This document shows, one piece after another, positions 1 through 64,000 of a stretch of DNA of 64,000 nt. Origin of the DNA: an uncultured Methanoregula sp. (GTDB taxonomy: Archaea > Halobacteriota > Methanomicrobia > Methanomicrobiales > Methanospirillaceae). The notes under the pieces are model-generated. The model was not told the DNA's origin. It saw nothing but the letters and a program-made list of their open reading frames with translations, and did not search any database. Where the stretch lies: NCBI GenBank assembly GCA_963662735.1, contig OY759744.1, positions 970,153 to 1,034,152 on the forward strand. Reading direction: 5' to 3'. The stretch's first letter is position 1, and the number at the start of each line of letters is the position of its first letter. The position numbers and the translations under genes were made by a program.

Positions 1-47
1 TCTGGAAGCACGAGTACGATTACTGGAAGGGTCTGGGCGAGCTCTGA
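1..47 (+). CDS. 3-prime end of an unidentified CDS entering from upstream of the window
   Basis: Open frame ...WKHEYDYWKGLGEL ending at TGA 45-47. Too short to assign. Confidence 0.25.
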   Translation, partial: WKHEYDYWKGLGEL

Positions 48-225
48 CCCCCTCTTTTTGAGCCGGTTCCTTCTGTACGGGTCCCGTACGCCTGCCAATG
101 CTCTTACTACCGGTATGCCACGCACTATTGTCTGGTTTTTCCTTCCAGTCTCCTGGGACGTGTTGCACGAAGCAGGGAATCAATAACGTCCGCGTCGGGA
201 ACGGGAAAAAAAGGATTGACGGGTA

Positions 226-1413
226 TTATACAGTTGTTCTTTTCTTGATCATCTCGAGCGCTTCGAATGCTTCACGCCGGACCGCGATATTCTCGTCTGA
301 GAGGAGACCGGTCAGGTGATCGACTGCCTTCTGGTCGCCGATCTCACCCAGCAGGAGTGCAGCACGCTTCCGCACATCGCTCTGGTCATCCTTGAGCACC
401 ATGATGAGGGGCGTTGTCGCAGGCTGCCCGAGCATCCAGAGAGCCTCCATTGCACCGGTTCTCATGCGGGTATCGCCTTCCCGGAAGACCTGCATGAGCG
501 GGGCGATTGCCGGGACACCGAGTGCAGCAAGGGCTTTTACCGCCTCGATCCGGACCAGGCGTTCCGGATCATCGAGTGCATCGATGATAGGGGTTATGGC
601 CCTGGTATTCCCAATCTGGCCAAGCACTTCGGTGGCGCCCCTGCGGATGCCGGGATTCTGGTCGCCAAGAGCCCTGATGAGGGGTTCTACAGAAGATTCT
701 CCGATGGTTACCAGGGAAAGTCCCGCCCTGCGGCAGACATCTTCGTTGGTGTCAATCAGCGCCCGGATCAGCGGATCAATAGCAGGCTCTCCAATGGAGC
801 AGAGCGTAGCCATTGCAGACAAGCGGACCTGCTCTTTTGGATCATTGAGGCCTTCGATCAGGGGAGCTACGGCCCGGGGATCCCCGATCCGTCCGAGTGC
901 AACTGCACCCTCGTGCCGGACACCGGCGTCGGCATCCTTGAGTGACTCAATGATCGTTGCAACTGCCCGCTCTTCACCCATGATACCCAGTGCCTGTACT
1001 GCCCCCCTCCTGATGAACGGGTGACCGTTCTTCGTTGCATGGGCCAGCGGAGCAACTGACGGTTCGCCGATGAGCTGGAGGGCCCGGATGGTTTCCTGCC
1101 GGACCTCCTCGCCAGGATTGTCCAGGGCATTTATGAGCGGTGCAACGGCGGGTGCCCCGATCTTACCCAGGGTGTCGGCAGATCCTCGCCGGATGATCCA
1201 GTACTCATCCTTCAGTCCCTGGATGAGCGGCTCAATGAACGGCTCGCCCAGATCCCCGACCGATCTGACTGCCGCCCACCGGGCATCAAGATCCCCTTCC
1301 GTGAGGGCCTTGAGGAAACTCTCGTACCGTTCCTTCTGGGCACGGAGACGTGCTTCCTCCTCTTCCCCACTTCCCGATTTGAACAGGTTGAGGAATTTCT
1401 TTATAATACTCAT
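226..1413 (-). CDS. HEAT/PBS-lyase-like repeat protein
   Basis: The 395-aa ORF is built almost entirely of ~31-aa repeats of the form D..VR..A..ALG.IG.P.AV.PLI.AL, the HEAT_PBS signature. Confidence 0.85.
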   Translation of the reverse strand: MSIIKKFLNLFKSGSGEEEEARLRAQKERYESFLKALTEGDLDARWAAVRSVGDLGEPFIEPLIQGLKDEYWIIRRGSADTLGKIGAPAVAPLINALDNPGEEVRQETIRALQLIGEPSVAPLAHATKNGHPFIRRGAVQALGIMGEERAVATIIESLKDADAGVRHEGAVALGRIGDPRAVAPLIEGLNDPKEQVRLSAMATLCSIGEPAIDPLIRALIDTNEDVCRRAGLSLVTIGESSVEPLIRALGDQNPGIRRGATEVLGQIGNTRAITPIIDALDDPERLVRIEAVKALAALGVPAIAPLMQVFREGDTRMRTGAMEALWMLGQPATTPLIMVLKDDQSDVRKRAALLLGEIGDQKAVDHLTGLLSDENIAVRREAFEALEMIKKRTTV

Positions 1414-1547
1414 GGTAATTCTCCGGACGAGTATTTGTATAAATCATTCAAATAGGTATCGTAAAGGCGTTTTAGCGGAATTACGGTTCACCGCATCCAG
1501 AATCAGGGAAAAACAAAGAATCCGTGGGGATTAACCCTGGTAACATC

Positions 1548-2462
1548 TTACGTGTAACCCACGGAGAACTGGACTGAACTTGACGTTGTTTTGGGAACAT
1601 CATACACGTACATCGTGTAGTACCCGGTAGGCGTAGTCAAATCGGTAGCATATTGGAAATTCCAGTTTTTATCGGCTTTGACGGAAAATGTGCCAAGGCT
1701 TACCCCTCCCGAATATTGTCCGGGGCCGTAGAGTACCAGCTGGACACTCTGGGAACCGGTTGTGCAGAGACCGGAGAACCCGATAGTACTCCCCTGGGAT
1801 ACGGCATAACTGCTCGGTGCGATTGACACCTGGCCCCCTCCGATAACGGAAAATTGTGCTTTATCAGATGAGGTTTTATAGGGGTCGCTCACGACCATCG
1901 TATAGGTCCCTGCCATGATAGAAGACCCCGGGTTCCATGTATAACTCCAGGTTCCACCGGCATTGACGTTCTGCTGGGTAAGGCTCACACCGTTCGTATA
2001 CGCTCCCGGTCCGTATATCGTCAGCAGTACCTGTTGGCAACCCGTTGCTGTACCGGTGAAATGTATCGAATCTCCGGTCACCATCGCCTCCCGGCCTGCC
2101 TGAATCGTCACGGATGCCGGCGCCTGAGTCGGGGATGCGGTAATCACAACAACCGGAATCGGGGTTACACTGACGGACGTGGGTAGTAACGCGGCAAATA
2201 CGTTGTTCGGGCCCGACGATACTTTCATGACCGTTGACCAGCTCTCGTAGCCGGGATACCGGAATTCAAGAGTATGATTACCGGGTTCGATACCGGTCAC
2301 GGTACTGGGAGTGCTCCCCCGGAACTGGCCGTCAAGATAGATTTGTCCTCCTGATGGCGAAGAGGCAAACGTGATGGTTCCCTTATCCGGTGCCCTCTCC
2401 GAAATACAACCTGACATTACAACAAACAAAATTACCAGTAAAAAGATGATTTTCCGGATCAT
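1548..2462 (-). CDS. secreted PEGA-domain protein with two tandem beta-rich modules
   Basis: The ORF track gives 1548-2624. I place the start at ATG 2462 (MIRKIIFLLVILFVVMSGC, signal/lipobox-like). It has a PEGA-type segment (SSPSGGQIYLDGQFRGSTPSTVTGIEPGNHTLEFRYPGYESW), followed by two paralogous ~75-aa modules (..LLTIYGPGAYTNGVSL.. / ..QLVLYGPGQYSGGVSL..). Confidence 0.75.
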   Translation of the reverse strand: MIRKIIFLLVILFVVMSGCISERAPDKGTITFASSPSGGQIYLDGQFRGSTPSTVTGIEPGNHTLEFRYPGYESWSTVMKVSSGPNNVFAALLPTSVSVTPIPVVVITASPTQAPASVTIQAGREAMVTGDSIHFTGTATGCQQVLLTIYGPGAYTNGVSLTQQNVNAGGTWSYTWNPGSSIMAGTYTMVVSDPYKTSSDKAQFSVIGGGQVSIAPSSYAVSQGSTIGFSGLCTTGSQSVQLVLYGPGQYSGGVSLGTFSVKADKNWNFQYATDLTTPTGYYTMYVYDVPKTTSSSVQFSVGYT

Positions 2463-2565
2463 TGTGCCATTCTGCCTCGTACGATAAGCGTTATTGCCAA
2501 TCGATATATAGATTTGCAAAATCCACGCTTCCGCTTCACCGGGTGTAATGGAGTGCGATCCGGTG

Positions 2566-3468
2566 TCAGCGGGCTTCGATGAGCCGCAGGACTTCTTTTG
2601 CCAGGTCCACGCTCTTCTCTTCATCCACCATCAGCGTGTCGAACCTGACGGAATGGCTGACCTCTACCGGATCGCGGATATCCTGCACGAACACATCAGT
2701 AAGCCCATCGTAACAATTGAAGGTGCCAATCGAGCTCGGTTCAAAGCCCGATGCGGTCATAAGTGCCCCGGCAGGGCCGCTCACCGGGGCATCACCGATG
2801 AACGGGCTGACCGCGAGCACAAACTTGCCTCGGAGGGCCTGCTTGATTCCCTCGCAGGAGAGGATCGGCAGGATGCTCGTAATGGGGTTGGATGGCCCGA
2901 TCACCACGGCATCGCTTGCATCGATCGCAAGGAGAACCTCTTCTGTTGCAACCGGGGGTTCTGTATAACTCCGGACAACCTCTTGGATCCCGATCTTTCC
3001 TTTTGCCCTCACCCAGTATTCCTGGAAATGGATCAGGCCGAGATCGGTCTTTATCTGGGTGGTCACCTCGGTGTCGGTCATGGGAAGCACGTTCTCACGG
3101 ACCCCGTAGCGGTCGCAGAGGTTCCTGGTCACATTCGTGAGGCGCATGCCATTCCGGAGCATCTCGCCCCGCGCAATCTGGACAGCGCGATCCCTGTCGC
3201 CGATTGCGATAAACTCGTCAATGCCAAGCCGCATCAGTTCCTCGTGGGCGATGAACGTGTCGGACCGGATACCCCACCAGGTATCGGTGTTGAGCATGCC
3301 GGCAAACAGATACATCACGGTGTCGATGTCGGGAGAGATATGGTTGCCTGAAATCCAGATATCCTCGGCAGTATTGACAATGACCGAGATCTCGTGCCGA
3401 TCCATGACTTTCTGCATGCCCCGCAGGAGTTTCGGGGTACCGGTCCCGCCCGAAAGAAAGGTGATCAT
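2566..3468 (-). CDS. cofD: 2-phospho-L-lactate transferase (F420 biosynthesis, CofD)
   Basis: 300 aa. N-terminal [18 protein letters not shown] motif and overall CofD/UPF0052 layout. Confidence 0.85.
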
Positions 3469-3507
3469 TACTCAATACTTTTATGCGATGTATATGAAGA
3501 TTCTTTA

Positions 3508-4719
3508 GTGAACCAGAAGATCATCAAGGACCCGGTCCATGGCTATGTGGAACTCGAGGATTTTGCACTTGCCCTTCTCGATTCCCCGGCCCTCCAGCGC
3601 CTCCGTTACGTCAAGCAGCTGGGGTTCTCCTATCTCGTGTACCCGGGTGCCAACCATACCCGGTTCGAGCATTCGCTGGGTACCATGTTCCTTGCTGATC
3701 TGGCGAGCCGGAGGTTCGGCCTGGTGGAGGACGAGCGCCGGCTCGTTATTGCCGCGGCCCTCCTCCACGATATCGGCCACGGTCCCTTCTCCCATGCGAG
3801 CGAGCCACTCATGGAGGAGTTCCTCCACCGCACGCATGACGAGATCGATCTGATCGTTGAAAGCCAGGTAGGGGAACAGCTCAGGTCTTCCGGTATTGAT
3901 CCCGGGGAACTCTGCGATGTGGTTAAAGGAAAACACCTGCTTTCAGGAATTATTCACGGCGATCTCGATGTGGACCGGATGGACTACCTCCTCCGGGATG
4001 CCTATTACACCGGCGCCCCGTACGGGATGGTGGATGCACAGCGCCTGATCCGGCACCTGGTACGGACCCCCGAAGGCACGGTTCTCGACGAGAATGGCAT
4101 CAATGCGGCAGAGTCGCTCCTGATCGCAAGAACCCTCATGCGCCCTGCCGTGTACTATCACCATGTCAGCCGGATCGGGGAGAGCATGTTCCAGCTCGCG
4201 ATGATCGAGCATGTAAAAGACTGCCCGGCCGATACCATCAGCTCGCTCCTGCAGATGGATGATGCCACCTGCCTGCACACCCTTATGACCTCGAAAAATC
4301 CCGTTGTCCGCGATCTCGCAGGCAGCCTGTACGGGCGCCGGCTGTACAAACGGGCCCTGTACGCCGGCAGCGACCAGGTGAACACCACGGTCTTCCATGC
4401 TGGTGTCCCTATCGAGAAATGCCGGGAGTACGCAGCTGAAATTGCACAGCGTGCCGGGATCCTGCCGCAGCAGGTGCTGGTGGACATCCCCTCCATTCCG
4501 CGGGAGATCTCGCTCGGGGTCCGGGTGAAGAACCAGCATGCGGTTGTCAGTTTCGAGGAGATCTCGCCCCGGGCCCGGACCCTGAATGAAACGCGGCGGG
4601 AACAGTGGCGCCTTGGGGTCTATACCCTTCCCGAGCACCGGGAGAAAGTGGCCGAGGCAGGCATCGAGGTCCTCCACCTCAAAAAGCCCACCCGGCAGGA
4701 AACCCTGACCCTCTTCTAA
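3508..4719 (+). CDS. HD-domain phosphohydrolase (SAMHD1/dGTPase-like superfamily)
   Basis: HS..T ... LLHDIGHGPFSH ... DVDRMDYLLRD motifs. The ORF track start at 3394 lies inside cofD, so I use the in-frame GTG at 3508 (VNQKIIKDPVHGYVEL). Confidence 0.8.
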   Translation: MNQKIIKDPVHGYVELEDFALALLDSPALQRLRYVKQLGFSYLVYPGANHTRFEHSLGTMFLADLASRRFGLVEDERRLVIAAALLHDIGHGPFSHASEPLMEEFLHRTHDEIDLIVESQVGEQLRSSGIDPGELCDVVKGKHLLSGIIHGDLDVDRMDYLLRDAYYTGAPYGMVDAQRLIRHLVRTPEGTVLDENGINAAESLLIARTLMRPAVYYHHVSRIGESMFQLAMIEHVKDCPADTISSLLQMDDATCLHTLMTSKNPVVRDLAGSLYGRRLYKRALYAGSDQVNTTVFHAGVPIEKCREYAAEIAQRAGILPQQVLVDIPSIPREISLGVRVKNQHAVVSFEEISPRARTLNETRREQWRLGVYTLPEHREKVAEAGIEVLHLKKPTRQETLTLF

Positions 4720-4836
4720 TCTTCGAAGAATGCCTCTTTTTCGAGAAAATCACTCCCTGCTGCGCAGGGCTTACGGGTCTCTTCATGCTATGCATACCAT
4801 AAAAAAATATAATCCTGTACCCAATCACTCACTCAT

Positions 4837-5310
4837 ATGAAACCATATGGAATTGTCCTTTTTATCCTGATCCTTGCAGGGCTTCTCGTCACTGGCTGTA
4901 CCCAGAGCCCTATGCCCTCCGCCCCCCAATCGAGCACGCCGGTGGCAACAACCGTGACAAAAAACACCCCCGTTTCCCAGCCCTCGTTCACGCTGGGCGA
5001 TCATTATCTCCAGAAATCCTACTCGTTCCAGAGTGAAAACCAGGTTGAGACAGAACAGTTTTACGTGGATAACCCTTCATGGGGAATCGGGTTTACGGTT
5101 CTCCCGCTCAATGACAACATCAATTACTGCTGGTTTGAGCTGAAAGTGACGAACACGAACAACGGGCGCACGGACACGTACGGCTATGGCCGCGATAACG
5201 GTTTTGAGCTTACGCGCCAGATCCCTATGTATACTACCGGGCCATATAAACTCGAAATGAAAGGGAACCGCGTGAAAGTGGATGTCACTGCGGCGAAACG
5301 AAACCCGTAA
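4837..5310 (+). CDS. small secreted lipoprotein-like hypothetical protein
   Basis: N-terminus MKPYGIVLFILILAGLLVTGC (signal plus Cys). No recognisable domain. Confidence 0.6.
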   Translation: MKPYGIVLFILILAGLLVTGCTQSPMPSAPQSSTPVATTVTKNTPVSQPSFTLGDHYLQKSYSFQSENQVETEQFYVDNPSWGIGFTVLPLNDNINYCWFELKVTNTNNGRTDTYGYGRDNGFELTRQIPMYTTGPYKLEMKGNRVKVDVTAAKRNP

Positions 5311-5328
5311 CTCATGAGGTGAAATGGT

Positions 5329-5775
5329 ATGACAGAAGACTGGATTGTTGTGACCTGCGGTGTAGTGATAGTAATTCTTGTAGTTGCCTTCACGCTCCTG
5401 AAACTCCGCGGGGCAGAGCGGAAAATGCATGAGAGTACCCACAAGCTCAGGGTCTATACCGACCTGCTCAACGCCATCACCGAACTCAATCTTGCCGGTG
5501 GCGACCCCTACAAGATGGATATCGCAAAGAAGAACCTCGCCCTTACCCTCAACCGCCTCAACCTTATCGGGAGCACCGGCGTACTCAAGAGCACCAACGA
5601 TCTCCTGGACTTCTTAAACGAGCACAAGGATAAGGACTATGATACCCTCCGGCTCCACAATATCCTCAATACCCTCGTAATCGAGGCGCGCCGCGATCTC
5701 AATCCCTCCCATGCAAAGAAAGTCGAGGAAGCGCAGGTAAGGTACCGCTTCTTTGCGCCAATGAAAAACAAGTAA
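5329..5775 (+). CDS. hypothetical single-pass membrane protein
   Basis: N-terminal hydrophobic helix (IVVTCGVVIVILVVAFTLL) followed by a helical soluble part. Starts 18 nt after the preceding gene. Confidence 0.55.
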   Translation: MTEDWIVVTCGVVIVILVVAFTLLKLRGAERKMHESTHKLRVYTDLLNAITELNLAGGDPYKMDIAKKNLALTLNRLNLIGSTGVLKSTNDLLDFLNEHKDKDYDTLRLHNILNTLVIEARRDLNPSHAKKVEEAQVRYRFFAPMKNK

Positions 5776-5859
5776 ACCCCCAATAATGCCGGAAAGACCG
5801 GCACAAACTCTTTTTGTCCCCGCTCCGACATTGGTACCACAGGAGAGCGCGAAGAAATT

Positions 5860-6414
5860 ATGAAAAAGGAGTATGTAGTCGGGGTGACGGGGGCAAGCGG
5901 GTCCTGCTATGCCCGCCGCCTGCTGGAAGTGCTGTGCAAGGATGCGAAGGTTCACGTGATCGTATCGGATGTCGCTGCCCAGATCGCTACCCATGAAGGC
6001 GTCTCGCTTGAAGGGTTCAATGCCACGTACCACCAGAACGACAAGCTCTTTGCGTCCATTGCAAGCGGGTCGCACAAGTATGATGGCATGGTCGTGATCC
6101 CCTGCAGTGCCAAGACGCTCGCAGCGATTTCCGTCGGCTATGCAGACAACCTGATCACCCGGACCGCGGATGTCTGCCTCAAGGAAGGCCGGAAATGCAT
6201 TCTCGTTACCCGGGAGATGCCGCTCTCGAAGATCCACCTGAAAAATATGCTTGCCGCCGAGGAGGCCGGCGCAACCATCATGCCGGCAAGCCCCGGGTTT
6301 TACCATAAGCCAAAGACCATCGACGATCTCGTGGACATGGTGGTAGCCCGCGTACTGGATCATCTCGACGTGGAACACAATCTCATACAGCGCTGGAGTG
6401 GTTACGATGCGTGA
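5860..6414 (+). CDS. ubiX: flavin prenyltransferase UbiX
   Basis: 184 aa with VGVTGASGS...VIPCS..TLA flavoprotein motifs typical of UbiX/Pad1. Confidence 0.85.
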   Translation: MKKEYVVGVTGASGSCYARRLLEVLCKDAKVHVIVSDVAAQIATHEGVSLEGFNATYHQNDKLFASIASGSHKYDGMVVIPCSAKTLAAISVGYADNLITRTADVCLKEGRKCILVTREMPLSKIHLKNMLAAEEAGATIMPASPGFYHKPKTIDDLVDMVVARVLDHLDVEHNLIQRWSGYDA

Positions 6415-7642
6415 ATTTATTGAACGGATGCGAAAAGCCGGTCTCGTTATCGATATCGAAGAGCCGGTATCTGCGGATATGCAGGCCCCGAAGATGGCGG
6501 CAGGAACCGACAAGCTTCTCTTCTTCCACAATATCGGTGGCCACCGTGCGGTGATGAACCTTACCGCGAGCCGGACCTCCCTCTCCCTTGCGCTCGGGAT
6601 TGAAGAGGCGAAATTTGTCAAGACGCTCGCGGATGCAAAGTTCGACGGGAAAGTCACCGAAGCCGGCACGCTGCCCATGCAGAAGCCCGATCTCTCGAAG
6701 ATCCCGATCATGCACCATTTCCCGAAAGATGCCGGGAAGTACCTCACCTCCGCCATTGTCTTCTCCCGCTACGACGGCGTCGAGAACGCGTCCATCCACC
6801 GGATGCAGGTGCTTGACGACCATCGTGTTGCAGCCAGGCTGGTCGAGGGCAGGCACACGCACGTGATGCTCAAAAATGCCCTGGCAAAAGGCGAGAAGCT
6901 TCCCGTCGCAGTGACAATCGGGACGCACCCGTCCGTAACCTTTGCCAGCTGCACGCGGGTGCCGACCGGCATGGAGCTCCCGTTTGCCGCAGAACTGATG
7001 GGTGGGGAGCTCGCGGTGAACCGGTGCAGCAACGGGGTACTCGTACCCGAAGCCGAGATCGTACTTGAAGGATTCATCACGGCCGAACTCACCGAGGAGG
7101 GGCCGTTCGTGGACATCACCGGGACCTATGATCCGGTCCGCATGCAGCACATCATCGAGTTCACCGGCATGCACACGAAGCCGGATTTCATCTACCATGG
7201 GATTCTTCCCGGCGGCGACGAGCACAAGATGCTGATGGGCGCTCCCTACGAGCCGAAGATCTATAAGGCGGTAGCCGGGGTCACGGTCGTAAAAAACGTA
7301 GTGCTGACCAAGGGCGGCTGCGGATACCTTCACGCGGTCATCCAGATCAAAAAGAGCACGCAGGGCGATGCCAAGAACGCGATCATGGCAGCATTCGCCG
7401 CCCACACCTCGCTCAAGCACGTGGTTGTGGTTGACGAGGACATCGATCCCACAAATCCCCACGAGGTCGAGTACGCCATTGCAACCCGGGTGAGCGGCGA
7501 CCGGGACATCATGGTGATCACCGGCGTCCGGGGCTCATCACTCGACCCGTGTCAGCTTGAGGACGGCACGAATGTCAAGGTTGGGGTCGATGCAACGATG
7601 GTACTCGGTCGCGAGGCTGACTTCACGCGGGCAACGTGGTGA
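6407..7642 (+). CDS. UbiD-family decarboxylase, short archaeal type (candidate anhydromevalonate-phosphate decarboxylase)
   Basis: About 411 aa of UbiD-like sequence. ATG 6407 overlaps the ubiX stop by 8 nt. The specific function is inferred from the ubiX and AcnX neighbours. Confidence 0.75.
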   Translation: MREFIERMRKAGLVIDIEEPVSADMQAPKMAAGTDKLLFFHNIGGHRAVMNLTASRTSLSLALGIEEAKFVKTLADAKFDGKVTEAGTLPMQKPDLSKIPIMHHFPKDAGKYLTSAIVFSRYDGVENASIHRMQVLDDHRVAARLVEGRHTHVMLKNALAKGEKLPVAVTIGTHPSVTFASCTRVPTGMELPFAAELMGGELAVNRCSNGVLVPEAEIVLEGFITAELTEEGPFVDITGTYDPVRMQHIIEFTGMHTKPDFIYHGILPGGDEHKMLMGAPYEPKIYKAVAGVTVVKNVVLTKGGCGYLHAVIQIKKSTQGDAKNAIMAAFAAHTSLKHVVVVDEDIDPTNPHEVEYAIATRVSGDRDIMVITGVRGSSLDPCQLEDGTNVKVGVDATMVLGREADFTRATW

Positions 7643-7647
7643 ACCCC

Positions 7648-8820
7648 ATGTATCTCGATCCTGAAGATGAACGGATCCTTGCCGGCGAACAGGGAGAGAC
7701 CCGGCAGAAGATGCTCGAACTCCTGGTTGCGCTCGGCAAGGTGTTCGGGGCAGAGAGACTCGTCCCGATCCGGAGTGCCCAGGTCAGCGGGGCATCCTAC
7801 AAGACGATTGGCGAGTACGGCCTTGCCTGGCTTTCCACGCTCGATGCAAAAGCGGTTGTCCCGGCGGTGCTGAACCCGATCGGTATGCCACGGGGGCGCT
7901 GGCAGGAGATGGGCATCAGCGGGGATTTCGCGCAGAAGCAGAATGCGGTAGTCGCGGCGTACGAACGGCTGGGTATCGGTCTTGAATGCACCTGCACGCC
8001 GTATTACTTGCGCGAAACTTCGTACGGGGATCATCTCGCGTGGTCGGAATCTTCCGCGGTCAGTTACGCGAACTCGGTGATCGGGGCCCGGACGAATCGC
8101 GAGGGCGGGCCCGGTGCTCTTGCAGCAGCTATTGTCGGCAAGACTCCCTGCTACGGGTTTCATCTTGAGGAGAACCGCAGGCCGCAGGTGATCGTCCGTG
8201 TACAGGCCGATACCCGCGACTGGAGCATAGCGCATTACGGGGCACTCGGCCATCACACCGGCAAACTTGTCGGCAATCGGATCCCGTTCCTGTCAGGGCT
8301 CGAAGCTGCCGACAGCGATCATCTTAAGGGGCTCGGGGCCGCGATGGCGGCAACCGGGGCCGTGGCCCTCTACCACGTGGAAGGCGTGACGCCGGAAGCG
8401 GTGAAGATCCCCTTTGACCTTTCCGGTCTTGAAGTCATTACTGTTGAAACGGGCGAGATCGAGGCATTGTTCCGGCACATGCCGGTCGATGCCGTGGCTG
8501 TTGGCTGCCCGCACTGCTCCCCAAAAGAACTCGAAGAGATCGCCCGGCTCCTGAAGGGAAAACTGGTAATGATGCCCCTCTATGTCTTTGCCGCGCAGGG
8601 AGTCATCGACAAGAACCAGCGTACCGTGGACGCGATCGAGAAGAGCGGCGCCCGGGTTTTTGCCGATACCTGCATGGTGGTCTCGCCGGTTATGGAGCAG
8701 TACTCCGCCATCATGGTGAACAGTGGTAAGGCACTCGCCTATGTACCGGACATGTGCGCCGCGGTTGCCCGCATCGGGACGATCGAAAACTGTGTGAACG
8801 TGGCGACCGGCGAAAAATAG
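7648..8820 (+). CDS. aconitase-X (DUF521) catalytic/large subunit, candidate phosphomevalonate dehydratase large subunit
   Basis: MYLDPEDERILAGEQGE... N-terminus and length are typical of DUF521/AcnX. ATG lies 6 nt after the UbiD-like stop. Confidence 0.75.
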   Translation: MYLDPEDERILAGEQGETRQKMLELLVALGKVFGAERLVPIRSAQVSGASYKTIGEYGLAWLSTLDAKAVVPAVLNPIGMPRGRWQEMGISGDFAQKQNAVVAAYERLGIGLECTCTPYYLRETSYGDHLAWSESSAVSYANSVIGARTNREGGPGALAAAIVGKTPCYGFHLEENRRPQVIVRVQADTRDWSIAHYGALGHHTGKLVGNRIPFLSGLEAADSDHLKGLGAAMAATGAVALYHVEGVTPEAVKIPFDLSGLEVITVETGEIEALFRHMPVDAVAVGCPHCSPKELEEIARLLKGKLVMMPLYVFAAQGVIDKNQRTVDAIEKSGARVFADTCMVVSPVMEQYSAIMVNSGKALAYVPDMCAAVARIGTIENCVNVATGEK

Positions 8821-9047
8821 ATCGGGTACCCCGGTGCGTTTCCGACCTTCCTGAAGATCCTTTTCTTTTTTGCCACGACACCCGCGGCTGAATCCTGGAT
8901 CCGGCCGTAGCCCCGCTGTGGACACAAATCTCACGGGCACCGGCGGATCTTTTAGCATCATTTTTTCGTGGCGGGAAATATTTTCCCCGCCATTCGGCAA
9001 AAAACATATCACAAATAATATTATCCTGCCGCCCAGTATCCGATCAT

Positions 9048-10160
9048 ATGGTTCCACCTGTCCGGAAGAACCGTGTCCTGATCATTGCAGGATTTCTCCT
9101 TGCTCTCATCCTTGTCGTTCCACCGGCACTGGCTGAGGTTGATTTCCAGATCTACTCAGTCCCGTCGGGGGCTGTGGTATCCGTGGATAATTTCTGGTTC
9201 GACACCACACCGGCAACGGTCAAGTACGTTGGCAGCGGCTGGCACACGATCCAGGTCAGCATGGACGGGTACCAGACCAATACCCAGTCCCAGTACTGCG
9301 ATGACGCCACAGGAGGTACCCAGGTCTGCGTGATCAATGTTAACCTGGTGCCAAACCCTGTTTCATACGGATGGCTCGACATCAACCCGTTCAATGCAGA
9401 AGTGTGGGTTGACGGGATCGATCATGGCAACGGGAATATGCAGATTCCGCTCGCCCCGGGAAACCACCTCCTCGTCCTCAAAAAACCCGGCTATTATGAT
9501 TACTCGGAGACATTTTCTGTCAGTGCCGGTCAGACAACTTCGCGGGCACCCGGGATGACCCCGTATCCCCAGCAGCCCCAGTACGGGTCGCTCCAGATTG
9601 ATTCGGATCCTGCGGGTTCTGCCGTGTACCTGAACAATGTGTACAAGGGAATTGAACCCGCCTCCGGTGCGTTCTACATAACGGACCTCGCGCCCGGCAC
9701 CTATACGCTCACCCTGAATATGCAGGATTACCAGCTGTGGACCCAGCAGGTCGTGGTGCAGGCAGGAATCGTGAATGATATCCATGCCAAGCTCGTGCCC
9801 AACCCGGTGGGTCCCACGCCGGATACAACCGGCCAGATCTACTTCTCAACGGTTCCGGCAACTGCCAATGTGTACCTCGACAATGTGTACCGCGGGATCA
9901 CGCCCCTGACGCTCAAAGATATCCCGGCCGGAAATCATGCGGTCACCTACAAGCTTACCGGGTTCCAGGACTATTCAACGGTTGCCAGTGTTACCGGAGG
10001 AACCATCATCAACGTGCCTGCAACGCTCACTCTCTCCAGCCCGCTGCCAACAGGGACAGTACCCGCACCCAAACCGACAAAATCCGCAGCCGGCTGGATA
10101 CCTGTTGTGATGGCACTTGGAATCTGCGGTGCACTTTTCCTCGTGAGAAAGAAAGCATAA
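9048..10160 (+). CDS. multi-PEGA-domain surface protein with C-terminal TM anchor
   Basis: Signal-like N-terminus, at least four PEGA-type modules (e.g. SDPAGSAVYLNNVYKG...APGTYTLTLNMQDYQ), and a C-terminal helix (WIPVVMALGICGALFLVRKK). Confidence 0.8.
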   Translation: MVPPVRKNRVLIIAGFLLALILVVPPALAEVDFQIYSVPSGAVVSVDNFWFDTTPATVKYVGSGWHTIQVSMDGYQTNTQSQYCDDATGGTQVCVINVNLVPNPVSYGWLDINPFNAEVWVDGIDHGNGNMQIPLAPGNHLLVLKKPGYYDYSETFSVSAGQTTSRAPGMTPYPQQPQYGSLQIDSDPAGSAVYLNNVYKGIEPASGAFYITDLAPGTYTLTLNMQDYQLWTQQVVVQAGIVNDIHAKLVPNPVGPTPDTTGQIYFSTVPATANVYLDNVYRGITPLTLKDIPAGNHAVTYKLTGFQDYSTVASVTGGTIINVPATLTLSSPLPTGTVPAPKPTKSAAGWIPVVMALGICGALFLVRKKA

Positions 10161-10186
10161 TCTTTTTTCGTATCCGTTTTTCCGGA
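10158..10186 (+). terminator. oligo-T tracts after the PEGA gene
   Basis: taatcttttttcgtatccgtttttcc immediately after the stop. Archaeal terminators are T-tracts. Confidence 0.3.
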
Positions 10187-10322
10187 ACTGCCATTCGGCA
10201 CTGGTGGTATTGCTCTTTCTTTTTCCCAGGTACTTCCCGGAATTTTTCCAACAGGTGTATATCCTGGGGAACTATTTTTCAAAAAAGCTCCGGCCCATTC
10301 GTGCCGCAAAAAAAGAAAATGA

Positions 10323-10652
10323 TCAGGCCACTTTGAGCAGGATCTTTTTGATCTTTGCAACCGCTTCCGGTGCCGGGTTGCATCCCGGACAGACCCCTTC
10401 CCCATGCGACAGGATCTGTCGAACCTCCCCTGCTGTAATTTTTGAAAACGGGATATTGTCCCATACCTTCTGGTCGATGGTATTCCAGGTACACTGAAGT
10501 AAGTGCAGCAGGAGTTCGACGTCATTCTCGGAAAATGATTTCCACTCCGCACCGATTCCCTGCTGCATCAGCTTCATTGAACCTTCCACGGTCTTTTCGC
10601 GGTGTACATGGTACAGCCGCCTGCCCACCTCGGCCTGGGTAACATCCGGCAT
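10323..10652 (-). CDS. hypothetical ~109-aa protein, paralog of 10830-11165
   Basis: The ORF track extends to 10766. I use the internal ATG 10652 (MPDVTQAEVGRRLYHV...) because it aligns with the paralog N-terminus MPRTSNDTLGRRRFQL.... Shared blocks are AEW(K/Q)SFS and W..(6)..W....F(S)(K/R)(I/L)T...(V/I).(Q/D)IL. Confidence 0.55.
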   Translation of the reverse strand: MPDVTQAEVGRRLYHVHREKTVEGSMKLMQQGIGAEWKSFSENDVELLLHLLQCTWNTIDQKVWDNIPFSKITAGEVRQILSHGEGVCPGCNPAPEAVAKIKKILLKVA

Positions 10653-10829
10653 GTCTGTTCCTCCACTCCATTCTGGGATGATGAGTGAATCCCGCTGTGC
10701 AACCATAAACTTTGTGGCCGATCTGCCGGGAGTGCGGAGGAACAACCATTCCTGTTCCACCGTCACCGGCCGGCCACGGTAGGGAAAATACTATTACCAG
10801 GCACGGGATAATTCCGATACAGTGCAGCT

Positions 10830-11165
10830 ATGCCCCGTACCAGCAATGATACGCTTGGGAGACGGCGGTTCCAGCTCCTGAGGCAACAGGCGGTCGAGGA
10901 TGCAATAGAGAAGATACGGCATGCCCCGGCTGCAGAGTGGCAATCTTTTTCCCGAACCGACTACACGCAACTCCGTGAAATCCTGGGAGACCTGTGGGTT
11001 CACCTTGAACGGGAGAAGTGGGCCCGGTACGCATTTTCCCGGCTGACCCGGCAGGATATCCAGGATATCCTCTATCTTGGTGGCAGTGCACCGGGTCACA
11101 CACTCACTCCCGACATCCTTGTCGGGATGGATGCGATCCTTTCGCACTCCCGGTCCCCCGGATGA
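10830..11165 (+). CDS. hypothetical 111-aa protein, paralog of 10323-10652
   Basis: See the paralog entry. Transcribed divergently from it across a ~177 bp gap. Confidence 0.55.
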   Translation: MPRTSNDTLGRRRFQLLRQQAVEDAIEKIRHAPAAEWQSFSRTDYTQLREILGDLWVHLEREKWARYAFSRLTRQDIQDILYLGGSAPGHTLTPDILVGMDAILSHSRSPG

Positions 11166-11228
11166 TCGGTAACCTTTCCGCCGGGATCCCGGTGGAAGGT
11201 GGCTTCCACGTCTGGCATATTCAATACC

Positions 11229-11268
11229 TTAATATATCTGCACTCTGTTAGGTTCTATCATTAGGAGG
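11229..11268 (+). promoter_or_regulatory. candidate TATA box (ttaatatat, 11229-11237) and Shine-Dalgarno (aggagg, 11263-11268) for atpK
   Basis: An AT-rich octamer lies ~40-47 nt upstream, and AGGAGG lies 8 nt upstream of ATG 11276. Confidence 0.4.
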
Positions 11269-11275
11269 TATCGAT

Positions 11276-11494
11276 ATGGTTGGTTGGGAAGTCCCGATTG
11301 GAGCAGCAATCGCATTTGCCGGCGGAGCTATCGGCACCGGGTGGGCCCAGTCCCGCATCGGCGCAGCCGGGGCGGGTGCGATTGCCGAACGGCCCGAAAC
11401 AGTTGGATCCATTATCATCCTGGAGGCGATCCCCGAGACCCTGGTCATCCTCGGTTTTGTCGTTGCGGCAATGATCATCCTGATGGTGAAGTGA
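11276..11494 (+). CDS. atpK: A1AO ATP synthase proteolipid subunit K (c)
   Basis: 72-aa two-helix hairpin with a Gly/Ala-rich helix 1 and IPET carboxylate motif in helix 2. Confidence 0.9.
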   Translation: MVGWEVPIGAAIAFAGGAIGTGWAQSRIGAAGAGAIAERPETVGSIIILEAIPETLVILGFVVAAMIILMVK

Positions 11495-11637
11495 TCCGGG
11501 CAAACGGGATGCCCGGGTACCACCGCGTTCCCCTTATCCCCAGTACATCTTTCTTCTCCCGGACCGGGAACACCGGGAGCCCGTGGGCAGCCGTACCGGT
11601 TTTGTACACAAGTGACTGAGAACGGACAGGCGATGTC

Positions 11638-12222
11638 ATGGCCTATGAAAACCTGCTGAGATCGGTTGAAGAGAGCGCAGAAGAACGGGAGCGCGAGCTC
11701 CGAAATAATGCACAAAAACAGGCGCAGGAGATCCGGGCACACGCAAAAAAAGAGGCAGAAGAGATCCAGGAATTATCCATACGGGAAGCAGAAAAGTCTG
11801 CTGTCACTGAGCGGAACAAGATGCTCTATCTCGCAAAAGGGGAGATCAAGGAACAGGGGCTTAAGAGCCGGGAGAAGGTCTTCCATGCTGCCTTTGAAGA
11901 GGCAAAACAGCAGCTCGCCGGGCTCCGGGAGGACAGGAACTACCCGGCCGTATTCGAACGGCTCGCCCGTGAGGCAACCGGTGCAATGGGAGAGATGCCC
12001 TTCCATGTCCATGTCGACAAGCGGGATCTCGACCTCTGCAAAAAAACATTCGCGGCTCTTGGCATACACTGCGAAATCTTCCCCGACCTTGAGTGCGCAG
12101 GGGGTCTTGTGGTCAGTTCGCCGGACGGACTTGTTGCGCTCTCCAATACGATCGAGTCCCGGCTGGAACGGGTAAAGGAAAGCCGGAAACTCGAGATCTA
12201 CGCCATACTTTCCGGTGGTTGA
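11638..12222 (+). CDS. atpE: A1AO ATP synthase subunit E
   Basis: 194 aa with a charged coiled-coil N-terminus and globular C-terminus. The position in the operon fits. Confidence 0.85.
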   Translation: MAYENLLRSVEESAEERERELRNNAQKQAQEIRAHAKKEAEEIQELSIREAEKSAVTERNKMLYLAKGEIKEQGLKSREKVFHAAFEEAKQQLAGLREDRNYPAVFERLAREATGAMGEMPFHVHVDKRDLDLCKKTFAALGIHCEIFPDLECAGGLVVSSPDGLVALSNTIESRLERVKESRKLEIYAILSGG

Positions 12223-12223
12223 A

Positions 12224-13273
12224 ATGGACTGGGGGTACATCAATGCCCGGATGCGGGGAATGAAGAGCCGGCTTCTGGATCACCACACGCTCGACAACCT
12301 GATCCTCCAGCCGGACCTTGATTCCCTCATAAGCGAGCTCGAAAAGACCCCCTACCGGGACGATATCATCGAGGCCCGGGGGAAATATACCGGGATGTCC
12401 TGCATAGAGCATGCCCTCCGGAACAATTTTGTCAGGACGTTCCGGAAGATCCTCGGCTTTGCCAGAAAAGAGGAAGCGGAACAGTATATCGGTATCTTTC
12501 TCCACCGCTGGGACATCCAGAACATCAAGACCATTCTCCGGGGTAAGAACATCCACGTGACGAACGAGGAGATCCTGGACTGTATTGTCCCTGCGGGAGA
12601 GCTCGACGAGGCGACCTTAACTGAGCTCGTGCGCCGGCAGGACACAAAAGCGGTGATTGACCTGCTTGCCACGTGGCGCATTCCCTGGGCCACCCCCCTC
12701 ACCACGGCGTTTCCTGAATTTGCCCGGAGCGGGGATCTCGGCATGCTCGAATGTGCGCTCGACCGGTATTATTACGATGAGGCCCTCCGTGCCGTCAGTG
12801 CCCCCGGGAAGAATAACGCCATGATCAGAAACATCCTCTCGCTCGAGATCGATGTGGTGAACCTCAAGACCGTGCTCCGGATGATCCGGGACCGCGTTGA
12901 CCCCGAAGAGGCAACAAAATTCCTGCTTGCCGGGGGGCAGGAGTTTGATCTCAAAAAACTCGGCCGCCTGCTCGCACTGCCGGCAATTGACGATGCGGTT
13001 GCAGAACTGGCACAGACGCAGTACCGCTTCCTCTCGGAAACACCGGAAGCAGCCATGCGGACACAGAAGATCTCGGTCATTGAGAAAGAACTGGAACGGT
13101 ACCTGGTCCGGCAGGGTACCCGGTCGTTCACTGCCGATCCCCTGAGCGTTGCGTCGCTGATCGGGTACTTCTGGGCAAAATACAACGAGATCACCAACAT
13201 CCGGGTCATCTCGCGCTGCAAGACCGCGGATTTTCCGGTGGAGAACCTCAGGGAGGAACTCATCTATGTATAA
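12224..13273 (+). CDS. atpC: A1AO ATP synthase subunit C (V-type d homolog)
   Basis: MDWGYINARMRGMKSRLL N-terminus characteristic of AtpC. ATG follows directly after the atpE stop. Confidence 0.9.
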   Translation: MDWGYINARMRGMKSRLLDHHTLDNLILQPDLDSLISELEKTPYRDDIIEARGKYTGMSCIEHALRNNFVRTFRKILGFARKEEAEQYIGIFLHRWDIQNIKTILRGKNIHVTNEEILDCIVPAGELDEATLTELVRRQDTKAVIDLLATWRIPWATPLTTAFPEFARSGDLGMLECALDRYYYDEALRAVSAPGKNNAMIRNILSLEIDVVNLKTVLRMIRDRVDPEEATKFLLAGGQEFDLKKLGRLLALPAIDDAVAELAQTQYRFLSETPEAAMRTQKISVIEKELERYLVRQGTRSFTADPLSVASLIGYFWAKYNEITNIRVISRCKTADFPVENLREELIYV

Positions 13274-13586
13274 GCTGGTTGTCGTGACGGACAGCGACCG
13301 GGCATCCGGGTTCCGGCTCGCGGGAGCGGAGGTCTTCGAGGCAAAGGATGTGGAAGAGGCCCGGGTCGTGATCCCGCCCCTGCTTCACAAGGACGATATC
13401 GGGATTGTTGCAGTGAACGAGGAGTACATGCTCTCGCTTGATGAGAAACTCATGGACCGGATCGAGAAGATGCACCGTCCGCTTATCATCCCGATCCCCT
13501 CGAAATCAAGGGAAGTGGACCGGCGGACCTACATCGAGCGCCTCCTCCGGAAGGCGATCGGGTACAACATTGTCCTGAAGAGGTGA
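13266..13586 (+). CDS. atpF: A1AO ATP synthase subunit F
   Basis: 106 aa. [23 protein letters not shown] matches the AtpF pattern. Overlaps the atpC stop. Confidence 0.9.
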
Positions 13587-13590
13587 TGGT

Positions 13591-15330
13591 ATGATTACGG
13601 GAACAATTTCACGGATCTCGGGCCCGGTGATTATCGCCAAAGGCATGAAAGGGTCCAAGATGTACGACGTGGTGAAGGTCGGGGCCGAGGCACTCCGCGG
13701 CGAGATCATCCGGCTCGAGGGCGATGAATCTGTTATCCAGGTGTACGAGGATACTACCGGTCTTACGCTGGGCGAGAGCGTGGAGAATACCGAGACCCCG
13801 CTCTCTGTTGAGCTTGGCCCCGGGCTCCTTGCCTCCATCTATGACGGCGTCCAGCGCCCGCTGCCGGTGCTCCTTGCGCTGAGCGGAGACTTCATCGGCC
13901 GTGGCATCTTCGCCCCGGGACTTGACCGGTCGAAGAAGTGGGAATTCGTGCCAGTGGTGAAAGTGGGGGACGCGGTCGGTCCCGGCGATATCATCGGTAC
14001 CGTTGCGGAATTCCAGTTCGAGCACCGGGTGCTTGTTCCCCCGAAAGTTGCCGGCAACGTTGCCGAGATCCGGGCCGGTTCGTTCACGGTAGAAGAGATT
14101 GTCTGCGTTCTCGACAACGGGGTCCGTCTCCCCATGATGCAGTCCTGGCCGGTCCGGATTCCCCGGCCCCACAAGAAGAAGCTTGACCCGGTCCTGCCGC
14201 TTATAACCGGGCAACGGGTCTTCGACTGCATGTTCCCGGTGACAAAAGGCGGGACCGCGATGATCCCGGGTGGTTTCGGAACCGGGAAGACCGTCTCTGA
14301 GCAGACGCTTGCCAAGTGGTCGGACACCCAGGTAGTGGTCTATATCGGGTGCGGGGAGCGGGGCAACGAGATGACGGATGTGCTCGCAGAATTTCCCGAG
14401 CTCATCGATCCCCGGACAAAGCTCCCGCTGATCCAGCGGACGATCCTGATTGCCAACACCTCGAATATGCCGGTTGCTGCCCGCGAAGCCTCGATCTATA
14501 CCGGGATCACCATCGCGGAGTATTTCCGGGACATGGGATACGACGTGGCCCTGATGGCGGACTCGACTTCCCGCTGGGGCGAAGCGCTGCGGGAAGTCTC
14601 GGGCCGGCTCGAAGAGATGCCGGGCGAGGAAGGATACCCGGCCTACCTCGCGACCCGGCTCTCGGCTTTCTACGAACGGGCCGGCCGGGTCGTCACCCTT
14701 GGCACCATTGAGAGAAACGGTTCAATCACCGTGGTCGGGGCAGTCTCCCCGCCCGGCGGGGACTTCTCGGAGCCGATCACCCAGAACACGCTCCGGGTGG
14801 TCGGGACGTTCTGGGCCCTTGACACGAACCTTGCCTACCGGCGCCACTTCCCCTCGGTGAACTGGATCAAGAGTTACTCGCTCTACCTTGACAGCATCGC
14901 GGAATGGTACAGCAAAACGATTGCCCGCGACTGGCGGGAACTCCGGGAGAAAGCGATCTACCTGCTCCAGAAGGAAGTGGAGCTGCAGGAGATTGTCCAG
15001 CTGGTGGGTCCGGATGCCCTGCCTGACAGCGAGAAGGCGATCCTCGAAGTGACACGGATGATCCGCGAGGATTTCCTCCAGCAGAGCGCCTACAGCGACA
15101 CCGACTCGTTCTGTCCCATCGAGAAGCAGTACCTGATGCTCAAAGTGATTATATCATACTACGATCAGGTGATCCTTGCGATGAACCGGGGCATCAGCCT
15201 CCGGCAGATCCAGGCGCTCCCGCTGAAGGCCACCATCGGGAGGATGAAGGAGGCCGGTGAAACGGATGCGATCCGGCTGATCATCGATGAGATCAGTACA
15301 ACCTTCCCTGCCCTGGAGGTGGAGAAATGA
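13591..15330 (+). CDS. atpA: A1AO ATP synthase catalytic subunit A
   Basis: 579 aa with P-loop GGFGTGKT and conserved A-subunit blocks. Confidence 0.97.
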
Positions 15331-16745
15331 AGGAGGCTCCCCTGCTGACCAGGGAGTACCGGACTATCGAATATGTTTCCGGCCCGCTGATCTTCGTTAC
15401 CGGTGTCCTTGGGGCCTCGTTTGGCGAGATCGTGAAGATCACCCTCCACGATGGCGAGGAGCGGACCGGGCAGGTGCTCGACATCTCGGAGGACCGTGCG
15501 GTTGTCCAGGTGTACGAGGGCACCCGGGGCATCGACCTCCTCGACACAAAAGTCCGGTTCATCGGCGAGCCTGCCCGGATCCATGTATCAAAAGATATGC
15601 TGGGCCGGGTCTTTTCCGGGGTAGGGAAGCCACGGGACGGCGGCCCGGATATCATCCCGGAGGCCGTGCTCGATATTGCCGGTACTCCCATCAACCCGTC
15701 TGCCCGGGACAAGCCCGCGGATTTCATCCAGACCGGCATGTCGGCAATCGACTGCCTCAACACGCTTGTGCGGGGGCAGAAGCTGCCGATCTTCTCCGGC
15801 TCCGGTCTCCCGGCAAGCAAACTTGCCGCCCAGATCGCCCGGCAGGCAAAGGTCCGGGGCGAGGGCGAGGAGTTCGCGGTGGTCTTCGTTGCCATGGGGA
15901 TCACGCACAAGGAGGCCTCGTTCTTCATGCAGGACTTCGAACGCACGGGCGCGCTCGACCGCGTGGTCTTCTTCATGAACCTGGCGGACGACCCGACGGT
16001 CGAGCGGCTGGCGGCCCCGCGGTGCGGCCTCACGGTCGCGGAGTACCTTGCCTTCACCCATCACCACCACGTCCTCGTGATCTTAACGGACATGATCAAT
16101 TACTGCGAGGCGCTCCGCGAGATCTCGACTGCCCGGGAGGAAGTGCCCGGCCGGCGCGGGTATCCCGGCTACATGTATACTGACCTTGCTTCCATCTACG
16201 AGCGGGCCGGGCGGCTGAAAGGCAAGCACGGTTCGATCACCCAGATCCCTATCCTGACCATGCCCGACGACGACATCACCCACCCGGTGCCCGATCTCAC
16301 GGGCTACATAACCGAGGGCCAGATCGTGCTGTCCCGGGATATCTTCCGGCGCGGCGGCGACCCGCCGGTCGATGCCCTGCCCTGCCTGTCCCGGCTCATG
16401 AACCTCGGGATCGGGCCCGGGAAGACCCGGGAAGACCACCGGGGCGTGGCAGATCAGCTCTATGCCAGTTACGCGTACGGGCGCGACCTCCGCCGGCTTG
16501 TTGCGATTGTCGGGGAGGAAGCGTTAACGGATCTTGACCGGAAGTACCTCAAGTTTGCTGACGGGTTCGAGCGGCAGTTCATTACCCAGGGGGACGAGGA
16601 TCGGCCCATCGAGAAGACCCTCTCGATCGCCTGGGACCTCTTTGCCACCCTGCCCGAGGACGAGCTCAAGCGGATCAAGAAGGAGCATATCCGGAAATAC
16701 CACCCGTCAGCGCAGGAGACCACCGGAAAAGCCGGGGAGAACTGA
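15327..16745 (+). CDS. atpB: A1AO ATP synthase subunit B
   Basis: 472 aa with conserved B-subunit sequence. Overlaps atpA by 4 nt. Confidence 0.97.
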
Positions 16746-16750
16746 CAGAA

Positions 16751-17413
16751 ATGGAGCAGGTCAAGCCCACCCGGATGGAGCTGATGAAGAAGAAGGCCCA
16801 GATCCGGCTCGCGGAGCAGGGCAGGGACCTGTTGCGCGAGAAGATGGATGCCCTGATCCAGGAGTTCTTCAAGATCTTAAGCACCGTTTCGGATTCCCGC
16901 GATGAACTGGAGCAGATCTCCCGGGCAGCAGACCTTGCCCTGATGATCGCGGAGGCGGTCGACGACCCGGTAACGCTGAAGTCCGCATCGTTTGCCACCC
17001 GGCGTTCGATCACGGTCGATATCAGCGGCAAGAACATCATGGGTGTTCCCGTCCCGGTGATCGAGAAGAAACGGATCTCGAAGAATATGCTGGAGCGGGG
17101 GTACGGGATCATCACGACGAGCGCCCGGATCGATGAGACGGCTGAGCGGTACGAGGCCGAACTGGACCTGCTCATCAAGCTTGCCGAGACCGAGACCGCG
17201 ATGCGCCGGCTGGGAGCCGAGATCCAGATGAACCGGCGGCGCGTGAATGCCCTCGAACAGATCCTGATCCCCGAGCTCAGGAGCCAGGCCAAGTACATCA
17301 AGAATGCCATCGAGGAACGGGAACGCGAGGACCTGTTCCGGCTCAAAAAGGTCAAGAGTATTTTAGAGCGGAAGAAGAAGCTCGCCAGGGAGAAGAAACA
17401 GGCATTGAAGTGA
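16751..17413 (+). CDS. atpD: A1AO ATP synthase subunit D
   Basis: 220 aa. MEQVKPTRMELMKKKAQIRLAEQGRDLL is the typical AtpD N-terminus. Confidence 0.92.
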   Translation: MEQVKPTRMELMKKKAQIRLAEQGRDLLREKMDALIQEFFKILSTVSDSRDELEQISRAADLALMIAEAVDDPVTLKSASFATRRSITVDISGKNIMGVPVPVIEKKRISKNMLERGYGIITTSARIDETAERYEAELDLLIKLAETETAMRRLGAEIQMNRRRVNALEQILIPELRSQAKYIKNAIEEREREDLFRLKKVKSILERKKKLAREKKQALK

Positions 17414-17430
17414 GGTCTCTTGACCTGTGT

Positions 17431-17772
17431 TCAGTGCAAAACCGCCCGGATAGCTGCTTCTTCGGTATCGTAAATCGAGAAAAGCTGCGAGAACCCGGAC
17501 ATCGTGAAGATGTGGTCGACAAAGGGGGTGATGGCAAAAACCCCGAAGCGACCGCCCCCGGTTTTTACCGCCTTTGCCGTCTTGAGAATTATCCGGAGCC
17601 CGGAACTGGAGATGTATTTCGTGTGCGAGCAATCCAGGAGCAGTCCTGTCGGCTTCTCGGCAATGAGTCCCTGGAGCTCGTGGTCCAGCGTCATTGCTGC
17701 GATATGGTCGATCTGGAGTGGCATTACGACAATGGTGATATCTTCAGTGGTCCGAACTTCGCACAATGTCAT
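17431..17772 (-). CDS. STAS-domain protein (SpoIIAA / anti-sigma-antagonist-like)
   Basis: The C-terminal ~100 aa (LLLDCSHTKYISSSGLRIILKTAKAVKTGGGRFGVFAITPFVDHIFTMSGF) match the STAS pattern. I use the internal ATG 17772 (113 aa) rather than the ORF track start at 17979. Confidence 0.7.
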   Translation of the reverse strand: MTLCEVRTTEDITIVVMPLQIDHIAAMTLDHELQGLIAEKPTGLLLDCSHTKYISSSGLRIILKTAKAVKTGGGRFGVFAITPFVDHIFTMSGFSQLFSIYDTEEAAIRAVLH

Positions 17773-18005
17773 GGCCCCGTAGTCCTCCCGGATAGTTCCT
17801 GATACTCTCTTGTTTTCGGCCACTAGGATAAAAAATGCGGGGTTCCCGGAACGGCCGTACCTGAAATCCTGCTGAAACGTGCCGGTTGCACCCGTTGCTG
17901 TTGTAACGGGGCCTGTTTGACGTTCTTCAGTCGGACCCTCATGAGAATTGTTTATCAGCAATAGAGTCCCAACTCCCATTCAGCCAGGAATAGTGCGGAT
18001 ATCCC

Positions 18006-19295
18006 ATGTATTCGGTCCTTTATGTGGATGATGAGCAGGATCTCCTTGACATAGCCAAGCTCTTCCTCGAGAAATCCGGCGAGTTCAGGGTCGATACCTC
18101 GACTTCCGCAGAGGAGGCCCTCACATCCTCCCAAATCCGGTCATATGATGTCATCATCTCCGATTACCAGATGCGGGAGATGGACGGGATCACGTTTCTG
18201 AAAACCGTCCGGGAACGGTTCGGTGATATTCCGTTCATCCTCTTCACCGGCCGGGGCCGCGAGGAGGTCGTGATCGATGCGATCAACCATGGCGCGGATT
18301 TCTACCTCCAGAAAGGCGGCGACCCGAAAGCGCAGTTTGCCGAACTGTCCCATAAGATGCGCCAGGCAGTGAGGCGCAAGCAGGCGGAACGCTCGCTCCT
18401 GGAATCGGAGCGGCGGCTCTCCGATATCATCAACTTCCTGCCCGATGCCACGTTTGCTGTTGACGAGGCCGGAAATGTCATCGCGTGGAACCGCGCCATT
18501 GAGGAGATGACCGGTGTCCCTGCCGCCGCAATGCTGGGTAAAGGAGATTTTGAGTATGCGATCCCGTTCTATGGTTCACGGCGCAGGGTTCTTATCAACC
18601 TTCTCGATGCAGCGGACGAAGTAACAGCGCCGCTCTATTCGGATATTTACCGGAACGGGACCTCGCTCGCGGCCGAGACCGATATTATCTTCCCGAACGG
18701 AAACCTGATCCATGTGCTTGCCCGGGCATCCCGTCTTTACAACCAGGAGGGCGAGATCACCGGGGCGATCGAGTCCATCCGGGATATCACGACCCGTAAA
18801 CGCGACGAGGCTGCATTACAGCAGGTTACAACAGAACTGCAGCTGATCTTCAAGAACATGATCAATGCGTTTATTGTCTGGGAGTCGGTCTTTGACGAGA
18901 ATGGCAATTATGTCAGTTTCCGCTTCGGGCAGTTCAATGATGCCTATGCCCGGATCGCGAAGGTGAATTATGAGGATGTGCGGGGCAAGGACGTGTTCGA
19001 GGTCTGGCCCACTACCGAGATGAGCTGGGTGGAAGTGTACGGCCGGGTGGCAACGACCGGCATTCCCCATGCGTTTGACATGTACCATGAGCCTACCAGG
19101 GGATGGTACCACTGCAATGCGTACCGGCCTACGGACTCGCCGGCCCAGGTCTGCGTTATCTTTGAGGATATCACGGAGCGCAGGAAGGCGGAAGAAGAAC
19201 TCCGTGCTGCCTACGAGCAGATCACCGCCACCGAAGAGGAACTGAGAAGCCAGTACGAGGATCTGACCAACCAGGACAAGAGCAGGACCCCGTGA
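18006..19295 (+). CDS. response-regulator receiver domain fused to two PAS domains, with no kinase or other output domain
   Basis: Receiver motifs (YVDDE...ISDYQM..MDG...LFTGRG), then PAS segments separated by coiled linkers (KAEEELRAAYEQITATEEELRSQYEDL). Confidence 0.85.
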   Translation: MYSVLYVDDEQDLLDIAKLFLEKSGEFRVDTSTSAEEALTSSQIRSYDVIISDYQMREMDGITFLKTVRERFGDIPFILFTGRGREEVVIDAINHGADFYLQKGGDPKAQFAELSHKMRQAVRRKQAERSLLESERRLSDIINFLPDATFAVDEAGNVIAWNRAIEEMTGVPAAAMLGKGDFEYAIPFYGSRRRVLINLLDAADEVTAPLYSDIYRNGTSLAAETDIIFPNGNLIHVLARASRLYNQEGEITGAIESIRDITTRKRDEAALQQVTTELQLIFKNMINAFIVWESVFDENGNYVSFRFGQFNDAYARIAKVNYEDVRGKDVFEVWPTTEMSWVEVYGRVATTGIPHAFDMYHEPTRGWYHCNAYRPTDSPAQVCVIFEDITERRKAEEELRAAYEQITATEEELRSQYEDLTNQDKSRTP

Positions 19296-19438
19296 GGGAT
19301 ATGCCGGGCCGTCCTTTGCCTGAAATCTTTTTACCGGGCCTTACCTGAAAAATCCCGACCGGGTTCCGGTTGCATTTTTTCTGCCGGGTTTTGAAAAAAT
19401 GAGGGCGGGAGTATTTTCTCCCACCCCGTTTGTTCCTA

Positions 19439-19576
19439 TTACTTCGGCGTGTTCCCGCCGGATCCCATGTGATCGAGGACCCGGTCCCAGATGACGATGA
19501 GGCCGGGGATGATCACGTAGGCGAGCAGTCCTGCACCGAGGAATGCTCCCGTGAGGATGAGTTCGTTGTCCATCAT
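19439..19576 (-). CDS. possible 45-aa single-TM peptide (below the ORF-track size cutoff)
   Basis: Hand translation gives MMDNELILTGAFLGAGLLAYVIIPGLIVIWDRVLDHMGSGGNTPK*. It starts 7 nt after the stop of the upstream 167-aa gene and is preceded by a GGTGGGG SD-like element. Confidence 0.4.
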   Translation of the reverse strand: MMDNELILTGAFLGAGLLAYVIIPGLIVIWDRVLDHMGSGGNTPK

Positions 19577-19582
19577 CCCCAC

Positions 19583-20086
19583 CTATCCCAGTGCTGCTAC
19601 GGTGTCTGCCCAGGTCTCGACCCTGCTCCGGATCGCTTCATCGGAATACGAGGTAAGGGTCACCTGATCCCGGCTGAAGTTGACGAAGTAGAGCTCGCCG
19701 TTGGCATCGTGGCATTTTAGGGTGGCGGTGAACTTCTCGTTGTCGCGGTCACGGATCGGTGTCCCGCCGATCGTGGTCGCGATCTCCGTGTCTGCAACAA
19801 TGCGGTTGGCGACACTGGTGAACGCTGCGATGGTAGGCGTCCTGACCGTGATGAGGGCGATGGTCTTTGCATCGGAGTCCTGGTAGAAGATCCGTGCGGT
19901 GTAGCCCTGTTTGGTGCGTTCTACCGGGGGGTGGTTCACTCCCTGTGCATTGTAGGAAACGCACTGGAAGGGGTTGTTCGCAATGACGCCCTGGACAAGG
20001 TTGTCGAAGGCAGTCACGTCTGCGAGCGGGGCCGCGAGTTTGCGGACCGCGCTCTTCGTGGTGTTGCTTGTCGTAAAGTCTGCCAT
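19583..20086 (-). CDS. hypothetical 167-aa protein, no recognisable family
   Basis: I use ATG 20086 (MADFTTSNTTKSAVRKL...) rather than the 20278 start in the ORF track. Composition is balanced and not low-complexity. Confidence 0.55.
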   Translation of the reverse strand: MADFTTSNTTKSAVRKLAAPLADVTAFDNLVQGVIANNPFQCVSYNAQGVNHPPVERTKQGYTARIFYQDSDAKTIALITVRTPTIAAFTSVANRIVADTEIATTIGGTPIRDRDNEKFTATLKCHDANGELYFVNFSRDQVTLTSYSDEAIRSRVETWADTVAALG

Positions 20087-20205
20087 TTCTGGTCTCTCCT
20101 TTCTTGTCTGCCGGGGAGTTCTCCGAACTTCCCGGTGGTTTGTCGCGGGGCGCCCTTTGACATACCAATGTTGGCACTCATAGGGTATATCCCAAAAAAG
20201 GAGAA

Positions 20206-20904
20206 TTAAACCGGGGCTGGTACGGGCCGCGGTGGGGAAAAGGGGCAGGGAGCGCTTCGCGCCTGCTGTACCGGGCATGCCGGTGCAGCAGTTTTTGGAA
20301 CGGGCGCAGGAACAGCGTCCGTTTTCATGATCTTCTGCATAGTTACAACGTTCCCGATACCCCAGTCATAGACCCGGTAGCGGAGCAGGCCCTTCTCGCG
20401 GGAGAAGATCCAGAACTGGAGGTTGTCGGCATGCGACTTCCAGTGCGACTCCATCTGCCGGATCTCCTGTTCGTAGAGTTCCGCAACATTGGCAGCGTTC
20501 CGGACGGGATCCCGGGGCAGGACAACCCGGACAAGGAGGGAGTCCTGGTGATTCCAGGCATCGAGGTTGAAGGGGAACCCGTCTTCATGGTTCCGGAAGA
20601 CCCGGTAGCCTTCCGCTTCCAGGATGCGTACCGCTTCTGGCAGGCACCGGGGGTTATGCATCCCGGCGGGTTTTTTCGTCTTCGACCTCACGGGAAGTTT
20701 TCGCTCTTTTTTCCCCGAGGGGTGGTTCTTTTTGCTTTTCACGGTGTGGCGGGACGGATTCACCTTCCCGCTTGCCGCCGGTGCCCGGCCTGATGCCGTG
20801 CCGGCGGTTCTGGTAATCCTGGTGTTCGTGTGCATACTATCATTGCTGGTTCTCTCCGACAACGGTACTTGTACCCAGGCAGCGTTTCTGTTCGTTTCCG
20901 GCAT
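20206..20904 (-). CDS. hypothetical protein with a basic disordered N-terminal part and a C-terminal domain of nuclease-fold-like topology
   Basis: The C-terminal block LPEAVRILEAEGYRVFRNHEDGFPFNLDAWNHQDSLLVRVVL resembles the alpha-beta-beta-beta core of Hjc/PD-(D/E)xK folds but lacks the E-x-K. The start is uncertain: the ORF track start 20931 is TTG, and in-frame ATGs occur at 20904, 20835 and 20661. Confidence 0.45.
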   Translation of the reverse strand: MPETNRNAAWVQVPLSERTSNDSMHTNTRITRTAGTASGRAPAASGKVNPSRHTVKSKKNHPSGKKERKLPVRSKTKKPAGMHNPRCLPEAVRILEAEGYRVFRNHEDGFPFNLDAWNHQDSLLVRVVLPRDPVRNAANVAELYEQEIRQMESHWKSHADNLQFWIFSREKGLLRYRVYDWGIGNVVTMQKIMKTDAVPAPVPKTAAPACPVQQARSAPCPFSPPRPVPAPV

Positions 20905-21359
20905 GAAGCTCCCTGTGCAGTCACATCCCAAAGATTCCGTTTACGGGATAGTCTGTTGTGCGATACGTCCCACAGTGTCTTTCCGGGTTTCATCCGTGAA
21001 ACACTGTGTTATTCTAAAAAAAGAATCATTTTTGGATTTAAATATAGAGGATGGGAGGGGTTAGAGGAATGGGTGGGATGGGTTGGAGATCGGGATTGTT
21101 GAAGGAGAGTGTGTGAGCCGTCCGAGATCAGGATTCGGTTCCTGGGGAATCAACGATTCCTGCTCCTGATTAATTCCCCGTTTACTTACACGACCAAATC
21201 CATTCTAAGTATATACAATGTATACACACAGCATTTTGTGCCAAATGCGTAAACTCCGATTAACTTAGAACCGTGATTTTATGATAGATGAACCAAGTTT
21301 TCGTTGTAAGTGTTTTGGCGAATCAAGAACGGCAGGAGAACTTGTGTGAGAACGTCAGC

Positions 21360-22451
21360 TTAGCTCACTTTAAGTAATCCCGATTCTGAAATTATGGAAT
21401 ACATATCATCGAGTAATGTCGCGGAAACATTTGTATCCACGCAATCTGCGCATAATGCACTACGATTATAATGTACGAGTAATCTTATAAAAAAAGGGGC
21501 TTGGCAATGTTTTTTAGGAATATTTCTCTTACATGAGTTTAATAAAATTCTTCTAAAATACTGTAATCTATTTTCACAGTTTAGATCTGGCATAGATAAG
21601 GCCATGATTCTGAGTTTTGCATCGATTGAAGAATATTTAAACCGTATTGCCAATTTCTCGATATTATCTCCTTTTGGTAACCGGACATTAAATTGAGATC
21701 TCAAAAAAGTGATAGGATCCTCAAGATAGATTGTAAAATTAAATATTGAGTCAATCCCGAGATCGTTATCCTGTAGTTCCAAATTGTTACCATATTTATC
21801 TTTAATAATTTCTAAAATTCTCGATTTAATTGCTTCAATTGTCAATTCGGGATTTATCTCTACAACAAAGAAGTCATGTTCTTCGTCGATCGGCTCCATG
21901 CGTTTTTGGTAAACGTAAATAACTTTTTTATGCTCAGCGTAATATTCACCCGTATCTTCAATTATTTTTAAAAATTTAAATGAAATTTTAGGAAATTCTC
22001 GTTCCAATTTATCATGGGAACTTTTTAGCGCCATATATCCGCATACTTTTTTGAACCCGCCTAGCACTTCCAATTTGAATGGTGATAACCGAAGGATATC
22101 TCTCGTCTCTTTTCCGGTCGTAATTGCGTCTGTCAGAAGGATATTACTTTTATCAAAATTAAACACAGAGAAAAAATGATGTTCCATCGAATGCTGGCCT
22201 CGATGGCTGAGTGGTTTAATGGAAATAATAGTGCGCATTCTCTTAATGCTGTTTAGATAAGGATGGAATAGGTTCAATCCTTTGCGTTCGACAGCGATTA
22301 TGTTCGTTTCTTTATCCTGAACAATTTCTTTAATAAAAAAAGGGAAGAGCTCGTTGTCAATCGCATTTGCTAATCTTAGTGATTCTTCATCCGAAATGTA
22401 CCCCATTTGATTTTTTATTGTTATTGAGTCTTCAGTTGAGGATTTATCCAT
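21360..22451 (-). CDS. PRTase-like (phosphoribosyltransferase-fold) domain protein with an uncharacterised Cys-containing C-terminal domain
   Basis: 363 aa in AT-rich DNA. It has a NIIAVERKG segment and a PRPP-loop-like motif SNILLTDAITTGKETRDIL. The C-terminal ~200 aa are unassigned, with Cys clusters SCKRNIPKKHC and LCADC. Confidence 0.6.
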   Translation of the reverse strand: MDKSSTEDSITIKNQMGYISDEESLRLANAIDNELFPFFIKEIVQDKETNIIAVERKGLNLFHPYLNSIKRMRTIISIKPLSHRGQHSMEHHFFSVFNFDKSNILLTDAITTGKETRDILRLSPFKLEVLGGFKKVCGYMALKSSHDKLEREFPKISFKFLKIIEDTGEYYAEHKKVIYVYQKRMEPIDEEHDFFVVEINPELTIEAIKSRILEIIKDKYGNNLELQDNDLGIDSIFNFTIYLEDPITFLRSQFNVRLPKGDNIEKLAIRFKYSSIDAKLRIMALSMPDLNCENRLQYFRRILLNSCKRNIPKKHCQAPFFIRLLVHYNRSALCADCVDTNVSATLLDDMYSIISESGLLKVS

Positions 22452-22522
22452 CTCTTTATATTTTACGTATTTTTGATTTGTATCTTCCGAATACTGATAA
22501 ATAATTAAAACATAAGTTATAC

Positions 22523-22537
22523 GTTCAAATTTTGAAC
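22523..22537. promoter_or_regulatory. inverted repeat GTTCAAA-t-TTTGAAC in the divergent intergenic region
   Basis: 7-bp arms with a 1-nt spacer, between the PRTase-like gene and the wHTH gene. Candidate operator. Confidence 0.25.
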
Positions 22538-22740
22538 CTAATGCCCAAATAATAAACTATATAACCAGAAAAGAAGACATTATGGATAGACCTACTTTCA
22601 TGGTCGTGTTCCCATGAAGCCATGGGAGCAATCAGTAAAAAGTGGGACTATGACAACAACCTTCTCTCCAACTGAACCCCACAGTTTATGAGAAATCCGT
22701 ATGCGGGTTAGGTTAAGGAGACGTTGATAGATTGACATCT

Positions 22741-23025
22741 ATGTTAAAAAATCCCTTGTCCAACGAGTTAAAAGTGGCAACCGAGATATTCGGATGCCAA
22801 GAGCGGGGAGAGAAGGTCTGGCTTGGTAAACTCCAGGCAAGCTTAAACGGAGAGATCAGTAAGAACACGGTCTCTGCGGCACTGGATACCCTGTTTGACT
22901 GGGGCATTATCAAGGCAGAGTACGGCGAGACGGAAAATGGAAGGGCGGGACGATTGCTGATGATCAGCAACGAGTCAACCCCCATGATTAAAGAACTCTA
23001 CGAAAAATACTGGAAAAACCGATAA
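22741..23025 (+). CDS. small winged-helix DNA-binding protein
   Basis: 94 aa. ...ISKNTVSAALDTLFDWGIIKAEYGETENGRAGRLLMIS resembles a recognition helix plus beta-wing. ATG 22741 is used because the ORF track start 22732 is TTG. Confidence 0.55.
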   Translation: MLKNPLSNELKVATEIFGCQERGEKVWLGKLQASLNGEISKNTVSAALDTLFDWGIIKAEYGETENGRAGRLLMISNESTPMIKELYEKYWKNR

Positions 23026-23035
23026 GCAGTGAGAT

Positions 23036-23818
23036 ATGGATACCTCTATTTTTCCCAAGTATGAGTACAAGGGGATTACCCATCCCCAGAAGACCATTCT
23101 TGTCGCGGTTTCCAAATATGCGGAGAGCTTCCTGCGGTTTGCTCCGCGGAAGATCCAGAATTTTCCCTCCCACGGGGTTGATCATTCTGTCAGTATCATC
23201 CGGATGATCAATTCCTTTCCTGAAGAATGGGGGATCAAACTTACGAGAACCGAGCGGTTCATTCTCTATGCAGCAGCATGGCTCCATGACATCGGCTGCG
23301 TGAAGGACCGGACCCCGCACAACAAGATCTCGGTTGACATCCTGATGAACAGCGAGAGCATCTGCGATTCCTTCAACCGCCTGGACAGCGACCTGCTCTT
23401 CATCCTTGAGTATGTCATCGAGAGCCACTCCTCATCGTATGACATCAGCACGGTCCCAGCGAAACGGGGAGCAGTACGGGTCCGTCTCATCTGTGCGATC
23501 TTCCGGCTGCTCGATGCGTGCGAGATCACGAACTTCAAGTGTCCTGCCTCGGTATATGCCGAGATTAAGGACGACCTGAAAACCCCGGATGGATCGGTTG
23601 ATACTGATGCTATCGAGTTCTGGGAAGGGCACATGAACATCAAAGATCTCGGGTTCTTCAAACCGGAGATTGTTGTTCTTGTCAATCATGCCCGTAAGAG
23701 CAAGAAGATCACGGACCGGCTGGTCAAGGAAATTGAATCTGTGCAGGAGATCTTTCGCGAGAATGGGATGGATGTGCCGGTTGTAAAGGTCAAGGCGAGA
23801 ACAGCTGGGATTGATTGA
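23036..23818 (+). CDS. HD-domain metal-dependent phosphohydrolase
   Basis: HGVDHSVSII ... AAAWLHDIGCV ... ESHSS ... FRLLDACE, an H..H / HD / H / D pattern. Starts 10 nt after the wHTH gene. Confidence 0.7.
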   Translation: MDTSIFPKYEYKGITHPQKTILVAVSKYAESFLRFAPRKIQNFPSHGVDHSVSIIRMINSFPEEWGIKLTRTERFILYAAAWLHDIGCVKDRTPHNKISVDILMNSESICDSFNRLDSDLLFILEYVIESHSSSYDISTVPAKRGAVRVRLICAIFRLLDACEITNFKCPASVYAEIKDDLKTPDGSVDTDAIEFWEGHMNIKDLGFFKPEIVVLVNHARKSKKITDRLVKEIESVQEIFRENGMDVPVVKVKARTAGID

Positions 23819-23841
23819 AAGAAAATTGGTAATTCAGAAAA

Positions 23842-24933
23842 TTACTCCAAATAAAACTGATCAATTAACGGAATATCTTTCTTTTTTAGATCAAAAAAGC
23901 TCTTGTATTGGTCATCAAGGTTATCATAATGGGACAATATCCAATCAACCAGACTATCCTGATCAATAAGTTTGATATTCTTTTTTCCCGAGGCCTCCGC
24001 CTCTTCAATGGCAGGTCTAGTAAATGTACCTATAGTAACAATTGCTCCGTGTTCATCCGTTCCAAGGGCACCCCGTAACTGAAGCACAACAGTATTACCA
24101 ATAGGTTTCGGAACCTGCTTTACTTGGACCTTTAAATCAAGGGTGACCAATTCAGTCGAAAGATACCCGTCTATATCAATTCCTTTATCGCCGACATATT
24201 GCCTGTTTGCTGCTTCGAAACCACTTATACTGAGTAAATGGGAGGTAAATTCTTCAAACTGTCTGGGGTTCATGCTCAACAAACGCTCTATGATACGACT
24301 ATGAATATCTTGTCCGGTTACTTGTGTTATTGGATTCTGCAGATTTGCCGAAGATTTCTCTGATATCAAGGATTCAACTTCGATCTTATGTTCTTCGAGA
24401 GATATAACTGTCAACCAGACAAGTGAGTTTTTCAGTTTAGTGGAAAGTTCCGAACGGGGTATTGATCGTACCCACTCAACATTCCGCCGGTTCGTATATG
24501 GGCATTTGTCACCCCAGTTTTCCTTCCACTGGTAATCACCGCTGATCCGACCGATGATCACTGATCGTTTCGAAGGATTGGGTAAAAGGAAGATATCGCC
24601 ATGTTTGATAGTTCGGACAAAACGGAGGATTTCACCACACTGGATCCCGACCTGGCTGTTGGTGACATTCTCATAGATGCGTTTATGGAGCACTTTCAGC
24701 TTTTTCAGTGCATCCTCTTCAGACGCTGATGATAGCAGCCAGCTGAGGTCCCCGAGTTCATTCCAACCAATGGCGATGAACTTTTTGGAATATCCTTCAT
24801 CGACATATTTTCCCCCCTCGCCAAGCCTGATGCCCCAGTATGCGGTCATGTGGATCAGAGGGGTATTGGTTAAAGGAGGATATAAGAGGATATCAAATCC
24901 ATTTTTTTGTGTATTTAGAATAGTTATACTCAT
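23842..24933 (-). CDS. Mrr-family (type IV) restriction endonuclease with an unassigned N-terminal domain
   Basis: The C-terminal FEEFTSHLL...GDKGIDIDGY...LKVQVKQ...LRGAL...GAIVTIGTFTRPAIEEA matches the Mrr catalytic core. The N-terminal ~170 aa carry a FIAIGWNELGDLS motif. Alternative start at ATG 24849. Confidence 0.75.
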   Translation of the reverse strand: MSITILNTQKNGFDILLYPPLTNTPLIHMTAYWGIRLGEGGKYVDEGYSKKFIAIGWNELGDLSWLLSSASEEDALKKLKVLHKRIYENVTNSQVGIQCGEILRFVRTIKHGDIFLLPNPSKRSVIIGRISGDYQWKENWGDKCPYTNRRNVEWVRSIPRSELSTKLKNSLVWLTVISLEEHKIEVESLISEKSSANLQNPITQVTGQDIHSRIIERLLSMNPRQFEEFTSHLLSISGFEAANRQYVGDKGIDIDGYLSTELVTLDLKVQVKQVPKPIGNTVVLQLRGALGTDEHGAIVTIGTFTRPAIEEAEASGKKNIKLIDQDSLVDWILSHYDNLDDQYKSFFDLKKKDIPLIDQFYLE

Positions 24934-25504
24934 CTAATAATTTCAAAATGGGTTTTTTAGGATTAATTACTTCAGTTTTTAATTGTTCAACTTGTTGTTT
25001 TGAAATCCGACTAAATTTTAAGTATTTTCCTGCGGGATCGTTTGAATAATGACAATGATACGCTCTCGCAATTTTATCATCCCAAATCGGGAAAAATGAT
25101 GGAGCTAATAGATGCAATGTCTTTGCAACAGATACCGGACTTCTCGATCCTTTTTTTGTGCCCTCCTCAATCTGAAGGGCAACCAAAAAATCCAGAAAAA
25201 TTAAACGCAACAATTTCTCATCTGATTCAGACAGGGTAGTTATCTCTCTATTTCTCAGGATAGTAAGTTTGTCAAAATGTTTAACGAGACATTGTTCTAA
25301 ATCATCAAAATTAAAAAACCCATAACGGTAGAAAGCTTGGTTCCAGGTTAAAAGCAAAACTCCCAAACCATCGGTCATATCGGTGAAATTTCCCCAATTT
25401 TCTTTGATCAATTTTGTTGCAACTTTATACATTGCATCTCGTTTTTCGTGTTTTTCAAATTCCTCACAACCCTTTTGGAATTCATCGAATTGAATTTTCA
25501 GCAT
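24893..25504 (-). CDS. hypothetical 203-aa protein
   Basis: AT-rich helical protein, family not recognised. Its ATG lies 6 nt downstream of the stop of an hsdS remnant. Confidence 0.55.
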   Translation of the reverse strand: MLKIQFDEFQKGCEEFEKHEKRDAMYKVATKLIKENWGNFTDMTDGLGVLLLTWNQAFYRYGFFNFDDLEQCLVKHFDKLTILRNREITTLSESDEKLLRLIFLDFLVALQIEEGTKKGSRSPVSVAKTLHLLAPSFFPIWDDKIARAYHCHYSNDPAGKYLKFSRISKQQVEQLKTEVINPKKPILKLLDEYNYSKYTKKWI

Positions 25505-25510
25505 AAACGA

Positions 25511-25663
25511 TCAAACCCCACCCGCCACCTGCTTGACCACCGCCCCCGCCAGCCGCGCCTGAACACCCGCCCTCTCTTTGAACTGTGATTCGAGGGCATC
25601 GCAAATACGGCGATCTTGTGTGCGCGAAAAGCTGGGTTCCAAATGAAGTTTCAGATGATGGAT
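25511..25663 (-). pseudogene. hsdS 3-prime remnant 1
   Basis: Hand translation gives IHHLKLHLEPSFSRTQDRRICDALESQFKERAGVQARLAGAVVKQVAGGV*. The intact HsdS C-terminus reads ...PHLNVGDVKNFQVPLPPLAEQHRIVAKVDALMALCDALESCLKERAGVQSKFATAVVKQIGSM*. The remnant is a GC-rich patch in AT-rich surroundings. Confidence 0.8.
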
Positions 25664-26072
25664 TTACTGACATTCCAAAGCTCTATCAATGAGATAATAA
25701 TATATTATTAATATGCCGAGCTCGACATTTCAGTTCATTATGAAGAATCCCCCAACAATTTGCTTAGGTGGGGGAATACTGCTGTCACTCGCTGGGAATC
25801 CTCTCGGGGGTGCGGCACTTATAGTGATCGGTGTGTTCCTTGCAATCGCGTAACTGACATAAATCCGAACCGTCGCTATTCACAAGGATATCGATTCTGT
25901 ACCTCTGGGATTAAATATCCGCCGAGCACTTTTTTTTACATCCTTCTCAACCTTCCCAGTATCGAACCGAAGGATGTTTTGATGGTATACCTCATCTGTG
26001 CGGAGAATTACGAGCCAGAACCAAGAATCATAATGAAGGGTTTTATAATTAATTATTTCCATTTAGATACTT

Positions 26073-26390
26073 ATGATCATTGGAACTGAAATGCCGACAG
26101 CAGAAAGGCAAACACTTGAAATAAAAGATGGGGAATTCATTCTCAAGAAAATCCCGCGAAGCGACACTGGAGGCGGGAGACTCAATATTGATAAAGTAAA
26201 TGAAAAATGGCATATACAACTTCATACTCCGAAGGGCGAAATTTATGATTTTATTCCGCTTCAATTCGACGATACAAAAATCAACGATGCAGTTTACATA
26301 AAAACAGCGCTAGAAAAGGAGGCCGGGGATGGGGGCGCTGACAAATTATTGATAATTGGTGGGGAACAAATGTGGAAAAAGCAAGAATAA
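26073..26390 (+). CDS. hypothetical 105-aa protein
   Basis: The only sizeable ORF between the two hsdS remnants, and on the strand opposite to its neighbours. No recognisable motifs. Confidence 0.35.
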   Translation: MIIGTEMPTAERQTLEIKDGEFILKKIPRSDTGGGRLNIDKVNEKWHIQLHTPKGEIYDFIPLQFDDTKINDAVYIKTALEKEAGDGGADKLLIIGGEQMWKKQE

Positions 26391-26417
26391 ACCAAAATTT
26401 TGATTAGTGCTTTAATA

Positions 26418-26565
26418 TCATCCCATCACCTGCTTCACCACCGTCCCTGCACTCCCGCCCTTGCTTGGAGTTGTGATTCAAGGGCTCGAAGAAACCTGAG
26501 GTTTCTTCTCAAGGCACAGAGCGCCACATCGCACAACGCCAATCTGCGTGTAATGAGGGCAACGA
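26418..26565 (-). pseudogene. hsdS 3-prime remnant 2 (frameshifted, interrupted by a hairpin)
   Basis: Reads ..LALCD-[hairpin insert]-ALESQLQARAGVQG, then a -1 shift, then TVVKQVMG*. A perfect 9-bp stem gaagaaacc-tga-ggtttcttc lies at 26488-26508. Confidence 0.7.
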
Positions 26566-26590
26566 AAACATGCGTATTGAAAAAGGGGGG

Positions 26591-27247
26591 TTACTGTTCT
26601 GCATCTTTCAGTCGTTCAAACTCCAAGCCGGGAATCTTGATTTTACTTGCAAAAGGTAATAAAAATAGCCCTAAAACAACTCCAATTAATGCAATTTGTT
26701 CCGTTTTTAAAACAAGGAAACCGGTAAGATTCAAGATTAAAATAACAAGGCTACCGAATCCGAGAATCCAACATACTAACTGAAAATTTTTAATTGCATT
26801 TTCCTTTTCATTTAACAACTCAAAAAGCGTTTTCTGACGGGCACTATTCTTTAAAATTGAAATTTTTGGGATTTGATCGGATGAGAAAAAATCATATGAA
26901 TCAGCATCATCAGGATCTTGTTTTATTCGAGTTATTTCCAACGGTGTGTCTTTACTTTCGTTAGGATAAACAACAAATAATGGAATATCTTGATTTTTCA
27001 ATAATGACGCATATCTTTTTAATTGAAATTCCGCATCTTTTTCACGTTTTCGGTCTTTTCGACTTTTTATTTCAAATAATGCAATGGGTTTGTTGAGGAG
27101 TTTATCGATGATAGCTAAATCCACACGATAATGATGCCCATTGGACTCAATTGGCCATTCAAGGGCGATTGAATCCTCGGAGACCCCTTGATGTTTTAGG
27201 GTTTCAATTAAAATATTAACAAGTTCTCTTTCGTGAAATTCTCTCAT
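26591..27247 (-). CDS. PD-(D/E)xK (HsdR-N-terminal-like) nuclease-fold domain fused to two C-terminal transmembrane helices
   Basis: The N-terminal HHYRVDLAIIDKLLNKPIALFEIKS gives a D...E-x-K arrangement. The C-terminal helices are WILGFGSLVILILNLTGFLVL and IALIGVVLGLFLLPFA. Its ATG lies 1 nt after the hsdS stop. Confidence 0.65.
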   Translation of the reverse strand: MREFHERELVNILIETLKHQGVSEDSIALEWPIESNGHHYRVDLAIIDKLLNKPIALFEIKSRKDRKREKDAEFQLKRYASLLKNQDIPLFVVYPNESKDTPLEITRIKQDPDDADSYDFFSSDQIPKISILKNSARQKTLFELLNEKENAIKNFQLVCWILGFGSLVILILNLTGFLVLKTEQIALIGVVLGLFLLPFASKIKIPGLEFERLKDAEQ

Positions 27248-27248
27248 A

Positions 27249-28877
27249 TTACATCGATCCTATTTGTTTTACTACGGCAGTAGCGAATTTACTTTGCACT
27301 CCCGCTCGCTCCTTCAGACATGATTCCAAGGCATCGCACAACGCCATCAGCGCATCAACCTTCGCGACGATGCGGTGTTGTTCGGCGAGCGGGGGGAGAG
27401 GGACTTGAAAATTTTTCACATCTCCCACATTTAAATGAGGTGATGAAGTTCCGCCAGTCTGCTCTTTTACTTTCATTTGCACAAATGGGGAATTTAATAA
27501 AATTAAAATATATTTTGGAATTGCTTTTTTTGGATTGACTCTTAGGAGCATCATCCGTTGGCCTAAACACGTTTTCAATCCTTTCGGGATCATACAAGCA
27601 ATCCCTAAAATTCCTCCCTCTCTACTAAACAAAATATCATTTTCACGAGGCTCTAATCTTGAAATTCTTTCAAGATATGTATCATGCGAAACATACCTTA
27701 CTTCAGTTAGATCCAAATAACCCGGTTTAAAATTTGTCGTACGTAAACAAATCTCCCCATTTTGAGTCCATTTTGGTGTGGAGTGCGGACAATCAACAAT
27801 GGTCTCACACACCCCGTTAATGTTATCCCATTGCCAAGATTGTGGAATATTTAAACGATATCCAATATCTGTAGAATCCTCTTTGACAAAAGAAACAAGA
27901 GGGATGCTTGATCCCTCATCTTTCGGCTTTAGTATTAACCGTCCTTGGATCGCCATTTGTAAAATTGTCTCCCGAAGCATCCTGGCATTCTCCGGGCAGT
28001 CAAAGATCAACTCAAAAGCATCACACACCTGCGCCCATTGCCGTTCAAATTCCTCCGGACTCTCTGAACTCTGCAATGCTATGAGACTCGCAGTCCCAAG
28101 CCGGAGGCTGACTGCCCGCTCCTGCAGTTGTTGAAATTCGATTTCATCACACAACGCCATCAGCGCTTTAATTTTAGCAATAATGCGATGCTGTTCAGCT
28201 AGAGGGGCAATTGGAATAAGGGTATTATTAGCAAAACTAAGATTTATCCCCCCCTGGGCAGCGCCTTTAAAATTTTCGAGTATTCGTGTTTGACCGATTT
28301 CAGAATACAGGTAATAAAAAGCAAATTGAGGAGTAATAAAATCATAAAAACGGCAAATAAAAACATGCTCATTAATGCATGCTTCGGAGAATGGAAATCT
28401 GGAATCAACAAGAGAGACCTTACCGGTTGTTGCACCATCTTTTACAATGAGAAGATCTCCTGTCCGGATTTTTCCTTTTGTCATTTTTTGATAAAACTCA
28501 GGAGAAACGAATTTAATTGTACCAAATCTGAATCCCCCCCTTCCATCAAGATGCTCCCCACCTATACTAGGTATACCTGATTTGATCTCTCTTACTCCAC
28601 CTATTGGTCTCGAACCGGATTCTATAGATGATAAAACGTCAATTAAGGGCAATTGAATCCAGGATTTTGGGAGAATATGTGACTCATCCTCGGAAATATA
28701 CTGAAACTCCTTATGTAATGATGTCTCTATCATTTTTTTCGCGAACTCATCATTTGCATCTTGGGTACCAAGCCTTCCTGAAAAAGCTAAATCGAGGATT
28801 AGATTTCGTAGCTGGGCGATGCCCTCCGGGGCAGTGGCGAGCGTGGTGAACCGCTCGAATAGGAGATCGGTGCTCAT
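27249..28877 (-). CDS. hsdS: Type I restriction-modification specificity subunit HsdS
   Basis: 542 aa with two AT-rich target-recognition domains. These are separated by conserved coiled-coil repeats: central LAPLAEQHRIIAKIKALMALCDEIE and distal LPPLAEQHRIVAKVDALMALCDALE. Confidence 0.93.
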   Translation of the reverse strand: MSTDLLFERFTTLATAPEGIAQLRNLILDLAFSGRLGTQDANDEFAKKMIETSLHKEFQYISEDESHILPKSWIQLPLIDVLSSIESGSRPIGGVREIKSGIPSIGGEHLDGRGGFRFGTIKFVSPEFYQKMTKGKIRTGDLLIVKDGATTGKVSLVDSRFPFSEACINEHVFICRFYDFITPQFAFYYLYSEIGQTRILENFKGAAQGGINLSFANNTLIPIAPLAEQHRIIAKIKALMALCDEIEFQQLQERAVSLRLGTASLIALQSSESPEEFERQWAQVCDAFELIFDCPENARMLRETILQMAIQGRLILKPKDEGSSIPLVSFVKEDSTDIGYRLNIPQSWQWDNINGVCETIVDCPHSTPKWTQNGEICLRTTNFKPGYLDLTEVRYVSHDTYLERISRLEPRENDILFSREGGILGIACMIPKGLKTCLGQRMMLLRVNPKKAIPKYILILLNSPFVQMKVKEQTGGTSSPHLNVGDVKNFQVPLPPLAEQHRIVAKVDALMALCDALESCLKERAGVQSKFATAVVKQIGSM

Positions 28878-30331
28878 CGTGTATTCCTAGTAGGTGTCCC
28901 GAGCAATGCCATCAGTTCCTGCTTCAGCGCTTCACGGGCCATCTCTGCTTCGACCCTAACCCTCTCATACTCGCGGAGCAGTTCTTCAGGATCGCCTTGT
29001 TTGTCCGGCACAATGTTTGGGTTCTTTATGTCGAGGTTAAATCCGTTCGCAATAATCTGCTCTATCGACACCCGCCATGCATGCTCGTTCTCGGTGCGGT
29101 TCGTCCACCATGCCTTCTCAGGTTCGAACTCTGCTATCCGGATCGGCTTTGTCTTTGAGTACGACTTATAGCCCTCGGGATAGGTGTGTTCATAGTACCA
29201 GATTTCTTTTGTAGCCTTGCCTTTCTCGAAGAAGAGGAGGTTCGTTCTCGTTGGGGTATATGGGGCAAAGACATTTTTGGGCAATCGAATTATGGTATGG
29301 AGGTTGCATTCGGTCAGGAGTTTCTCCTTGATCCGGCTCTTCACACCCTCGCCAAAGAGCGTTCCGTCGGGGAGCACGATCGCGGCCCGGCCGCCATCTT
29401 TGAGGATGTGCATGATCAGGACAAGGAAGAGATCGGCCGTCTCCCGGGTCTGGTACATGGACGGGAAGTTGGTCTCGATCCCGTCCTCCTCCATGCCGCC
29501 GAACGGCGGGTTCGTCACGATCACATCTACCCGGTCCCGTGCCGAGTAATCCTTCAGCGGGCGGGCAAGGGTGTTGTCATGCTTGATCTGGATCGGGACA
29601 TCGATGCCGTGCAGCATCATGTTCGTGACGCAGAGCAGGTGCGGCATCGGCTTCTTCTCGACCCCGTGGATCGAGTTCCGGAGCAGTTCCTCGTCTTTCG
29701 GGTTCTTAACCGTTTTCCGGATATTCTCGATGGCACAGGCAAGGAACCCGCCGGTACCGCAGGCCGGGTCAAGGATCGACTCGCCAAGCTTCGGGTCCAC
29801 CTGATCCACCATGAACTGCGTCACGGCCCGGGGTGTGTAATACTCCCCGGCATTGCCCGCACTCTGGAGGTCTTTTAAGATCTTCTCGTAGATCTCCCCG
29901 AACAGGTGACGATCCTCGGTCTTGTTGAAATCGATCTCATTGATCTTGTTCGCAACCTGGCGGATCAGCGTCCCGTTCTTCATGTAGTTGTACGAGTCCT
30001 CGAAGACCTTGCGGATCAGGATCCCGGAACCATTGAGGCCCGCTTCCGCAGGGAGTTCTTTGAGGGTCGGGAAGAGGTCGGCATCAATGAACTTCAGGAG
30101 CACGTCGCCTGTGATCCCCTCGGCATTGCCCGCCCAGTTCCGCCACCGGAGCCGTTCCGGCATCGGCGACCGGTACCCCTTCTTCATCAGCTCGTACTCT
30201 TTTTCCTTGTCATCGAAGATCTTCAAAAAAAGCATCCAGCCGAGTTGGCTGATCCGCTGGGCGTCGCCATCGACCCCTGCATCCTTCCGCATGATGTCCT
30301 GGATCGTCTTGATCGTGGTTCCGACTGCCAT
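28874..30331 (-). CDS. hsdM: Type I R-M DNA methyltransferase subunit HsdM (N6-adenine)
   Basis: HsdM N-terminal domain, SAM motif DPACGTGGFL and catalytic NPPFGG. Overlaps the hsdS start by 4 nt. Confidence 0.95.
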   Translation of the reverse strand: MAVGTTIKTIQDIMRKDAGVDGDAQRISQLGWMLFLKIFDDKEKEYELMKKGYRSPMPERLRWRNWAGNAEGITGDVLLKFIDADLFPTLKELPAEAGLNGSGILIRKVFEDSYNYMKNGTLIRQVANKINEIDFNKTEDRHLFGEIYEKILKDLQSAGNAGEYYTPRAVTQFMVDQVDPKLGESILDPACGTGGFLACAIENIRKTVKNPKDEELLRNSIHGVEKKPMPHLLCVTNMMLHGIDVPIQIKHDNTLARPLKDYSARDRVDVIVTNPPFGGMEEDGIETNFPSMYQTRETADLFLVLIMHILKDGGRAAIVLPDGTLFGEGVKSRIKEKLLTECNLHTIIRLPKNVFAPYTPTRTNLLFFEKGKATKEIWYYEHTYPEGYKSYSKTKPIRIAEFEPEKAWWTNRTENEHAWRVSIEQIIANGFNLDIKNPNIVPDKQGDPEELLREYERVRVEAEMAREALKQELMALLGTPTRNTR

Positions 30332-30361
30332 AAAAAATTCAGCTCCCTCGTATTCGTGCCG

Positions 30362-32665
30362 TCAGCACTCGGCGGTATAGAGACACCGTTCGAGCCGGCG
30401 TATTGCTTCCATATAGTTGGCGCTCCCGCCAAAAATAGTGTTCACAATCTCCATCGGTGTACCGAAGGTTGTGAACGGATCCACCTTCAGCACTTCCATG
30501 TTCTCAATATCGCCGATCCCGCCATCGGAGTATTTCGACAGGAGGGCATCCAGTACCTTCCGTGCCTTGTCGCCGTACTTCGTGAAGTAATCCGCTTTCC
30601 GGACCTTTGCTGCCCGTTCCCTGCGGGACAGGGGTGGCTGGCCGAAGACCACGTGGCAGATCAGGTCGAAGGGATCGTAGTCCTTCCCCACCTGCTCCTG
30701 GAGCGCCTCGAAGAGTACGCCTTGCTCCTCCAGTTCCTCCAGGATCACCGTCTTCTGCTCCGCCTTCGTCCACGAACTCATGAACGCATTCAGCGTAGCA
30801 TACTGCCGGGTCACATTCTTCTTCGTATAATCTTCCAGCGACTCCGTGATCAGCTTCCCGTCGGCCGCCATGTACTGGACGCGCTCGGCAACCACAGAAA
30901 CCGGCACATCGTTCACCACGTACCGCCTCATCCCGTCTCCCGGTGGCTTGGGTGCGGGAGGATCAATCGGATCGGTCGGGTCGTACTGGCTCCCGTCAAG
31001 CGGTTCGCCGTCAAAGTCCGGGTCGGCAAAGAGCTCGCTCACCTTCCGGAAGTCCATGATCGTGAAGAAGAACTTGTTGTAATCCTCGTTGATCCGGGTC
31101 CCCCGACCGATGATCTGCTTGAATTCGGACATCGATTCGATCCGTTTGTCGATCACGATCAGCTTGCAGGTCTGGGCATCCACGCCGGTCCCCATCAGCT
31201 TCGAGGTGGTTGCAATGACGGGATACTTGGAATCCGGCATGATGAAGTTGTCCAGTTCTGCCTTCCCGTCCGGGCTGTCGCCCGTGATCCGGACAACATA
31301 CCTGCCGTTCTCCTTCACCAGATCCGCGTTCTCGTTCACGAGACAACTCCGCATTCGTTCGGCGTGATCGATATTCTCGCAGAAGACGATCGTCTTGTCG
31401 TACCTGCCGGTGTTCTTGAGGAAATCCGAGATCTTCCGGGCCACGAGTTCCGTACGGTGCTCTAGGACAAGGCTCCGGTCGAAGTCCTTCTGGTTGAAGA
31501 TACGGTCCTCGATCTCCACGCCGTACTTGTCCTTCTGCCCCCGGGTTGGTCGCCATCCCTGCAAATCCTTGTCCAGATCGATCCGGTACACCCGGTACGG
31601 GGCAAGGAACCCGTCTTCGATCCCCTGCTTCAGTGAATATTCATACACGGGCTTCCCGAAATAATGGACACTGGAGACGTACTTCGTCTCCTTCGGGGTC
31701 GCTGTCAGCCCGATGTGGGTAGCCGATGAGAAATAGTCGAGGATTTCCCGCCACATCGCATCGTCCGCAGCACTTCCCCGGTGGCATTCGTCGACAATGA
31801 TCAGATCAAAGAAGTCCCGGGAGAACTGCTTGTAGATGTTGCGCTCCTCCTCGTTGCCGGATACTGCCTGGTAGAGTGAGAGATAAATCTCGTAACTCTT
31901 GTCCACCTGCCGGTTCGCGATCTTCGTCATTGCCGACCCGAACGGCTTGAAATCGTTCGTCTTGGTCTGGTCGACAAGGATATTCCGGTCCGCAAGGAAC
32001 AGGATACGCTTCTTGGTGCCGGACTTCCAGAGCCGCCAGATGATCTGGAATGCCGTATAGGTCTTGCCGGTCCCGGTGGCCATCACGAGCAGGACCCGGT
32101 CCTTTCCGTTCGCAATCGCCTCGATTGTCCGGTTGATCGCGTTTATCTGGTAATACCGGGGCATCTTCCGGATGTCGTCGATATAGTAACTCTGGGTGAT
32201 GATCTGCTCTTTTTTGTCGTCGATCCCTTTCCATTTCCGGTACCGGGTCCAGAGGTCAGTGGGGCGGGGAAATTCGGTAAGTGAGAGTTCCCTCTCCATG
32301 GGCTCATAATTGCCGGAACGGTCGTGCAGCAAAAACCCGTCACCATTGGAACTGAACACAAACGGGATATCCATCATTTCTGCATAGGCAAGAGCCTGCT
32401 GCATCCCGGCTCCCACGATATGCGTGTTGTCCTTTGCCTCGATCACGGCAATCGGCAGATTCTGTTTATAGTAAAGAATATAGTCCGCCCTTCGCGGCTT
32501 GGCGCGGCTCACGGAGTTGCCATTCACAAGAACCCGGCCATCGGTGACGTTCACCTCTTCCCGGATCTGGTGATGGATGTCCCAGCCGGCCTGGGTCAGT
32601 GCGGGTGTAATGAATTTGGTGCAGATGTCCCGCTCCGTCAATGCCTTCTTGTCCAGTCCAACCAT
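30362..32665 (-). CDS. hsdR: Type I restriction enzyme R subunit HsdR (EcoEI-like C-terminal domain)
   Basis: N-terminal PD-(D/E)xK (ADYILYY...IAVIEAKD), helicase motifs (MATGTGKT, DECH), and an EcoEI_R_C-like C-terminus. The ORF track start 32692 is TTG, and I prefer ATG 32665 (MVGLDKKALTERDICTKFITPAL). Confidence 0.93.
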   Translation of the reverse strand: MVGLDKKALTERDICTKFITPALTQAGWDIHHQIREEVNVTDGRVLVNGNSVSRAKPRRADYILYYKQNLPIAVIEAKDNTHIVGAGMQQALAYAEMMDIPFVFSSNGDGFLLHDRSGNYEPMERELSLTEFPRPTDLWTRYRKWKGIDDKKEQIITQSYYIDDIRKMPRYYQINAINRTIEAIANGKDRVLLVMATGTGKTYTAFQIIWRLWKSGTKKRILFLADRNILVDQTKTNDFKPFGSAMTKIANRQVDKSYEIYLSLYQAVSGNEEERNIYKQFSRDFFDLIIVDECHRGSAADDAMWREILDYFSSATHIGLTATPKETKYVSSVHYFGKPVYEYSLKQGIEDGFLAPYRVYRIDLDKDLQGWRPTRGQKDKYGVEIEDRIFNQKDFDRSLVLEHRTELVARKISDFLKNTGRYDKTIVFCENIDHAERMRSCLVNENADLVKENGRYVVRITGDSPDGKAELDNFIMPDSKYPVIATTSKLMGTGVDAQTCKLIVIDKRIESMSEFKQIIGRGTRINEDYNKFFFTIMDFRKVSELFADPDFDGEPLDGSQYDPTDPIDPPAPKPPGDGMRRYVVNDVPVSVVAERVQYMAADGKLITESLEDYTKKNVTRQYATLNAFMSSWTKAEQKTVILEELEEQGVLFEALQEQVGKDYDPFDLICHVVFGQPPLSRRERAAKVRKADYFTKYGDKARKVLDALLSKYSDGGIGDIENMEVLKVDPFTTFGTPMEIVNTIFGGSANYMEAIRRLERCLYTAEC

Positions 32666-32710
32666 CCCGTGATTCTTCTGTATCTCTGACAATCCGCTAA
32701 TACCTTTCTA

Positions 32711-32718
32711 TTTAAATA
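32711..32718 (-). promoter_or_regulatory. candidate TATA box for the hsdRMS operon
   Basis: tttaaata lies 46-53 nt upstream of ATG 32665. Confidence 0.3.
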
Positions 32719-32780
32719 AAAATCCGCCATGAAACTCAACCATTCTATTCCACCGCACCAAAGCAACCCTTCCCATTTTC

Positions 32781-33202
32781 CAGCCAGACCCTGCTTCAAA
32801 AATTCCAGTCGCGATCACGATCCCGATCAAAAACCGTTCGCAGATCAATCGAACCTTGATTTGAAATTTTCAATCAAACCTTGATTAAAAAATTTCAACC
32901 AGACTTTGATTGAAAATTTTTCAGCGAACCTTGATTGAAAAACCGCACTCGCGATCCCGCGTCCGTCGTGAACTGGAAAAATAAACGTATGCACAAGTGG
33001 TTAACTTTTCACAACCAGACCTTGATTGAAAATTTTCAGGCAGACTTTGATTTTTATTTTTCAATCAAGCTTTGATTTCAAAATGTTAATCGCGATCATG
33101 ATCGCGATTGAAAAACCGATCCGGATCAATCAAACCCTGATTTGAAATTTTCAGTTAAACCTTACTTGAAAAATTTTAACCGGACTTTGATGACAAAAAG
33201 TT
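32781..33202. repeat. array of eleven degenerate ~25-bp AT-rich units (CA-N5-6-A[CT][CT]TTGATTGAAAATTTT)
   Basis: Units by eye: 32781-32805, then four contiguous at 32841-32944, three at 33010-33087, and three at 33127-33202. No ORF covers this region. Confidence 0.85.
33088..33109. repeat. perfect 22-bp palindrome AATCGCGATCATGATCGCGATT
   Basis: Its reverse complement is identical. Related CGCGATC elements occur at 32808-32830 and 32948-32961, each between blocks of the 25-bp units. Confidence 0.85.
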
Positions 33203-33394
33203 AACCAGATCAACAACAGGAATCACCCAATCATCCTTATTCCGGGCGGATCTCTGTTACATCAGCCACCCACTTGAACCGCCGGTAACTACTCCTGCTC
33301 CCTTCCTTAACTGAAATGTTTATTGCCCCCACCGGTTACTATGTGGTATGGGGTGGAGGTTCCGGTGCACGGTCACCGGGGGGAGCAAAACCGC

Positions 33395-34642
33395 ATGGAC
33401 CGGCTGACGCTGCGCAATGTCCTTCTGTATTTTACGGTCGACATCGGCACGTTCGTCTCGATCTGGTTCTTTGATCTCACAACGGCACTTATCACCTATA
33501 CCCTGACCAAGTCCCCGGTGTCCCTCGGCATCGTGGGGTTTGCCCAGAATATCCCCTTCCTCCTGTTCAGCCTGTACGGGGGCGTCATCGCAGACCGGCA
33601 TGACCGGCGGCGGGTAGTACTGTTCTTCAACTCCTGCCTGTTTCTCGTCACCCTCACCGCGCTCGCCCTCCAGCTGCTGCATCTCCTGACCTTTCCGCTC
33701 ATCATCGTCCTCTCGCTCACCTACGGGACCATCTGGGCCCTTAACCTCCCCTCGATGCTCGCGCTCGTAAAAGACATTGTTACCGATGAGCACGAATTCG
33801 CCCGGGTGATGGGTGCCGCCGCCTCCAACGGGAAGATCGGGCAGATGGGTGCCGCATCGGTATTCGGGTACATCTATGCCACATTCACGGCAGCCGGAGT
33901 CTTTGTTGCGGGACTCTGCTTCAACGCGATCGCGTTCGTTGCCATACTGCTGGTGAAAACGAAAGCGAGGATTGTGCAAAAAACCACAAGCCCCCTCCGC
34001 GAGCAGATCACCACGGGGTTACGGTACGTGACTGTCCATCCCCCGCTCCTGATGGTGATCATGCTGGTAACCGTCGTCAGCACGGTCTTTGCCTTTGTCC
34101 TGTTCCAGTTTCCGGTGATCGATGCGGATTTTCTCCACGGCAATAAACTATTCTTAAGCGCCCTGTACTTCGCCGGCGGGTTGGGCGGGCTTACCTCCGG
34201 GCTTTACCTGGTCAGGCGCAAATCCCCGCGGGGAATTCTCTGGTTCATGGTGTTCTGCACCGTACTGAGCGGGGTCTCGGTCATTGTGCTCGGGAACTCC
34301 CGGGATATTTTCCTTTCAGCGATCTGCGCTGCAGGGATCGATTTCGCATTCATCGGCACGATGGGGGTATCGAACACGGTCCTCCAGCTGCTCACCGACG
34401 ACGAACGGAGAGGCAGGGTTCTTGGCATCAACACTATGGGGGCCTGGGGGATCATGGCGGTCATGATCGTTGTTCTCGGGGCCATTGCAGGCGCGTGGGG
34501 AATCACCTTCGCCCTGACCCTTGCCGGGCTGCTCTGTTTTGCCGCGGCAGGGATGTACCTCGTGCTGCTCCCGTGGCAGCGGCCCCGGTTGAGGGCTCTC
34601 TCTGCTGAACGGGGGATCGGCCCGGCCGATGAATTGATCTGA
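33395..34642 (+). CDS. MFS transporter
   Basis: About 415 aa with 12 predicted hydrophobic helices and a GGVIADRHDRRR loop motif between TM2 and TM3. ATG 33395 is used. Confidence 0.8.
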   Translation: MDRLTLRNVLLYFTVDIGTFVSIWFFDLTTALITYTLTKSPVSLGIVGFAQNIPFLLFSLYGGVIADRHDRRRVVLFFNSCLFLVTLTALALQLLHLLTFPLIIVLSLTYGTIWALNLPSMLALVKDIVTDEHEFARVMGAAASNGKIGQMGAASVFGYIYATFTAAGVFVAGLCFNAIAFVAILLVKTKARIVQKTTSPLREQITTGLRYVTVHPPLLMVIMLVTVVSTVFAFVLFQFPVIDADFLHGNKLFLSALYFAGGLGGLTSGLYLVRRKSPRGILWFMVFCTVLSGVSVIVLGNSRDIFLSAICAAGIDFAFIGTMGVSNTVLQLLTDDERRGRVLGINTMGAWGIMAVMIVVLGAIAGAWGITFALTLAGLLCFAAAGMYLVLLPWQRPRLRALSAERGIGPADELI

Positions 34643-34711
34643 GGCTGATGGCAGAATCCCGCCCGGCCCCCATCACAAAACGTAACCGGTTACGAAAAAA
34701 AAAGAATGTCG

Positions 34712-36646
34712 TCACTCCCCCGGCCCCTTCACCTCTGCCTCCCGCTTGAACGGCCGGTACACCACCCCTCCCCCCTCGTAGAACTTCGAGAAGAACTCGA
34801 CGAGGTGGAGACGCACCGAATGGATCGAAGGGGAGAACATGGCAAGGACGAGATTGAGTGCATGCAGCAGGATGGCGACGATAATGCCGATAAGAGCAAT
34901 CCCGAACGCCCCCCCGAGCCGGTTTGCCACCATCGCGAGGATCACTGAAGCCATGCCGATCGCCATCAGCCGGGCATAGGAGAGGATGTTGCCTACCGTG
35001 CTCATCACCTCGATCGTCCCGAAAACACCGGCTCCCATAAGGATCATGGGCATCCCGACAACCATGATGACGACCACCGGGTAGATCGCAGCATCGGGGA
35101 CTATATTGGCGAGCATGCCGACAAGGACGATGATGCCGGTGATCACGAGGAGCATCCCGCACTTCTCGAGCAGGTGTTTCTTCTTCTTCATGATCAGTGC
35201 GTTCCGTATCCCGATGAAGAGGCCGAGGAAAACATGGATGACACCGATCGCGATGGCGAATATGAGCATCGGGATCATTGCGTCCACCCGGTTCCAGGTG
35301 ATGCCGAGGAAGGTTACCGGGTGGATCCAGCCCATCGTCTCTCCCAGGTCCCCGAAGAACTCCCCGAACAGGAACCCGAAGAAGATGGTCGGGATCGATG
35401 AGATGATCAGGATATCGGCAAGGTTTTTCGCAAACGCAATTACCTGGTACCGGTGCCGGATAACGAGTGCAAACGCGAGGATGAGAAGGCCGTACCCGAT
35501 ATCGCCGACCATGATCCCGAAGAAGAGCGGGAAGAAGATGGCAAGGATGGGGGACGGGTCAACTTCCCGGTACCGCGGCGGTGCAACGAGCTGCATGATG
35601 AACTCGAAGGGTTTGACCCACCACGGGTTGTCGTAAAAGACCGGGGCGTTATCCAGGTCCTTCTCCGTCACCGGCAGCCCGTGGATGATCACCCGATCCC
35701 CAAACGAGTCCTTCACGGCCTTCCTTGTCCGGTTAAGATATTTTTTCGGGATCCATCCCATGATAACGAAGGTGTATTCCGACAGCCCGAAGTTCCGGTA
35801 CGCGTTCAGTTCCCCGTGTATATCTTCGAGCTGCTTTTTGAGGACAACAAGTTCCTGGTACCAGGTGACCGAAAGGGCCAGGAGTTCCGCTTCGATGCGG
35901 GTTATCTCGTCTTGCGCACGGATCCGCTTCTCCTCGATAAGCGCGTACATCTCGTAAAAAGGCCTGCCGGCAAATTCCGCAGGAAGCCGCACTTCGTTCA
36001 CGTTCACGGAGTAGATGAAGGAATGGACTGCCTCGGAATATTTCTTCGGGAAGACCATGATGGCGGCGAGGGTTGCGGCATCGACTGCGGCAGAGCTCAT
36101 CTCGAACCGGTTGCCGGTGATGGTATCCAGCTCTTCCTTGATCAGCGCGAGAACGTCCCGGTGCTCCTCCTGGATGAGGAGGATCGTGACTTCGAACCCC
36201 TCCAGGGCGGGCAGTTCCTTCTCCACCGGCTGGATGATATTGAGGACTCTCGCGTACCGGCCCAGCGTGGTGATCGAGAGGGAGAGCTCGGCTTTCTTTG
36301 CAGAGAGTTCCCGGGTCGTTGTCTCAAGGGTGCGGATGATCTCCCGTGCCCGCGCAATGAGCCCGGCATGCGTCCGGTTCTCCAGGGACATGCGGAGTTG
36401 CGCCTGGAGGCCCGGATCATCCGCAATAACAGGCAGGGTGGAGAAGATCGCGCCGATCCTCCCGAGGACCCCGGCTATATCCTCGGTCTCGTCCTGCCCG
36501 AGCCGGTCCAGGTGGATCTCGTCCGGATGGATGATCGCCGGTGCATCTTCAAGATGAATCGTGCCGGCCCGGTACAGGACGTCGACCACCCGGCCCAGAT
36601 CCTCTTTAGGCCCGATTACCTGGATGCGTTCCATCTTCTGGAGCAT
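34712..36646 (-). CDS. atpI: A1AO ATP synthase subunit I (a)
   Basis: 644 aa. MLQKMERIQVIGPKEDL... soluble N-terminal half plus a multi-TM C-terminal half with conserved Arg (ILSYARLMA). Confidence 0.92.
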   Translation of the reverse strand: MLQKMERIQVIGPKEDLGRVVDVLYRAGTIHLEDAPAIIHPDEIHLDRLGQDETEDIAGVLGRIGAIFSTLPVIADDPGLQAQLRMSLENRTHAGLIARAREIIRTLETTTRELSAKKAELSLSITTLGRYARVLNIIQPVEKELPALEGFEVTILLIQEEHRDVLALIKEELDTITGNRFEMSSAAVDAATLAAIMVFPKKYSEAVHSFIYSVNVNEVRLPAEFAGRPFYEMYALIEEKRIRAQDEITRIEAELLALSVTWYQELVVLKKQLEDIHGELNAYRNFGLSEYTFVIMGWIPKKYLNRTRKAVKDSFGDRVIIHGLPVTEKDLDNAPVFYDNPWWVKPFEFIMQLVAPPRYREVDPSPILAIFFPLFFGIMVGDIGYGLLILAFALVIRHRYQVIAFAKNLADILIISSIPTIFFGFLFGEFFGDLGETMGWIHPVTFLGITWNRVDAMIPMLIFAIAIGVIHVFLGLFIGIRNALIMKKKKHLLEKCGMLLVITGIIVLVGMLANIVPDAAIYPVVVIMVVGMPMILMGAGVFGTIEVMSTVGNILSYARLMAIGMASVILAMVANRLGGAFGIALIGIIVAILLHALNLVLAMFSPSIHSVRLHLVEFFSKFYEGGGVVYRPFKREAEVKGPGE

Positions 36647-36673
36647 ACAATCTCCTGCCGGGCGGTCCCGGTG

Positions 36674-37066
36674 TCATTCCATGGTTACGTACCTGACGAT
36701 CCGCTCCACTGCTGCAGGGAGGTTCTTTTCCCCCTGGATCGCAACCATCTCGTACTCCAGGAGCGCAGATTTTTTCAAATCCTCTATCTCGCTCTCGGTC
36801 TTTCCCCGTTCCTTCCAGTATACCTGTTCGGCCGTGGTTTTTCCGGCCAGGTCTGCCGTGCAGAGCAGATCCTCTGCCTCGGTCCGGGCGGCGGCAACAA
36901 CCGCTTCGGCCTCTGCCCGGGCCCGGTCAACCCTCCCGGCAACCTCCTGCTCCTTCTCCCGGATCTGCTGCAGGAGTGTCTTTTCAGTGTCCGTATGCCT
37001 CCCCTCCGTTACAGCCCGTGCTTCCGTTTCAGGACCGAGGTCACGCCGCACGGGGGCGGCCCGCAC
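36674..37066 (-). CDS. atpH: A1AO ATP synthase subunit H
   Basis: Charged helical protein (LLQQIREKEQEVAGRVDRARAEAEAVVAAARTEAEDLL) directly upstream of atpI. The start is uncertain (ATG 37066 or GTG five codons later). Confidence 0.7.
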   Translation of the reverse strand: MRAAPVRRDLGPETEARAVTEGRHTDTEKTLLQQIREKEQEVAGRVDRARAEAEAVVAAARTEAEDLLCTADLAGKTTAEQVYWKERGKTESEIEDLKKSALLEYEMVAIQGEKNLPAAVERIVRYVTME

Positions 37067-37376
37067 ACCGCATCCCGTTCCTCACCGGGAACCTCTTTCC
37101 CGATCATTGCCTTCGCGCTTCGCGCCGCATCTTCTATCCGTTTCCGGCAGTTCCCGACAGCCGCTTCCCGCATCAAGCCTATCGTTTTCATGATATCCTG
37201 TGCCATGGACCGGTGCTCCTCTGAGAAGATGATCAAGTGGACTATACTTCCGGAGGAGGATAAATACTTTCTTGCCTCCTGCCGGTCGTCAGTAAAAAGA
37301 AATTCATTAATTATCCGGGCAACTACATTGTTCAGGGAATTATCAACCCGCCGTGCCGGGTTTCCGGAGACCTTCT

Positions 37377-38495
37377 ATGGAAATAGCTGCAACCCTCGGG
37401 TTACTCACGATATTCGTTCTCGTCCTCATCCTGCCGTTCAGGGTGAAATGCATAGAACATAACCTCGAGGTCTTCCTCTTTGCCTGCGGGGTTGTGGCCC
37501 TGACCATATCGGGGCTTGTAACCATCCCCGGTGAGCAGACCGGCTGGAGCATGGCGATCATCAGCGAAGCACTCCTCTCGCCCCTCAATATCACGAACAT
37601 CCTGGGGATTCCCATCGGGATCGTCCAGATCGTCCTCGTCGTGGGGCTCCTCATCTATTATTTCTATCACCAGATGCAGGGGGCAATCGTCGGCCTGATC
37701 GACCGCGTTTCCCTGAAATGGATCGTCTTTTTCCTCATCGTCATCTTAGGCCTGGTATCAAGTATAATCTCTGCAATTCTTGCCGCCATCATCCTCGTTG
37801 AGATCGTCAACGCCCTGCCGGTTGTGCGGAAAGCCAAGATCGAGATCGCCGTGGTCTCCTGCTTCTCGATAGGTCTTGGCGCCGGGCTTACCCCTCTCGG
37901 GGAACCGCTCACCACGATCGTGGTCTCGAAACTCTCGGGAGCCCCGTACCATGCAGGGTTCACGTTTCTCTTCGACAAGCTGGCCATCTTCGTCATCCCC
38001 GCAGTCATTGCCCTTGGCATCGTCGGCGTTTTTCTCTTTGGCCGGAGCCATACCGGTGATACGGCACTGGAGTGCATGGTTGAACGGGAAACCCTCCGGG
38101 ACATCGTTCTCCGGGCCGGGAAAGTATACCTCTTCATCATGGCCCTGGTCTTCCTTGGCGAGGGTTTCAAGCCTCTCATCCTCGAATATGTTATCGGCAT
38201 TCCCCCCGCAGGCCTGTACTGGGTGAACATCGTCTCGGCAGTGCTGGACAATGCAACCCTCGCAGCAGCCGAGATCAGCCCCGTCCTCTCCATCAGCCAG
38301 ATCACGAGCGCGTTGATGGGCCTGCTCATTGCAGGCGGGATGCTCATCCCCGGTAACATCCCCAACATCATCGCTGCCTGCAAGCTCGGGATCACGAGCA
38401 AAGAGTGGGCACGGGTGGGTCTCCCGCTGGGCATGGCCATGATGGCAGTCTTCTTTGTCATCCTCTTTGTTCCCGCATGGCTGGGATTCCTGTAA
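37377..38495 (+). CDS. polytopic membrane protein, DUF1646-like predicted cation transporter
   Basis: About 372 aa and roughly 10 hydrophobic helices. The family assignment is from memory of the MEIAATLGLL.. N-terminus pattern, so it is tentative. Confidence 0.55.
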   Translation: MEIAATLGLLTIFVLVLILPFRVKCIEHNLEVFLFACGVVALTISGLVTIPGEQTGWSMAIISEALLSPLNITNILGIPIGIVQIVLVVGLLIYYFYHQMQGAIVGLIDRVSLKWIVFFLIVILGLVSSIISAILAAIILVEIVNALPVVRKAKIEIAVVSCFSIGLGAGLTPLGEPLTTIVVSKLSGAPYHAGFTFLFDKLAIFVIPAVIALGIVGVFLFGRSHTGDTALECMVERETLRDIVLRAGKVYLFIMALVFLGEGFKPLILEYVIGIPPAGLYWVNIVSAVLDNATLAAAEISPVLSISQITSALMGLLIAGGMLIPGNIPNIIAACKLGITSKEWARVGLPLGMAMMAVFFVILFVPAWLGFL

Positions 38496-38551
38496 CCCCG
38501 GACGGGAATGGAAACAACCAAGAGGGAACAGTTCCCAGATCAGTGATAACT

Positions 38552-39088
38552 ATGGCACAAACGGGTGGGAAGATTCACATTGCAGATGAAGCGATCCTGG
38601 AACAGATCGCGGCCCTGGGCGATCCGGTAATTGACCGGCGGCATGAGGCGGTATCGGCGCTGAGGGAGATCGGCGAACCTGCGGTTGCCCCGCTGATAGC
38701 AGCGGCCGCGGAGGCTCTGGACAATGACCGGCGCTGGTACGCCTCGGTGGCACTCTCGCGGATCGGTGAGCCCGCCATCGCCCCGCTGATAGCAGCGATG
38801 CAGGACAACACCTCGCGGGAGTTCCGCAAGTATGCCGCTGCTGCCCTTGGCGAGATCGGTGTCCCGGCCATTGAGGCCCTGATCGACGGGATGGGAAGCA
38901 ACGACCGGGAGCTCCGGGGCTTTCTCTCGCAGGCACTCTGCCGGATCGGCAAGCCCGCCGTGGAACCGCTCACCCGCCGGCTCAGTGATGCCAACGAGAT
39001 CATACAGCAGTGCGCCACCCTCACGCTCTGGCAGATGGGGGAGACCGGCCTTCCGTCGATGGTCGAGAAGATGCAGGAAGAGGAGTAA
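38552..39088 (+). CDS. HEAT/PBS-lyase-like repeat protein (short)
   Basis: 178 aa from ATG 38552, with five repeats of ..R..A..AL..IG.PA(V/I).PLI.A. Confidence 0.8.
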
Positions 39089-39165
39089 CCGCTCCCGGCC
39101 GGTACCGCTTTTTTAATGGGTCCGTATCCGAACCAATAAATCCCCTCCCGGAGAATCCTACCGGT

Positions 39166-42100
39166 ATGCTTGAGCTCTCGCCCGTGATGCAGGCTTACGA
39201 GAAGTCCTTGCTGGACGAGCTGCACCGCACCATAGCGATAGCAAAGGAGGCCCGGTCCCGGGGTCTCGACCCGACGCTTGATGTGGAGATCCCGATTGCA
39301 AGCGATCTTGCCGACCGGGTTGAAGCACTCCTGAATATCAAGGGGGTTGCGGCCCGCATCCGGGAGCTCGAAGCGGAAATGTCCCGCGAGGAGGCCGCTC
39401 TCCGGATCGGTGACGACTTCGTTGCCCGGAAGTTCGGGGAAAAAGACATCATGGAGGTGCTCGACCACGCGATCCGTGTCTCGATGGCACTCCTGACCGA
39501 AGGGGTCGTTGCCGCACCAACAGAAGGGATAGCAAAGGTTGCGCTTGGCAAGAACGATGACGGGACGCAGTACCTGATGATCTTCTATGCAGGACCGATC
39601 CGGAGTGCCGGGGGTACTGCGCAGGCCATGTCCGTGCTTGTTGGCGACTATGTGCGCCAGAAACTCGGGATCAACCGCTATATCCCGCGGCAGGAGGAGG
39701 TGGAGCGGTATATCGAGGAGATCCGGCAGTACAACTCCATCATGAACCTCCAGTACCTGCCCAGCGAGGCCGAGATCCGGCTCATTATCGAGAACTGCCC
39801 GGTCTGTGTTGATGGCGAAGCAACCGAGCAGGAAGAGGTCTCGGGCCACCGCAACCTCGAACGGGTGGAGACGAACGTTGTCCGTGGTGGCATGGCGCTC
39901 GTTATCGGGGAAGGTATTGCCGGCAAGGCCCGGAAACTCAAGGGCCGGGTCGAGAAGATGAAGATGGAGGGCTGGGACTGGCTTGACAAGCTGATCGCCG
40001 GGGCAGCAAAGAGCGGCGACGACAAGACGGTGGGTATCAAGCCGCTCGACAAGTACCTCCGCGATCTCATCGGCGGCCGGCCGGTCTTTGCCTACCCGAT
40101 GCGCAAAGGCGGGTTCCGGCTCCGGTACGGGCGGTCGCGGAACACCGGGTTTGCCGCAGCAGGAATGCACCCGGCCACCCTGTACATTCTCGGCGAATTT
40201 CTCGCAACCGGCACCCAGATGAAGACCGAGCGGCCGGGCAAGGCCTGCGGGGTGGTGCCGGTCGACTCCATCGAAGGCCCGACCGTGCGGCTCAGGAACG
40301 GTGACGTGCTCCGGATCGATGACGAGGCAACAGCAAAGCGGCTGAATGCCGGGATCGAGAAGATCCTCGATGTCGGCGAGATCCTCATCTCGTTCGGGGA
40401 GTTCCTGGAGAACAACCACCCGCTGATTCCTGCAGGGTACTGTGCGGAATGGTGGCAGCTTGATGCCGGTCCCGAAGTAAAACCTCCCGCAACCGAGGAG
40501 GAGGCGCTGGCCTTTGCCCGTGCCGGGGGCTATCTCCACCCGGCCTGGACCTGGTTCTGGGACGACGTTACCGCCGACCAGATCCGGGAACTTGCCGATG
40601 CCGTATCCGGCAAAGGATCGATCGCAGACGGGGTTCTCCGGCTGCCCCTTGAACCGGCAACCAAGACTTCTTTCGAACTCCTCCTCATCCCCCACACGGT
40701 GAACGGGGAATCTGTCGAGATCGCATCCTGGAAGGCGCTCGCTGCCTGCCTCGGCCTGGACGAGAACCTCAAAAAACGCGATGCCTGGGCAACCGCCGGG
40801 GACAAAGCCCCGCTCGACCTGGTCCTGCACCTGGCCGGTTTTGCGATGCGGTCCCGGTCCGGCACAAGGATCGGAGGCCGTATGGGCCGCCCGGGGAAGT
40901 CCAAGCCCCGGAAGATGAATCCTCCCCCGCATGTCCTCTTCCCTCTTGGGGACTCGGGAGGTGCACGGCGCTCGTTCCAGTCAGCCTCCGCCCACACCGC
41001 CGATGTGGATCAGGCTATCACCGATCTCGATTTCCAGAAAGAAGGGGGTATCATCGAGATCGAGGTGGGCCGGCGCCGTTGTTCGGAGTGCGGGGAGATC
41101 AACTATCTCAACCGGTGCGAGAAGTGCGGGGGACATACCGTCGCGTTCTTCATCTGTACCAAGTGCGGGAGGGAGACAACGCTCCCCCGTTGCCCGGGCT
41201 GCGACGGCCAGGTTGTCTGCAGCCAGCGGATCACCCTGAACGTGAAAGGCGAGTACGCAAAAGCCATGGACCGGCTGGGGATCAGGAGCGAAAGCGTTGC
41301 TCTTGTCAAAGGGGTCAAGGGGGTTATCTCCCGCGAGAAGACCGTGGAGACGATGGAGAAGGGGATTCTCCGGGCCATCCGGAACATCTTTGTCTTCAAG
41401 GACGGCACCACCCGCTTCGATATGATCGACCTCCCCCTCACCCACATCCGTCCCGATGAAGTCCGGGTTTCTGTCGAGAAGCTCCGTTCCCTGGGATACA
41501 CGAAGGATACGAGGGGCTATGATCTCCAGAACCCGTCGCAGGTGGTGGAGCTCCATCCGCAGGATCTCCTGGTGTCCGATTCCTGTGCCGAGTACATGGT
41601 CAGCGTGGCGCAGTTCATGGATGACCTGCTCGTGAAATGTTACGGCCTTCCCCCGTTCTACAACATCACCAAACCCGAGGAGCTTGTCGGCCACCTCGTC
41701 ATCGGCCTTGCCCCGCACACGAGCGCCGGCGTCCTTGCCCGGATCGTCGGGTTCACGCGGGCGAACGTCGGCTATGCCCACCCGTTCTTCCACGCTGCCA
41801 AGCGCCGGAACTGCTTCTACGGGGATACGGAGGTCGATGTCTACGATGGCCGGCACTGGGTGAAAACCCCGATCCGGAAATTCGTTCTCGAAAATTTTGA
41901 CCTCAGCCGTCCGGGTATCGACCGGCTCGGGACGTACTACTCGGATCCTGCCAGCCCGTTCTTTACCCGGGCCGTGGATACGAACGGGATAATGCATCTC
42001 CGGAAAATTACATCGGTTTCCATTCACCGTTCACCCGCGGCCCTGATCCGGTTCACGACAGCCCGGGGCCGGGAACTCGTGGTCACTCCCGATCACGCGA

Positions 42101-43077
42101 TGCTTGTCTGGGATACGAGTTACCTGCGGAAGATCCGGGCCGTGGAACTCAAAGCCGGCGATGCAGTCCCCGTCTTCGAGGGCTCGTGTGTCATTTCGGA
42201 CCGGATAACGCTTACCGAACCGGTGCCGGCTCCCGAGGAGCGGGTCTACTGCCTGACCGTTGCGGAAGATCACACGATGACGGCCAATGATATCTTTACC
42301 GGCCAGTGCGATGGCGACGAGGACTGCATCATGCTCCTTCTCGACGGGCTCATCAACTTCTCGCGCTCGTTCCTGCCGCAGAACCGGGGCGGGTCGATGG
42401 ACGCCCCCCTCGTGCTGACGAGCCGGATCGATCCGGCCGAGATCGACAAGGAAGCCCTCAACGTGGATGTCTGCGACCATTACCCGATCGAAGTCTATAC
42501 GGGCGCCCTCACGTATGTTGAGCCAAAGACAATTGCCGGGCTCATCGACCGGGTCGAGAAACGGATCGGCACTCCCGCCCAGGTCGAAGGCTTCCAGTTC
42601 ACCCACGACACCTCGGACATCTCCGCCGGGCCTATCGAATCGATGTACACCCAGATGAAGACGATGACCGACAAGCTCGGGGCCGAGCTCGACCTTGCCG
42701 AGAAGATCCGGGCCGTGGATGCCGATGATGTTGCAGAACGGGTGCTCAACACCCACTTCATCCGCGATCTCATGGGCAACCTATCGGCCTTCTCCAAGCA
42801 GAAGTTCCGGTGCACGAAATGCAATACCAGTTACCGCCGGATGCCGCTTTCCGGCAAGTGCACCAAGTGGCGGGGCAAGGGTTTCTGCAACAGCCCGCTC
42901 ATCCCGACCGTGCACGAAGGCTCGGTGAAAAAATACCTGGAAATGTCCCGGGAGATCTGCCGGAAGTACAAGGTCTCGGAGTACACCAAGCAGCGGGTCG
43001 AGGTCATCGATCTTGCCATCACCTCAACCTTCGGGGAAGAGAAGCAGCAGCAGCTGGGCCTTGCGGATTTCATGTAA
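39166..43077 (+). CDS. polC: DNA polymerase II (PolD) large subunit DP2, intein-containing
   Basis: Conserved DP2 blocks throughout, Zn-finger cluster CSECG...CEKCG...CTKCG...CPGCD, and active-site region ...HAAKRRN / [14 protein letters not shown] split by an insert. ATG 39166 is used. Confidence 0.93.
41812..42306 (+). mobile_element. 165-aa mini-intein inside PolD DP2
   Basis: The insert CFYGDTEV...[10 protein letters not shown]...DIFTGQ sits between RRN and CDGDED. It begins with Cys, carries a TxxH block B and is followed by Cys(+1). No homing-endonuclease domain is present. Confidence 0.8.
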
Positions 43078-43100
43078 CTTTTTAATCCCCTTTTTATCTT
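43078..43100 (+). terminator. T-tracts after polC
   Basis: ctttttaatcccctttttatc follows directly after the stop codon. Confidence 0.3.
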
Positions 43101-43208
43101 GAAGGAGTGAATCCGGGCTGTTACTTCCCGTTGTCCGGATGATTCTGTGGGAAGGGATGCCTGTACGCTCAAAGCTTTTTACTGTCCCAAAACCAATACT
43201 ATTCCCAA

Positions 43209-43291
43209 GCGAGAATATCTAAGTGGCCAACAGAGGCGGACTCAAGATCCGTTCCCGCAGGGGTTCGCAGGTTCAACTCCTGCTTCTCGCA
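43209..43291 (+). tRNA. tRNA-Leu (anticodon CAA)
   Basis: 7-bp acceptor GCGAGAA/TTCTCGC, anticodon arm GCGGA-CTCAAGA-TCCGT, long variable arm TCCCGCAGGGGTTC, T arm GCAGG-TTCAACT-CCTGC and discriminator A. CCA is not encoded. Confidence 0.9.
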
Positions 43292-43479
43292 TCCAGATCG
43301 CGTTTTTGCCGATTTTCACGTGACCTTTCCTGTCGTATCGACACTATCCGTCTCACCCGGACGAACACGATGTTACCCCCAGTTTCATGCAACGGGCGAA
43401 CCCGCGTTTCCGGAATTTTAATATTTTTTAAAAACTGATTTTTGTACTACCGTATCAGCGAACATTACAAGGTGAAATC

Positions 43480-44013
43480 ATGAAAAAAATCGCATTGCTC
43501 GCACTTGCATTCTGTCTCATACTGGTTGCAGGCTGTTCAGGTACGCCATCCACCCCCGCGATATCTCCGACCCCCTCAGCCAGTCCGGTGACCGTAAAAG
43601 AGCCCTCGGTAATAAAAAGCGGCAACTACTCGCTGACATCATCAATCGATCTCATTGAAACTGATTCGCCGGGCCCCGGGAAACATACCGTCAACATCTA
43701 TCTCCGGGTAACAAATACCGGCAACGAATCAATCCGTCTGGCCTGGTTCAGCAAACTTACGGATAAAAACGGGCTGTCTCATGGTGGCATCGGCGTTTCC
43801 CACGGTGGATCAGGAGCCCAGACATTCGTCTTCTCTCCCAATACAACGTACACGTCGCGGGACTATGTCACGATTGACTCCGACCGGGATTATGCTGCAT
43901 TGAAAGAGGGGGGAGCAACGCTCGATGTCGTCTATTCAGATCAGAAGTCTCTCCTGGAACCGATTCCAAACCTGAGCTCCACGTGGAATCTGGAACCCTC
44001 CTATTTCTGGTGA
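43480..44013 (+). CDS. secreted lipoprotein-like hypothetical protein
   Basis: MKKIALLALAFCLILVAGC signal/lipobox followed by a beta-rich body. Confidence 0.6.
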   Translation: MKKIALLALAFCLILVAGCSGTPSTPAISPTPSASPVTVKEPSVIKSGNYSLTSSIDLIETDSPGPGKHTVNIYLRVTNTGNESIRLAWFSKLTDKNGLSHGGIGVSHGGSGAQTFVFSPNTTYTSRDYVTIDSDRDYAALKEGGATLDVVYSDQKSLLEPIPNLSSTWNLEPSYFW

Positions 44014-44275
44014 TCTTTTTTCATCTCCTTTTTTCCCTGCCGCGATGACCCCTGATCGCACATTATGTGCATGATCATCCGCCGCTTACGTGCATTACCG
44101 GTTTTTCAGGATATCCGGCCCAGGCTGGCTTACGGTACCGAAACCATCAACATCGGCAAAACGGAATGTATGATAAGTATCCGGCCGTGGGATGCCCGTG
44201 AAGCATCTCATGGGGGGAAAAACCAGATCGGGAAACCATTCCCGGTACATACGGAACAATCCTGTGTAACGTTCT

Positions 44276-44917
44276 ATGGATGCAAGCCTGTTTATCCAGG
44301 GAATTATCATCGGCCTCACCCTCGCCGTACCGGTAGGGCCGCTCTCGCTCCTGTGCATCCAGCGTGCCGTGACCGACGGGAGGTTTCACGGGATCGTATC
44401 GGGAATCGGGATTGCCACCGCGGACTCTTTCTATGCGGCAGTTGCCTTTCTTGGCCTGACCATAATATCGGGAATGATCATTGCCCAGCAGGTGCTGTTC
44501 CGGGTAATCGCCGGCATCGTTCTTCTCATCATCGGGGTGAAAGTATTTCTCGCAGTTCCTCCTGAGGCAAAAGCCCGCCCGGAACACGAATCCTATGTCA
44601 GGGATTACCTGACCACCGTTGCCATTGGCATTGCAAACCCCTTAACCATCATCTTCTTTATTGCGATCTTACCCGCCTTCGGGGTTGTTTTTCAGGGAGC
44701 TTCCCAGGTACTGGCAGCGGAGTTCGTTGCCGGGGTCTTCTGTGGATCAACTCTCTGGTGGATCGTTCTCTGCGGCTCGATTGGCACCTTCCGCTCCCGG
44801 TTAAGCACCGACAACTTACGGCAGATCAATAAAATTTCCGGCATCATGATAGTCTTCATCGGTGCCGGGATGCTCGCCCTCCTCCTTCTTTCATGGAGCC
44901 GGGGTTTTACCGGGTGA
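44276..44917 (+). CDS. LysE/RhtB-family amino-acid exporter
   Basis: 213 aa, six hydrophobic helices, N-terminal ..G(I/L)..G..LA.P.GP.. motif. Confidence 0.8.
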   Translation: MDASLFIQGIIIGLTLAVPVGPLSLLCIQRAVTDGRFHGIVSGIGIATADSFYAAVAFLGLTIISGMIIAQQVLFRVIAGIVLLIIGVKVFLAVPPEAKARPEHESYVRDYLTTVAIGIANPLTIIFFIAILPAFGVVFQGASQVLAAEFVAGVFCGSTLWWIVLCGSIGTFRSRLSTDNLRQINKISGIMIVFIGAGMLALLLLSWSRGFTG

Positions 44918-45085
44918 TCCGGTAAATTCCGGATTTTGCATTGCCCCCGTTTCTCTGGAATCCGATTTAGGTCCGGATCCGGTTTTTCATCCCTGCCGTG
45001 GATAAATATATTTTCCTTGACACCAACAATTAAGCACGTAATACCAGAAAAACCACAGGGATAAGGAGAGGTTCTGCTGACAGAT

Positions 45086-45385
45086 ATGAATCCGGGAACT
45101 CCCCCGGGAGACGAGATCGTAAGGGTAAAACTGCCCCAGAAACGCAACCGCGAACTATTCGGGTGTGCCGAGCTGATGATGGGTGCAAACCATATCCGTG
45201 TCCGCTGCTTTGACGGCGTTACAAGGATGGGCAGGATCAAGGGAAAGATCAAAAAGAAAGTCTGGATCCGCGAATGTGACATTCTCATCGTGATCCCGTG
45301 GAATTTCCAGGATGAGAAATGCGACATCGTTTACCGGTACACCGGCCCGCAGGTCGAGTGGCTCCGGCGGAACAAATATCTCTGA
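45086..45385 (+). CDS. eif1a: translation initiation factor aIF-1A
   Basis: 99 aa with an S1-like OB fold: VRVKLPQKRNRELFGCAELMMGANHIRVRCFDGVTRMGRIKGKIKKKVWI. Confidence 0.92.
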   Translation: MNPGTPPGDEIVRVKLPQKRNRELFGCAELMMGANHIRVRCFDGVTRMGRIKGKIKKKVWIRECDILIVIPWNFQDEKCDIVYRYTGPQVEWLRRNKYL

Positions 45386-45425
45386 TCTCTTCTCTCCTTT
45401 TTTCAACAGAATTAAAAAATGGATG

Positions 45426-46241
45426 TCAGAGTGATTTGATTATGACATCATATGTTTTTATGACCAGCCGGGCCGGGGGACTGGTTGTTGTTGGCAGCTT
45501 GTAGGTGATGGGTACGACACCAGGCGCACTGGTCCTGGTCATGCCGAGGGTGTTGACAAAATAGTTGTCCCATGCGGTCCGGTAATCCTGGGCCTCACCG
45601 GGAGTCTGGTCGGGAGTATAGTCGAGGTAAATATTCTCGCTGATCCCTTCCGTATACTGGTACCCGGTCTCTCCCATGGCCATCTGCACCGTCCCGATGC
45701 CGGCTATCGACATCACATCCGTACTGTTGAGGGATATGAGGTTGATCACCATCGTGTTGGTCTGGCCGTCATAGAACCAGCGGGGTTCAGCGAGCATGAC
45801 CGATCCCGGCTCCGCATGACGCCGCATCATCACGGCACCGTTCTGGAGTGAGATGTCCGTTCCGCTGCTCTCGGAAGAATACCTCAGGTCCCCGGACCGG
45901 AACGAATCAAGATAAACATGGGAGGAATCGTAGATCTTTATTGTCGAGGTAGTGGGCGTATAACTTGAGTTGTATACGGCCAGCGACCCGCCGCCAATCT
46001 TCAGGGAAGTCTCCTTGTAAGGCACGGTCTTGTAGGTAATTCCCTTGAGATCGTTCTGCAGCACGATCATGTTTTTTTCCATGATCTTCTCGTCAGCACT
46101 CACCTGCTGGGCCAGGAGCATCGGGTACCCGTAGAGGGTTACGAGCCCTATGCCCACGATGACCATCGTGAAGATAAGCAAAAACCCGATTGACTCCGAC
46201 ACTCCCGCTGTATATAACTCCCGGTCAGACTTTCCCGCCAT
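45426..46241 (-). CDS. archaeal type IV pilin-like protein (class III signal peptide)
   Basis: The N-terminus ...AGVSESIGFLLIFTMVIVGIGLVTLYG matches the archaeal prepilin pattern. Last gene of a six-gene overlapping operon. Confidence 0.65.
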   Translation of the reverse strand: MAGKSDRELYTAGVSESIGFLLIFTMVIVGIGLVTLYGYPMLLAQQVSADEKIMEKNMIVLQNDLKGITYKTVPYKETSLKIGGGSLAVYNSSYTPTTSTIKIYDSSHVYLDSFRSGDLRYSSESSGTDISLQNGAVMMRRHAEPGSVMLAEPRWFYDGQTNTMVINLISLNSTDVMSIAGIGTVQMAMGETGYQYTEGISENIYLDYTPDQTPGEAQDYRTAWDNYFVNTLGMTRTSAPGVVPITYKLPTTTSPPARLVIKTYDVIIKSL

Positions 46242-46696
46242 CAGAACCCCTCTGAATCATAACTGATCCTGTTCATCCCTGCTCCGGTAGTATTGCCCCC
46301 GGCCCTCCGGGTTGATCCGATCCCGGCGATCCCCACGCTGGAGGTTACGGAATTTCTCCAGACCGTTACGGTCTGGGCAGTCGGATCATCCCCGGCTGTA
46401 TTACCAATCTCGACAAAATAGTTCTGCCCGGCAACATCATCCGGTATATCGAAGTGGGAGGTGATATTCCCGATAGCCGGTGCGATAGCGTACGTGTCGA
46501 CAATCCGGGTGGAGACCCCGTTTCCTATATCGGTGAATGCCGAATATGTGATGGTGTTGGCCGGCCCTTCCATGAAATTTGCATTAACGAGAAGGAGCAT
46601 CACTACGAACAGGACCATCAGGACACCGGATATCATGACGTATTCAATCATGGTCGCGACGCCCCATTCTCCCTTACGATAATTTCCACGTCTCAT
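46241..46696 (-). CDS. archaeal pilin-like protein
   Basis: Short charged N-terminus followed by the hydrophobic helix ATMIEYVMISGVLMVLFVVMLLLV. Stop/start overlap with neighbours. Confidence 0.6.
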   Translation of the reverse strand: MRRGNYRKGEWGVATMIEYVMISGVLMVLFVVMLLLVNANFMEGPANTITYSAFTDIGNGVSTRIVDTYAIAPAIGNITSHFDIPDDVAGQNYFVEIGNTAGDDPTAQTVTVWRNSVTSSVGIAGIGSTRRAGGNTTGAGMNRISYDSEGF

Positions 46697-47033
46697 TGTA
46701 CGCGATCACCCCGTTGTTGTAATGAATTGTCGTGTAGGTATGCCCTCCCGACTGCAGGGATGCAAAATCCACGACAGCATTCTGACGGATCCGGGAGAGG
46801 TTACGGATCTCCCTCTGCACATTGATCCTGTCGGCGCCATCCAGTCCTTCCGACTGGATGATAACATCGCGGACCCCGCGGATATCGTATTTCGGGAACT
46901 CCGATACCGCTTCCGCCGTTGTCTGTCCCACCACGGTAGACTGGCTGACCACGATTGCCAGGAAGAAGAAGCTGAAGCTTACGATAAAGCCCATGAGGAT
47001 GATCCACTGGGCATCGTCATTCAGTCCCGCCAT
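46674..47033 (-). CDS. archaeal pilin-like protein
   Basis: MAGLNDDAQWIILMGFIVSFSFFFLAIVV N-terminal helix. Overlaps both neighbours. Confidence 0.6.
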   Translation of the reverse strand: MAGLNDDAQWIILMGFIVSFSFFFLAIVVSQSTVVGQTTAEAVSEFPKYDIRGVRDVIIQSEGLDGADRINVQREIRNLSRIRQNAVVDFASLQSGGHTYTTIHYNNGVIAYNETWKLS

Positions 47034-47536
47034 AAGTACACCTCCACGAGTGCGGCGTGTTCACCCGAACAGGACTGGGCATGGCATTCGGGAAACTGTT
47101 TCTTCACAAGTACCCACTGGGAAACGCGGACAGCATGTTCTCCCCCGGTCAGGCTGCGGCTCCCGCCAAGGGGGGTGCTGTTGTATTCCCCCGGTGTGCT
47201 GGGATTGTCGTAGACCACGCTTGCCCTGTACTGGATGGAATCCGGAGTCGTTCCGGTCCTGTTGTTCACGAGGTTCTTGAACATGGTCCCGAAGTTCACC
47301 GAATCGTCCGTTTCCACCATAGTCTGGAGAGGACTCTTTTCAAGCGTGCTGTTGGGTGCTGTATTCATCATTGCCAGGGCGTCGCTCCCTACTACCTCCA
47401 GCTGCATATCGGTGATGTGGGTATCCCCCGGTGTGTATACCGATGTACTGTTGACCACGATGAAGGCAGTCAGGAGCATGATGAGACCCGCGGCAATGCC
47501 TTCGATGGTATACAGCTGGCCGGTATCGTTTACCAT
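47021..47536 (-). CDS. archaeal pilin-like protein
   Basis: MVNDTGQLYTIEGIAAGLIMLLTAFIVV N-terminus. Overlaps both neighbours. Confidence 0.6.
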   Translation of the reverse strand: MVNDTGQLYTIEGIAAGLIMLLTAFIVVNSTSVYTPGDTHITDMQLEVVGSDALAMMNTAPNSTLEKSPLQTMVETDDSVNFGTMFKNLVNNRTGTTPDSIQYRASVVYDNPSTPGEYNSTPLGGSRSLTGGEHAVRVSQWVLVKKQFPECHAQSCSGEHAALVEVYLWRD

Positions 47537-48612
47537 ACCGCCACCTCCATGACCGCGTCCCGGAGAGCCGGCTGGGTTACATTCGCCGGATTGTAATTAT
47601 AGTCAAAAGGACCGGAGCCTGAAGAATTCAGGTACTGCTGGGCCGGATCGGTACGGAACGTCAGGTTAACGTAGATGGTATCCGATGACGCTGCGTACTT
47701 GAAAAATGACGGGCTGAAAACCAGTGAGACATCCTTGTTTACAGGACAGGGGTCCGGGAGAGGATGTGTCGAGATCGGTTTTCCGTCCACGTAGAGATAC
47801 GTGGTCACGTCGTACACCCCGAGGTCATGAAGATCTGTTTCCCCGAACGAGGACCGGTAGAACCGGATCTGGGTCAGGTTTGCTTCTTTTGCCTGCGCTG
47901 GCATTACGGGAGGCTGGACCGGCTCGTCATTGAGGCCGGTGATATTGATGATGATCTGATCCTTCTGCGGGTTTATCTGGTATGCGGGATCTTTGATATC
48001 CCCGTTGAGAAGTTTCGTACTGTTGATCCGCACGGAGAACTGGTGGGATAAGACGTCCTCCGAATTGTTATACCCGAACTCTTGGATCATGTGTTTATCG
48101 ATCGTCGCATTACTGGTGGATTTGATCTTTGCATCCCGGCGGATGTACCCGTGCCCCTCCGGAACGATATCCCCTGCCGACTTCACCCGGTCCTCCCCGG
48201 CCGTGCGCAGGGAAATGTTGAACCGGTAGGGGTAATCCCCGAATATCACGCGTTTCCGGTAATCATCCGGATACGAAAAAACCGTGGAACAGAAAAAGCG
48301 ATTAACTTTATTCTCATCGAGAATACCCGGGGTATCTTTTGAAACGGCGAGCCCGAACCGTTTGAGATCGGCCTTATTGCTGTCTGCCAGGAACTCCCAC
48401 GAGACGCTGTCGGCAGGTGGCCCTGCCGGGCTGCCAGGATCCTCAGCCAGGATCACACCGGTCCGGTACGCGACTGCATCATAATCGATCGAGCTGGATT
48501 TCAGCCCGATAAACAGGCCCGGCACCATGGTTGCTACCCAGATAAAGGCAATCATGAAGATGGTGATGCCTGCCAGGAAGTCTACCGAAAGTATCCCGGA
48601 ATCGTCAGCCAT
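47530..48612 (-). CDS. archaeal pilin-like protein (large)
   Basis: MADDSGILSVDFLAGITIFMIAFIWVATMV N-terminus followed by a 330-aa beta-rich body. Confidence 0.6.
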   Translation of the reverse strand: MADDSGILSVDFLAGITIFMIAFIWVATMVPGLFIGLKSSSIDYDAVAYRTGVILAEDPGSPAGPPADSVSWEFLADSNKADLKRFGLAVSKDTPGILDENKVNRFFCSTVFSYPDDYRKRVIFGDYPYRFNISLRTAGEDRVKSAGDIVPEGHGYIRRDAKIKSTSNATIDKHMIQEFGYNNSEDVLSHQFSVRINSTKLLNGDIKDPAYQINPQKDQIIINITGLNDEPVQPPVMPAQAKEANLTQIRFYRSSFGETDLHDLGVYDVTTYLYVDGKPISTHPLPDPCPVNKDVSLVFSPSFFKYAASSDTIYVNLTFRTDPAQQYLNSSGSGPFDYNYNPANVTQPALRDAVMEVAVW

Positions 48613-49243
48613 TTGATCGTATCAGCGCCCCTGTTGTTGCATCGAATACCATCACCCGTTTTGTTCCTCCTCCGGACTGGGTGAGTGTGTAGTTGTTCAC
48701 CGAAAGTACCAGGTCCTGCGATACGGTCTGGTTGTTTCCCGTGTCCCGGATAATCGCGGCCCGGTTCTTCAGGAAGAGATCGCCTGGAGAGATAACCGAA
48801 TCAATCTTGATCTCCCCCTGGGGAAAGTCCCCGGCCCAAGCAACGATGTTTCGTCCATACTGGTCATACGTTACCATCGATGTCCTGTTGTTATGGCGCA
48901 CGGCAACTATCCAGCTTTTTGCATCGCCGTTTTCATTGAGTTTGTTACCGCGGATGTACAGAATCTGGTTGCCCCCTGAAGCATTTGCTGCCAAACTGCC
49001 ACCTGTTTCGGGCACGAGTCCGGCAAGATCAGCGGTCGCTTCCCAGAAACTGAGCGCCTGCTGTTCTCCGGATACAGGAGCGGGTCGGAATCCGAAATCG
49101 GTTCCCTTCGGGGTTTCATTCGGTTGGGATACCGGCGGCTGGGTGGTGCTGCAACCCATAGTAAAACAGCCGGCCAGTACGAGTACGACTGTAAAAAAGA
49201 CGATAAACGGTGAAATGGCCGGTCTCCGCATAATTTTCCTCAT
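48605..49243 (-). CDS. secreted lipoprotein-like protein, first gene of the pilin-like operon
   Basis: MRKIMRRPAISPFIVFFTVVLVLAGC signal. No recognisable domain. Confidence 0.55.
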   Translation of the reverse strand: MRKIMRRPAISPFIVFFTVVLVLAGCFTMGCSTTQPPVSQPNETPKGTDFGFRPAPVSGEQQALSFWEATADLAGLVPETGGSLAANASGGNQILYIRGNKLNENGDAKSWIVAVRHNNRTSMVTYDQYGRNIVAWAGDFPQGEIKIDSVISPGDLFLKNRAAIIRDTGNNQTVSQDLVLSVNNYTLTQSGGGTKRVMVFDATTGALIRSNG

Positions 49244-49393
49244 CTTTTTTTAGAGGGACGCACTATATATGTTGATGCATTCCTTCATGATTCCGCAGGG
49301 TGCCCAAGTCAATCAATGAACGGGAATTCAATCAATTATAATCGACATTTTACGAATCCAACGAAAAATTTTAGTTTTTTTTAAATAAAAAAG

Positions 49394-49400
49394 TATAAAT
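49394..49400 (+). promoter_or_regulatory. candidate TATA box for the VWA gene in an AT-rich divergent promoter region
   Basis: tataaat lies 41-47 nt upstream of ATG 49441. The whole 49244-49440 spacer is AT-rich. Confidence 0.3.
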
Positions 49401-49440
49401 ATTGTTGCATATAATCATTCATCCAGAAGGGATCGGGCTG

Positions 49441-52400
49441 ATGATCCACCGGATAATTCTGATTGCACTTGGGCTTTTTTTTATGGTGAGTATCACCGCT
49501 GCAGCAGACCTGAGTCCGTCCACCATGACCAGCAGCAATACTGGCTGGCTCGTGGCAAATGGTAACGACCAGTCGACTATTACCGTTCATGTCATGCAGG
49601 GGTCACCGGCGTCGGACATATCCGGGGCAAATGTCGCTTTCTCGCTTGCAGCGGATTCACAGGACTTGGGAACCCTCTCTGCCCCTTCCGGGACAACCGG
49701 CAGTGACGGTATTGCCCAGACCATTTTCAGGACAACGACCAAAAGCGGAACGGCGACCATCAATGTCATCATAACCTACAATGACGGGACTACCACTGCA
49801 CTGCCACTAAGTTGTACCCAGAAGATCGATCACGATATCCCCTGGAGTGCGGATCCCGGTTACCAAGATAATGTGCCTGTCGGCTCGATCACCCACCTGG
49901 ACATCACGCTCCGGGACGCCAACAACAACCCGGTTGATAATAAAAACACGGCGGAAATCCACACCGTCCACCTCTATATGTCCGGAGACGGGGGATCAGG
50001 CTTTGTGCAGGGCACGAATTATGTGCAGGATATCCAGGTGCCCACCGATTCCAAGGGAAACGTTTCCGTGGATCTCCGGGTTTCCACCCTGGCGGGCATA
50101 AACTCGATCCAGGTATACCCGGTTGGATCGTACCTGGGGGACCTGATCACGATCAACGGAGTATCGGACAGTAACCCGTGTTACCTGACGCAGGTACACC
50201 CCTCGCCGTCATCCTATCCTGCGGACGGGAAGGATCCTGACCATAAGTTTACGTTCTACTGGACGGTGCTGGACAAGTACGGCAACCCGATAGAAAATGC
50301 GGATCTCTATGTCACGTCGTCCAAGGCCGGTGAGGAGGTCCACCTGATCACCAGTACTGATGGCATGGTCTCAACACCCTATGGCCCGAAGGATATTGCC
50401 GGGGTATATACTATAACAGCAAGGCCGGTAATCACCGGAACAACGACAGCCCGGAACGCCACGATTCTCTGTATGGATACCGGAACGTCCGGTTTCTGCA
50501 GCCAGACCGTGGAATATACTCCTATGATCCCGGTGGATATGATCCTCACTGCAAGCCCCCAGACCATGGAGAGCATGGACGTAACCGGTGCAAAAGCAGT
50601 TGATGTCAAGGCGCGGGTTGTGGATGCCTCGGGTAACGCGGTCAAGGGAGAGACGGTCACCTTCACGAAGTCTGCCGATACCTATACCGGCTTTACCGAG
50701 ACTGCCCAGTCATTGCTGACCCCCCCCACTAGCGTCACTACGACAGCGGAGACCGGTTATGCGATAGTGCAGTTCGTGCCGGGAACATTTGCGAAAAAAG
50801 GAGAGACCGGGTATAACGAGGCAGCAACCGGCTCCTGTATTGTAACGGCCAGGTGGACCAATCCAACCACCGGGGAGATCAAGAGCCGGGAGATCACGTT
50901 TGTCTGGAAGAACTACCCGTTCCTGAGCGTGGACTCGGCGGTCGATAATCCCGACCCCAAGGTGGGGGACATCATCAATGTCAAAGTCTGGGTCCGGGGA
51001 ACCGGCGCAGCCCTCCAGCCCAAGCCTATCGATGTCGTGCTCGTCATGGACCGATCCGGGAGCATGCTGAATAATTATCCCGGCCGCCCGGACGATGCCA
51101 TGGTCGAGGCTAAGGCTGCTGCCCTGACATTCTCTACAAAATTAACTCAGGATAAAGATCATATCGGGATCCTATCGTTTGGGGATAACGATGCTACCTC
51201 CGGATGGGCAAAACTGGCACCGATCAAATCGGGATCCTGGAGTTGGACCAATGTCTATAGTGGCTGGAGCTGGGTGGCCGGGGACTCTTCGACAGAATGT
51301 GGATCCGGCTGTCCGAATGGGTATTCTCTCACGTCCACTCATAACCAGTACCTGATTGCCCATTACAATAACGGGAATCCCATGAATTATGGGGACAATG
51401 TTTACACGCATCAGGATCTGTCTCTGGATTCGCACACCCAGACTGCAGTTGATACCGCTCTCACAAGTATCGTACCTGCCGGGGGAACGCCGATGCGGGA
51501 AGGTCTGACTGCGGCAGTGGGCATGTTCCCCGCCTATTCAGCCGAGAGACCCATCCGGGCGATCATCCTGCTGACCGATGGTCAATACACTACCGGGGAT
51601 CCCGAGTCGAATCCCAGCGTAATTACGTCAGCAACAAATAATAAAATAAAAATATTCACGATCGGGCTTGGAAAGAATGTAAACGTGGATGACCTGAAGA
51701 GTTACGCCACGAAGACCGGGGGTAACTGGTACCCGGCAAGTGATCCTTCACAACTCGCGAATATTTATTCGGATATTGCCGGGAAATTAAATGAGCAGGC
51801 CGGCGGGCAGACCCAGATGTTTACCGATTTCAGTGTCATTACCGTAGACGGTAATGCGGTCACCGGCAGTCAGAACGTGGGAAAATATATCCAGTATGTC
51901 CCCGATCTCAACCTTGCGGACGGGGAAAGCTCTTCCACCTACGTAAGTAAAACCTCGACGCAGACTCCCATTGATTACACGAAGAATGATTATTACGCAA
52001 AGGTCAGGGACGATACCGGCAACTTCACGACCCCAACTCTCCTTCCAGGGCTGACTCCCGGGAAACTGCAGTTCGATGTCGGAAAAATCATTCTCAACGA
52101 TGTCTGGATGACCAATATCAAGTTCAAGATGCTGCAGGGCGGCCAGATCGGGATCTTCGGCACCAGCAGCCCCGTCACCTTCATAGATGCGGTCACCGGA
52201 AAAAGCCAGACCGTGACCATACCGGCCAGAACCTGGACAATTCACACGAGCAAGGTGGACAACCCCTTCGCCCCGCCGGCAACCCTCACGGTGACCGGCG
52301 TGAAGGTTGAGGGCAGCACAACCGACCCGAACCTCTGGACCGTAACGTGGAATACCGATTATGACGCGAGCAGCGTCGTGCACGAGAAGTTGTTATATTG

Positions 52401-52665
52401 TTCCGAGACCGGTACGGACCCGGTGTCCTGCGATACCGTGCATACGGCATGGCGGGTCTACGATACCCTGCCTGATTCCATTTACGGGACCGGTGTGATG
52501 AAGACTACCCCGGGCACGCTGGTTGTTGATACCAGTACCTGGAAATCCGGTCAGACCTATAAGCTCACCATATGGGCGGAAACCGACGATGGAAAAGAAA
52601 ATTCAGGAGCCGCCTTTCACCCGAAGGACAACGGAGCTAAAAAGGCGTATATCAAGCTCGAATAA
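49441..52665 (+). CDS. large secreted protein with invasin/Big_1-like Ig repeats, a von Willebrand factor A domain and a C-terminal beta-rich region
   Basis: Signal MIHRIILIALGLFFMVSITAAA. Several Ig-like repeats (e.g. ANGNDQSTITVHV...TTGSDGIAQTIFRTTTKSGTATINV). VWA MIDAS motifs DVVLVMDRSGSM, GGTPMREGL and IILLTDGQ. Confidence 0.85.
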   Translation: MIHRIILIALGLFFMVSITAAADLSPSTMTSSNTGWLVANGNDQSTITVHVMQGSPASDISGANVAFSLAADSQDLGTLSAPSGTTGSDGIAQTIFRTTTKSGTATINVIITYNDGTTTALPLSCTQKIDHDIPWSADPGYQDNVPVGSITHLDITLRDANNNPVDNKNTAEIHTVHLYMSGDGGSGFVQGTNYVQDIQVPTDSKGNVSVDLRVSTLAGINSIQVYPVGSYLGDLITINGVSDSNPCYLTQVHPSPSSYPADGKDPDHKFTFYWTVLDKYGNPIENADLYVTSSKAGEEVHLITSTDGMVSTPYGPKDIAGVYTITARPVITGTTTARNATILCMDTGTSGFCSQTVEYTPMIPVDMILTASPQTMESMDVTGAKAVDVKARVVDASGNAVKGETVTFTKSADTYTGFTETAQSLLTPPTSVTTTAETGYAIVQFVPGTFAKKGETGYNEAATGSCIVTARWTNPTTGEIKSREITFVWKNYPFLSVDSAVDNPDPKVGDIINVKVWVRGTGAALQPKPIDVVLVMDRSGSMLNNYPGRPDDAMVEAKAAALTFSTKLTQDKDHIGILSFGDNDATSGWAKLAPIKSGSWSWTNVYSGWSWVAGDSSTECGSGCPNGYSLTSTHNQYLIAHYNNGNPMNYGDNVYTHQDLSLDSHTQTAVDTALTSIVPAGGTPMREGLTAAVGMFPAYSAERPIRAIILLTDGQYTTGDPESNPSVITSATNNKIKIFTIGLGKNVNVDDLKSYATKTGGNWYPASDPSQLANIYSDIAGKLNEQAGGQTQMFTDFSVITVDGNAVTGSQNVGKYIQYVPDLNLADGESSSTYVSKTSTQTPIDYTKNDYYAKVRDDTGNFTTPTLLPGLTPGKLQFDVGKIILNDVWMTNIKFKMLQGGQIGIFGTSSPVTFIDAVTGKSQTVTIPARTWTIHTSKVDNPFAPPATLTVTGVKVEGSTTDPNLWTVTWNTDYDASSVVHEKLLYCSETGTDPVSCDTVHTAWRVYDTLPDSIYGTGVMKTTPGTLVVDTSTWKSGQTYKLTIWAETDDGKENSGAAFHPKDNGAKKAYIKLE

Positions 52666-52844
52666 TTTTTTACATGATCAGACTATTTTCCGTTTCATTG
52701 AACCGAGAATAGTGATCCACGATTTTGCTCTAAAGACGATTGCCCGCAGGCAGACCGGCTCCCAATTGAATCCGGGATCGGCCCTGATAATGTAGGGATG
52801 GGAAAGGTATTGGCGTAAAAAAAAAGATCTTTTCGGGATCGTTC

Positions 52845-53717
52845 TTACGGCACGATTTTGGAGATAGGGATCTCCAGGATATCTTCTGCACCGCAAGCCT
52901 TGAGTGTCGGGATCAGGCCGTTGACCGCGCTCTTCGGTACAACGGTCTGGATGCTGTAATAATCAATCCCGTGGAGCTGGCTGACGGTCGGCTTCTTCAT
53001 GGCCGGAAGCGCCGCAACGATCTTCTCCATTGAAGCCGACGGGACGTTCATGGTCAGGAGCACCTTGTGCCGGGCATCGATGACCCCGAAGAGCAGGGTC
53101 TTGATCTCCTCGATCTCCTTTCGTTTCTGCGGATCGGCCCAGCTCTTTTTGTTGGCAATGATCGCGGTGTGGGACTCCATGATCTGGCCGATGATCTTGA
53201 GCCCGTTCTTGCGAAGCGTTGTGCCGGTCTCGGTCAAGTCAACGACAACATCCATCAGATCCGGGACTTTTGCCTCCGAAGCGCCATAGGAATGAAACAT
53301 CTGGACCGGTATTCCCAGGTTTTCAAAAAATTTCCGGGTGAGCTCGGGGTATTCTGTGGTGACCCTGCTGTTGGGGCGGATCTGGCTGACGTTCTCGATG
53401 GGTTCGTCGCGGTGGACGGCGATAACGATCTTCACGTTTCCCTCGCCGGTCTTGCTGTACGAGAGATCGGCCACTTCAACCACATCGGAACCGGTCTCGG
53501 TGATCCAGTCAAGGCCGGAGATGCCGAGATCGAAGTAACCCTTGTCCACGTAGGTCGGGATCTCCTGCGGGCGGAGGATCTTTATTTTGCCGATACGGGG
53601 GTCGTTGATGCAGGGATTGTAGTCCCGGTCCGTGCGTTTGACTTCGAGGTCAGCTTCCTTGAAGAGCTGGAGCGTCTGCGCCTCAAGGCTGCCTTTGGGA
53701 AGGGCGAGGGTAATCAT
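52845..53717 (-). CDS. hisG: ATP phosphoribosyltransferase, long form
   Basis: 290 aa. MITLALPKGSLEAQTLQLF N-terminus and conserved HisG blocks plus a C-terminal regulatory domain. Confidence 0.92.
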   Translation of the reverse strand: MITLALPKGSLEAQTLQLFKEADLEVKRTDRDYNPCINDPRIGKIKILRPQEIPTYVDKGYFDLGISGLDWITETGSDVVEVADLSYSKTGEGNVKIVIAVHRDEPIENVSQIRPNSRVTTEYPELTRKFFENLGIPVQMFHSYGASEAKVPDLMDVVVDLTETGTTLRKNGLKIIGQIMESHTAIIANKKSWADPQKRKEIEEIKTLLFGVIDARHKVLLTMNVPSASMEKIVAALPAMKKPTVSQLHGIDYYSIQTVVPKSAVNGLIPTLKACGAEDILEIPISKIVP

Positions 53718-53774
53718 ACCCTACAGTATCCGCGGCAAAAAACAATAAAGGTAAAGGTCGGGATGGTTGCCCGG

Positions 53775-55040
53775 TCATTCAAACGTGTGAACCACAAGGC
53801 CGCTCAGCAGCTTGGGCTCAAACCACGTGGACTTGGGTGGCATAACCCCGCCGGCATCAGCAATAGAAAGGACCGTTCCGACCTTGACCGGCTGCATGGC
53901 AAACGCGAGCCGGAAGGAGCCGGCATCCACCAGCTTTTCGAGATCGGCAACCGGCCGGGCGCCGCCAAGGTACTGGAGCCGGGCATCTCCCCGGGGATCG
54001 GTGATCCCGAGCATGCCTTCAAGAACGTATTTCTGGAGCACGGCAACATCCAGGGATTCCAGGGGTCCGACACCCTTCTCCAGGTGACGGGTGCACTCGT
54101 ACCACTGGCCGGCAAGATACATGTGCACGATATGATACTTCTCCGGCGATTTGATCTTCGGCGGGATATTGAATTTCCTGCCATCCACCCTGCCATAGGG
54201 CTTGACTTCAAAATATTTCTGGAGTTCAGCAAGAAACGTTTCGTGCGTATGGGTGCCGAGGTCGGTCAGGAGCCGGCTGTACCCGTGTATCTTCACCCGG
54301 TTGTGGGCAAACATAACGCCCATGAACCGCGATACTTCGCCATCAGCTGGAAGACCCCCCGCGATCCGGCGGTCGGCTACGTTTACGGCAGCCTTGGCCC
54401 GGTGGTGGCCGTCGGCAATATACAATGAAGGCACGGATGCAAAGAGTTCTTCGAGCCGGGGGAGGACTGCGGGGTCAGTTATCCTGTATATCTGGTGGAT
54501 TCCGCCGCCGTCAGCCTTCACTTCGGCTTCCGGAATGGCCGTTGAGGGAGCAAGTGATTTAATGAATTTGAAGATATCGTTGGTATCCTGGTACAGGAGC
54601 ACGACCGGGCCATTGTGCGTTTTTGTCGTGCCGATGTGGCGCGTCCGGTCCTCTTCCTTGTCGTACCGGGTCTGCTCGTGCCTGCGGATTTTCGTTGTGC
54701 GGTAATCGTCCACATCCAGGCAGCAGCAGAGCCCGAGGAACTCGTCCTCGTCCTGCCGGACCCGGTACAGGTACATGCCGGGTGCCGGATCCCTCTGCAT
54801 CTCCCCCCCAGAAAGGAGGGCATTGAAGTTCTCCCGCGCCCGCTCGTAGATGCGGGGATCATCGGCCGGGACATCAGAGAGCTCTGCATCCGGGCGGCTG
54901 ACGCGCAGAAAACTTTTGGGATTCTTCTTAATGATCGTCCGCGCCTCTTCTGCGGTCACGACATCATACGGTACTGCCGCGATCGCCGGGGCAACCGAAC
55001 GCTCCGGACGCACTCCACAAAAACGATAGATCCTGACCAT
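53775..55040 (-). CDS. DUF1015-family protein
   Basis: MVRIYRFCGVRPERS...AAVPYDVV...FLRVSRPD is the typical DUF1015 N-terminus. ATG 55040 is used. Confidence 0.8.
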   Translation of the reverse strand: MVRIYRFCGVRPERSVAPAIAAVPYDVVTAEEARTIIKKNPKSFLRVSRPDAELSDVPADDPRIYERARENFNALLSGGEMQRDPAPGMYLYRVRQDEDEFLGLCCCLDVDDYRTTKIRRHEQTRYDKEEDRTRHIGTTKTHNGPVVLLYQDTNDIFKFIKSLAPSTAIPEAEVKADGGGIHQIYRITDPAVLPRLEELFASVPSLYIADGHHRAKAAVNVADRRIAGGLPADGEVSRFMGVMFAHNRVKIHGYSRLLTDLGTHTHETFLAELQKYFEVKPYGRVDGRKFNIPPKIKSPEKYHIVHMYLAGQWYECTRHLEKGVGPLESLDVAVLQKYVLEGMLGITDPRGDARLQYLGGARPVADLEKLVDAGSFRLAFAMQPVKVGTVLSIADAGGVMPPKSTWFEPKLLSGLVVHTFE

Positions 55041-55205
55041 GCATGACACCCTGTCCCGTACCGGGAACTTTTAACCTGTTCTCTATACTTGAGCGTACAC
55101 CCATATAATTTTCCGCACACTCCTGATGCAAACCCCCGGGCAAACACTAAGTTTTTCTCCTGCTCATGACTATTAAACAAGAGATAACTCAAAGGTGACA
55201 TCCCC

Positions 55206-55691
55206 GTGATCCGCTCCCACGATCTTGTCCCGTATTCCCTGCCGCAGATCCGGCGGGCTGTCACCACGGACATTCCCGCGATTGTTGCAATTGAGAACGA
55301 GTCGTTTGCCGACCCCTGGGACCAGTCGGCATTTCTTGATGCACTCACCTATTTTCCCACCACCTATTTTGTTGCTGTCTCCGGAGGATCCGTGACCGGC
55401 TTTATTGTTGGCGCCCTTGAAGATACCGGGGAGAACCTCTATGGCCATCTCTGCAATTTCGGCGTGAGCCCGGCGTACCGCCGCAAAGGTCTCGGGAAGC
55501 TCCTCTTGCGCCGGCTCGAGTGCCAGTTCACCATCGAGACCGCAACCGCAGTCCAGCTGGAAGTGCGGGTCTCCAATACTGCCGCACAACGGTTCTACCG
55601 GCGGCTGGGTTATCGCAATGTCTTCGGCATCGAGAATTATTATGCAAATGGCGAAGATGCCCTTGTTATGATGAAATGGTTTCGGCTCTGA
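55206..55691 (+). CDS. rimI: GNAT N-acetyltransferase, RimI-like
   Basis: IVAIENESFADPWDQSAFLDAL and the acetyl-CoA motif RRKGLGKLLL. GTG start. Confidence 0.8.
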   Translation: MIRSHDLVPYSLPQIRRAVTTDIPAIVAIENESFADPWDQSAFLDALTYFPTTYFVAVSGGSVTGFIVGALEDTGENLYGHLCNFGVSPAYRRKGLGKLLLRRLECQFTIETATAVQLEVRVSNTAAQRFYRRLGYRNVFGIENYYANGEDALVMMKWFRL

Positions 55692-55944
55692 GCAATCCCT
55701 CTCCTTAATTTTCGCATCCATGTCCGGAATAAAATGAAAACGGTTTTTTCTTAAGGAGAAGTACCTATGGAAGGTTTATCGTGGAACAAGTGGATGCCGA
55801 TTGACGACAGATACCAGCCGCCCGGACCCGTCACGCAGCAAAGAAAGCGAGCCTGATTTTTCCTTCCCTGACCCGGAACTGCAGCAACAGGAATTTGCAG
55901 AGAGTAAAGAAACCCATCACCGTCCCAGGGATCCCCTTCCCCCC

Positions 55945-57399
55945 ATGGGGGAGTTCGGGCTGAAACGCGGTATACAGCCCTGGATGGCCAACCTGATTGC
56001 AATCGGCGGTATTATCGGATCGGCTTATTTCATTGGATCGGGATACCTGATCTCCCAGCTGGGGCCCAGCGTTATCCTGCTCTATGCGATTGGCGGGCTG
56101 ATTATCTGGACCGTGATGCAGTCGTTTGCAGAGCTCCTTGTCAACGTCCCCCGGCAGGGCAACTTCATCAGTTATTCTGCGGAGTTCATCTCCCCCACCT
56201 GGGCAGTAGGCACCGGGTGGAGCTACTGGTTCAACTGGTGCGCCTACATTCCTTCGGAAGCGGTGGCAGGCGGCATCATCATGCACGTCTTTGTTCCCAC
56301 TGTGCCGGTTGTTCTCTGGGCGATAGCGTTCCTGATCATGATCACGCTCCTCAACCTGATCCATGTTGGCGGGTTCGGCTGGGTTGAGAGCTCGCTTGCC
56401 ATTGTCAAGATCGGGCACAACGTGGTCTTCTGCATTGTTGCCGCCCTCATCGTGCTCGGCGTCATCGGTACTGCAGGTTTCATTGGCACGAGTATCGCAT
56501 TTCCGCCCAATACCAGCCTGTACGACGATATCTTCCCTGCCGGGGCCTTTGTCCTCATTGCAAACCTTGCCATCATCCTTGTGAACTTCCAGGGATCCGA
56601 GATCGTCGGCCTTGCTGCTGCCGAGACCCAGAACCCGGAAAAGACGGTTCCCAAAGCCTGTCGGCAGGTAGTCCACCGGATCCTCCGGGTCGATATCATC
56701 CCCATCCTCCTGCTGATCCTGATCATCCCCTTTGCCGAAGCCGGCATCTCCGACAGTATCTTTTCCACGGCGCTTGCCAAGTACGGGTTCCAGGAAGTTG
56801 CAGCCGTCCTCTCGTTCATCGTCCTGACGGCTGCGTTCTCGTGTGCCAACAGCGGGTTCTATGGTGCGGTCCGGGCTCTCTACGGGCTCTCTCTTGAAGG
56901 AATGGCGCCAAAATTCCTCTCCCGGCTCAACCGGAACTGCGTACCGATGGTGGGAACCCTCATCACCCTTGCATGCTGCTGGGTGGTTCTTTCCCTCTGG
57001 TGGTTCACCAACGGCGAAGGCGAACTCTACCTCTGGCTCCTCTCGGTATCCGCGTTCACCGGCGCGATCTGCTGGATCTCCATCTGCTGGGCGCAGGTCG
57101 TATTCCGGAAACGGATCTACGAGCGCGGGTATACGGATGCCGACATCATCGCCCCGGCCCCGCTTTCACCGTGGCTGCCGGTGGCAATCGGTGTAATCCT
57201 CGAGATCATTGCTCTTGTTGTACTTGCCTTCAACCCGGATCTCTCCGGATCGCTCTATCTCTCAGTACCCGTGGTCTTTGTGCCTATGATCATCTACTGG
57301 ATCGGCCGTAAAACCGGGAGGATCAAAGGGATCAAGTACCTCAACCCGGATGAGAAGTCGTTCGATGATTTATTCCCGGATAAACGGACAAGCCGGTAA
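55945..57399 (+). CDS. APC-family amino-acid permease
   Basis: 12 hydrophobic helices and N-terminal L.R.I..W....I.IGG.IGS..F.G motif. The ORF track start 55801 is TTG, so ATG 55945 is preferred. Confidence 0.85.
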   Translation: MGEFGLKRGIQPWMANLIAIGGIIGSAYFIGSGYLISQLGPSVILLYAIGGLIIWTVMQSFAELLVNVPRQGNFISYSAEFISPTWAVGTGWSYWFNWCAYIPSEAVAGGIIMHVFVPTVPVVLWAIAFLIMITLLNLIHVGGFGWVESSLAIVKIGHNVVFCIVAALIVLGVIGTAGFIGTSIAFPPNTSLYDDIFPAGAFVLIANLAIILVNFQGSEIVGLAAAETQNPEKTVPKACRQVVHRILRVDIIPILLLILIIPFAEAGISDSIFSTALAKYGFQEVAAVLSFIVLTAAFSCANSGFYGAVRALYGLSLEGMAPKFLSRLNRNCVPMVGTLITLACCWVVLSLWWFTNGEGELYLWLLSVSAFTGAICWISICWAQVVFRKRIYERGYTDADIIAPAPLSPWLPVAIGVILEIIALVVLAFNPDLSGSLYLSVPVVFVPMIIYWIGRKTGRIKGIKYLNPDEKSFDDLFPDKRTSR

Positions 57400-57599
57400 T
57401 TCTCACGTTCTCCCTCATTTTCGGGGACCAATCGTCTTTTTTTGAGGGACAGAATCCCTCCCCATCCCTGGTGTCCAGGTAACTCTATGCCGGGAACATG
57501 GAGTGGGGGAAAAACGAATGCGAAAAACAGAATCGTCTCATTGTCTTCCGATCCGCCATCGGGGGGGCAAAACCGGGAATTGAGAAAAAGGGAAGATCC

Positions 57600-58874
57600 T
57601 TATCCGCGCCCGAGCTGCTGGTGAGCGCGGGCCAGGTGCTGGGCAGCAAGGGCCCCGAGGAGCGAAAGTTCTCCGGCAAGGATACCGGTTCCGATGATCT
57701 CCGCGAGTTTCTTTGCATTGGTTCCCGGGGGTGTCCCGCTGCCGGCAACGCCGAGCATCTTCAGGCACTCCTGCTGGGTATCGACAGCGGTTCCGCCGCC
57801 AACCGTACCAACCGGGAGCGAAGGAAGGGTAACAGCAACATAGACCCCGGTGTCTGTGAGGTCGACCGTGGTGATGCAGGTGCTGCCGTCAATTGCATGT
57901 GCAGCATCCTGGCCGCAGGCAATGAACATCGCCGCCGTGACATTCGCTGCATGGGCGTTGAACCCCATGGCGCCGGCCCGGGCGGAGCCAACAAGATTTT
58001 TGCGGTAGTTCACTTCGAACAGGGTCTTCGCATCGGTCTTTAAGATCTCTTTGATCTGCTCGTGGGAGAGCGCGACGCCGGCGACAACGCTCCGACCCCG
58101 GCCCATAATGTTGTTTATTGCAGCCGGTTTTTTGTCCGTGCACATATTGCCCGAGAGGGCGATGAGCTTTGCACCCGTACCCTGCGCAATCAGGTCGGCT
58201 ACCTTGGCACTCGCGATGGTCACCATGTTCATGCCCATTGCGTCTTTGGTGTCAAACTCGAGCCGGACATAGACGCTTGTCCCGGCAACGAACGTGACGA
58301 CATCGATCAGTTTCCCGTGGGACGTGGTGCTCTCTGCTGCTATCCTCAGTTCCTCGCGGTGCACTTTTACCCAGTCGCCGACCTGTGCCGCGTGGCCTAC
58401 ACTGTCGGTCGAGAAGACCGGTGCCCGTGTCATACCGTCGTGGAGGACCCGTACTTCTGCCCCGCCGGCTTTTGTTATCGCGCTGCACCCGCGGTTGACC
58501 GAGGCGACCAGTGCGCCCTCCGTGGTTGCAAGCGGGAGCCAGTAGTTCCCGGTGGCATAGCCCCCGTTGATGAGGACCGGCCCGGCGACCCCGAGTGGTA
58601 CCTGGATGACACCTATCATATTCTCGCAGTTCCGCTTGACCACCCGCTCGACATCGATCGAGAGGATGCCGGCGTTTTCGAGTTTTGTGTCCGTCTCCTC
58701 CTCAATAAATTCGCGTCGCACCCGGATCGCGTCGATCGGGGAGAGCTCCTTTTCGAGTTCGTAAAGTTTCAGTGTCCCGTCCCTGAGGCGCTTGTGAATA
58801 ATAGTATCCCTGTCCCTGTCGTGACCTGACTTTGCGCTGCCCTGCCCGGAGCCGCGCTCCGCATCATCAGCCAT
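57600..58874 (-). CDS. hmgA: HMG-CoA reductase (class I)
   Basis: 424 aa with conserved ENMIG...PLGVAGP, DAMGMNM and GTVGGGT blocks. Confidence 0.93.
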   Translation of the reverse strand: MADDAERGSGQGSAKSGHDRDRDTIIHKRLRDGTLKLYELEKELSPIDAIRVRREFIEEETDTKLENAGILSIDVERVVKRNCENMIGVIQVPLGVAGPVLINGGYATGNYWLPLATTEGALVASVNRGCSAITKAGGAEVRVLHDGMTRAPVFSTDSVGHAAQVGDWVKVHREELRIAAESTTSHGKLIDVVTFVAGTSVYVRLEFDTKDAMGMNMVTIASAKVADLIAQGTGAKLIALSGNMCTDKKPAAINNIMGRGRSVVAGVALSHEQIKEILKTDAKTLFEVNYRKNLVGSARAGAMGFNAHAANVTAAMFIACGQDAAHAIDGSTCITTVDLTDTGVYVAVTLPSLPVGTVGGGTAVDTQQECLKMLGVAGSGTPPGTNAKKLAEIIGTGILAGELSLLGALAAQHLARAHQQLGRG

Positions 58875-58900
58875 GAATAACTGTTAGGACGTATACTGTT

Positions 58901-59830
58901 ATGATATACGTGGTCAGGATGACGGTCTTGCAATGGGGCATCCGGGTGCCGGCACGGCGGGGAGAGGAGATGCGCCAGGCGCTGATACGGGAGGGCGCGC
59001 TCGACACTTCGCTCCGGGTCCTGCGGGACGGGGATACGCTAATCCTTCCGCTCACCGGTCCGCGTGACGGTGCAGAACAATTTGAATTCGAAGCCCACCC
59101 GGGCCGGGAATCGCTTCCCCGGCACGAGCTGGTTGGCGGGATTGCTATCATGCAGGATGATGACCCGGCAGGTGCCGGAAAGATTCTTGCCTCCCGCCCC
59201 TCGCTTCACACGGTCGTGTTCGCTGAAGGGGAAGTGCATGGAGAGTACCGTACCCGGGAATTCCGGGTGCTTGCGGGTGATCCGACCACGCGGACGGTCG
59301 TGACCGAACACGGCTGCAAATTCACCGTGGATCTTGGCGGAGCGTACTTTTCTGCCCGGCTCTCTACAGAACGGCAGCATATTCTCGCACAGGTGCAGGA
59401 CGGGGAGATAGTGCTTGACATGTTTGCCGGGGTCGGGCCGTTTGCGATAATCCTCGCGGCGAAGGCCACCCTTGTTGTAGCCTCCGATCTGAACCCGAAG
59501 GCGATTGAGCTGATGCTTGAAAATAGTGCACAGAACCGGACAAAGAATGTGCTCCCGATGCTTGCGGATGCCCGGCGGCTGGCAGATATCCTGCCATGGA
59601 AATTTGACCGGATCGTGATGAACCTCCCGCTGGCCGGTACGGAATTTTTACCGGAAGCCTTCCGGCTCTGCCTGCCGGGTGGGACGATCCATTTCTATTC
59701 GCTCGTGTCCGCTAAGGGAGAGCACACGGCCAGGATTGCAGAGCTTGGCGGAACGGTGCTGTCCGAGCGGGAAGTACGGTCATACTCGCCCGGGCAGTGG
59801 CACGCGGTGTATGATATCCGGGTGAAATAA
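58901..59830 (+). CDS. trm5: tRNA (guanine37-N1)-methyltransferase, Trm5/Taw22 family (Met-10+ like)
   Basis: Class I SAM motif DMFAGVGPFAI and NLP motif (IVMNLP). Alternative start at ATG 58919. Confidence 0.8.
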   Translation: MIYVVRMTVLQWGIRVPARRGEEMRQALIREGALDTSLRVLRDGDTLILPLTGPRDGAEQFEFEAHPGRESLPRHELVGGIAIMQDDDPAGAGKILASRPSLHTVVFAEGEVHGEYRTREFRVLAGDPTTRTVVTEHGCKFTVDLGGAYFSARLSTERQHILAQVQDGEIVLDMFAGVGPFAIILAAKATLVVASDLNPKAIELMLENSAQNRTKNVLPMLADARRLADILPWKFDRIVMNLPLAGTEFLPEAFRLCLPGGTIHFYSLVSAKGEHTARIAELGGTVLSEREVRSYSPGQWHAVYDIRVK

Positions 59831-59874
59831 TTCCCGGCAATCCCGGGTGTTATTCAGGGTTTTAAAAAAAAGGA

Positions 59875-60267
59875 TTATTCCACCGGTACGAACTTCGTGC
59901 CGTAGTGGATGATGCCGCTCTCGCCATCGGTGGCGATCCTGCGGAAGACACTCTTGACCTTCATGCCGATCTTGGCCTCTTTCGGGTCGCAGATGATCTG
60001 GGTGGTCATCTGGGGACCCTCGTCGAGCTTGATGATGGCAAGCACATAGGGTCCGTGGGATGCAAACTGGTCCGGTGCGGTCTGGATAACCGTATACGTG
60101 ACAATTGTTCCCTTGCCGGAGAACTTGTGGTCAACGATCTTTCCTTCCCTGCGGCAGTCGGGGCAGAAGGTCCGCGGGGGGAAGAAATGCCGTCCGCAGG
60201 TCTCGCACTTCGTGCCGATCAGGTTGTACCGCTGGGGGATTTTTCTCCAGAATCGTGCTACGGTCAT
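59875..60267 (-). CDS. DUF35 Zn-ribbon/OB-fold protein (scaffold of the archaeal thiolase-HMGCS complex)
   Basis: 130 aa with CETCGRHFFPPRTFCPDC rubredoxin-like ribbon plus an OB fold. Directly downstream of the thiolase gene. Confidence 0.88.
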   Translation of the reverse strand: MTVARFWRKIPQRYNLIGTKCETCGRHFFPPRTFCPDCRREGKIVDHKFSGKGTIVTYTVIQTAPDQFASHGPYVLAIIKLDEGPQMTTQIICDPKEAKIGMKVKSVFRRIATDGESGIIHYGTKFVPVE

Positions 60268-60268
60268 T

Positions 60269-61435
60269 TCAGACCCTCCCGAGGATGTGGACAGCCACCG
60301 TTGCTCCGGTGCCGCCGACGTTCTGCGTCATGCCGATCTTCGCATTATCAACCTGGCGTTTGCCCGCGGTGCCGCGAAGCTGCTGGACGATCTCGTACAC
60401 CTGCTTGATGCCGGTCGCACCGACCGGGTGACCGCAGGACTTGAGCCCGCCGCTCGTGTTGACCGGGATCTTCCCGCCAAGGGCAGTCTCGCCGTCAGCA
60501 GTGAACTTGCCGGCCGTACCTTTCTTGCAGAACCCGAGGTCCTCGATCGCACAGATCTCGGCAATCGAGAAGCAGTCGTGTACTTCCACCATGTTGATGT
60601 CCTTGTGGGTGAGTTTCGCCATCTTGAAGGCCCGCTGGCCTGCCGCAACGGTTGCGTCCATGGTCGAGATGTCACGCCTGTCGTGAAGGGCGATGGTGTC
60701 GCTTGCCTGTGCCGTTGCCAGTACCTTGATGGGGGTGTCAGTGAACTCGCGTGCCCGTTCGAGCGGGGCAACAATGACCGCTGCCGCACCATCGGTAATG
60801 GGCGAGCAGTCGAAGAGCCGGAGGGGTTCTGCGACCATCGTGGATCTCAGGACGGTCTCGATCGTGATCTCCTGCGGGAACTGGGCAATGGGGTTCCGTG
60901 CACCGTTATAGTGGTTCTTCACGGCTACCTGTGCCAGCTGCTCGCGGGTCATCGGGTACTTGTGCATGTAGTCCTTTGCGATCATCGCGTAGAGACCGGG
61001 GAATGTCGCGCCGACAAACCCTTCCCACTCGCGGTCCGCAGCGCCGGTGAGAGCGTCGGTGCTTGCACCGGGCTCCACATCGGTCATCTTCTCGACGCCG
61101 GCTGCCACGACAATGTCTTCCATGCCGCTCGCAACCGCAATAACGGCCTGCCGGAAGGCAAGACCTCCCGAGGCACACGCGGCCTCGACACGGGTCGAAG
61201 GAATGTGGCGGGTTGCCATACCGGCGTAGTCCGCGATCAGGGCGCCGATGTGCTCCTGCTCAACGAACCGGCCTGCACTCATGTTCCCGACGTACATTGC
61301 ATCGATCTTCTCGCCCGAGAGCTGGGCATCTTCAAGGGCAAGCGCCCCGGCCTCGACAAAGATATCTCGGAACGACCTGTCCCAGTGCTCGCCGAATTTC
61401 GTGCATCCGATCCCGATAACTGCTACGTCTCTCAT
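60269..61435 (-). CDS. acetyl-CoA acetyltransferase (thiolase)
   Basis: 388 aa with active-site Cys region VEAACASG and C-terminal NTSGG..S.GHP.GATG. Confidence 0.92.
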
Positions 61436-62481
61436 GATTGCATCACCAGTTTTCCCTTGTGCTGGGCGTATCGTGCATAATCCAGGTAGATGGGATTCTT
61501 GAGCAGTTTCTCTACCCCGGGAGCTGCATCGCGGTTGATCTTGTCCTTGATGGCTTCGGTCACTTCGATATCGAAGGCATCGCTGCCGGCACCGGACCCG
61601 AACGAGCAGACAAAGATCGTGTCGCCCGGTTTCGCGATATCCAGCGTTGCGGCAAGCCCGATGGGGGATGCGCCCGAGTAGGTGTTACCCAGGTGCGGGA
61701 CAACAAGGCCCGGCTTGATCTGTTCGGGTTTGAAGCCGAGATCCTTTGCCACCTTCTGCGGGAATTTCGCGTTGGGCTGGTGGAAGACCGCGTAGGTGAA
61801 GTCCTTTGGGGACTTCTTGGTCTCCTCGAAGAGGAGGTTGCTTGCTCCTTTCACGTGCTTGAAGTAGCCGGGGTCTCCGGTAAACCGCCCGCCATGGCGG
61901 GGGTAGTCCTGTCCTTCGCGGCGCCAGAAGTCTGGTGTGTCGCTTGTGAACGAGCTGGTGTGGTGGATCGTTGCGATCGGGTCATCGTTCCCGATCACAA
62001 AGGCCGCACCGCCCGCTGCTGCAGTGTACTCGAGCGCATCGCCCGGCGCACCCTGCGAGACATCGGATCCGATGGCAAGCCCGTACGTGATCATCCTGCT
62101 CTTCACGAGACCCATGCAGGTCTGGATCGCGGCAGTGCCTGCCTTGCAGGCAAACTCGTAGTCCGCGGCGGTCATGTTGGGTGTGGCACCAATGGCCTCG
62201 CCCACCGTACACGCAGTGGGTTTCACGGCGTACGGGTGCGATTCGCTGCCAACATATACGGCCCCGATCTTGGCGGGGTCGATTTTCCTGCGAAGCAGGG
62301 CATTGCGTGCTGCTTCAACAGCGATTGTTGCAGCGTCTTCGTCAAGGTCGGGGACGGATTTCTCAAAAACGCCCAGCCCGCCGGTAATATCCGAGGCATT
62401 GCCGCCCCAGACCCGTGCAATCTCCTCGACCTTTATGCGGTATCTCGGTATGTATACACCGTAAGTAATGATGCCTACCAT
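61432..62481 (-). CDS. hydroxymethylglutaryl-CoA synthase
   Basis: 349 aa archaeal HMGCS pattern (GI..YG.YIP.YRI, ...ACKAGT...). Overlaps the thiolase start by 4 nt. Confidence 0.9.
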
Positions 62482-63185
62482 TCTTTTTCCCTCAGGGTAC
62501 TCACGATTTTGTCAATATCCATGCCCGTACACAGGACGGTGATGCGATCCTTCTCCGCCATCTTCTGCACGATCGGGTGAACCTCGGAGACTTCGATGCC
62601 CTGGAGGATCACGCAGCGTGGTTTGAATGGCGTGACGCGGATTGCAACCATCGGTGATTTCCCGGTCGAGACATTGGTAAAGACCAGTGCCCGCTCGGTA
62701 CTCCAGCCGTAAATGCGGTTGAACTCCTCTGATGAGAGCTGCATGATCGCATTGAGGCTGTTGACCACTGTGTAGCCGAAGATGACTTTGTCCATGGACC
62801 CGCAGAGGAGCGAGCAGCCGATCGCGTCAGTGAATTCCTGGAGCGGGATCGCTGTTTCGTACTCGTGGAGATCGTAGATAACGTCATCATCGACATTCGA
62901 AAAAAGCATGGTTGAAAATTTCTGAATGTGTTTCCCGCCGTTCTCCTCGTCAATGGCAAGGAGCGTGTCGACTATCTTGCCGACAACGGCAGTGCCGGGA
63001 CTTTTCCTTCTGCCACTCTCGTAATCGCTGATGACAGAAGGCGAGACCCCAAGACGGTCCGACAGGACGCCCGGTGGTATCTCGAAGTTCATGCGCCATT
63101 TCTTGAGCGCGTGTCCCGGTGAGTCCGACAGCGTAATCTCACCTGCCATCTTCTCGGCAAGCTGGCTCCGCAATCCGGATTTCAT
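62475..63185 (-). CDS. XRE-type HTH transcriptional regulator with an uncharacterised C-terminal domain
   Basis: [38 protein letters not shown] is a classic HTH_3 motif. Its stop overlaps the HMGCS start by 7 nt. ATG 63185 is used. Confidence 0.75.
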
Positions 63186-63309
63186 GCTCACTACCAATGA
63201 TGTGGAGTATTAAATAATTAACGAACGCGGCTTCGACAGGGAACGAACTACGACGGAGACAATCCCGGAAGGCAACTCATAAATAATAAGCATCTCAATT
63301 TTGATAAGC

Positions 63310-63975
63310 ATGATACCAGCTGAGGATCTCCAGTGTCTCAAGGCGATCGCACTGAGGGGCGGATGCAGCGGCCCGGTTTTTGTCTCCACCCAGAGCATCG
63401 GCACGATGCTTGCGATCAGCCAGCAGACGGCATCGCGCCGGCTCAAAGGGCTTGAATCGGCGGGGCTGATTGCCCGGACAATGGCTGCGGACGGCCAGCA
63501 CGTCACGCTGACAAAGCACGGCGAGGAAGAACTCAGGAAAGAGTACCAGGAGTACTGCCGGATCTTTTCTGAAGGCGGGAAGTCCTATGTACTGAGCGGT
63601 GCCGTAGTATCCGGGATCGGCGAAGGCAAATATTACATGAGCCGCGATCCCTACAAGGAGCAGTTCAAGACCCACCTCGGGTTCGAGCCATACCCGGGCA
63701 CCCTGAATATCCGGCTCTCCCCGTCAAGTATCCCGGTACGGAAAAAGATCGATGCGCTCACCTGGACCCGGATCAAGGGGTTCTCCACGGACGGCCGGAC
63801 GTTTGGCGATGCGAAATGCATTGCCTGCCGGATCGGTACCATCTCCTGCGGGATTGTTATGCCGGGAAGAACGCATTACCCGGAGGATATCATCGAAGTA
63901 ATTGCACCCATAGCGCTGCGCAGGAAACTCGGGGTCGAGGATTCCGACAGCGTGACCGTTGAGGTGGGTCAGTGA
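63310..63975 (+). CDS. ribK: CTP-dependent riboflavin kinase with N-terminal winged-helix domain
   Basis: The C-terminal GEGKYYMS...YKEQFKTHLGFEPYPGTLNIRL matches archaeal RibK. The N-terminal ISQQTASRRLKGLESAGLI is a wHTH. Confidence 0.85.
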   Translation: MIPAEDLQCLKAIALRGGCSGPVFVSTQSIGTMLAISQQTASRRLKGLESAGLIARTMAADGQHVTLTKHGEEELRKEYQEYCRIFSEGGKSYVLSGAVVSGIGEGKYYMSRDPYKEQFKTHLGFEPYPGTLNIRLSPSSIPVRKKIDALTWTRIKGFSTDGRTFGDAKCIACRIGTISCGIVMPGRTHYPEDIIEVIAPIALRRKLGVEDSDSVTVEVGQ

Positions 63976-64000
63976 TCGACGAGGCCCTGCAGGCACTCCG
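63972..64000 (+). CDS. 5-prime end of an unidentified CDS (runs off the window)
   Basis: GTG overlaps the ribK stop (GTGA), then IDEALQAL... Only 9 codons are visible. Confidence 0.25.

Follow-up and report, generated by a model that had tools for sequence, protein, structure and literature searches.

A layered defence island in a genus-wide variable slot of Methanoregula chromosomes is the reading supported by the sequence of the window, a 64,000-nucleotide stretch of chromosome from an uncultured Methanoregula sp. The island appears to consist of a type I R-M backbone, a three-gene module (the triad) and a cargo bay linked to hsdS, which have probably been reshuffled by homologous recombination with no integrase. 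The missing mobility mechanism would most likely, if provisionally, be homologous recombination at conserved hinge segments. Type I R-M genes and a PDC-S02 nuclease cluster here, the content varies between relatives, and most congeners lack the block. In relatives the corresponding bays hold another Mrr and an Exo_endo_phos gene as well as RhuM/PDC-S05, Schlafen-AlbA_2, Fic and PIN genes, which like type I R-M and Mrr/PDC-S02 are usual cargo of defence islands. PDC-S02 (the Mrr protein here) and PDC-S05 (RhuM in the related locus L002) are phage defence candidate (PDC) families of PADLOC. The features of the slot are collected in Table 1.

Table 1. Features of the variable slot, in window coordinates
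Feature	Position	Strand	Evidence
Variable slot	17414..34711	.	Convergent flanks: ahaD (end 17413), V_ATPase_I-family gene (34712-36646, minus strand)
STAS-domain gene	17431..17979	-	Pfam STAS 5.7e-16
Response regulator with PAS domain (RR-PAS)	18006..19295	+	Pfam Response_reg, PAS
o231, 166 aa from MADF	19583..20083	-	GC3 0.77; ORF open up to 20278
o241, low-complexity N-terminus	20206..20931	-	Host-like composition
o363, triad gene 1	21360..22451	-	PRTase-fold N-terminal half (predicted model), middle alpha/beta domain, C-terminal four-cysteine module
Divergent intergenic region	22452..22731	+	Conserved non-coding leader of about 170 nt; CTATATA(A/T) TATA-like box
Small putative winged-helix protein, triad gene 2	22732..23025	+	Weak wH matches, E 0.014 and 0.07
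HD-CE family phosphohydrolase, triad gene 3	23036..23818	+	PF24391 8e-12, 45.8 bits against a cut-off of 27
Mrr-type PD-(D/E)xK nuclease	23842..24933	-	Mrr_cat 1.6e-18; PADLOC PDC-S02 2.4e-64, residues 29-352
o203, all-alpha protein	24893..25504	-	About 60% identical to proteins of diverse bacteria
hsdS 3'-end remnant 2 (RICDALESQFKERAGVQARLAGAVVKQVAG)	25520..25609	-	tblastn 83% over 30 aa, E 1.8e-11
o105, small protein	26073..26390	+	91% aa and 92-97% DNA identity, to L002 only
hsdS 3'-end remnant 1, degenerate	26438..26590	-	Right after o218 stop codon; tblastn E 0.002-0.005
o218, membrane-anchored PD-(D/E)xK protein	26591..27247	-	HSDR_N_2 27.2 bits against a cut-off of 25
hsdS specificity subunit	27249..28877	-	Methylase_S; PADLOC Specificity_I 8e-91 over residues 19-538
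hsdM methyltransferase	28874..30331	-	hsdM, HsdM_N and N6_Mtase families; TNPPFG (NPPF motif)
hsdR	30362..32692	-	ResIII 2.4e-49, Helicase_C, HSDR_N 1.1e-11, EcoEI_R_C 3.7e-32
25-nt array, about 11 units	32775..33210	.	Core AATCAAAGTCTGGTT on minus strand plus A/T spacer
MFS transporter	33395..34642	+	Pfam MFS_1, MFS_3; host-like composition

The slot measures 17.3 kb in the window and from 67 bp to >10 kb elsewhere in Methanoregula. The gap between ahaD and the V-ATPase-I-like gene is below 1 kb in 40 of the 49 Methanoregula loci in which both flanks were found, so the block is absent there. A related block occupies the same place only in the two closest relatives, L002 and L003, with different cargo and mosaic per-gene identities. 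The two sister species carry the island at one and the same site, about as diverged as its flanks, which argues against a recent move of the whole island. The earlier note had placed an accessory block between the response-regulator gene and the MFS gene. The block is real, but these genes are not stable flanks and its limits are different: a low-GC core occupies about 21.0-28.9 kb, and the slot extends beyond both genes. Neither gene is conserved there in L002-L080, the loci taken around ahaD, among which the sole relative of RR-PAS (in L022) is 47% identical and oppositely oriented and the MFS gene has no match at this position. The STAS gene, by comparison, recurs in the slot of L003, L015, L017, L025, L032, L035 and L049-L051. 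The genes that the note had named within the block are all present and intact, and the two observations by which it proposed to judge the block come out in the block's favour: it is mosaic and missing from those 40 loci rather than conserved in place with uniform composition, and its unassigned ORFs match no housekeeping family in Pfam, NCBIfam, PHROGs or PADLOC.

The mosaic composition that the note had read from two sampled lines holds as well, the counts of 20/60 and 34/60 G+C being exact. Over 21000-28850 the GC content is 40.7%, against 57.0% outside the slot, where the lowest 1-kb interval has 49.1%. GC3 lies at 0.26-0.43 for o363, o203, o218, hsdS, o105 and the Mrr gene and at 0.70-0.84 for most host-like genes, with 0.61 for the STAS gene and 0.76 for hsdM and hsdR, which are host-like as claimed. 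Across 21-29 kb, and nowhere else, the tetranucleotide correlation with the remaining window drops from about 0.8 to 0.45-0.65. The low GC of the cargo persists across species without amelioration. The left 1.7 kb of the block as originally drawn (o231 and o241) has host-like composition, and neither gene has a family or PDB match. The former has 70-86% aa identity in L002, L003, L013, L036, L049 and L050, and in L111 it also adjoins this R-M island, elsewhere in the chromosome; o231 is a semi-conserved slot resident that marks one end of the island, not imported cargo. In L002 and L003 the corresponding position is taken by o241 homologues of 24-30% identity.

The stable backbone of the island is an EcoEI-type type I R-M operon, complete and with matching domains as the earlier note had it. 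The HsdR translation shows a DECH box and a D...EAK motif, and its aa identity across loci is 85-94%. HsdM is an N6-adenine methyltransferase with the NPPF motif and 85-92% aa identity across loci; its match to TIGR00497 hsdM (6.2e-19) lies below the equivalog cut-off of that model, and HsdM_N and N6_Mtase are precomputed for an identical protein. From knowledge of the family, the enzyme would cut unmethylated incoming DNA. HsdS has two recognition domains, Methylase_S matching in two stretches, with an internal 72-nt repeat between the central and C-terminal regions. This gene is itself a mosaic, with host-like GC at both conserved ends and low GC in the target-recognition domains. Compared with relatives, it is about 45% identical across those domains, rising to about 70% for the central conserved region and to 81-89% for the C-terminal one. 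At the DNA level hsdR and hsdM are 80-97% identical to five other loci; this identity collapses exactly at the first hsdS recognition domain and returns at the conserved regions.

The hypervariable cargo bay begins directly after hsdS, and the triad lies beyond it. Copies of the last ~100-150 bp of hsdS are found behind cargo cassettes in the window and five other loci. The window has two of them (E 1.8e-11 and 0.002), as does L085, while L002, L102 and L111 have one each. All are in direct orientation and without a recognition domain, some are frameshifted, and the residue of the conserved region at which they begin varies (1, about 12 or about 20). Remnant 2 lies outside any gene, with 62% GC amid surroundings of 31-41%, and its closest DNA match (81%) is in L085. 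Remnant 1 is weak when taken alone in the window and better preserved after o218 in L102 (2.8e-6) and L111 (1.7e-16). The gene before it, o218, starts 1 nt past the hsdS stop codon and directly follows hsdS in all three contexts (window, L102, L111). Its product was rightly described as a membrane-anchored PD-(D/E)xK protein, having a D43...E58-x-K60 motif, a hydrophobic stretch at residues 152-208 and a resemblance to the HsdR N-terminal domain; the family numbers 6 proteins. The o105 product has no family match except a marginal, unnamed PHROG (phrog_28675, E 0.0013). The nearest relative differs from cassette to cassette: o218 recurs only in L102 and L111, o105 only in L002, and remnant 2 is closest to L085.

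It is attractive to consider, from this mosaic, that homologous recombination between related genomes at short conserved hinges would remodel the island. Within the R-M operon these hinges would be hsdM plus the 5' end of hsdS and, further along hsdS, its central and C-terminal conserved regions; within the triad, the wHTH gene and its leader. A crossover in the terminal 100-150 bp of hsdS would let cargo in, keeping hsdS intact and leaving a duplicate of the segment behind the new cassette. The partner may be a circular molecule, joined through one Campbell-type crossover, or a donor already so built, exchanged by double crossover; neither a circular intermediate nor a donor being seen, the Campbell-type version is indistinguishable from one-ended illegitimate joining. 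The same stacked layout would also arise through repeated replacement of the whole hsdS gene, with incoming linear DNA recombining homologously in hsdM and joining illegitimately just upstream of the resident hsdS 3' end, without any crossover in that segment, and this could account for remnants that start variably. Two observations make that route a rather unlikely one. In L111 the live hsdS end and its copy have an unusual LELRLKERA in common and then diverge (QSKF... versus QGRLAG...), and such an identical 5' part with differing tails points to a crossover within the segment. Furthermore, a unit of QSKF-type tail, o218 and remnant has been kept together behind three different hsdS alleles, those of the window, L102 and L111.

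The earlier note saw no integrase, transposase, flanking tRNA or capsid-type genes, and none was found in the block. The main ORFs of 17.4-34.7 kb match no integrase, transposase or virus family in Pfam, NCBIfam, PHROGs or PADLOC; the slot holds no tRNA, the sole tRNA in the window being Leu-CAA at 43209, 8.5 kb beyond it; and there is no flanking direct repeat pair within 18.5-34 kb. The slot has neither the recombinase gene nor the att repeats or tRNA target of an integrative element. It does have the 25-nt array, which sits between the hsdR and MFS starts, marks only one island end in the window and has homologues within this slot in at least 16 further loci. The related island of L111, which occupies a different chromosomal position, has arrays on both sides, and this hints at an additional array-based mechanism outside the recombination model. 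These arrays are among the grounds for regarding the block as a decayed integrated mobile element (plasmid, ICE or provirus), inserted by site-specific recombination and since deprived of its integrase: direct arrays bracket the L111 island, and the o231 insert in L036 and L049, in the manner of att sites or iterons, DDE transposases occupy the same slot in two other genomes, and the core is low in GC. Such an origin is improbable, however. The block has no match to integrase, replication, conjugation, capsid or terminase families, no adjacent tRNA and no flanking direct repeats; the array is one-ended in the window; the host-like genes hsdR and hsdM diverge as the flanks do; o363 has no relatives in IMG/VR; and the 15-nt array core, with 120 matching stretches in all, finds only single, chance-like matches in the 80 viral loci listed.

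Homologous recombination at conserved hinges would also account for the state of the triad, in which o363 is transcribed divergently from a small putative wHTH gene and the HD-CE hydrolase gene. The earlier note had called o363 a PRTase-like protein. This stands for the predicted fold: the AlphaFold (AF2) model (pLDDT 82) matches 109 PDB chains at E<=1e-3 in Foldseek, the best 50 of the 109 are almost all type I phosphoribosyltransferases, and the best matches (UPRT, OPRT and APRT) have probability 1.00 with target-normalised TM-scores of 0.38-0.55. It does not extend to sequence-family membership or the double-acidic motif. There is no match in Pfam, NCBIfam, PADLOC or PHROGs and no PDB sequence match, and at the place of the canonical PRPP motif the protein has LLTDAxxTGxE, with one Asp preceded by Thr, invariantly; o363 is thus assigned a PRTase fold only. 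Further invariant elements are ERKGLNLF and the four cysteines of the C-terminal zinc-ribbon module, C307/C316/C334/C337. The family is patchy and rare: clustering at 90% identity gives 42 clusters among 5.8e9, and clustering at 50% gives 91 in 1.84e9. It is low in GC in every host sampled.

Of the proposed HD hydrolase with a wHTH partner, the hydrolase is secure, lying above the gathering cut-off of HD-CE with HGVDH and LHDIG present, while the partner has weak winged-helix matches. This small protein of 94-97 aa is the most conserved product of the triad, with 84-94% identity in most loci where o363 has only 53-72%, and the HD-CE gene always lies directly downstream of it. The leader upstream has invariant blocks across 13 loci. 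It is non-coding, with stop codons in about half of the loci and no codon periodicity; in its predicted fold CCUUCUCUCC pairs with the GGAGG ribosome-binding site, no compensatory changes are seen, and there is no Rfam match. From knowledge of the families, it is proposed that the PRTase-fold protein would bind or convert a phosphoribosyl compound, with the HD-CE hydrolase as effector, and that the small protein and the conserved leader would keep the triad repressed.

All 23 non-redundant loci whose flanks are long enough have the whole triad, over o363 identities from 22% to 90%. The R-M family of the window lies within a few kb of it in 8 of the 23, in three arrangements, and hsdS ends or remnants lie beside it in four further short contigs. 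Against L003 the window is 87-98% identical over o363, the wHTH gene and the first 100 nt of the HD-CE gene, and then 61-74%; against L002, L087 and L090 it is 82-97% identical over 22741-23740 (most of the HD-CE and wHTH genes) and 55-78% in o363. On these alignments the triad reads as a recombinant of two sister alleles. No PADLOC v2 model recognises it, with no match for o363 or the small protein, and the triad is a previously undescribed module and a good candidate for a new immune system. The candidate defence role of the triad, o203, o105 and o218 is guilt by association only. For the unassigned ORFs and the triad one could propose instead a regulated nucleotide-salvage or signalling operon that merely happens to lie in a variable region, since PRTase and HD hydrolase folds are classic in nucleotide metabolism and defence models match neither o363 nor the small protein. 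There is little to recommend this for a module so rare, patchy and consistently low in GC, whose alleles recombine and diverge far faster than hsdR and hsdM (in L085, o363 is 28% and hsdR 93% identical), whose neighbours are R-M, Fic, PIN and RhuM genes, and whose PRPP motif has been reduced from the canonical double-acidic form to T-D.

Two further genes lie between the triad and the hsdS-end remnants. The Mrr-family nuclease announced in the earlier note is confirmed: nearly the full PDC-S02 profile is covered, GIDIDG...VQVK is present, and an N-terminal DUF8426-like domain follows a likely start at M29 (about 24849). From family knowledge such an enzyme would cut modified DNA. The o203 product belongs to a family of 1396 homologues at E<=0.001 (about 1,400 clusters at 90% identity) in Bacteria and Archaea, which has no Pfam family of its own, a few longer members carrying PF24706. 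Its genomic contexts are variable and not linked to Mrr, and its AF2 model (pLDDT 90.7) has no fold match in the PDB or BFVD.

Integrase-free defence islands are common, and little is understood of the way their genes come and go, in archaea above all; this locus offers a concrete answer. Pieces of the resident R-M genes appear to act as recombination handles, and hsdS-end duplicates mark the entry points of cassettes. Were capture at the hsdS end to hold more widely, a scan for orphan hsdS 3' ends would be a cheap route to new defence genes. The cargo families include o203, a large homologous family with a confident predicted fold and no known match. The triad, whole in every testable locus, rare, fast-recombining and often beside type I R-M genes, is a clean candidate immune module. 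A bolder joint proposal is tentative and would need several things to hold together: that the last 100-150 bp of hsdS are an integrase-free, integron-like capture site of Campbell type, that the triad is a new nucleotide-centred immune system functionally coupled to R-M, and that the 25-nt arrays are landing pads by which islands pass between chromosomal sites.

A number of parallels can be drawn with known systems. The immigration control region of E. coli K-12 brings hsdRMS, mrr and mcrBC together, differs from strain to strain and carries no integrase itself. The Methanoregula island likewise combines, at a variable chromosomal site, a type I R-M operon and an Mrr-type modification-dependent nuclease; unlike the E. 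coli region it is archaeal, lacks McrBC, and has a cargo bay marked by hsdS ends and a PRTase/wHTH/HD-CE triad. Integrons stack cassettes after a fixed entry point by means of the IntI integrase, attI and attC hairpins. The bay resembles such arrays in its single-gene cassettes stacked downstream of a fixed point with a recurring short sequence between them, but it is not an integron, having no IntI, attI or attC; the element between cassettes is a coding remnant of hsdS, and the recombination is presumably homologous.

PrrC is the classic case of a defence gene embedded in an R-M system. Defence genes embedded in type I R-M, BREX, DISARM and Hma loci have been described (Payne et al., bioRxiv 10.1101/2024.01.29.577857), and the island similarly has extra defence genes within or beside a type I R-M operon. 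The main text of that paper contains neither 'HsdS' nor 'recombination' and so apparently offers no mechanism of gene arrival, whereas the duplicated hsdS 3' ends described here point to one, and the triad falls outside the PADLOC v2 models. In hsdS domain shuffling and phase-variable invertons, recombination at conserved regions is reported to swap recognition domains (PMC3874165, PMC7672463). The hsdS of the window has the same recognition-domain mosaic; unlike in the invertons, its C-terminal region is also an entry point for unrelated genes, the repeats are direct, and there is no invertase. That the hsdS fragments are silent cassettes for phase-variable switching of specificity, as the several hsdS-derived segments near a live hsdS and the known bacterial systems (PMC7672463) might suggest, is scarcely credible for fragments that are confined to the C-terminal conserved region, lack any recognition domain, lie in direct rather than inverted orientation, are in some cases frameshifted or degenerate, and have no invertase or recombinase gene nearby.

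The triad has two partial counterparts. ShosTA is reported to have a toxic PRTase-fold effector which disturbs nucleotide metabolism (PMC11961720, PMC12961424). The triad too has a PRTase-fold protein, but one accompanied by an HD-CE hydrolase and a small wHTH protein; it is not ShosTA, with no PADLOC match for o363 or its neighbours at E<0.1 and no DprA-like gene. Type III retrons comprise a reverse transcriptase, an ncRNA, a PRTase-like effector and a winged-helix auxiliary (PMC7736814), Retron-Eco11 being a reported example (PMC12746101). The pairing of a PRTase-like with a small wHTH protein and the conserved non-coding segment adjoining the genes recall these systems. A retron assignment is nevertheless rejected, the block having no RT family match, no Rfam match and no similarity to the PADLOC models; the triad differs also in its HD-CE hydrolase and in a leader without supported structure. 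The integrase-free defence island is a type already known, of which the triad and the pattern of cassettes behind hsdS ends are new variants.

The defence island lies in a variable chromosomal slot whose borders emerge from a synteny comparison of 79 loci around ahaD, one genome per species (handles beginning with L denote the related loci and contigs compared). The window is from a Methanoregula genome, its AhaD sharing 96–97% identity with two Methanoregula MAGs. Of the 49 loci having both genes, 40 have a convergent V_ATPase_I-family gene 67 bp to 1 kb behind ahaD, and the other nine have it at 1–4.9 kb; in nine further ahaD loci a gap of more than 7.5 kb is unclosed. Because this gap mostly spans 67 bp to 1 kb elsewhere, the whole interval between the two genes is assigned to the slot in the window. 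The response regulator–PAS and MFS genes, between which the earlier note placed the block, turned out in this comparison not to be stable flanks, and nor is the STAS gene. The slot of other genomes contains genes for TPR, PKD, methyltransferase, STAS and PAS proteins and two DDE transposases. Rather than serving defence alone, it is a zone of general plasticity. One ORF at the far end of the island, o231, is found in the slot of six genomes at 70–86% identity and is a semi-core resident. A related island at the ahaD site is present only in the two closest relatives, L002 and L003. An 11.9 kb Logan contig (L001, from ERR12015700), assembled from a sequencing run independent of that of the window, carries the island from hsdR to o363 with 100% protein identity. 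In Methanospirillum and Methanocalculus (L060–L075) the only V_ATPase_I homologue found, at 47–52% identity, lies upstream inside the aha operon and in the same orientation, and therefore the Methanoregula gene, convergent to the end of that operon, may be a paralogue.

Features of the variable slot and its right edge (window positions)
Feature	Position	Orientation	Remarks
Variable slot of the window	17414-34711
Conserved leader	within 22452-22731		upstream of wHTH gene
o203	24893-25504		large unannotated family
hsdS-end remnant	25520-25609	same strand as hsdS	E 1.8e-11; 62%-GC island in 31-41% GC
o105	26073-26390
hsdS-end remnant, degenerate	26438-26590	same strand as hsdS	E 0.002-0.005; starts directly after o218 stop
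o218	26591-27247
Tandem array	32775-33210		about 11 units of 25 nt; between hsdR and MFS starts
V_ATPase_I-family gene	34712-36646	convergent to ahaD	right slot edge

Domain matches bear out the complete hsdR-hsdM-hsdS operon described in the earlier note, the three genes being present, complete and apparently intact. The nuclease it placed in the Mrr family matched the PADLOC candidate PDC-S02 at 2.4e-64, and the membrane-anchored PD-(D/E)xK protein is indeed recognisable as such: its 218 aa match HSDR_N_2, contain a D...ExK motif and are hydrophobic over a C-terminal stretch. The HD hydrolase is a member of HD-CE in Pfam, and its small upstream partner, taken for a wHTH protein, has weak winged-helix matches only; o363 (363 aa), described as PRTase-like, is so by structure (AlphaFold model), and by sequence matched no family. 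Four HMM libraries revealed no integrase, transposase, virus or plasmid family, and the window's only tRNA is 8.5 kb outside the slot, in agreement with the absence of mobility genes and of a flanking tRNA noted before. No flanking direct repeats were found around the block. Next to that tRNA (Leu-CAA), a stretch of lower GC (about 50–53%) at 43209–49243 encodes DUF7289, DUF7266 and DUF7287 proteins, which are pilin-like DUFs, and a LysE transporter; an integrase was sought there and none was found.

The compositional anomaly reported for the block is real but narrower than the whole of it. The G+C counts quoted for two sampled lines were exact on recount. GC content is 40.7% in 21000–28850 versus 57.0% outside the slot, where the lowest 1-kb window has 49.1%, and tetranucleotide similarity to the rest of the window falls across 21–29 kb only. 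The genes for o363, o203, o218, HsdS, o105 and Mrr have GC3 values of 0.26–0.43, and those for the wHTH and HD-CE proteins 0.60–0.66. Most host-like genes, and also o231, MFS and o241 (which like o231 lies at the far end of the island), fall at 0.70–0.84, with STAS at 0.61; hsdM and hsdR, both at 0.76, are host-like as claimed.

Sliding-identity comparison separates a conserved restriction–modification backbone from variable cargo. Over hsdR and hsdM, DNA identity to five other loci is 80–97%. It collapses on reaching the first recognition domain of hsdS, is back at about 70% in the gene's central conserved region and reaches 81–89% over its last ~100 bp. The nearest relative differs for each cassette after hsdS: o218 has a counterpart in L102 and L111 only, o105 in L002 only (92–97%), and o203 and Mrr have none in the related R-M or triad loci examined. 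The distance from hsdS to the HD-CE gene ranges from 0.4 kb (L083, L098) up to 3.4 kb in the window, and the genes occupying the interval vary from locus to locus; among them are those for a further Mrr_cat protein, an Exo_endo_phos protein and a number of unknowns. The o218 family has six members, and in each of the three contexts seen its gene comes immediately behind hsdS; o218 is probably an accessory of the window's type I R-M family. A Schlafen/AlbA_2 gene with HATPase_c_4 lies between hsdM and hsdS in L087 (1745–3433) and L111 (6535–8205), and this gap is a second insertion bay within the R-M operon. L111 (Ga0265296_1000057) carries a related island at 1975–15150 elsewhere in the chromosome, flanked by prolyl-isomerase genes on one side and by the EF-2/S7/S12 operon on the other. 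Its order is hsdR, hsdM, Schlafen-AlbA_2, hsdS, o218, an hsdS-end copy, Fic and, further on, o241 and o231; these last two ORFs therefore accompany the R-M island at two different sites.

The cargo of the window is interspersed with remnants of hsdS, two additional same-strand copies of its C-terminal conserved region having been detected by tblastn with HsdS. Such copies recur elsewhere: one behind a different coupled gene in L002, one behind the o218 homologue in L102, two in L085, each before a cargo gene, and one well-preserved copy (E 1.7e-16) behind the o218 homologue in L111. Isolated copies adjoin HD-CE on the short contigs L090, L091 and L099. In L111 the live hsdS end and its copy have the unusual stretch LELRLKERA in common and then diverge into QSKF... 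versus QGRLAG..., and therefore a crossover appears to have taken place inside the hsdS-end segment. From these sequences we infer that cargo would enter through homologous recombination in the hsdS 3' end, either by a Campbell-type crossover between this end and a circular molecule or by a double crossover with a donor already carrying the hsdS-end/cargo structure. Alternatively, cargo may have entered with one of its ends joined illegitimately. The copies, which are direct repeats without a recognition domain and in some cases frameshifted, are unlikely to represent a phase-variation shufflon. Entry by recombination at hsdS remains our preferred reading; on it, the points where cassettes went in are marked by the recurring hsdS-end duplicates, which offer a plausible mechanism free of an integrase.

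A second repeat lies at the other side of the backbone. Each unit of the 25-nt array consists of a core, AATCAAAGTCTGGTT, and an A/T spacer, and many units are imperfect palindromes. The window has one array, with eight core matches at no more than three mismatches; window-wide there are 10, against a chance expectation of 1.3. At least 16 other Methanoregula loci have homologous arrays in their ahaD slot, and in L036 and L049 they flank the o231 insert in direct orientation. The array matched no Rfam family, its core gave single chance-like matches only among the 80 viral loci listed for a search of IMG/VR, and, with respect to a replication origin, there was no Orc1/Cdc6 family match among the ORFs scanned. 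Its role may be that of a landing pad, a set of iterons or an array to which protein binds. Direct-orientation arrays at 1975–2650 and 14915–15150 flank the whole R-M island of L111 at its different chromosomal site, and there may therefore be room for additional, array-based movement of the entire island.

Beyond the cargo lies the triad of o363, the small putative wHTH protein and the HD-CE hydrolase. At E≤1e-3 the AlphaFold model of o363 (pLDDT 82) matched 109 PDB chains; among the best 50 of these, nearly every one is a type I phosphoribosyltransferase. o363 lacks the canonical double-acidic PRPP motif, and TDAxxTGxE is invariant across its family. This family is rare: it accounts for 42 clusters among 5.8e9 at 90% identity, and for 91 in 1.84e9 at 50% identity. 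Each of the 23 non-redundant loci whose flank is long enough has o363 divergently paired with the small protein (about 94–110 aa, mapped by tblastn) and the hydrolase (253–261 aa). Over these loci o363 identity ranges from 22% to 90%; the small protein is the best conserved of the three, at 84–94% in most loci having o363 at 53–72%. Eight loci combine the triad with the type I R-M family of the window at a distance of no more than a few kb. Three arrangements occur, with the triad beside the hsdS end, inverted, or directly upstream of hsdR (L107). On four further short contigs, hsdS ends or remnants adjoin the triad. Four loci (L081, L082, L100, L103) have no R-M gene within the available flank, and thus the link is frequent and not obligatory. 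The window's triad matches L003 at 87–98% over o363, the wHTH gene and the first 100 nt of HD-CE and at 61–74% beyond, whereas L002, L087 and L090 match it at 82–97% over 22741–23740 (most of HD-CE plus the wHTH gene) and at 55–78% over o363. By these alignments the triad of the window is a recombinant, direct evidence for homologous exchange within the island.

The small protein is preceded by a conserved non-coding leader of ~170 nt with invariant blocks, a TATA-like box and the palindromes GTTCC-N13-GGAAC and GACC-N9-GGTC; its invariant CCUUCUCUCC is able to pair with the GGAGG ribosome-binding site. A coding function was rejected, stop codons occurring in about half of the loci and codon periodicity being absent. 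As regards RNA structure, there were no compensatory changes and no Rfam match. The triad has no model in PADLOC v2, no relatives of it were matched in IMG/VR, and no description was found in the literature searched. It is a conserved, new candidate immune module, in which the PRTase-fold protein would bind or convert a phosphoribosyl compound, the HD-CE hydrolase would serve as effector, and the small protein with the leader would act as repressor. Behind HD-CE in L081 (4802–6618) and L087 (5254–6625) lie a same-strand 260-aa gene (66% identical between loci) and a ~200-aa gene, neither with a family match, which may be optional additions to the triad. Positions 1–570 of L099, just upstream of a complete triad, comprise the 3' portion of another o363 copy and, behind it, an hsdS-end remnant, which suggests tandem or replaced triads.

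The o203 family comprises 1396 proteins at E≤0.001, typically of 203 aa, and the window's protein is ~60% identical to members in Campylobacterota, Bacteroidales, Spirochaetota and others. It has no Pfam family of its own; a few longer, fused members carry PF24706. The predicted model is all-alpha and confident (pLDDT 90.7) and gave no significant match among PDB or viral (BFVD) structures, the weak top matches being HhH-GPD glycosylases at an E value of about 1. Since its gene contexts vary, o203 was rejected as a fixed partner of Mrr. HMM libraries assigned no family to o105, o231 or o241, and a PDB sequence search returned nothing usable for o363, HD-CE, Mrr, o203, o218, wHTH, o231 or o241.

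The island as such is of a known kind, and what is new are the hsdS-end duplicates and the triad. It resembles the immigration control region of E. coli. It is also like the defence genes described as 'embedded' in type I R-M loci (Payne et al., bioRxiv 10.1101/2024.01.29.577857). ShosTA (PMC11961720, PMC12961424) employs a PRTase-fold effector; the triad has no antitoxin of the ShosA type. In type III retrons (PMC7736814) a PRTase-like protein occurs together with a winged-helix protein, a pairing like that of the triad, which has no reverse transcriptase. Through their PRTase-fold effectors, ShosTA and the type III retrons are the nearest known analogies to the triad.

Follow-up and report, generated by a model that had tools for sequence, protein, structure and literature searches.

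Downstream of the intact specificity gene (hsdS) of a Type I restriction operon in an uncultured Methanoregula sp., two decayed copies of the last 100–170 bases of hsdS lie between unrelated imported genes. How do pieces of a restriction gene come to separate such genes, and why at this place? We analysed the stretch of contig OY759744.1 that contains the operon (64,000 nt, referred to as the window) together with about 180 related loci (labelled L001 etc.). The best reading of these sequences is that the conserved 3′ end of hsdS may serve as a recombination joint at which defence and toxin–antitoxin genes gather. The two remnants are probably recombination scars, that is, the displaced 3′ ends of former hsdS alleles.

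The hsdS tail and its remnants in the window

The features of the locus are listed in Table 1. hsdR and hsdM are host-like in composition (GC 0.56 for both) and have close relatives: hsdR is 93% identical at the amino acid level to the gene of L162, and the hsdM of a Methanoregula MAG is 89% identical to that of the window. In L001, hsdR has the domains HSDR_N, ResIII, Helicase_C and EcoEI_R_C. Both target-recognition domains of the intact hsdS are low in GC. Its central conserved region repeats, inside the gene and in direct orientation, the first ~98 nt of the tail (repeat search, family D1, 75% identity) and is also matched in the window by the last 61 residues of HsdS (tblastn, 28089–28247, E = 2e-12).

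Table 1. Features of the hsd operon and of the variable region downstream of it (positions in the window)
Feature	Position	Strand	Basis and remarks
hsdR, Type I restriction subunit	30362–32692	-	ORF
hsdM, methyltransferase subunit	28874–30331	-	HsdM_N and N6_Mtase domains
Intact hsdS, 542 aa	27249–28877	-	Pfam Methylase_S, E 7e-24; PADLOC Specificity_I, E 8e-91
hsdS central conserved region	28105–28201	-	nhmmer positions 2–98, E 1e-12
Intact hsdS tail	27249–27389	-	LAEQHRIVAKVDALMALCDALESCLKERAGVQSKFATAVVKQIGSM, then stop; tblastn, nhmmer, tail alignment
Cargo A, 218 aa	26591–27247	-	Pfam HSDR_N_2, 27.2 bits, E 4.5e-6
Remnant 2, probable scar with decayed 5′ part	26418–26589	-	Whole conserved tail from PLPP C-run; tblastn E 1e-4
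Insertion in remnant 2, 42 nt	26486–26527	-	Alignment; carries a perfect 9-bp hairpin
Inter-scar segment	25607–26417		GC 0.40; 105-aa plus-strand ORF (26073–26390)
Remnant 1, probable scar	25511–25606	-	Tail positions ~47–141, ICDALESQFKERAGVQARLAGAVVKQVAGGV, then stop; tblastn E 1e-8
Cargo B, 203 aa, widespread unnamed family	24893–25504	-	1396 homologues
DUF8426 + Mrr_cat restriction-endonuclease-like protein, 363 aa	23842–24933	-	Mrr_cat, E 1.6e-18; PDC-S02, E 2e-64
Rest of variable island, no scar detected	21298–23841		ORFs, Pfam
HD-CE protein	23036–23818	+	Variable island
97-aa ORF	22732–23025	+	Variable island
363-aa ORF	21360–22451	-	Variable island
Conserved chromosomal flank, far edge of variable region	19583–21297		tblastx; common to L162, partly to L083

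The 3′ end of hsdS occurs three times on the minus strand, as the intact tail, remnant 2 and remnant 1. When the window was searched with the last 61 residues of HsdS (tblastn), remnant 1 was found at 25526–25606 (70% identity over 27 aa, E = 1e-8) and remnant 2 at 26438–26590 (E = 1e-4), the latter with a second, frame-shifted piece ending in ..VVKQV; the best chance match had an E value of 0.76. The preliminary description had claimed three tail copies in one orientation, to be given up if the similarity were not significant; at the protein level it is significant. Remnant 1 was also recovered (E = 5e-5) by nhmmer with a nucleotide HMM of seven archaeal tails. Local alignment of the remnants with the intact tail of the window is weak at the DNA level (scores 31–32, about the 99th percentile of the window background). 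Remnant 1 is 83–88% identical in nucleotides to scars in L002 and L170.

The extents of the remnants differ somewhat from those first proposed. For remnant 2, given as 26418–26565, the start stands and the end moves to 26589; for remnant 1, given as 25511–25663, the part from 25607 onwards has no hsdS homology. The GC-richness ascribed to both is borne out (0.635 for remnant 1 and 0.535 for remnant 2, intact tail 0.51), as is the perfect hairpin at 26488–26508, GAAGAAACC-TCA-GGTTTCTTC, which is exact and occurs once in the window. Besides the insertion that carries the hairpin, remnant 2 has a 14-nt deletion. It begins directly after the stop codon of cargo A, with the same position and junction as the scar in L162 (orthologous), and its decayed 5′ variant is common to the first remnant of L170 and the second of L002. 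Unrelated sequence precedes both remnants, which lack an upstream recognition domain; they are fragments of hsdS, not genes.

The genes between and beyond the remnants (cargo) have a GC content of 0.33 as against 0.586 and 0.588 in the host flanks and are thus foreign; GC returns to ~0.58 at the conserved flank. Cargo A has a nuclease-like domain and two predicted membrane helices, and only five homologues were found beyond the copy in the window. The junctions had been described as 1 nt (hsdS to cargo A) and 6 nt (remnant 1 to cargo B), and both can be read directly from the sequence: the TAA of hsdS is followed by one nucleotide and the ATG of cargo A, the TGA of remnant 1 by TCGTTT and the ATG of cargo B. 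Not one of the homologues of cargo B has a match in Pfam, NCBIfam or the PDB. The Mrr-type gene overlaps cargo B by 41 nt, and the two are paired in L167–L172. A family match was sought for the 105-aa ORF, which is also called as a gene in L001, and none was found. This ORF is one of several opposite-strand cargo genes, the others being Fic, wHTH and S49 protease genes; they are a caveat for the putative co-transcription of cargo with hsdS that was first proposed. No integrase-like protein is encoded in the island of the window (21298–27247). Defence-type domains linked to the hsd genes are HSDR_N_2, Mrr_cat/PDC-S02 and HD-CE in the window, and PIN, ParE, AbiEii and nucleotidyltransferases in relatives.

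Recurrence and mosaic tails in related loci

Extra tails downstream of hsdS are found in 8 of 17 archaeal-type loci as compared with 3 of 78 bacterial-type loci (Fisher p = 2.5e-5), an enrichment that may reflect the recombination or DNA uptake of these archaea. The 23 extra tails share the strand of hsdS without exception (binomial p = 2e-7), and in 166 loci the nucleotide HMM gave no minus-orientation match. Nearly all are complete to the stop codon and truncated at the 5′ end, with ends varying over positions 1–117, as duplication of the homology segment predicts. Arrays of one to six scars occur in Methanoperedens, Methanosarcina and Methanoregula loci (three in L005, five to six in L011, three in L170; two to four in L020, depending on method and threshold). 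In L005, L011, L170 and the window, the cassettes run in the same direction with the repeat separating them. The bracketed cargo comprises nuclease-like genes, toxin–antitoxin pairs, nucleotidyltransferases and an Mrr-type enzyme. L001, a separate assembly from another sample, has a structure identical to that of the window, and the L170-type structure is identical across six assemblies.

One chromosomal site is seen in three states: empty (L083), with one cassette (L162) and with the 6-kb island of the window. L162 has a cargo A homologue overlapping the hsdS stop codon, one scar and a Fic gene; apart from cargo A, the Fic gene takes the place of the whole island. L002 and L082 share a downstream wHTH flank at 87%, with different cargo and target-recognition domains. 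Gene order behind hsdS, which the preliminary description expected to vary and whose fixity in relatives would have told against it, is therefore variable. Units of cargo and tail recur. The low-GC 3′ half of the intact tail in the window (type 'SKF') travels with cargo A, a pair that L162 and the orphan locus L164 have too; the window and L162 do not share the second recognition domain. The unit of scar, cargo B and Mrr-type gene is common to the window and L170 (77% identity over 1770 nt), and Mrr-type gene plus scar to L170 and L084. A ParE-type toxin–antitoxin pair is common to L004 and L005, and a nucleotidyltransferase gene to L005 and L019. L004 resembles an L019 in which a new domain, a tail and an 857-aa gene have taken the place of the second recognition domain; between the scar of L004 and the intact tail of L019, identity is 94%.

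The tails themselves are mosaic. In L162, the 5′ parts of scar and intact tail disagree at 2 of 72 nt, and the 3′ halves are of different types, a foreign low-GC half in the intact tail and the native GC-rich half in the scar. The window has the same layout, with the imported tail end on hsdS and the displaced end at the far junction. Breakpoints lie at ~85 (L162), ~112 (L083) and ~45–50 (several loci), and such variable positions fit homologous exchange rather than a fixed crossover site. In L011 and L012, there are tandem tail duplications with no intervening cargo, and the repeat runs beyond the stop codon into non-conserved, species-specific sequence, as expected from duplication of whatever is homologous. 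The 3′ parts of scars are 0.84–0.89 alike between genomes, as compared with 0.63–0.79 at four-fold degenerate sites of hsdM, and no sampled intact tail is as close to them as they are to each other. Spread of the scars as a family, or constraint on their sequence, could account for this. Some are orphans distant from any hsd gene. That of L178 is a deletion product, in which the N-terminus of HsdR is fused to the tail and the operon is deleted.

Proposed formation of the scars

On comparison of the loci, the scars derive from hsdS, all on one strand and mostly with the 3′ end preserved, and the cargo that they bracket varies at one and the same chromosomal site. The ~140-nt segment encoding the C-terminal helix would be the last homology common to otherwise unrelated hsdS alleles in this Type I family, so that allele exchange by homologous recombination would resolve inside the tail. 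Incoming DNA, either linear (double crossover) or circular (single crossover), would bring a new tail end, a coupled gene and a tail-like piece on the far side, and would recombine with the resident tail. This would leave an intact hsdS with a hybrid tail, new cargo directly behind it and a 5′-truncated tail copy beyond the cargo; repeated rounds would give an array of tail, cargo, scar, cargo and scar. The scars would then be portable homology with which cassettes move between loci, and it seems that not only the intact tail but also the scars receive new cassettes. As one decayed variant recurs in several loci, some scars would have arrived with their cargo rather than formed in place. Host homologous recombination, rather than a dedicated recombinase, is the engine that we infer, together with the order of events and the translational coupling of first-position cargo to hsdS.

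Several observations are difficult for homologous recombination alone. The first cargo-to-scar junction of each kind needs an illegitimate step, and tail copies that are ~80–95% identical over ~100 nt are a poor substrate for the classical pathway. Repeated recombination at the hsdS 3′ segment, as first proposed, agrees with the mosaic tails and their internal breakpoints; a strict chronology, in which each event pushes the previous cargo and scar further downstream, is not evident, the hsdS-proximal scar of the window having decayed further than the distal scar. The tandem tail duplications free of cargo, the orphan scars (that of L178 explained by deletion) and the likeness of scar 3′ parts between genomes also count against the proposal. 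Cargo stop codons lie only 0–60 nt from the next scar and many scars begin exactly at the PLPP-encoding C-run, which could point to a more precise mechanism.

Such precision would be expected if the tail, and in particular the GC-rich stretch of ~95 nt at its end, were an attachment site where cassettes are inserted and excised by a recombinase encoded at another locus, in the manner of integrons or Xer-dependent modules. Integron arrays likewise consist of short, one-directional cassettes, often promoterless and often toxin–antitoxin genes, with repeat boundaries of ~60–140 nt; here the cassettes mostly hold one or two genes, often toxin–antitoxin, with a ~100–140-nt repeat between them in one orientation and tight junctions on both sides of the cargo. 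The existence of scars outside hsd loci and the conservation of their 3′ parts above neutral sites, as a family of their own, would also fit. We nevertheless consider an attachment site unlikely. No recombinase or adjacent integrase was found among the Pfam-annotated genes of L001, L162 and L167–L172 (loci only), breakpoints and 5′ ends are scattered over many positions, the repeated sequence past the stop codon differs by species, and the orphan scar of L178 arose by operon deletion. The repeat is a piece of a protein gene, and ten tails and scars folded as DNA no better than shuffled controls (z from −1.33 to +1.81). A wider version of the idea is similarly doubtful: the hsdS tail would be the recombination site of an archaeal, integron-like cassette-capture platform anchored on a restriction gene, where specialised recombination, by a trans-acting recombinase or through a homologous pathway of its own, inserts, stacks and exchanges single-gene defence and toxin–antitoxin cassettes, and with them the scar family would reach even sites from which the hsd operon has gone.

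Scars might instead be kept because they are useful, the hsdS end supplying ribosome-binding or promoter signals to the next gene. First-position genes start between an 8-nt overlap with hsdS and 6 nt past its stop codon (window, L162, L082, L084 and L170), and the 6-nt spacing of scar and cargo B is common to the window and L170. In one locus with no hsdS in the 10 kb upstream, a tail fragment of 76 nt still ends ~3 nt before the ATG of a cargo A homologue. The GC-rich end of the tail has purine-rich GGTGG/GGAGG-like runs, which may be such signals. Well-preserved scars, however, also precede opposite-strand genes (Fic in L162; wHTH in L002, L082 and L180), the scar of L181 precedes no gene, and others are 3′-truncated or contain stop codons (the third scars of L005 and L170). 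As an account of the remnants, usefulness is improbable; it would explain retention rather than the origin of the duplication, and is compatible with displacement of former hsdS ends.

It is very unlikely that the remnants are what is left of tandem or silent hsdS genes of the phase-variable type, with decayed recognition domains and independently inserted cargo. Type I loci with multiple hsdS copies are known, and the internal direct repeats of hsdS would favour unequal exchange. Yet none of the scars has recognition-domain sequence beside it, the stop codons of the cargo directly adjoin them, HsdS has no other match in the island of the window (tblastn), and identical cargo–scar junctions recur in different loci; moreover, all copies are direct, none inverted, and no locus-encoded recombinase was found in L001, L162 and L167–L172. 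Chance similarity or an assembly artefact, for which the weak DNA-level match might speak, we reject outright on the protein E values, the identity of scars across genomes and the agreement of independent assemblies.

Relation to known systems and implications

The proposed displacement of hsdS ends has several counterparts. In Helicobacter, Lactococcus and Staphylococcus, recognition domains of hsdS are exchanged by homologous recombination at conserved flanking repeats. There as here, conserved hsdS segments are the crossover points at which variable parts are swapped, but in the known cases domains alone are swapped, and these cases are not known to leave scars or cargo. Islands of integrases that target tRNA, tmRNA or protein genes insert at the 3′ terminus of the target, which is thereby restored. 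Similarly, the target gene here is complete, its 3′ end being imported, and the native end has been displaced to the far junction, so that a duplicated target end is found at both junctions (70 of 72 nt in L162; the window is laid out alike). The difference is that single genes without an integrase are inserted, several are stacked, and the duplicated segment varies in length.

The Mrr-type gene matches PDC-S02, a candidate model in PADLOC-DB that is presumably linked to the embedded-defence study of Payne and colleagues. In that study, defence genes were found embedded in Type I restriction–modification, BREX, DISARM and Hma loci (Payne et al., 2024, doi 10.1101/2024.01.29.577857); as in our loci, unrelated defence candidates lie inside or against Type I operons. 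Embedding was used there as a discovery tool, without an insertion mechanism, and the word 'recombination' is absent from the main text (doi 10.1101/2024.01.29.577857). In the pneumococcal tvr locus (SpnIV), hsdS segments are shuffled by excision and reintegration through circular intermediates, a toxin–antitoxin pair lies within the rearranging segment, and some exchange occurs between long terminal repeats without a dedicated recombinase (Kwun et al., 2018, PMC6265443). Direct repeats inside and at the end of the hsdS coding sequence are common to both systems; in tvr they guide rearrangement (PMC6265443), and here the mosaic tails with internal breakpoints indicate the same. The tvr locus, however, moves recognition-domain segments, changes specificity and encodes its own recombinase, TvrR (PMC6265443). 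Our repeats bracket non-hsdS cargo: the segments between scars encode nuclease-like, toxin–antitoxin and other unrelated proteins and no alternative recognition domains, and the locus has no recombinase. This is gene accretion rather than phase variation. No description of hsdS-tail scars bracketing cargo was found in the literature searched, and we regard the locus as a new variant that extends two known kinds of behaviour, that of defence islands and the shuffling of hsdS.

Defence genes cluster in and around restriction–modification operons. The sequences support the tail as a probable insertion hotspot for accessory genes, and the scars are physical evidence of how, and exactly where, embedded genes enter in this Type I family, namely at the conserved end of the specificity gene. 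Such a route would require no machinery from mobile elements: accessory genes could be carried in as restriction specificity constantly turns over, and the hsdS ends displaced on the way would offer portable homology for further exchange. To our knowledge, few defence or toxin systems of methanogens and methane-oxidising archaea have been tested to date. As a practical marker, a short profile of hsdS tail nucleotides finds cassette boundaries and thereby candidate defence and toxin genes in these organisms.

Tail copies and cargo in the window

The conserved 3' end of hsdS (about 140 nt, here called the tail) is present three times in the window, once in the intact gene and twice as remnants (also called scars). 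With the last 61 HsdS residues as query against the 64-kb window, tblastn recovered the intact tail and the central conserved region of HsdS (E 2e-12), remnant 1 (25526–25606, 70% identity, E 1e-8) and remnant 2 (26438–26590, E 1e-4, with a second piece in a shifted frame); the best match after the remnants has an E value of 0.76. The three copies claimed in a preliminary description are thus confirmed, and an independent assembly has the same structure. Remnant 1 had been drawn 57 nt longer; the additional stretch shows no homology. The span of remnant 2 was set by its start, which directly adjoins the stop codon of the 218-aa cargo A gene. Remnant 2 has a 14-nt deletion and is interrupted by a 42-nt insertion (26486–26527) that contains a perfect 9-bp hairpin with a 3-nt loop, the hairpin being exact as first described. 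This insertion occurs once in the window and is absent from all other sampled tails and scars; it may be a very small palindromic element or have arisen during repair. The gaps of 1 nt between hsdS and cargo A and 6 nt between remnant 1 and cargo B had been read correctly from the sequence. Alignment of the three copies at the DNA level gives weak scores, because the 3' half of the intact tail is imported, and protein-level and cross-genome comparison is required to judge them. An inverted 27-nt match between 20955–20981 and remnant 2 was judged to be chance, as a 7.5-kb stretch should contain many such 10-mer seeds. The Rfam scan of 20500–33500 gave no match.

Features of the hsd locus and its cargo (window positions)
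Feature	Position	Strand	Remarks
hsdR	30362–32692	minus	GC 0.56, host-like
hsdM	28874–30331	minus	GC 0.56, host-like
hsdS, intact	27249–28877	minus	
Cargo A	26591–27247		HSDR_N_2, weak nuclease-like domain; two hydrophobic helices
Remnant 2	26418–26589	minus	tblastn and position of cargo A stop
Inter-scar segment, 0.8 kb	between remnants 1 and 2		105-aa ORF on opposite strand
Remnant 1	25511–25606	minus	tblastn
Cargo B	24893–25504		203 aa; large unnamed family; overlaps Mrr-type gene
DUF8426 + Mrr_cat protein	23842–24933		matches PADLOC candidate PDC-S02
HD-CE protein and two unnamed ORFs	beyond Mrr-type gene, in window island		

The GC content is 0.32–0.45 from hsdS down to about 21300, as compared to 0.586–0.588 in the flanks. 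The window belongs to an uncultured Methanoregula genome, and the 218-aa cargo A protein has an identical NCBI entry on a 2.82-Mb contig. A Methanoregula MAG has 89% identity to the window HsdM, and an exact-protein look-up found the identical HsdM elsewhere only in another sample's copy of this locus. Upstream of hsdR, the spacer (32700–33300) is AT-rich (GC 0.36–0.43) and holds short repeated ORF fragments of the 'FSIKV/FSIKL' type on both strands, part of which is conserved in L162, a related locus (2091–2295).

The cargo of the window has almost no matches in the first 80 related loci; it is not fixed. The family of cargo B gave 1396 homologues, about 60% identical across bacteria and archaea and nearly always 203 aa long, with no match in Pfam, NCBIfam or a PDB sequence search. 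Apart from its pairing with Mrr, the family (see L173 and L175–L177) also occurs in final position behind a DUF87 ATPase and a protein of about 1280 aa, beside an integrase. Its members appear to be frequent accessories in modules of defence or mobile type.

Extra tails and variable cargo in related loci

Loci were fetched by HsdM similarity (80 from genomes and 80 from metagenomes), and a nucleotide profile was built from seven archaeal tails. In 166 loci searched, every match of the profile was on the hsdS strand. As a control, each locus was searched with its own tail; 15 of 103 loci had further copies beyond hsdS on its downstream side. In a strict count, with tighter thresholds and restricted to loci whose sequence continues for 1 kb or more downstream, extra tails were present in 8 of 17 archaeal-type loci versus 3 of 78 bacterial-type loci (Fisher p 2.5e-5), and all 23 had the strand of hsdS (p 2e-7). 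Bacterial examples (L121, L116) are rare. Three extra tails were counted in a Methanoperedens locus (L005) and in L170, five or six in a Methanosarcinaceae locus (L011) and two to four, depending on method and threshold, in a Methanosarcina locus (L020). Almost all include the stop codon, with the 5' cut anywhere from position 1 to 117. The genes between them encode toxin–antitoxin pairs (MazE–PIN, DUF2683–ParE and Gp49 type), nucleotidyltransferases, a Bro-N protein, an 857-aa HEAT-repeat protein, DUF3644, Mrr-like proteins and RhuM. The best 150 matches of a 50-aa tail in a representative-protein search were all HsdS-sized (300–681 aa) and are uninformative on scars.

The flanking genes at 19583–21297 are common to the window and two related loci, L162 and L083. 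In L083, the flank directly follows hsdS with no cargo. L162 has a homologue of cargo A (55% identity) overlapping the stop codon of hsdS; 10 nt beyond this gene comes a single scar, and a Fic gene is also present. At the same chromosomal site, the window carries a 6-kb island. A fixed order of the downstream genes, named in the preliminary description as evidence against its reading, is the opposite of what is seen, the same site being empty, filled by one cassette or by the island. Likewise, two further loci, L002 and L082, have in common a wHTH gene beyond the scars (87% nucleotide identity), with different cargo and recognition domains.

A gene of about 560 aa with SLFN/AlbA_2 and HATPase_c_4 domains lies between hsdM and hsdS in L002 (4537–6231), L162 (6535–8205), L083 and L084; it is missing from the window, where hsdM and hsdS overlap directly (28874–28877). 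The operon thus has another variable insertion point, at the hsdM–hsdS junction.

Mosaic tails and orphan scars

Over the 5' part, the L162 scar departs from the intact L162 tail at 2 of 72 nt; the 3' halves of the two are unrelated, the intact gene having a low-GC 'SKF' type and the scar a GC-rich one. The 'SKF' end always lies upstream of cargo A (window, L162 and L164–L166). The window and L162 have the tail end and cargo A in common and differ in the second recognition domain, so a crossover has separated them. In L164–L166, a 76-nt piece of hsdS tail ends about 3 nt before the ATG of the cargo A homologue, with no hsdS or other hsd gene in the 10 kb upstream; the contig ends about 100 nt downstream. 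There the homologue (L164 9923–10591) stands at the end of an island with SIR2, DUF1016/YhcG and unnamed large proteins. The GC-rich end is found on every scar of the Methanoregula-type loci and on the intact tails of L083, which switches type near position 112, and L084.

Whole blocks are shared as well. The window and L170 have a scar, cargo B and Mrr in common (77% over 1770 nt, from tail position ~47), and L170 and L084 share Mrr and a scar; unlike these two, the window has no scar detected after its Mrr gene. L004 resembles L019, another related locus, except that a new domain, a tail and an 857-aa gene stand in place of the second recognition domain; the scar of L004 shows 94% identity to the tail of the intact L019 gene. 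In a Methanoperedenaceae locus, a piece of the hsdR–hsdM spacer region recurs between two scars downstream of hsdS (L004 15974–16058 versus L019 9702–9786, 78% over 85 nt), so other non-coding parts of the operon are also copied into the array.

A word-indexed protein search with a scar-type 42-mer gave 51 clusters, all of 30–73-aa proteins, which shows that gene calling often turns scars into small genes; the index appears length-biased, and the lack of full-length HsdS among the matches is no evidence. The surroundings of three such orphan scars were examined. In L178, a called 59-aa gene (9001–9180) fuses the first ~20 residues of HsdR (LNERNIYAKFITPAL) to the last ~30 of HsdS, and a 321-aa gene remains between two scars; the fusion marks a deletion that took out nearly all of the hsd operon and spared cargo and scars. 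L180 keeps a scar and the wHTH gene (89% amino acid identity to L002), with a D5 primase, a PIN protein and an AAA_18 protein in the expected hsd position. In L181, a lone scar (9029–9142) occupies the short gap that separates a CDC48 gene from a gene for a pyridine-nucleotide disulfide oxidoreductase, with no hsd genes or cargo in the 9 kb upstream or the 2.4 kb downstream to the contig end. Scars therefore outlive the operon.

Origin of the arrays

The core of the earlier reading, repeated recombination at the hsdS tail, is supported by the variable cargo at one site and the mosaic tails. We regard homologous recombination at the conserved tail as the probable mechanism. The scar sequences described below fit a double crossover in which the old 5' part of a scar would come from the donor scar and the fresh 3' part from the functional tail of the recipient. 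Breakpoints lie at many tail positions, so homologous exchange fits better than a fixed crossover. The simple model does not cover the spacing of cargo and scar (0–60 nt), the PLPP C-run at which many scars start or the family likeness of scar 3' parts, and each first cargo–scar junction needs an illegitimate step.

The likeness among scars also leaves room for their being a self-propagating repeat. Their 3' parts (ending ..GRLAGAVVKQVAGG and the stop codon) have identities of 0.84–0.89 between genomes, as against 0.63–0.79 at the 4-fold sites of hsdM in the same genomes, and are closer to each other than to any sampled intact tail. A decayed 5' variant, ..VAL(I/V)TR.L.LCD.., recurs in remnant 2, L170, L002 and small metagenome ORFs, so some scars were copied together with their neighbours. 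The variable sites by codon position (8, 7 and 15) lean to the third position, which is not significant, and suggest that scars may have diverged while still coding.

An integron-like platform is unlikely: the breakpoints are at many positions, no recombinase is listed among the annotated genes in three types of locus (L001, the window's locus from another sample; L162; L167–L172), and scars fold no better than shuffled sequence, so attC-like folding is not supported. The repeat extends past the stop codon in L011 and in L012, and the additional sequence is species-specific. In L011, it is an element of ~100 nt with an inverted repeat; the downstream sequences of L012 and L020 differ from it, which rules out a general recombination site beyond the stop codon. 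The Methanosarcinaceae repeat unit takes in ~100 nt after the hsdS stop (L011 13155–13420, 14690–14764 and 16478–16555; L012 5730–6000), and the L011 inverted repeat (ATCTGCGGTT...AACCGCAGAT) flanks a T-run. In this family, a partial tail with the downstream unit also follows straight after the intact tail with no cargo between, a tandem duplication. Viral contigs scanned for two tail DNA patterns gave no match, so nothing points to a viral vector.

Among described systems, the pneumococcal tvr locus comes closest; its direct repeats, located within hsdS and at its end, guide circle excision and reintegration (PMC6265443). It shares such repeats with the arrays described here, but moves recognition domains and has its own recombinase, whereas these arrays carry non-hsdS cargo and none is found in the annotated loci. 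The literature searched held no report of hsdS 3'-end scars bracketing cargo. Defence genes embedded in Type I loci are documented, with no mechanism given (Payne et al. 2024 preprint, doi 10.1101/2024.01.29.577857).

Follow-up and report, generated by a model that had tools for sequence, protein, structure and literature searches.

A small protein with a PD-(D/E)xK nuclease fold and a C-terminal membrane hairpin encoded behind hsdS in Methanoregula: a candidate stand-alone defence DNase

The window, i.e. the whole 64,000-nucleotide stretch of Methanoregula DNA that was analysed, contains a Type I restriction-modification (R-M) operon on the minus strand (hsdR-hsdM-hsdS) whose last gene encodes a protein of 218 amino acids (ORF218). 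The protein is best explained as a stand-alone, membrane-anchored defence DNase which would be co-expressed with hsdRMS without being a subunit of the R-M enzyme. This explanation, which was deduced from sequence comparisons and structure prediction, is the one we prefer, though we would rate it a little short of probable. The gene, its parts and the preceding genes of the operon are located as follows:

26591 to 27247, minus strand: ORF218, whole gene, an ATG-started open reading frame of 218 codons plus the TAA stop
27245 to 27251, minus strand: junction between the hsdS stop and the ORF218 start (TAA-T-ATG), read from the sequence
26918 to 27247, minus strand: residues 1-110, predicted PD-(D/E)xK nuclease domain of the HsdR-N type (Pfam, AF2, Foldseek, hhalign)
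26783 to 26917, minus strand: residues 111-155, variable acidic linker followed by a basic juxtamembrane helix continuous with the first transmembrane helix, TM1 (alignment, AF2, charge)
26648 to 26782, minus strand: residues 156-200, predicted two-helix transmembrane hairpin (conservation, hydropathy, AF2, charge)
26591 to 26647, minus strand: residues 201-218 plus stop, conserved, predicted cytoplasmic tail SKIKIPGLEFER (conservation, AF2)
27249 to 28877, minus strand: hsdS, 542 aa, two target-recognition domains, Methylase_S (Pfam/PADLOC)
28874 to 30331, minus strand: hsdM, 485 aa, N6_Mtase and HsdM_N (Pfam/PADLOC)
30362 to 32692, minus strand: hsdR, EcoEI-type, 776 aa (Pfam/PADLOC, hhalign)

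A preceding inspection of the letters (the sequence-only reading) had placed an open reading frame of 218 codons at positions 26591-27247 with its ATG one nucleotide behind the hsdS stop, and both statements proved correct; the strand, which had not been given there, is the minus strand. The TAA of hsdS occupies positions 27251-27249, the spacer position 27248 and the ATG of ORF218 positions 27247-27245, which supports tight coupling to hsdS. An AGGA sequence lies within hsdS, 11-14 nt upstream of the ATG. Immediately 3′ of the ORF218 stop, at about 26580-26590, the sequence CCCCCC-TTTTT was found, which could be an archaeal oligo-T terminator ending the operon after ORF218. ORF218 is a genuine gene rather than a fortuitous open reading frame, since the comparison with its two closest homologues gave dN/dS values of 0.07-0.18, revealing purifying selection on the reading frame, and since it belongs to a family with conserved length and architecture. 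The protein search also yielded a database entry (P0001) which is 100% identical to ORF218 and named 'type I restriction enzyme HsdR N-terminal domain-containing protein [uncultured Methanoregula sp.]'.

For the N-terminal half of the protein, a nuclease core of the HsdR-N type had been postulated from the motifs VDLAIID and PIALFEIKS. Both motifs are present, and the Pfam model HSDR_N_2 (PF13588) matched residues 9-86 with 27.2 bits (cutoff 25). The match to HSDR_N (PF04313) was slightly below the cutoff of that model, and further Pfam matches were not obtained. An AF2 model calculated with 140 family sequences reached a pLDDT of 88.8 and a pTM of 0.79, with pLDDT values of 92-97 in the nuclease domain; it replaced a model for which only six close homologues had been supplied (pLDDT 56). 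The predicted elements of this domain are a first alpha helix (6-19), three beta strands (27-35, 38-48, 53-60), a further helix (66-82) and two strands (90-95, 103-108). They include the alpha-beta-beta-beta-alpha-beta core of the PD-(D/E)xK superfamily, in which beta2 carries an acidic residue and beta3 the (D/E)xK motif. The putative active site is composed of E30, D43, E59-x-K61 and Q75xxxY79, the last of which we take to be the QxxxY motif of RecB and HsdR. In Foldseek searches with the N-terminal domain, DrdV, BpuSI, Cas4 (4r5q), the 'restriction endonuclease-like' protein 3ijm and Card1 were retrieved with probabilities of 0.90-0.99, along with viral PD-(D/E)XK, Cas4-like and HsdR_N proteins; overall, the probabilities to solved and predicted PD-(D/E)xK nucleases were 0.9-1.0. 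Thus, the nuclease-like fold which the structure check was meant to reveal is indeed predicted. The family profile also matched the catalytic segment of BpuSI, with D..E-x-K aligned, and hhalign superimposed ORF218 on the N-terminus of the window HsdR, so that D43 falls on the D of RADY, E59-x-K61 on EAK and Q75 on Q.

The extent of the family became apparent only when 1.84 billion cluster representatives were searched exhaustively with HMMER, by which 386 relatives were detected at E≤1e-3 (212 when the limit was set to E≤1e-10), while a word-indexed protein search had recovered about 5-6 and then 28. The representatives found by HMMER are nearly always 200-225 aa long and match from end to end. 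Among 140 representatives of full length, which are 22-38% identical to ORF218, D43 is retained in 138, E59 in 135, D48 in 128, K61 in 125, E30 in 105 (plus 10 with D) and Q75 in 101, and position 79 is occupied by Y in 75 and by F in 20. The complete E-D-E-K-Q-Y set is present in 49 of the 140, and most of the remaining representatives deviate at one position. That D43, E59, K61 and QxxxY have been conserved at such low identity argues for retained catalysis and bears out the expectation that the catalytic D/E/K positions would be kept among homologues. A deviating protein, P0132, retains the C-terminal module (hhalign probability 99.6), but its N-terminal part is devoid of the D/ExK residues; hhalign hints at a degenerate PD-(D/E)xK domain, for which reason P0132 was not regarded as a C-terminal module on an unrelated N-terminal domain.

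Several relatives (P0007, P0056, P0065 and the protein of locus L035) gave no Pfam match at E≤0.01, and since most members are below Pfam significance, the family lies at the edge of the HSDR_N_2 model. No matches were obtained in NCBIfam and PHROGs. PADLOC-DB v2 did not contain a significant system match; weak domain matches to Cas4 and mad2 were seen, the best with E=6e-4. Hence, the suggestion that this combination of modules is not a described family withstood the database searches: the fold of the domain is known, but the architecture and the family are uncharacterised and absent from the defence catalogues. The taxonomic distribution is patchy, comprising Methanoregula, Nanoarchaeia and more than ten bacterial phyla. 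In GTDB genomes, 19 loci were located by means of a single C-terminal motif derived from a 24-sequence subset, so that this number is an undercount of the family. They belong to Nanoarchaeia, a second Methanoregula, Pyrinomonadaceae, Bacteroidales, Neomarinimicrobiota, Formimonas, Eubacteriales, Oscillospiraceae, Lachnospiraceae, Deltaproteobacteria, Spirochaetia, Treponema, Fibrobacterales, Photobacterium, Saccharibacteria and Gammaproteobacteria.

The two strongly hydrophobic helices noticed earlier at the C-terminus were recovered by both hydropathy analysis and AF2. They extend over residues 156-176 and 184-200, approximately, with Kyte-Doolittle means (19 residues) of up to 2.3, and are hydrophobic across the family. 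In the AF2 model, one long helix (129-174) is followed by a second one (183-199). The preceding linker is modelled with low confidence and carries indels, including an insert of 28 aa in P0004 and P0005. The loop between the helices measures exactly seven residues in 135 of the 140 family members. Conserved positions of the hairpin are F155, C159, W160, L172, D173, L185, G189, L194 and P198, among which P198 is kept in 137 of 140; C159, located within TM1, is the single conserved cysteine of the family. Averaged over the family, the stretch of 20 residues preceding TM1 has a net charge of +2.2, the loop one of -0.3 and the part behind TM2 one of +1.5. According to the positive-inside rule, this pattern predicts an N-in/C-in topology of the two-helix hairpin, by which the nuclease domain would face the cytoplasm. 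Behind the hairpin, the family shares the tail motif PFASKLKILGxEFER (core KLKILGxEFER), whose residues K202, K204, G207, E209, E211 and R212 are each present in 103-124 of the 140 representatives. A beta-hairpin is predicted for residues 202-211, with AF2 strands at 202-205 and 208-211. The transmembrane hairpin and the tail are conserved to the same degree as the active site. In SNIPE, a membrane-bound nuclease of phage defence, the anchor region is poorly conserved (PMC13190303), which suggests that the module of ORF218 is probably more than a tether.

To classify ORF218, it was compared with known systems. The N-terminal nuclease of Type I HsdR proteins has the same fold and the same order of motifs (D...E-x-K...QxxxY), but ORF218 lacks the SF2 helicase motor and the C-terminal assembly domain and possesses a two-helix hairpin and a beta-tail instead. 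It is not an HsdR subunit, as it comprises 218 aa and contains neither ResIII/Helicase_C nor a methylase-binding domain; the real HsdR is the neighbouring protein of 776 aa. The best structural matches, the nuclease domains of Cas4/Card1/Can2 and DrdV/BpuSI, share the D-ExK core (Cas4 also QxxxY), yet the Fe-S cysteine cluster, the CARF domain, the methyltransferase and the target-recognition domain are missing in ORF218, so that the likeness is confined to the fold or domain level. An assignment to Cas4 was rejected because the PADLOC Cas4 matches were weak (E=6e-4 to 1e-2), a single Cys is conserved and cas genes were not found near ORF218.

In terms of organization, two membrane-bound nucleases come closer. 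ShdA of the Shield system of Pseudomonas is a membrane-bound nuclease with an RmuC domain that protects alone and becomes genotoxic upon loss of its anchor (PMC10270631). Like ORF218 (the latter by prediction), it is a single, membrane-anchored protein with a restriction-endonuclease-like fold facing the cytoplasm. On the other hand, the anchor of ShdA is a single N-terminal transmembrane segment, whereas that of ORF218 is C-terminal and consists of two helices, ShdA is much larger (about 520 aa versus about 215 aa in the ORF218 family) and Shield is confined to Pseudomonas, while the ORF218 family spans archaea and many bacterial phyla; sequence homology does not exist. Membership in Shield was dismissed, as there was no match to RmuC (PF02646) in Pfam or PADLOC and the anchor is C-terminal. 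SNIPE is a single-gene system with a GIY-YIG nuclease, which cuts phage DNA during injection (PMC13190303). The concept that tethering spares self DNA and meets incoming DNA is common to SNIPE and the reading proposed here for ORF218. However, SNIPE has a GIY-YIG fold, a DUF4041 domain binding DNA and TMP and an N-terminal anchor, while the fold of ORF218 is PD-(D/E)xK and its conserved hairpin is C-terminal; neither DUF4041 nor GIY-YIG was found in ORF218, for which reason it was not assigned to SNIPE. The kinship to ShdA and SNIPE would therefore be one of analogy and not of homology. With a nuclease domain, an anchor, a single gene and a defence or mobile setting, the last judged qualitatively from the neighbourhoods, ORF218 resembles membrane-anchored defence nucleases as a functional class, which is not defined by homology. 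A third precedent relates to the position of the gene. TgvAB of V. cholerae, RloF of C. jejuni and PrrC are unrelated defence genes in hsd operons which are co-expressed with, but act independently of, HsdR (PMC11411939). These GmrSD-like proteins or anticodon nucleases are encoded between hsd genes, whereas ORF218 is appended after hsdS, membrane-anchored and situated between duplicated hsdS tails. The precedents of ShdA and SNIPE, in which a nonspecific tethered nuclease protects alone, and those of TgvAB and RloF support the stand-alone reading.

A family member directly behind hsdS was encountered in four lineages, namely in the window, in L001/L002, in L007/L030/L031 and in L035, out of about 28 distinct loci. 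The protein of L001/L002 (P0004) is 55% identical to ORF218 and its gene overlaps hsdS by 4 nt (ATGA) in L001. In L007, L030 and L031, the homologue (P0002) shows 70% identity, the upstream gene was confirmed as hsdS and hsdM is also present; the junctions of L007 and L030 exhibit a gap of 1 nt. L035 encodes a distant member (35% identity) whose ATG overlaps the hsdS stop by 1 nt (TGATG), and the HsdR of this system is only 45% identical to that of the window. In about 24 other loci (the non-hsd loci comprise the 19 GTDB loci and L003-L006, L008-L010, L034, L036 and L037), tblastn searches of flanks of up to 10 kb did not detect HsdR, HsdM or HsdS, and the sequence features of the family members are the same there as in the hsdS-linked ones. 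A regular association with hsdS, for which the sequence-only reading had proposed a survey, was therefore not found, and ORF218 is not an obligate hsdS partner.

The neighbours of the non-hsd loci are heterogeneous. Defence-type neighbours are AIPR, SIR2_2, a DpnII/MboI restriction endonuclease, PLDc_2, DUF4145, DUF3644, DUF4268, AAA_16 with NTP_transf_2, a DrmD-like SNF2 helicase, pAgo with SIR2-APAZ and several PADLOC candidate systems; by raw count, a gene of recognisable defence type lies no more than three genes away in at least nine of the 24 loci. Transposases (IS256-family, DDE_Tnp_1, rve) were also identified. Housekeeping neighbours are purA, purB, an NrfD/molybdopterin oxidoreductase operon and polysaccharide synthesis genes, and several loci are flanked by housekeeping genes only (purA, purB, the NrfD/Mo-oxidoreductase operon), which counts against a defence function. 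Among 114 neighbours within three genes on either side of the 24 loci, no recurrent partner family was seen, only HTH, pentapeptide and transposase domains, so that a fixed partner gene does not appear to exist. A 107-aa gene overlapping a Spirochaetia copy did not match any family. Searches of 72,556 plasmids and 50,697 phage genomes (tblastn) yielded no family copies, and a scan of IMG/VR no relative; an origin from phages or plasmids is thus unsupported.

In the window, the GC content is low (33-45%) from about 21000 to 28900, compared to about 57% in hsdR, hsdM and the flanks. This island, which holds ORF218, also carries Mrr/PDC-S02 and HD-CE genes; flanking tRNA genes were not found. A search of the window with HsdS (tblastn) revealed two extra fragments of the conserved C-terminal helix of HsdS on the same strand:

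26438 to 26590, minus strand: degraded hsdS C-terminal remnant directly after the ORF218 stop (tblastn E=0.005; DNA homology to the remnant tail of L001)
25510 to 25606, minus strand: second hsdS tail remnant, well-preserved and high-GC, ICDALESQFKERAGVQARLAGAVVKQVAGGV followed by a stop (tblastn 68% identity, E=2e-6, at 25606..25523)

The second remnant stops 6 nt short of the orf203 start codon (ATG), and the remnant of the window is split by about 0.9 kb carrying an ORF of 105 aa on the opposite strand. In L001, a remnant of 126 nt, which is 76% identical to HsdS residues 500-541, directly follows the ORF218 homologue. L030 contains an hsdS tail remnant as well, with an Mrr_cat gene immediately behind it. 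Compared with each other, the remnant tails in the window and in L001 share 87% DNA identity and are both high-GC, whereas the functional hsdS tails joined to the ORF have a different common ending, ...QSKF..AVVK.IGS. Between the window and L001, dS amounts to 1.47 for ORF218 versus 0.55 for hsdM, and HsdS is only 37% identical as opposed to 94% for HsdR and 90% for HsdM. Together, the remnant tails, the contrast in dS and the divergence of HsdS point to an introduction or exchange by recombination of a segment comprising the 3′ part of hsdS and ORF218. They indicate that recombination within the conserved hsdS repeat would have brought in this segment and pushed the old tail downstream. In the ancestral arrangement, hsdRMS probably had an Mrr-type enzyme encoded behind it.

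These data bear directly on the question of whether ORF218 is an accessory subunit or a membrane tether of the Type I enzyme, made in stoichiometric amounts with HsdS and docking the complex to the membrane or adding a cut site, as the sequence-only reading had considered. The translational coupling to hsdS in four lineages and the apparent end of the operon in an oligo-T run after ORF218 are in line with it. We nevertheless judge this explanation very unlikely, since about 24 of the 28 distinct loci are devoid of hsdR, hsdM and hsdS within 10 kb and a conserved partner is missing. The homology to HsdR is that of the nuclease domain, and in EcoR124I and EcoKI HsdR joins the methylase via its C-terminal part and not via the nuclease domain. 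Nor does ORF218 substitute for a defective HsdR nuclease. In the window HsdR, the HSDR_N nuclease domain, the ResIII/Helicase_C motor and EcoEI_R_C are all intact and D..EAK..Q is retained, so that there is no deficiency to complement. Furthermore, the duplicated hsdS tails and a dS of ORF218 far above that of hsdM characterize the gene as an exchanged passenger and not as a co-evolving subunit, and other unrelated genes (SLFN/AlbA ATPase, Mrr) have been inserted in the same operons. Within the limited collection searched, nothing usable was found in the literature on the membrane localisation of Type I enzymes.

The main rival to a stand-alone DNase is an abortive-infection effector, an idea that the sequence-only reading had also raised. 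Here, the two-helix hairpin and the beta-tail would form a pore or depolarise the membrane upon oligomerisation while the nuclease fold would mainly sense invading DNA, DNA ends or a product of the virus, catalysis being secondary. This model draws on how strongly the membrane module is conserved (P198, the fixed seven-residue loop, the KLKILGxEFER tail), on the single-gene nature of the family in a defence-island-like setting and on the persistence of this module in P0132 without the D/ExK residues. On the other hand, the near-invariant D43, E59 and K61 together with QxxxY are most simply explained by catalysis, P0132 is the only catalytically degenerate member seen and a hairpin of two helices is short. 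Therefore, we regard an abortive-infection effector as unlikely. The family might also not primarily serve defence, being a selfish addiction or toxin module or a membrane-bound DNA-processing nuclease for uptake, repair or transposition. Transposases are frequent neighbours (in a Spirochaetia genome, an IS256-family transposase follows each of the two family copies, and DDE_Tnp_1 adjoins the family member in L006 and L009), solitary insertions exist inside housekeeping operons (L012) and duplicated hsdS tails lie on either side of the gene. However, a conserved antitoxin-like partner was not found, the plasmids, phages and IMG/VR contigs searched yielded no copies and the predicted cytoplasmic orientation speaks against an uptake nuclease acting outside the cell. 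A non-defence function is thus distinctly unlikely.

An active, membrane-tethered DNase is suggested by the fold, by the complete set of catalytic residues and by the predicted cytoplasmic orientation. The missing partner, the patchy spread, the defence and mobile neighbours and the recurrence within Type I operons speak for an accessory gene that functions autonomously, most likely in defence. According to this stand-alone reading, ORF218 would be a single-polypeptide DNase of the HsdR-N/RecB-like PD-(D/E)xK class, whose C-terminal hairpin spans the cytoplasmic membrane so that its two ends lie inside the cell. The catalytic domain would face the cytoplasm, tied to the membrane by a linker and helix of roughly 45 residues. 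Tethering may keep a sequence-nonspecific nuclease off the chromosome and at the entry point of foreign DNA. The conserved hairpin and the beta-tail might mediate oligomerisation or gating, bringing two active sites into play to cut double-stranded DNA. In this Methanoregula genome and three other lineages, the gene would have recombined onto the 3′ end of hsdS, being co-transcribed and translationally coupled with hsdRMS, and ORF218 would serve as a second, embedded defence alongside the restriction enzyme. Nuclease activity, a defence role and spatial discrimination between self and non-self are what we infer for this protein, and the finding that it does not contain an accessory DNA-binding or phage-sensing domain counts against the stand-alone reading.

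It was only recently shown by ShdA and SNIPE that tethered nonspecific nucleases can distinguish incoming DNA from the cell's own without relying on marks in sequence or modification. If the proposed function is true, this membrane-tethering principle would have been invented independently a third time in the ORF218 family, on an HsdR/RecB-like fold. The family is distinguished by its much smaller size, an unusually conserved C-terminal membrane module and its presence in archaea, and we know of no membrane-tethered defence nuclease system described in archaea so far. It is conceivable, albeit doubtful, that the family constitutes an unrecognised, minimal (about 215 aa) single-gene immune system of archaea and bacteria, in which an HsdR-type nuclease is mounted on a portable, highly conserved gating or oligomerising module of hairpin and beta-tail, with the Methanoregula cassette recombining into the 3′ repeat of hsdS and duplicating the tail, and with Type I loci serving as acquisition platforms for coupled passenger defence genes. 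The small size and the clear motifs make the family easy to test. Moreover, the duplicated hsdS tails suggest a concrete route by which Type I operons may acquire translationally coupled passenger genes.

Between the window and locus L001, in which a homologue of ORF218 likewise directly follows hsdS, dS was 1.47 for ORF218 and 0.55 for the adjacent hsdM. Since the synonymous divergence of ORF218 is thus almost three times that of hsdM in the same pair of genomes, these values indicate allele exchange rather than co-divergence with hsdM.

Some members of the family lie beside transposase genes. On a Spirochaetia chromosome (L008/L019), the family gene is present as two diverged copies separated by 10 kb (10001-10633 and 19915-20526). 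After each copy comes an IS256-family (Transposase_mut) gene on the other strand, and a 107-aa ORF without assigned function overlaps the first copy. The homologue P0006 (L003-L006; 56% identity) ends early within TM1, a truncation apparently caused by an inserted IS element (DDE_Tnp_1). It lies in an island that contains SIR2_2, DUF1016/YhcG and a pentapeptide-repeat/ion-channel protein but lacks hsdS.

In the related Methanoregula locus L001, a gene encoding SLFN_AlbA_2 and HATPase_c_4 domains (6535-8205) is inserted between hsdM and hsdS, a further example of a passenger embedded in this type of operon. A sequence of approximately 80-100 nt just upstream of hsdR (window 32845-32942) recurs in L001 as several copies, in tandem or dispersed (1972-2642 and 14910-15106; 74-87% identity). 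It could represent either a short repeat element or a repeat with a regulatory role.

The window, L001 and L030, a further locus with a homologue directly after hsdS, all contain remnants of the conserved C-terminal region of hsdS, located downstream of the intact gene. The order functional hsdS tail, ORF218-type gene, displaced hsdS tail was thereby found in three genomes. The remnants and the neighbouring genes of the window are:

Window 26438-26590, minus strand: hsdS remnant 1
Window 25607-26526: insert of approximately 0.9 kb dividing the remnant tail
Window 26073-26390, plus strand: 105-aa ORF inside the insert, convergent with ORF218
Window 25510-25606, minus strand: hsdS remnant 2
Window 24893-25504, minus strand: orf203, no family match
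Window 23842-24933, minus strand: Mrr_cat protein, 363 aa (PADLOC candidate system PDC-S02, E=2e-64)
Window 23036-23818, plus strand: HD-CE/HD-domain gene
Window 21360-22451, minus strand: 363-aa gene without annotation
L001 10742-10869: hsdS remnant
L030 about 3566-3708: hsdS remnant

The 105-aa ORF gave no match in Pfam, NCBIfam or PADLOC and a weak match in PHROG. Starting 6 nt past the stop of the remnant tail, orf203 overlaps the Mrr_cat gene by 41 nt, and the two genes possibly form a Type IV-like module. The HD-CE/HD-domain gene and the unannotated 363-aa gene are conserved in a second genome, where they likewise lie downstream of the hsd locus (L030 4726-6420; 72% DNA identity). They form a low-GC island common to the window and L030, with a variable slot adjoining hsdS.

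Directly after the displaced tail, the next gene is orf203 in the window and a Mrr_cat gene in L030. Together with the tail-flanked position of the ORF218-type gene, this suggests that the 3' repeat of hsdS acts as a hot spot of recombination, at which coupled passenger genes are swapped in.

Follow-up and report, generated by a model that had tools for sequence, protein, structure and literature searches.

In the genome of an uncultured Methanoregula sp., the gap between hsdR, the last gene of an accessory and defense block, and an MFS transporter gene is occupied by 25-bp repeat units interleaved with GATC-rich palindromes. Such an array raises two questions: what it is, and whether it belongs to the accessory block that it borders. 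A preliminary description had likened it to iteron, centromere-like, or origin-type repeats placed exactly at the edge of the accessory DNA. Here, we examine the array in the window (the whole 64,000-nucleotide stretch that was analyzed, to which positions refer unless a locus is named) together with related loci from other genomes and metagenomes. The gene content of the window is archaeal and methanogenic (PolD DP2, an A1Ao ATPase operon, CofD, and HMG-CoA reductase), and homologs of its AtpI protein (34712-36646) are 66 to 85% identical, most of them named Methanoregula.

Architecture of the array

The array extends over 32782-33202 (Table 1). The eleven 25-bp units that had been proposed, grouped 1+4+3+3 with GATC palindromes between the groups, are borne out by their TTGATT anchors, by TRF, and by PWM scoring. 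In ten of the units the anchors follow one another at a step of exactly 25 bp inside each group, TRF gives a period of 25 at 32845-32941, and the eleventh unit is a degenerate one centered at 32789. The perfect 22-bp palindrome and the motif said to recur three times at the group ends (AAAAACCG, at 32829, 32938, and 33111) were likewise recovered; the 630 bp given for the gap between hsdR and the MFS gene rests on maximal open reading frames and becomes 729 bp with the likely ATG starts. The array also contains a higher-order duplication, in which 32775-32910 matches 33056-33191 (136 nt, 75% identity) at a spacing of 281 bp.

Chance is no explanation for this arrangement, given that the 17-mer core has 5 matches with at most 3 mismatches where 0.17 are expected, that a PWM search of the 64 kb returned this one array only, and that the array region, folded as single-stranded DNA, has a z score of -6.0 against shuffles. 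The array is thus confirmed as real and nonrandom. GATC occurs 9 times in it against 1.4 expected from base composition, a richness that is special only in part, since the whole window is 2.7-fold enriched (654 GATC sites versus 245 expected). The window-wide excess hints that this methanogen lacks GATC restriction or has a Dam-like system.

Table 1. Coordinates of the array modules, the flanking genes, and the insertion sequence found in related elements.
Feature	Position	Strand	Remarks
hsdR, last gene of the accessory block, left flank	30362..32665	-	Pfam; likely ATG at 32665
u0, degenerate terminal unit	32782..32806	+	PWM score 20; element end fades, not sharp
P module, degenerate copy CGCGATCACGATCCCGATC	32810..32828	+	three GATC at 6-bp spacing; inverted-repeat partner of 33086-33113
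AAAAACCG and degenerate q (TTCGCAGATCAATC)	32829..32850	+	P-24-q-13-u geometry
u1-u4, four 25-bp units	32847..32946	+	centers 32854, 32879, 32904, 32929; TTGATT at 32856, 32881, 32906, 32931; TRF, PWM
c-T linker, 66 bp, GC-richer	32947..33012	+	length fixed, sequence variable; u-37-c-37-T-17-u
c motif TCCGTCGTGAA	32962-32972	+	within the c-T linker
T motif GGTTAACTTTT	32999-33009	+	within the c-T linker
u5-u7, three 25-bp units	33013..33087	+	centers 33020, 33045, 33070; TTGATT at 33022, 33047, 33072; PWM; 58/58 identical block common with the orthologous L289 copy
P module, perfect 22-bp palindrome AATCGCGATCATGATCGCGATT	33088..33109	.	highest-copy part of the family
GAAAAACC, q module, and AATC	33110..33131	+	q = GATCCGGATC at 33118-33127
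u8-u10, three 25-bp units	33128..33202	+	centers 33135, 33160, 33185; TTGATT at 33137, 33162, 33187; decay toward the end; PWM
MFS transporter gene, right flank	33395..34642	+	likely ATG at 33395
IS copies in related elements	L018:5744-6748; L289:8045-9048		also in L178, L192, L220, L226/L243, L236, L287

The 25-bp period holds as first described, and the unit is better understood as a 15-bp quasi-palindrome (AAnCARAC-YTTGATT) joined to a 10-bp A/T spacer of the A4T4 type. Its oriented consensus is TTTTCAAnCAGACYTTGATTGAAAA, and the dyad positions C-4 and G+4 are 95 to 96% conserved. The sequence TTGAAAATTTTCAA, centered on the A/T spacer, resembles an Lrp/AsnC box (FL11/LrpB type); conservation there is lower than in the CAGAC-YTTG core, and we retain the resemblance only as a lead. 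The two palindromic modules, P (consensus CGCGATCAYGATCGCGATTG, kept in 32 modules from relatives) and q (GATCCGGATC), are both GATC-rich and perfectly symmetric.

From an alignment of 46 distinct full elements we drew a canonical element of about 400 bp with the module order u-P-q-u-u-u-u-c-T-u-u-u-P-q-u(-u), in which the higher-order period of 281 bp corresponds to P-q-u4-c-T-u3-P. The spacing between modules (P-24-q-13-u-25-u-25-u-25-u-37-c-37-T-17-u-25-u-25-u-28-P) is near base-exact across species, and within one element the u, P, and q modules keep a single orientation rather than alternating. In the conservation profile of the 46 elements, terminal inverted repeats are absent and the similarity tapers off on either side. 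The element has a GC content of 38%, compared to 55% for the genome, and carries a mean of 6.0 runs of five or more T residues on its forward strand and 3.8 on its reverse strand. Some lineages have a variant made of two 140-bp halves, and at one locus (L107:3460-4430, NZ_JBAZQA010000001.1) three near-identical copies of the whole 281-bp unit lie in tandem, showing that elements lengthen through unequal exchange not only with the 25-bp period but also with the higher-order one.

Spread and copy number

When representative genomes were scanned for YTTGATT repeated three times with a 25-bp period, the same architecture was found at 20 loci in Methanoregula, Methanoregulaceae, and unclassified Methanomicrobiales, among the matches listed. 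Further matches in Methanosarcina, Methanimicrococcus, and Methanobrevibacter were rejected as family members, being unrelated tandem repeats in which TTGATT recurs every 25 bp by chance. A metagenome search with the P-q pattern (GATYGAAAANNNGATCCGGATCAA) returned at least 120 loci, and about 100 of those listed bear at least three units. Judged by these matches, the family is restricted to the Methanoregula/Methanoregulaceae lineage. The P-q pattern had no match in IMG/VR, the 48 matches of the three-unit pattern there include none belonging to the family, and blastn searches of PLSDB and phage records gave no match; a viral or plasmid origin of the element was rejected on the basis of these searches.

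We estimated copy number in this genome from the summed depth of 138 contigs of an isolate-like run that aligned to the array region at 80% identity or more. Depth rises from about 300 in the unique flanks to about 12,600 at 33044-33111, which corresponds to about 40 copies of the u-P-q part at that identity, versus about 3 to 4 genomic copies of the c-T linker. The contigs often end inside the array. The family is therefore a dispersed one with tens of copies per genome. The preliminary description had supposed a repeat with a positional link to the accessory DNA, and in the face of a genome-wide family its specific, island-tied readings fail.

Placement among genes

Elements of this family lie mainly downstream of genes, at convergent junctions. 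According to a codon-usage gene caller trained on the Pfam-supported genes of the window, on which the orientation statistics rest and which disagreed with Pfam at one locus at least (L060), the flanking gene is directed toward the element on 55 of 75 sides after loci were dereplicated by flank-protein cluster (left, 25:11; right, 30:9); before dereplication, the 33 arrays with genes called on both sides comprise 21 at convergent and 1 at divergent junctions. The copy in the window, which lies between divergent genes, is atypical. The orientation of the element shows no preference relative to flanking transcription (6 loci are +,+ and 5 are -,-), and side and orientation are constant within each flank cluster, as for the 7 loci at atpI and the 7 at UbiA. 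An earlier reading as a promoter or regulator, with the array co-oriented with and upstream of the next gene, had come from about 16 loci and naive longest open reading frames; it was overturned by the larger dereplicated sample.

The gene contexts in relatives number more than 70 and are mainly housekeeping (ThiC, GluRS, aEF2, HypD, FEN1, UvrA, UbiA, and a CDF transporter, for instance). The 74 flank clusters contain 106 Pfam families, none of which recurs except generic methyltransferase domains on 3 clusters, and no RAYT (IS200/IS605-type Y1 transposase) is among the families listed for these flanks. The X/Y genes of the accessory block (19583-20931, minus strand) were considered as a cognate binder and rejected, as they represent one of more than 70 contexts and are without a Pfam domain. 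They consist of two open reading frames that overlap by about 70 bp, which may reflect a frameshift or miscalled starts, and they also occur beside family elements in L077, L092, and three metagenome loci.

The atpI/atpD junction and the accessory block

In the window, atpI (34712-36646) is split from atpE-C-A-B-D (11638-17413) and converges on atpD, and a V-ATPase_G_2-like gene accompanies the split atpI in relatives. Two other Methanoregula lineages (L290-L293) have atpI and atpD in convergent orientation only 17 to 47 bp apart and no array between them. The array directly follows atpI in L019 and L289, and L029 has the order atpI-array-STAS-atpD; in none of these three does an MFS gene separate the array from atpI, as it does in the window. 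The array does stand at the edge of the accessory block, as had been noted, and abuts the roughly 14.7 kb inserted between it and STAS. Among relatives, the array is present but the island absent in L029 and L019, and the junction is empty in L290-L293. This presence/absence polymorphism, with filled junctions in the window, L289, L029, and L019 and empty ones in L290-L293, indicates that the element is core DNA whose presence varies, by gain or loss, at a convergent junction that tolerates it. We accordingly read the array as part of the core genome, with the R-M/Mrr island and the MFS gene inserted on either side. The junction as a whole has repeatedly gained repeat elements, STAS, MFS, IS copies, and islands.

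The accessory block spans 18000-32700, next to STAS (17431-17979), with its lowest GC content at 21000-29000. It encodes a response regulator with PAS domains, X/Y, HD-CE, Mrr, an HSDR_N-like open reading frame, and type I hsdS/M/R; the Mrr and HD-CE segment has 35 to 44% GC, and the borders of the block contain neither an integrase nor a tRNA gene. The hsdR promoter box (TTTAAATA, at about 32712-32719) lies outside the array. Beside the array in L289, only the hsdR promoter and the first 25 or so codons are kept, and DUF4268 and RhuM genes come next; this arrangement is suggestive of cassette-like exchange, as is typical of a shuffling defense locus. Elsewhere in the window, the PolD DP2 open reading frame (39010-43077, 1,355 amino acids) has a weak Intein_splicing match at residues ~999 to 1054 that splits the catalytic domain, and the same faint signal is present in L290/L291. 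A cluster of archaeal DUF7289, DUF7266, and DUF7287 genes (45426-48612), followed by a 1,087-amino-acid VWA/Big_1 surface protein (49402-52665), may be a pilus- or adhesin-type locus unrelated to the array.

Sequence constraint and a targeting insertion sequence

The array of the window and its ortholog in L289 share 78% identity and include blocks in which 58/58, 48/49, and 24/24 positions are the same, compared to 64% identity at the 4-fold degenerate sites of the adjacent atpI gene. The comparison indicates that the element is under sequence constraint stronger than that on synonymous sites, although part of this constraint could stem from gene conversion or recent transfer rather than from function. 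Orthologous P modules (L018/L097) are near-identical, whereas paralogous P modules within one MAG differ, a pattern that points to purifying selection rather than to transposition bursts or concerted evolution; concerted evolution was rejected as the source of conservation on these grounds.

An IS of about 1,005 bp, which encodes a DDE_Tnp_1 transposase and is bounded by inverted termini of 12 bp (GCTCTGTAGAAA...TTTCTACAGAGC), sits in the A/T spacer of the unit, between GAAAAATTTT and AAAAATTTT, at no fewer than nine independent loci (Table 1), where about 8 bp of the target is duplicated. By analogy with IS1397 and ISKpn1 in REP sequences, this IS seems to be one that targets repeats. REP elements are targeted by IS1397, ISKpn1, and IS621 (PMC2817692).

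Proposed function and alternative explanations

The explanation that we favor, with confidence somewhat above even, is that the array is one copy of a lineage-specific, BIME-like interspersed mosaic repeat that would serve as a phased multisite platform for protein binding. The near base-exact geometry, the constraint, and the dedicated IS together imply that something reads the sequence. The likeness to binding arrays that was first proposed survives to this extent, in that ordered, dyad-symmetric, operator-like sites are a reasonable reading of the array, and fails where it made them an island-linked iteron, centromere, or origin. One or more dimeric DNA-binding proteins would recognize the units, P, and q as operator-like sites and load on them cooperatively. 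As 25 bp is about 2.4 helical turns, successive dimers would be rotated by about 135 degrees, so that the filament would be wrapped or superhelical. Such a complex would assemble at the ends of transcription units and act there as REP/BIME sequences supposedly do, in nucleoid organization or supercoil management, and the T runs on both strands would halt read-through transcription. Oligo-T terminates transcription in archaea; with its many T runs and low GC content, the element should be a bidirectional stop for archaeal RNA polymerase. Counting against this explanation are the dispensability of the element at atpI/atpD in two lineages, the divergent context of the copy in the window, and units that are direct rather than alternating.

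A more far-reaching version, which we advance tentatively, is that each Methanoregula chromosome carries, where transcription units end, some 20 to 40 "landing pads" on whose 25-bp lattice a putative dedicated DNA-binding system would form superhelical filaments; the element would be maintained by purifying selection and would have evolved independently of bacterial BIMEs. The GATC palindromes might then be nucleation sites or methylation-sensitive switches, and the whole might be a chromosome-organizing or supercoil device that provides loop anchors, gyrase or SMC sites, or insulators.

We think it rather unlikely that the family is instead a purely selfish, nonautonomous element (MITE/BIME-like) without host function, dispersed through recombination or the action of a transposase in trans, with palindromes that are transposase recognition sites, and tolerated at gene 3' ends. 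Its discrete canonical size and module order would fit such an element, as would the presence/absence polymorphism at the orthologous atpI/atpD site, the 3'-end bias and near-absence from divergent promoter regions, the restriction to a single lineage, and the variable DNA adjoining the copies in the window, L289, L220, and L092. However, the 46-element profile is without terminal inverted repeats or sharp termini, and no transposase recurs among the 74 flank clusters. Paralogs within a genome have moreover diverged, with c-T linkers below 80% identity in most copies and differing P variants, and the conservation of orthologous copies beyond that of synonymous sites is the reverse of a recent-burst pattern. 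The filled and empty sites differ by extra genes (STAS, MFS, and island) and so offer no clean junction at which a target-site duplication could be defined. An RNA-level role, as a 3'-untranslated-region or terminator cassette with hairpins or as a small RNA across the variable linker (running from the T motif, whose reverse strand AAAAGTTAAAC is BRE/TATA-like, to a GGTTTTT run), seems improbable. It would be in keeping with the location at gene 3' ends, the numerous T runs on both strands, the strong self-complementarity (z = -6), the excess of G-T over A-C pairs on the forward strand, and the conserved T and c motifs that bracket a sequence of fixed length and variable composition. A transcript-borne function is nevertheless opposed by the lack of orientation preference relative to flanking genes and by the absence of covariation, A-C combinations at dyad positions being observed 20 times against about 17 expected. 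RNAalifold found 0 consensus pairs in the linker, Rfam gave no match at the gathering threshold and only chance-level ones at an E value of ≤1, and C/D boxes are absent; a structured RNA, small RNA, or C/D-box guide in the linker was rejected on the basis of these Rfam, folding, box-motif, and covariation results.

The role suggested first, as an origin, a plasmid-type iteron set, or a partition centromere of the accessory block or the chromosome, is in our estimation very improbable indeed. AT-rich direct repeats with internal dyads do recall sopC, parC, and iteron layouts, GATC sites cluster as they do in bacterial oriC, and an island adjoins the array, with polD DP2 at a distance of 6 kb. 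Yet about 40 P-q modules are present in this genome and more than 70 gene contexts in relatives; no orc1/cdc6, rep, or par gene, and likewise no whiP initiator gene, was found among the Pfam-scanned open reading frames of the window or in the flanks of relatives' arrays; and, as set out above, the orthologous site is empty in some lineages, others have the array without the island, and the element is absent from the virus, plasmid, and phage collections searched. Nor does the unit consensus contain the ORB/mini-ORB core, a TTCC...GAA dyad (for example, TTCCAGTGGAACT; PMC1904270).

Comparison with known systems

The closest analogue that we find is the REP/BIME class of enterobacteria and pseudomonads, although we do not claim membership in REP/BIME proper. 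Both are multicopy, species- or genus-specific, extragenic mosaics of palindromes with fixed spacing, both are found chiefly at transcription-unit 3' ends, and both are targeted by dedicated IS elements. REP/BIME sequences are thought to bind IHF, gyrase, and Pol I and to affect termination and chromosome organization (PMC2817692). The Methanoregula element differs in being archaeal, in having 25-bp units that are all direct instead of alternating, and in its 281-bp composite period with two extra GATC palindromes and a variable linker of fixed length. It numbers tens of elements per genome (hundreds of units), compared to hundreds of elements for REP/BIME, and has neither a RAYT or cognate transposase in the 74 flank clusters nor a GTAG-type REP head.

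Plasmid centromeres and iterons share with the element direct repeats that contain a putative binding dyad and a nonintegral helical phasing conducive to a wrapped filament. In F sopC, R1 parC, and pSK41 parC, head-to-tail repeats each contain a dyad-symmetric protein site; elements of this type are single-locus, sit next to the par or rep genes of a replicon, and are indispensable to it. In contrast, copies of the Methanoregula element are scattered over the chromosome between housekeeping genes, no par or rep gene is linked to them, and some lineages do without the copy at an orthologous site. The ORB/mini-ORB clusters of archaeal oriC are similar as groups of short repeats in AT-rich intergenic euryarchaeal DNA, and in Thermococcales oriC polD is nearby, as in the window, but the element here has no ORB core and no adjacent orc1/cdc6, occurs at tens of loci, and is missing from an orthologous locus. 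Mycobacterial MIRUs are oriented with transcription and contain small open reading frames coupled to the flanking genes. They resemble the element in forming short intergenic tandem arrays at tens of loci in core operons, with copy number that varies among strains; the element differs in a 25-bp period that is not a multiple of 3, in showing no orientation bias, and in its higher-order mosaic.

Literature searches by topic and by the unit core sequence returned no description of the element, nor is it described in a published survey of satellites in prokaryotes, which includes Methanoregula boonei and M. formicica. The 141-bp "satellite families" of Methanosphaerula and M. boonei were considered as an earlier description and set aside, being coding NHL-like repeats that are unrelated. 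We know of no comparably structured repeat family from archaea. As far as we could find, this variant of a familiar kind of genomic element has not been described before.

Implications

Several practical consequences follow for the study of Methanoregula genomes. These elements break short-read assemblies, they mark junctions at which islands and rearrangements gather, and in annotation they risk being mistaken for origins, iterons, or CRISPR-like arrays. In broader terms, interspersed mosaic repeats with protein-binding and chromosome-organizing roles are classic in bacteria and still poorly understood. The rigid geometry and constraint of the element described here imply a putative reader protein, and the element thereby offers a concrete bait for what may be a new DNA-binding or nucleoid system of archaea in an environmentally important genus of methanogens.
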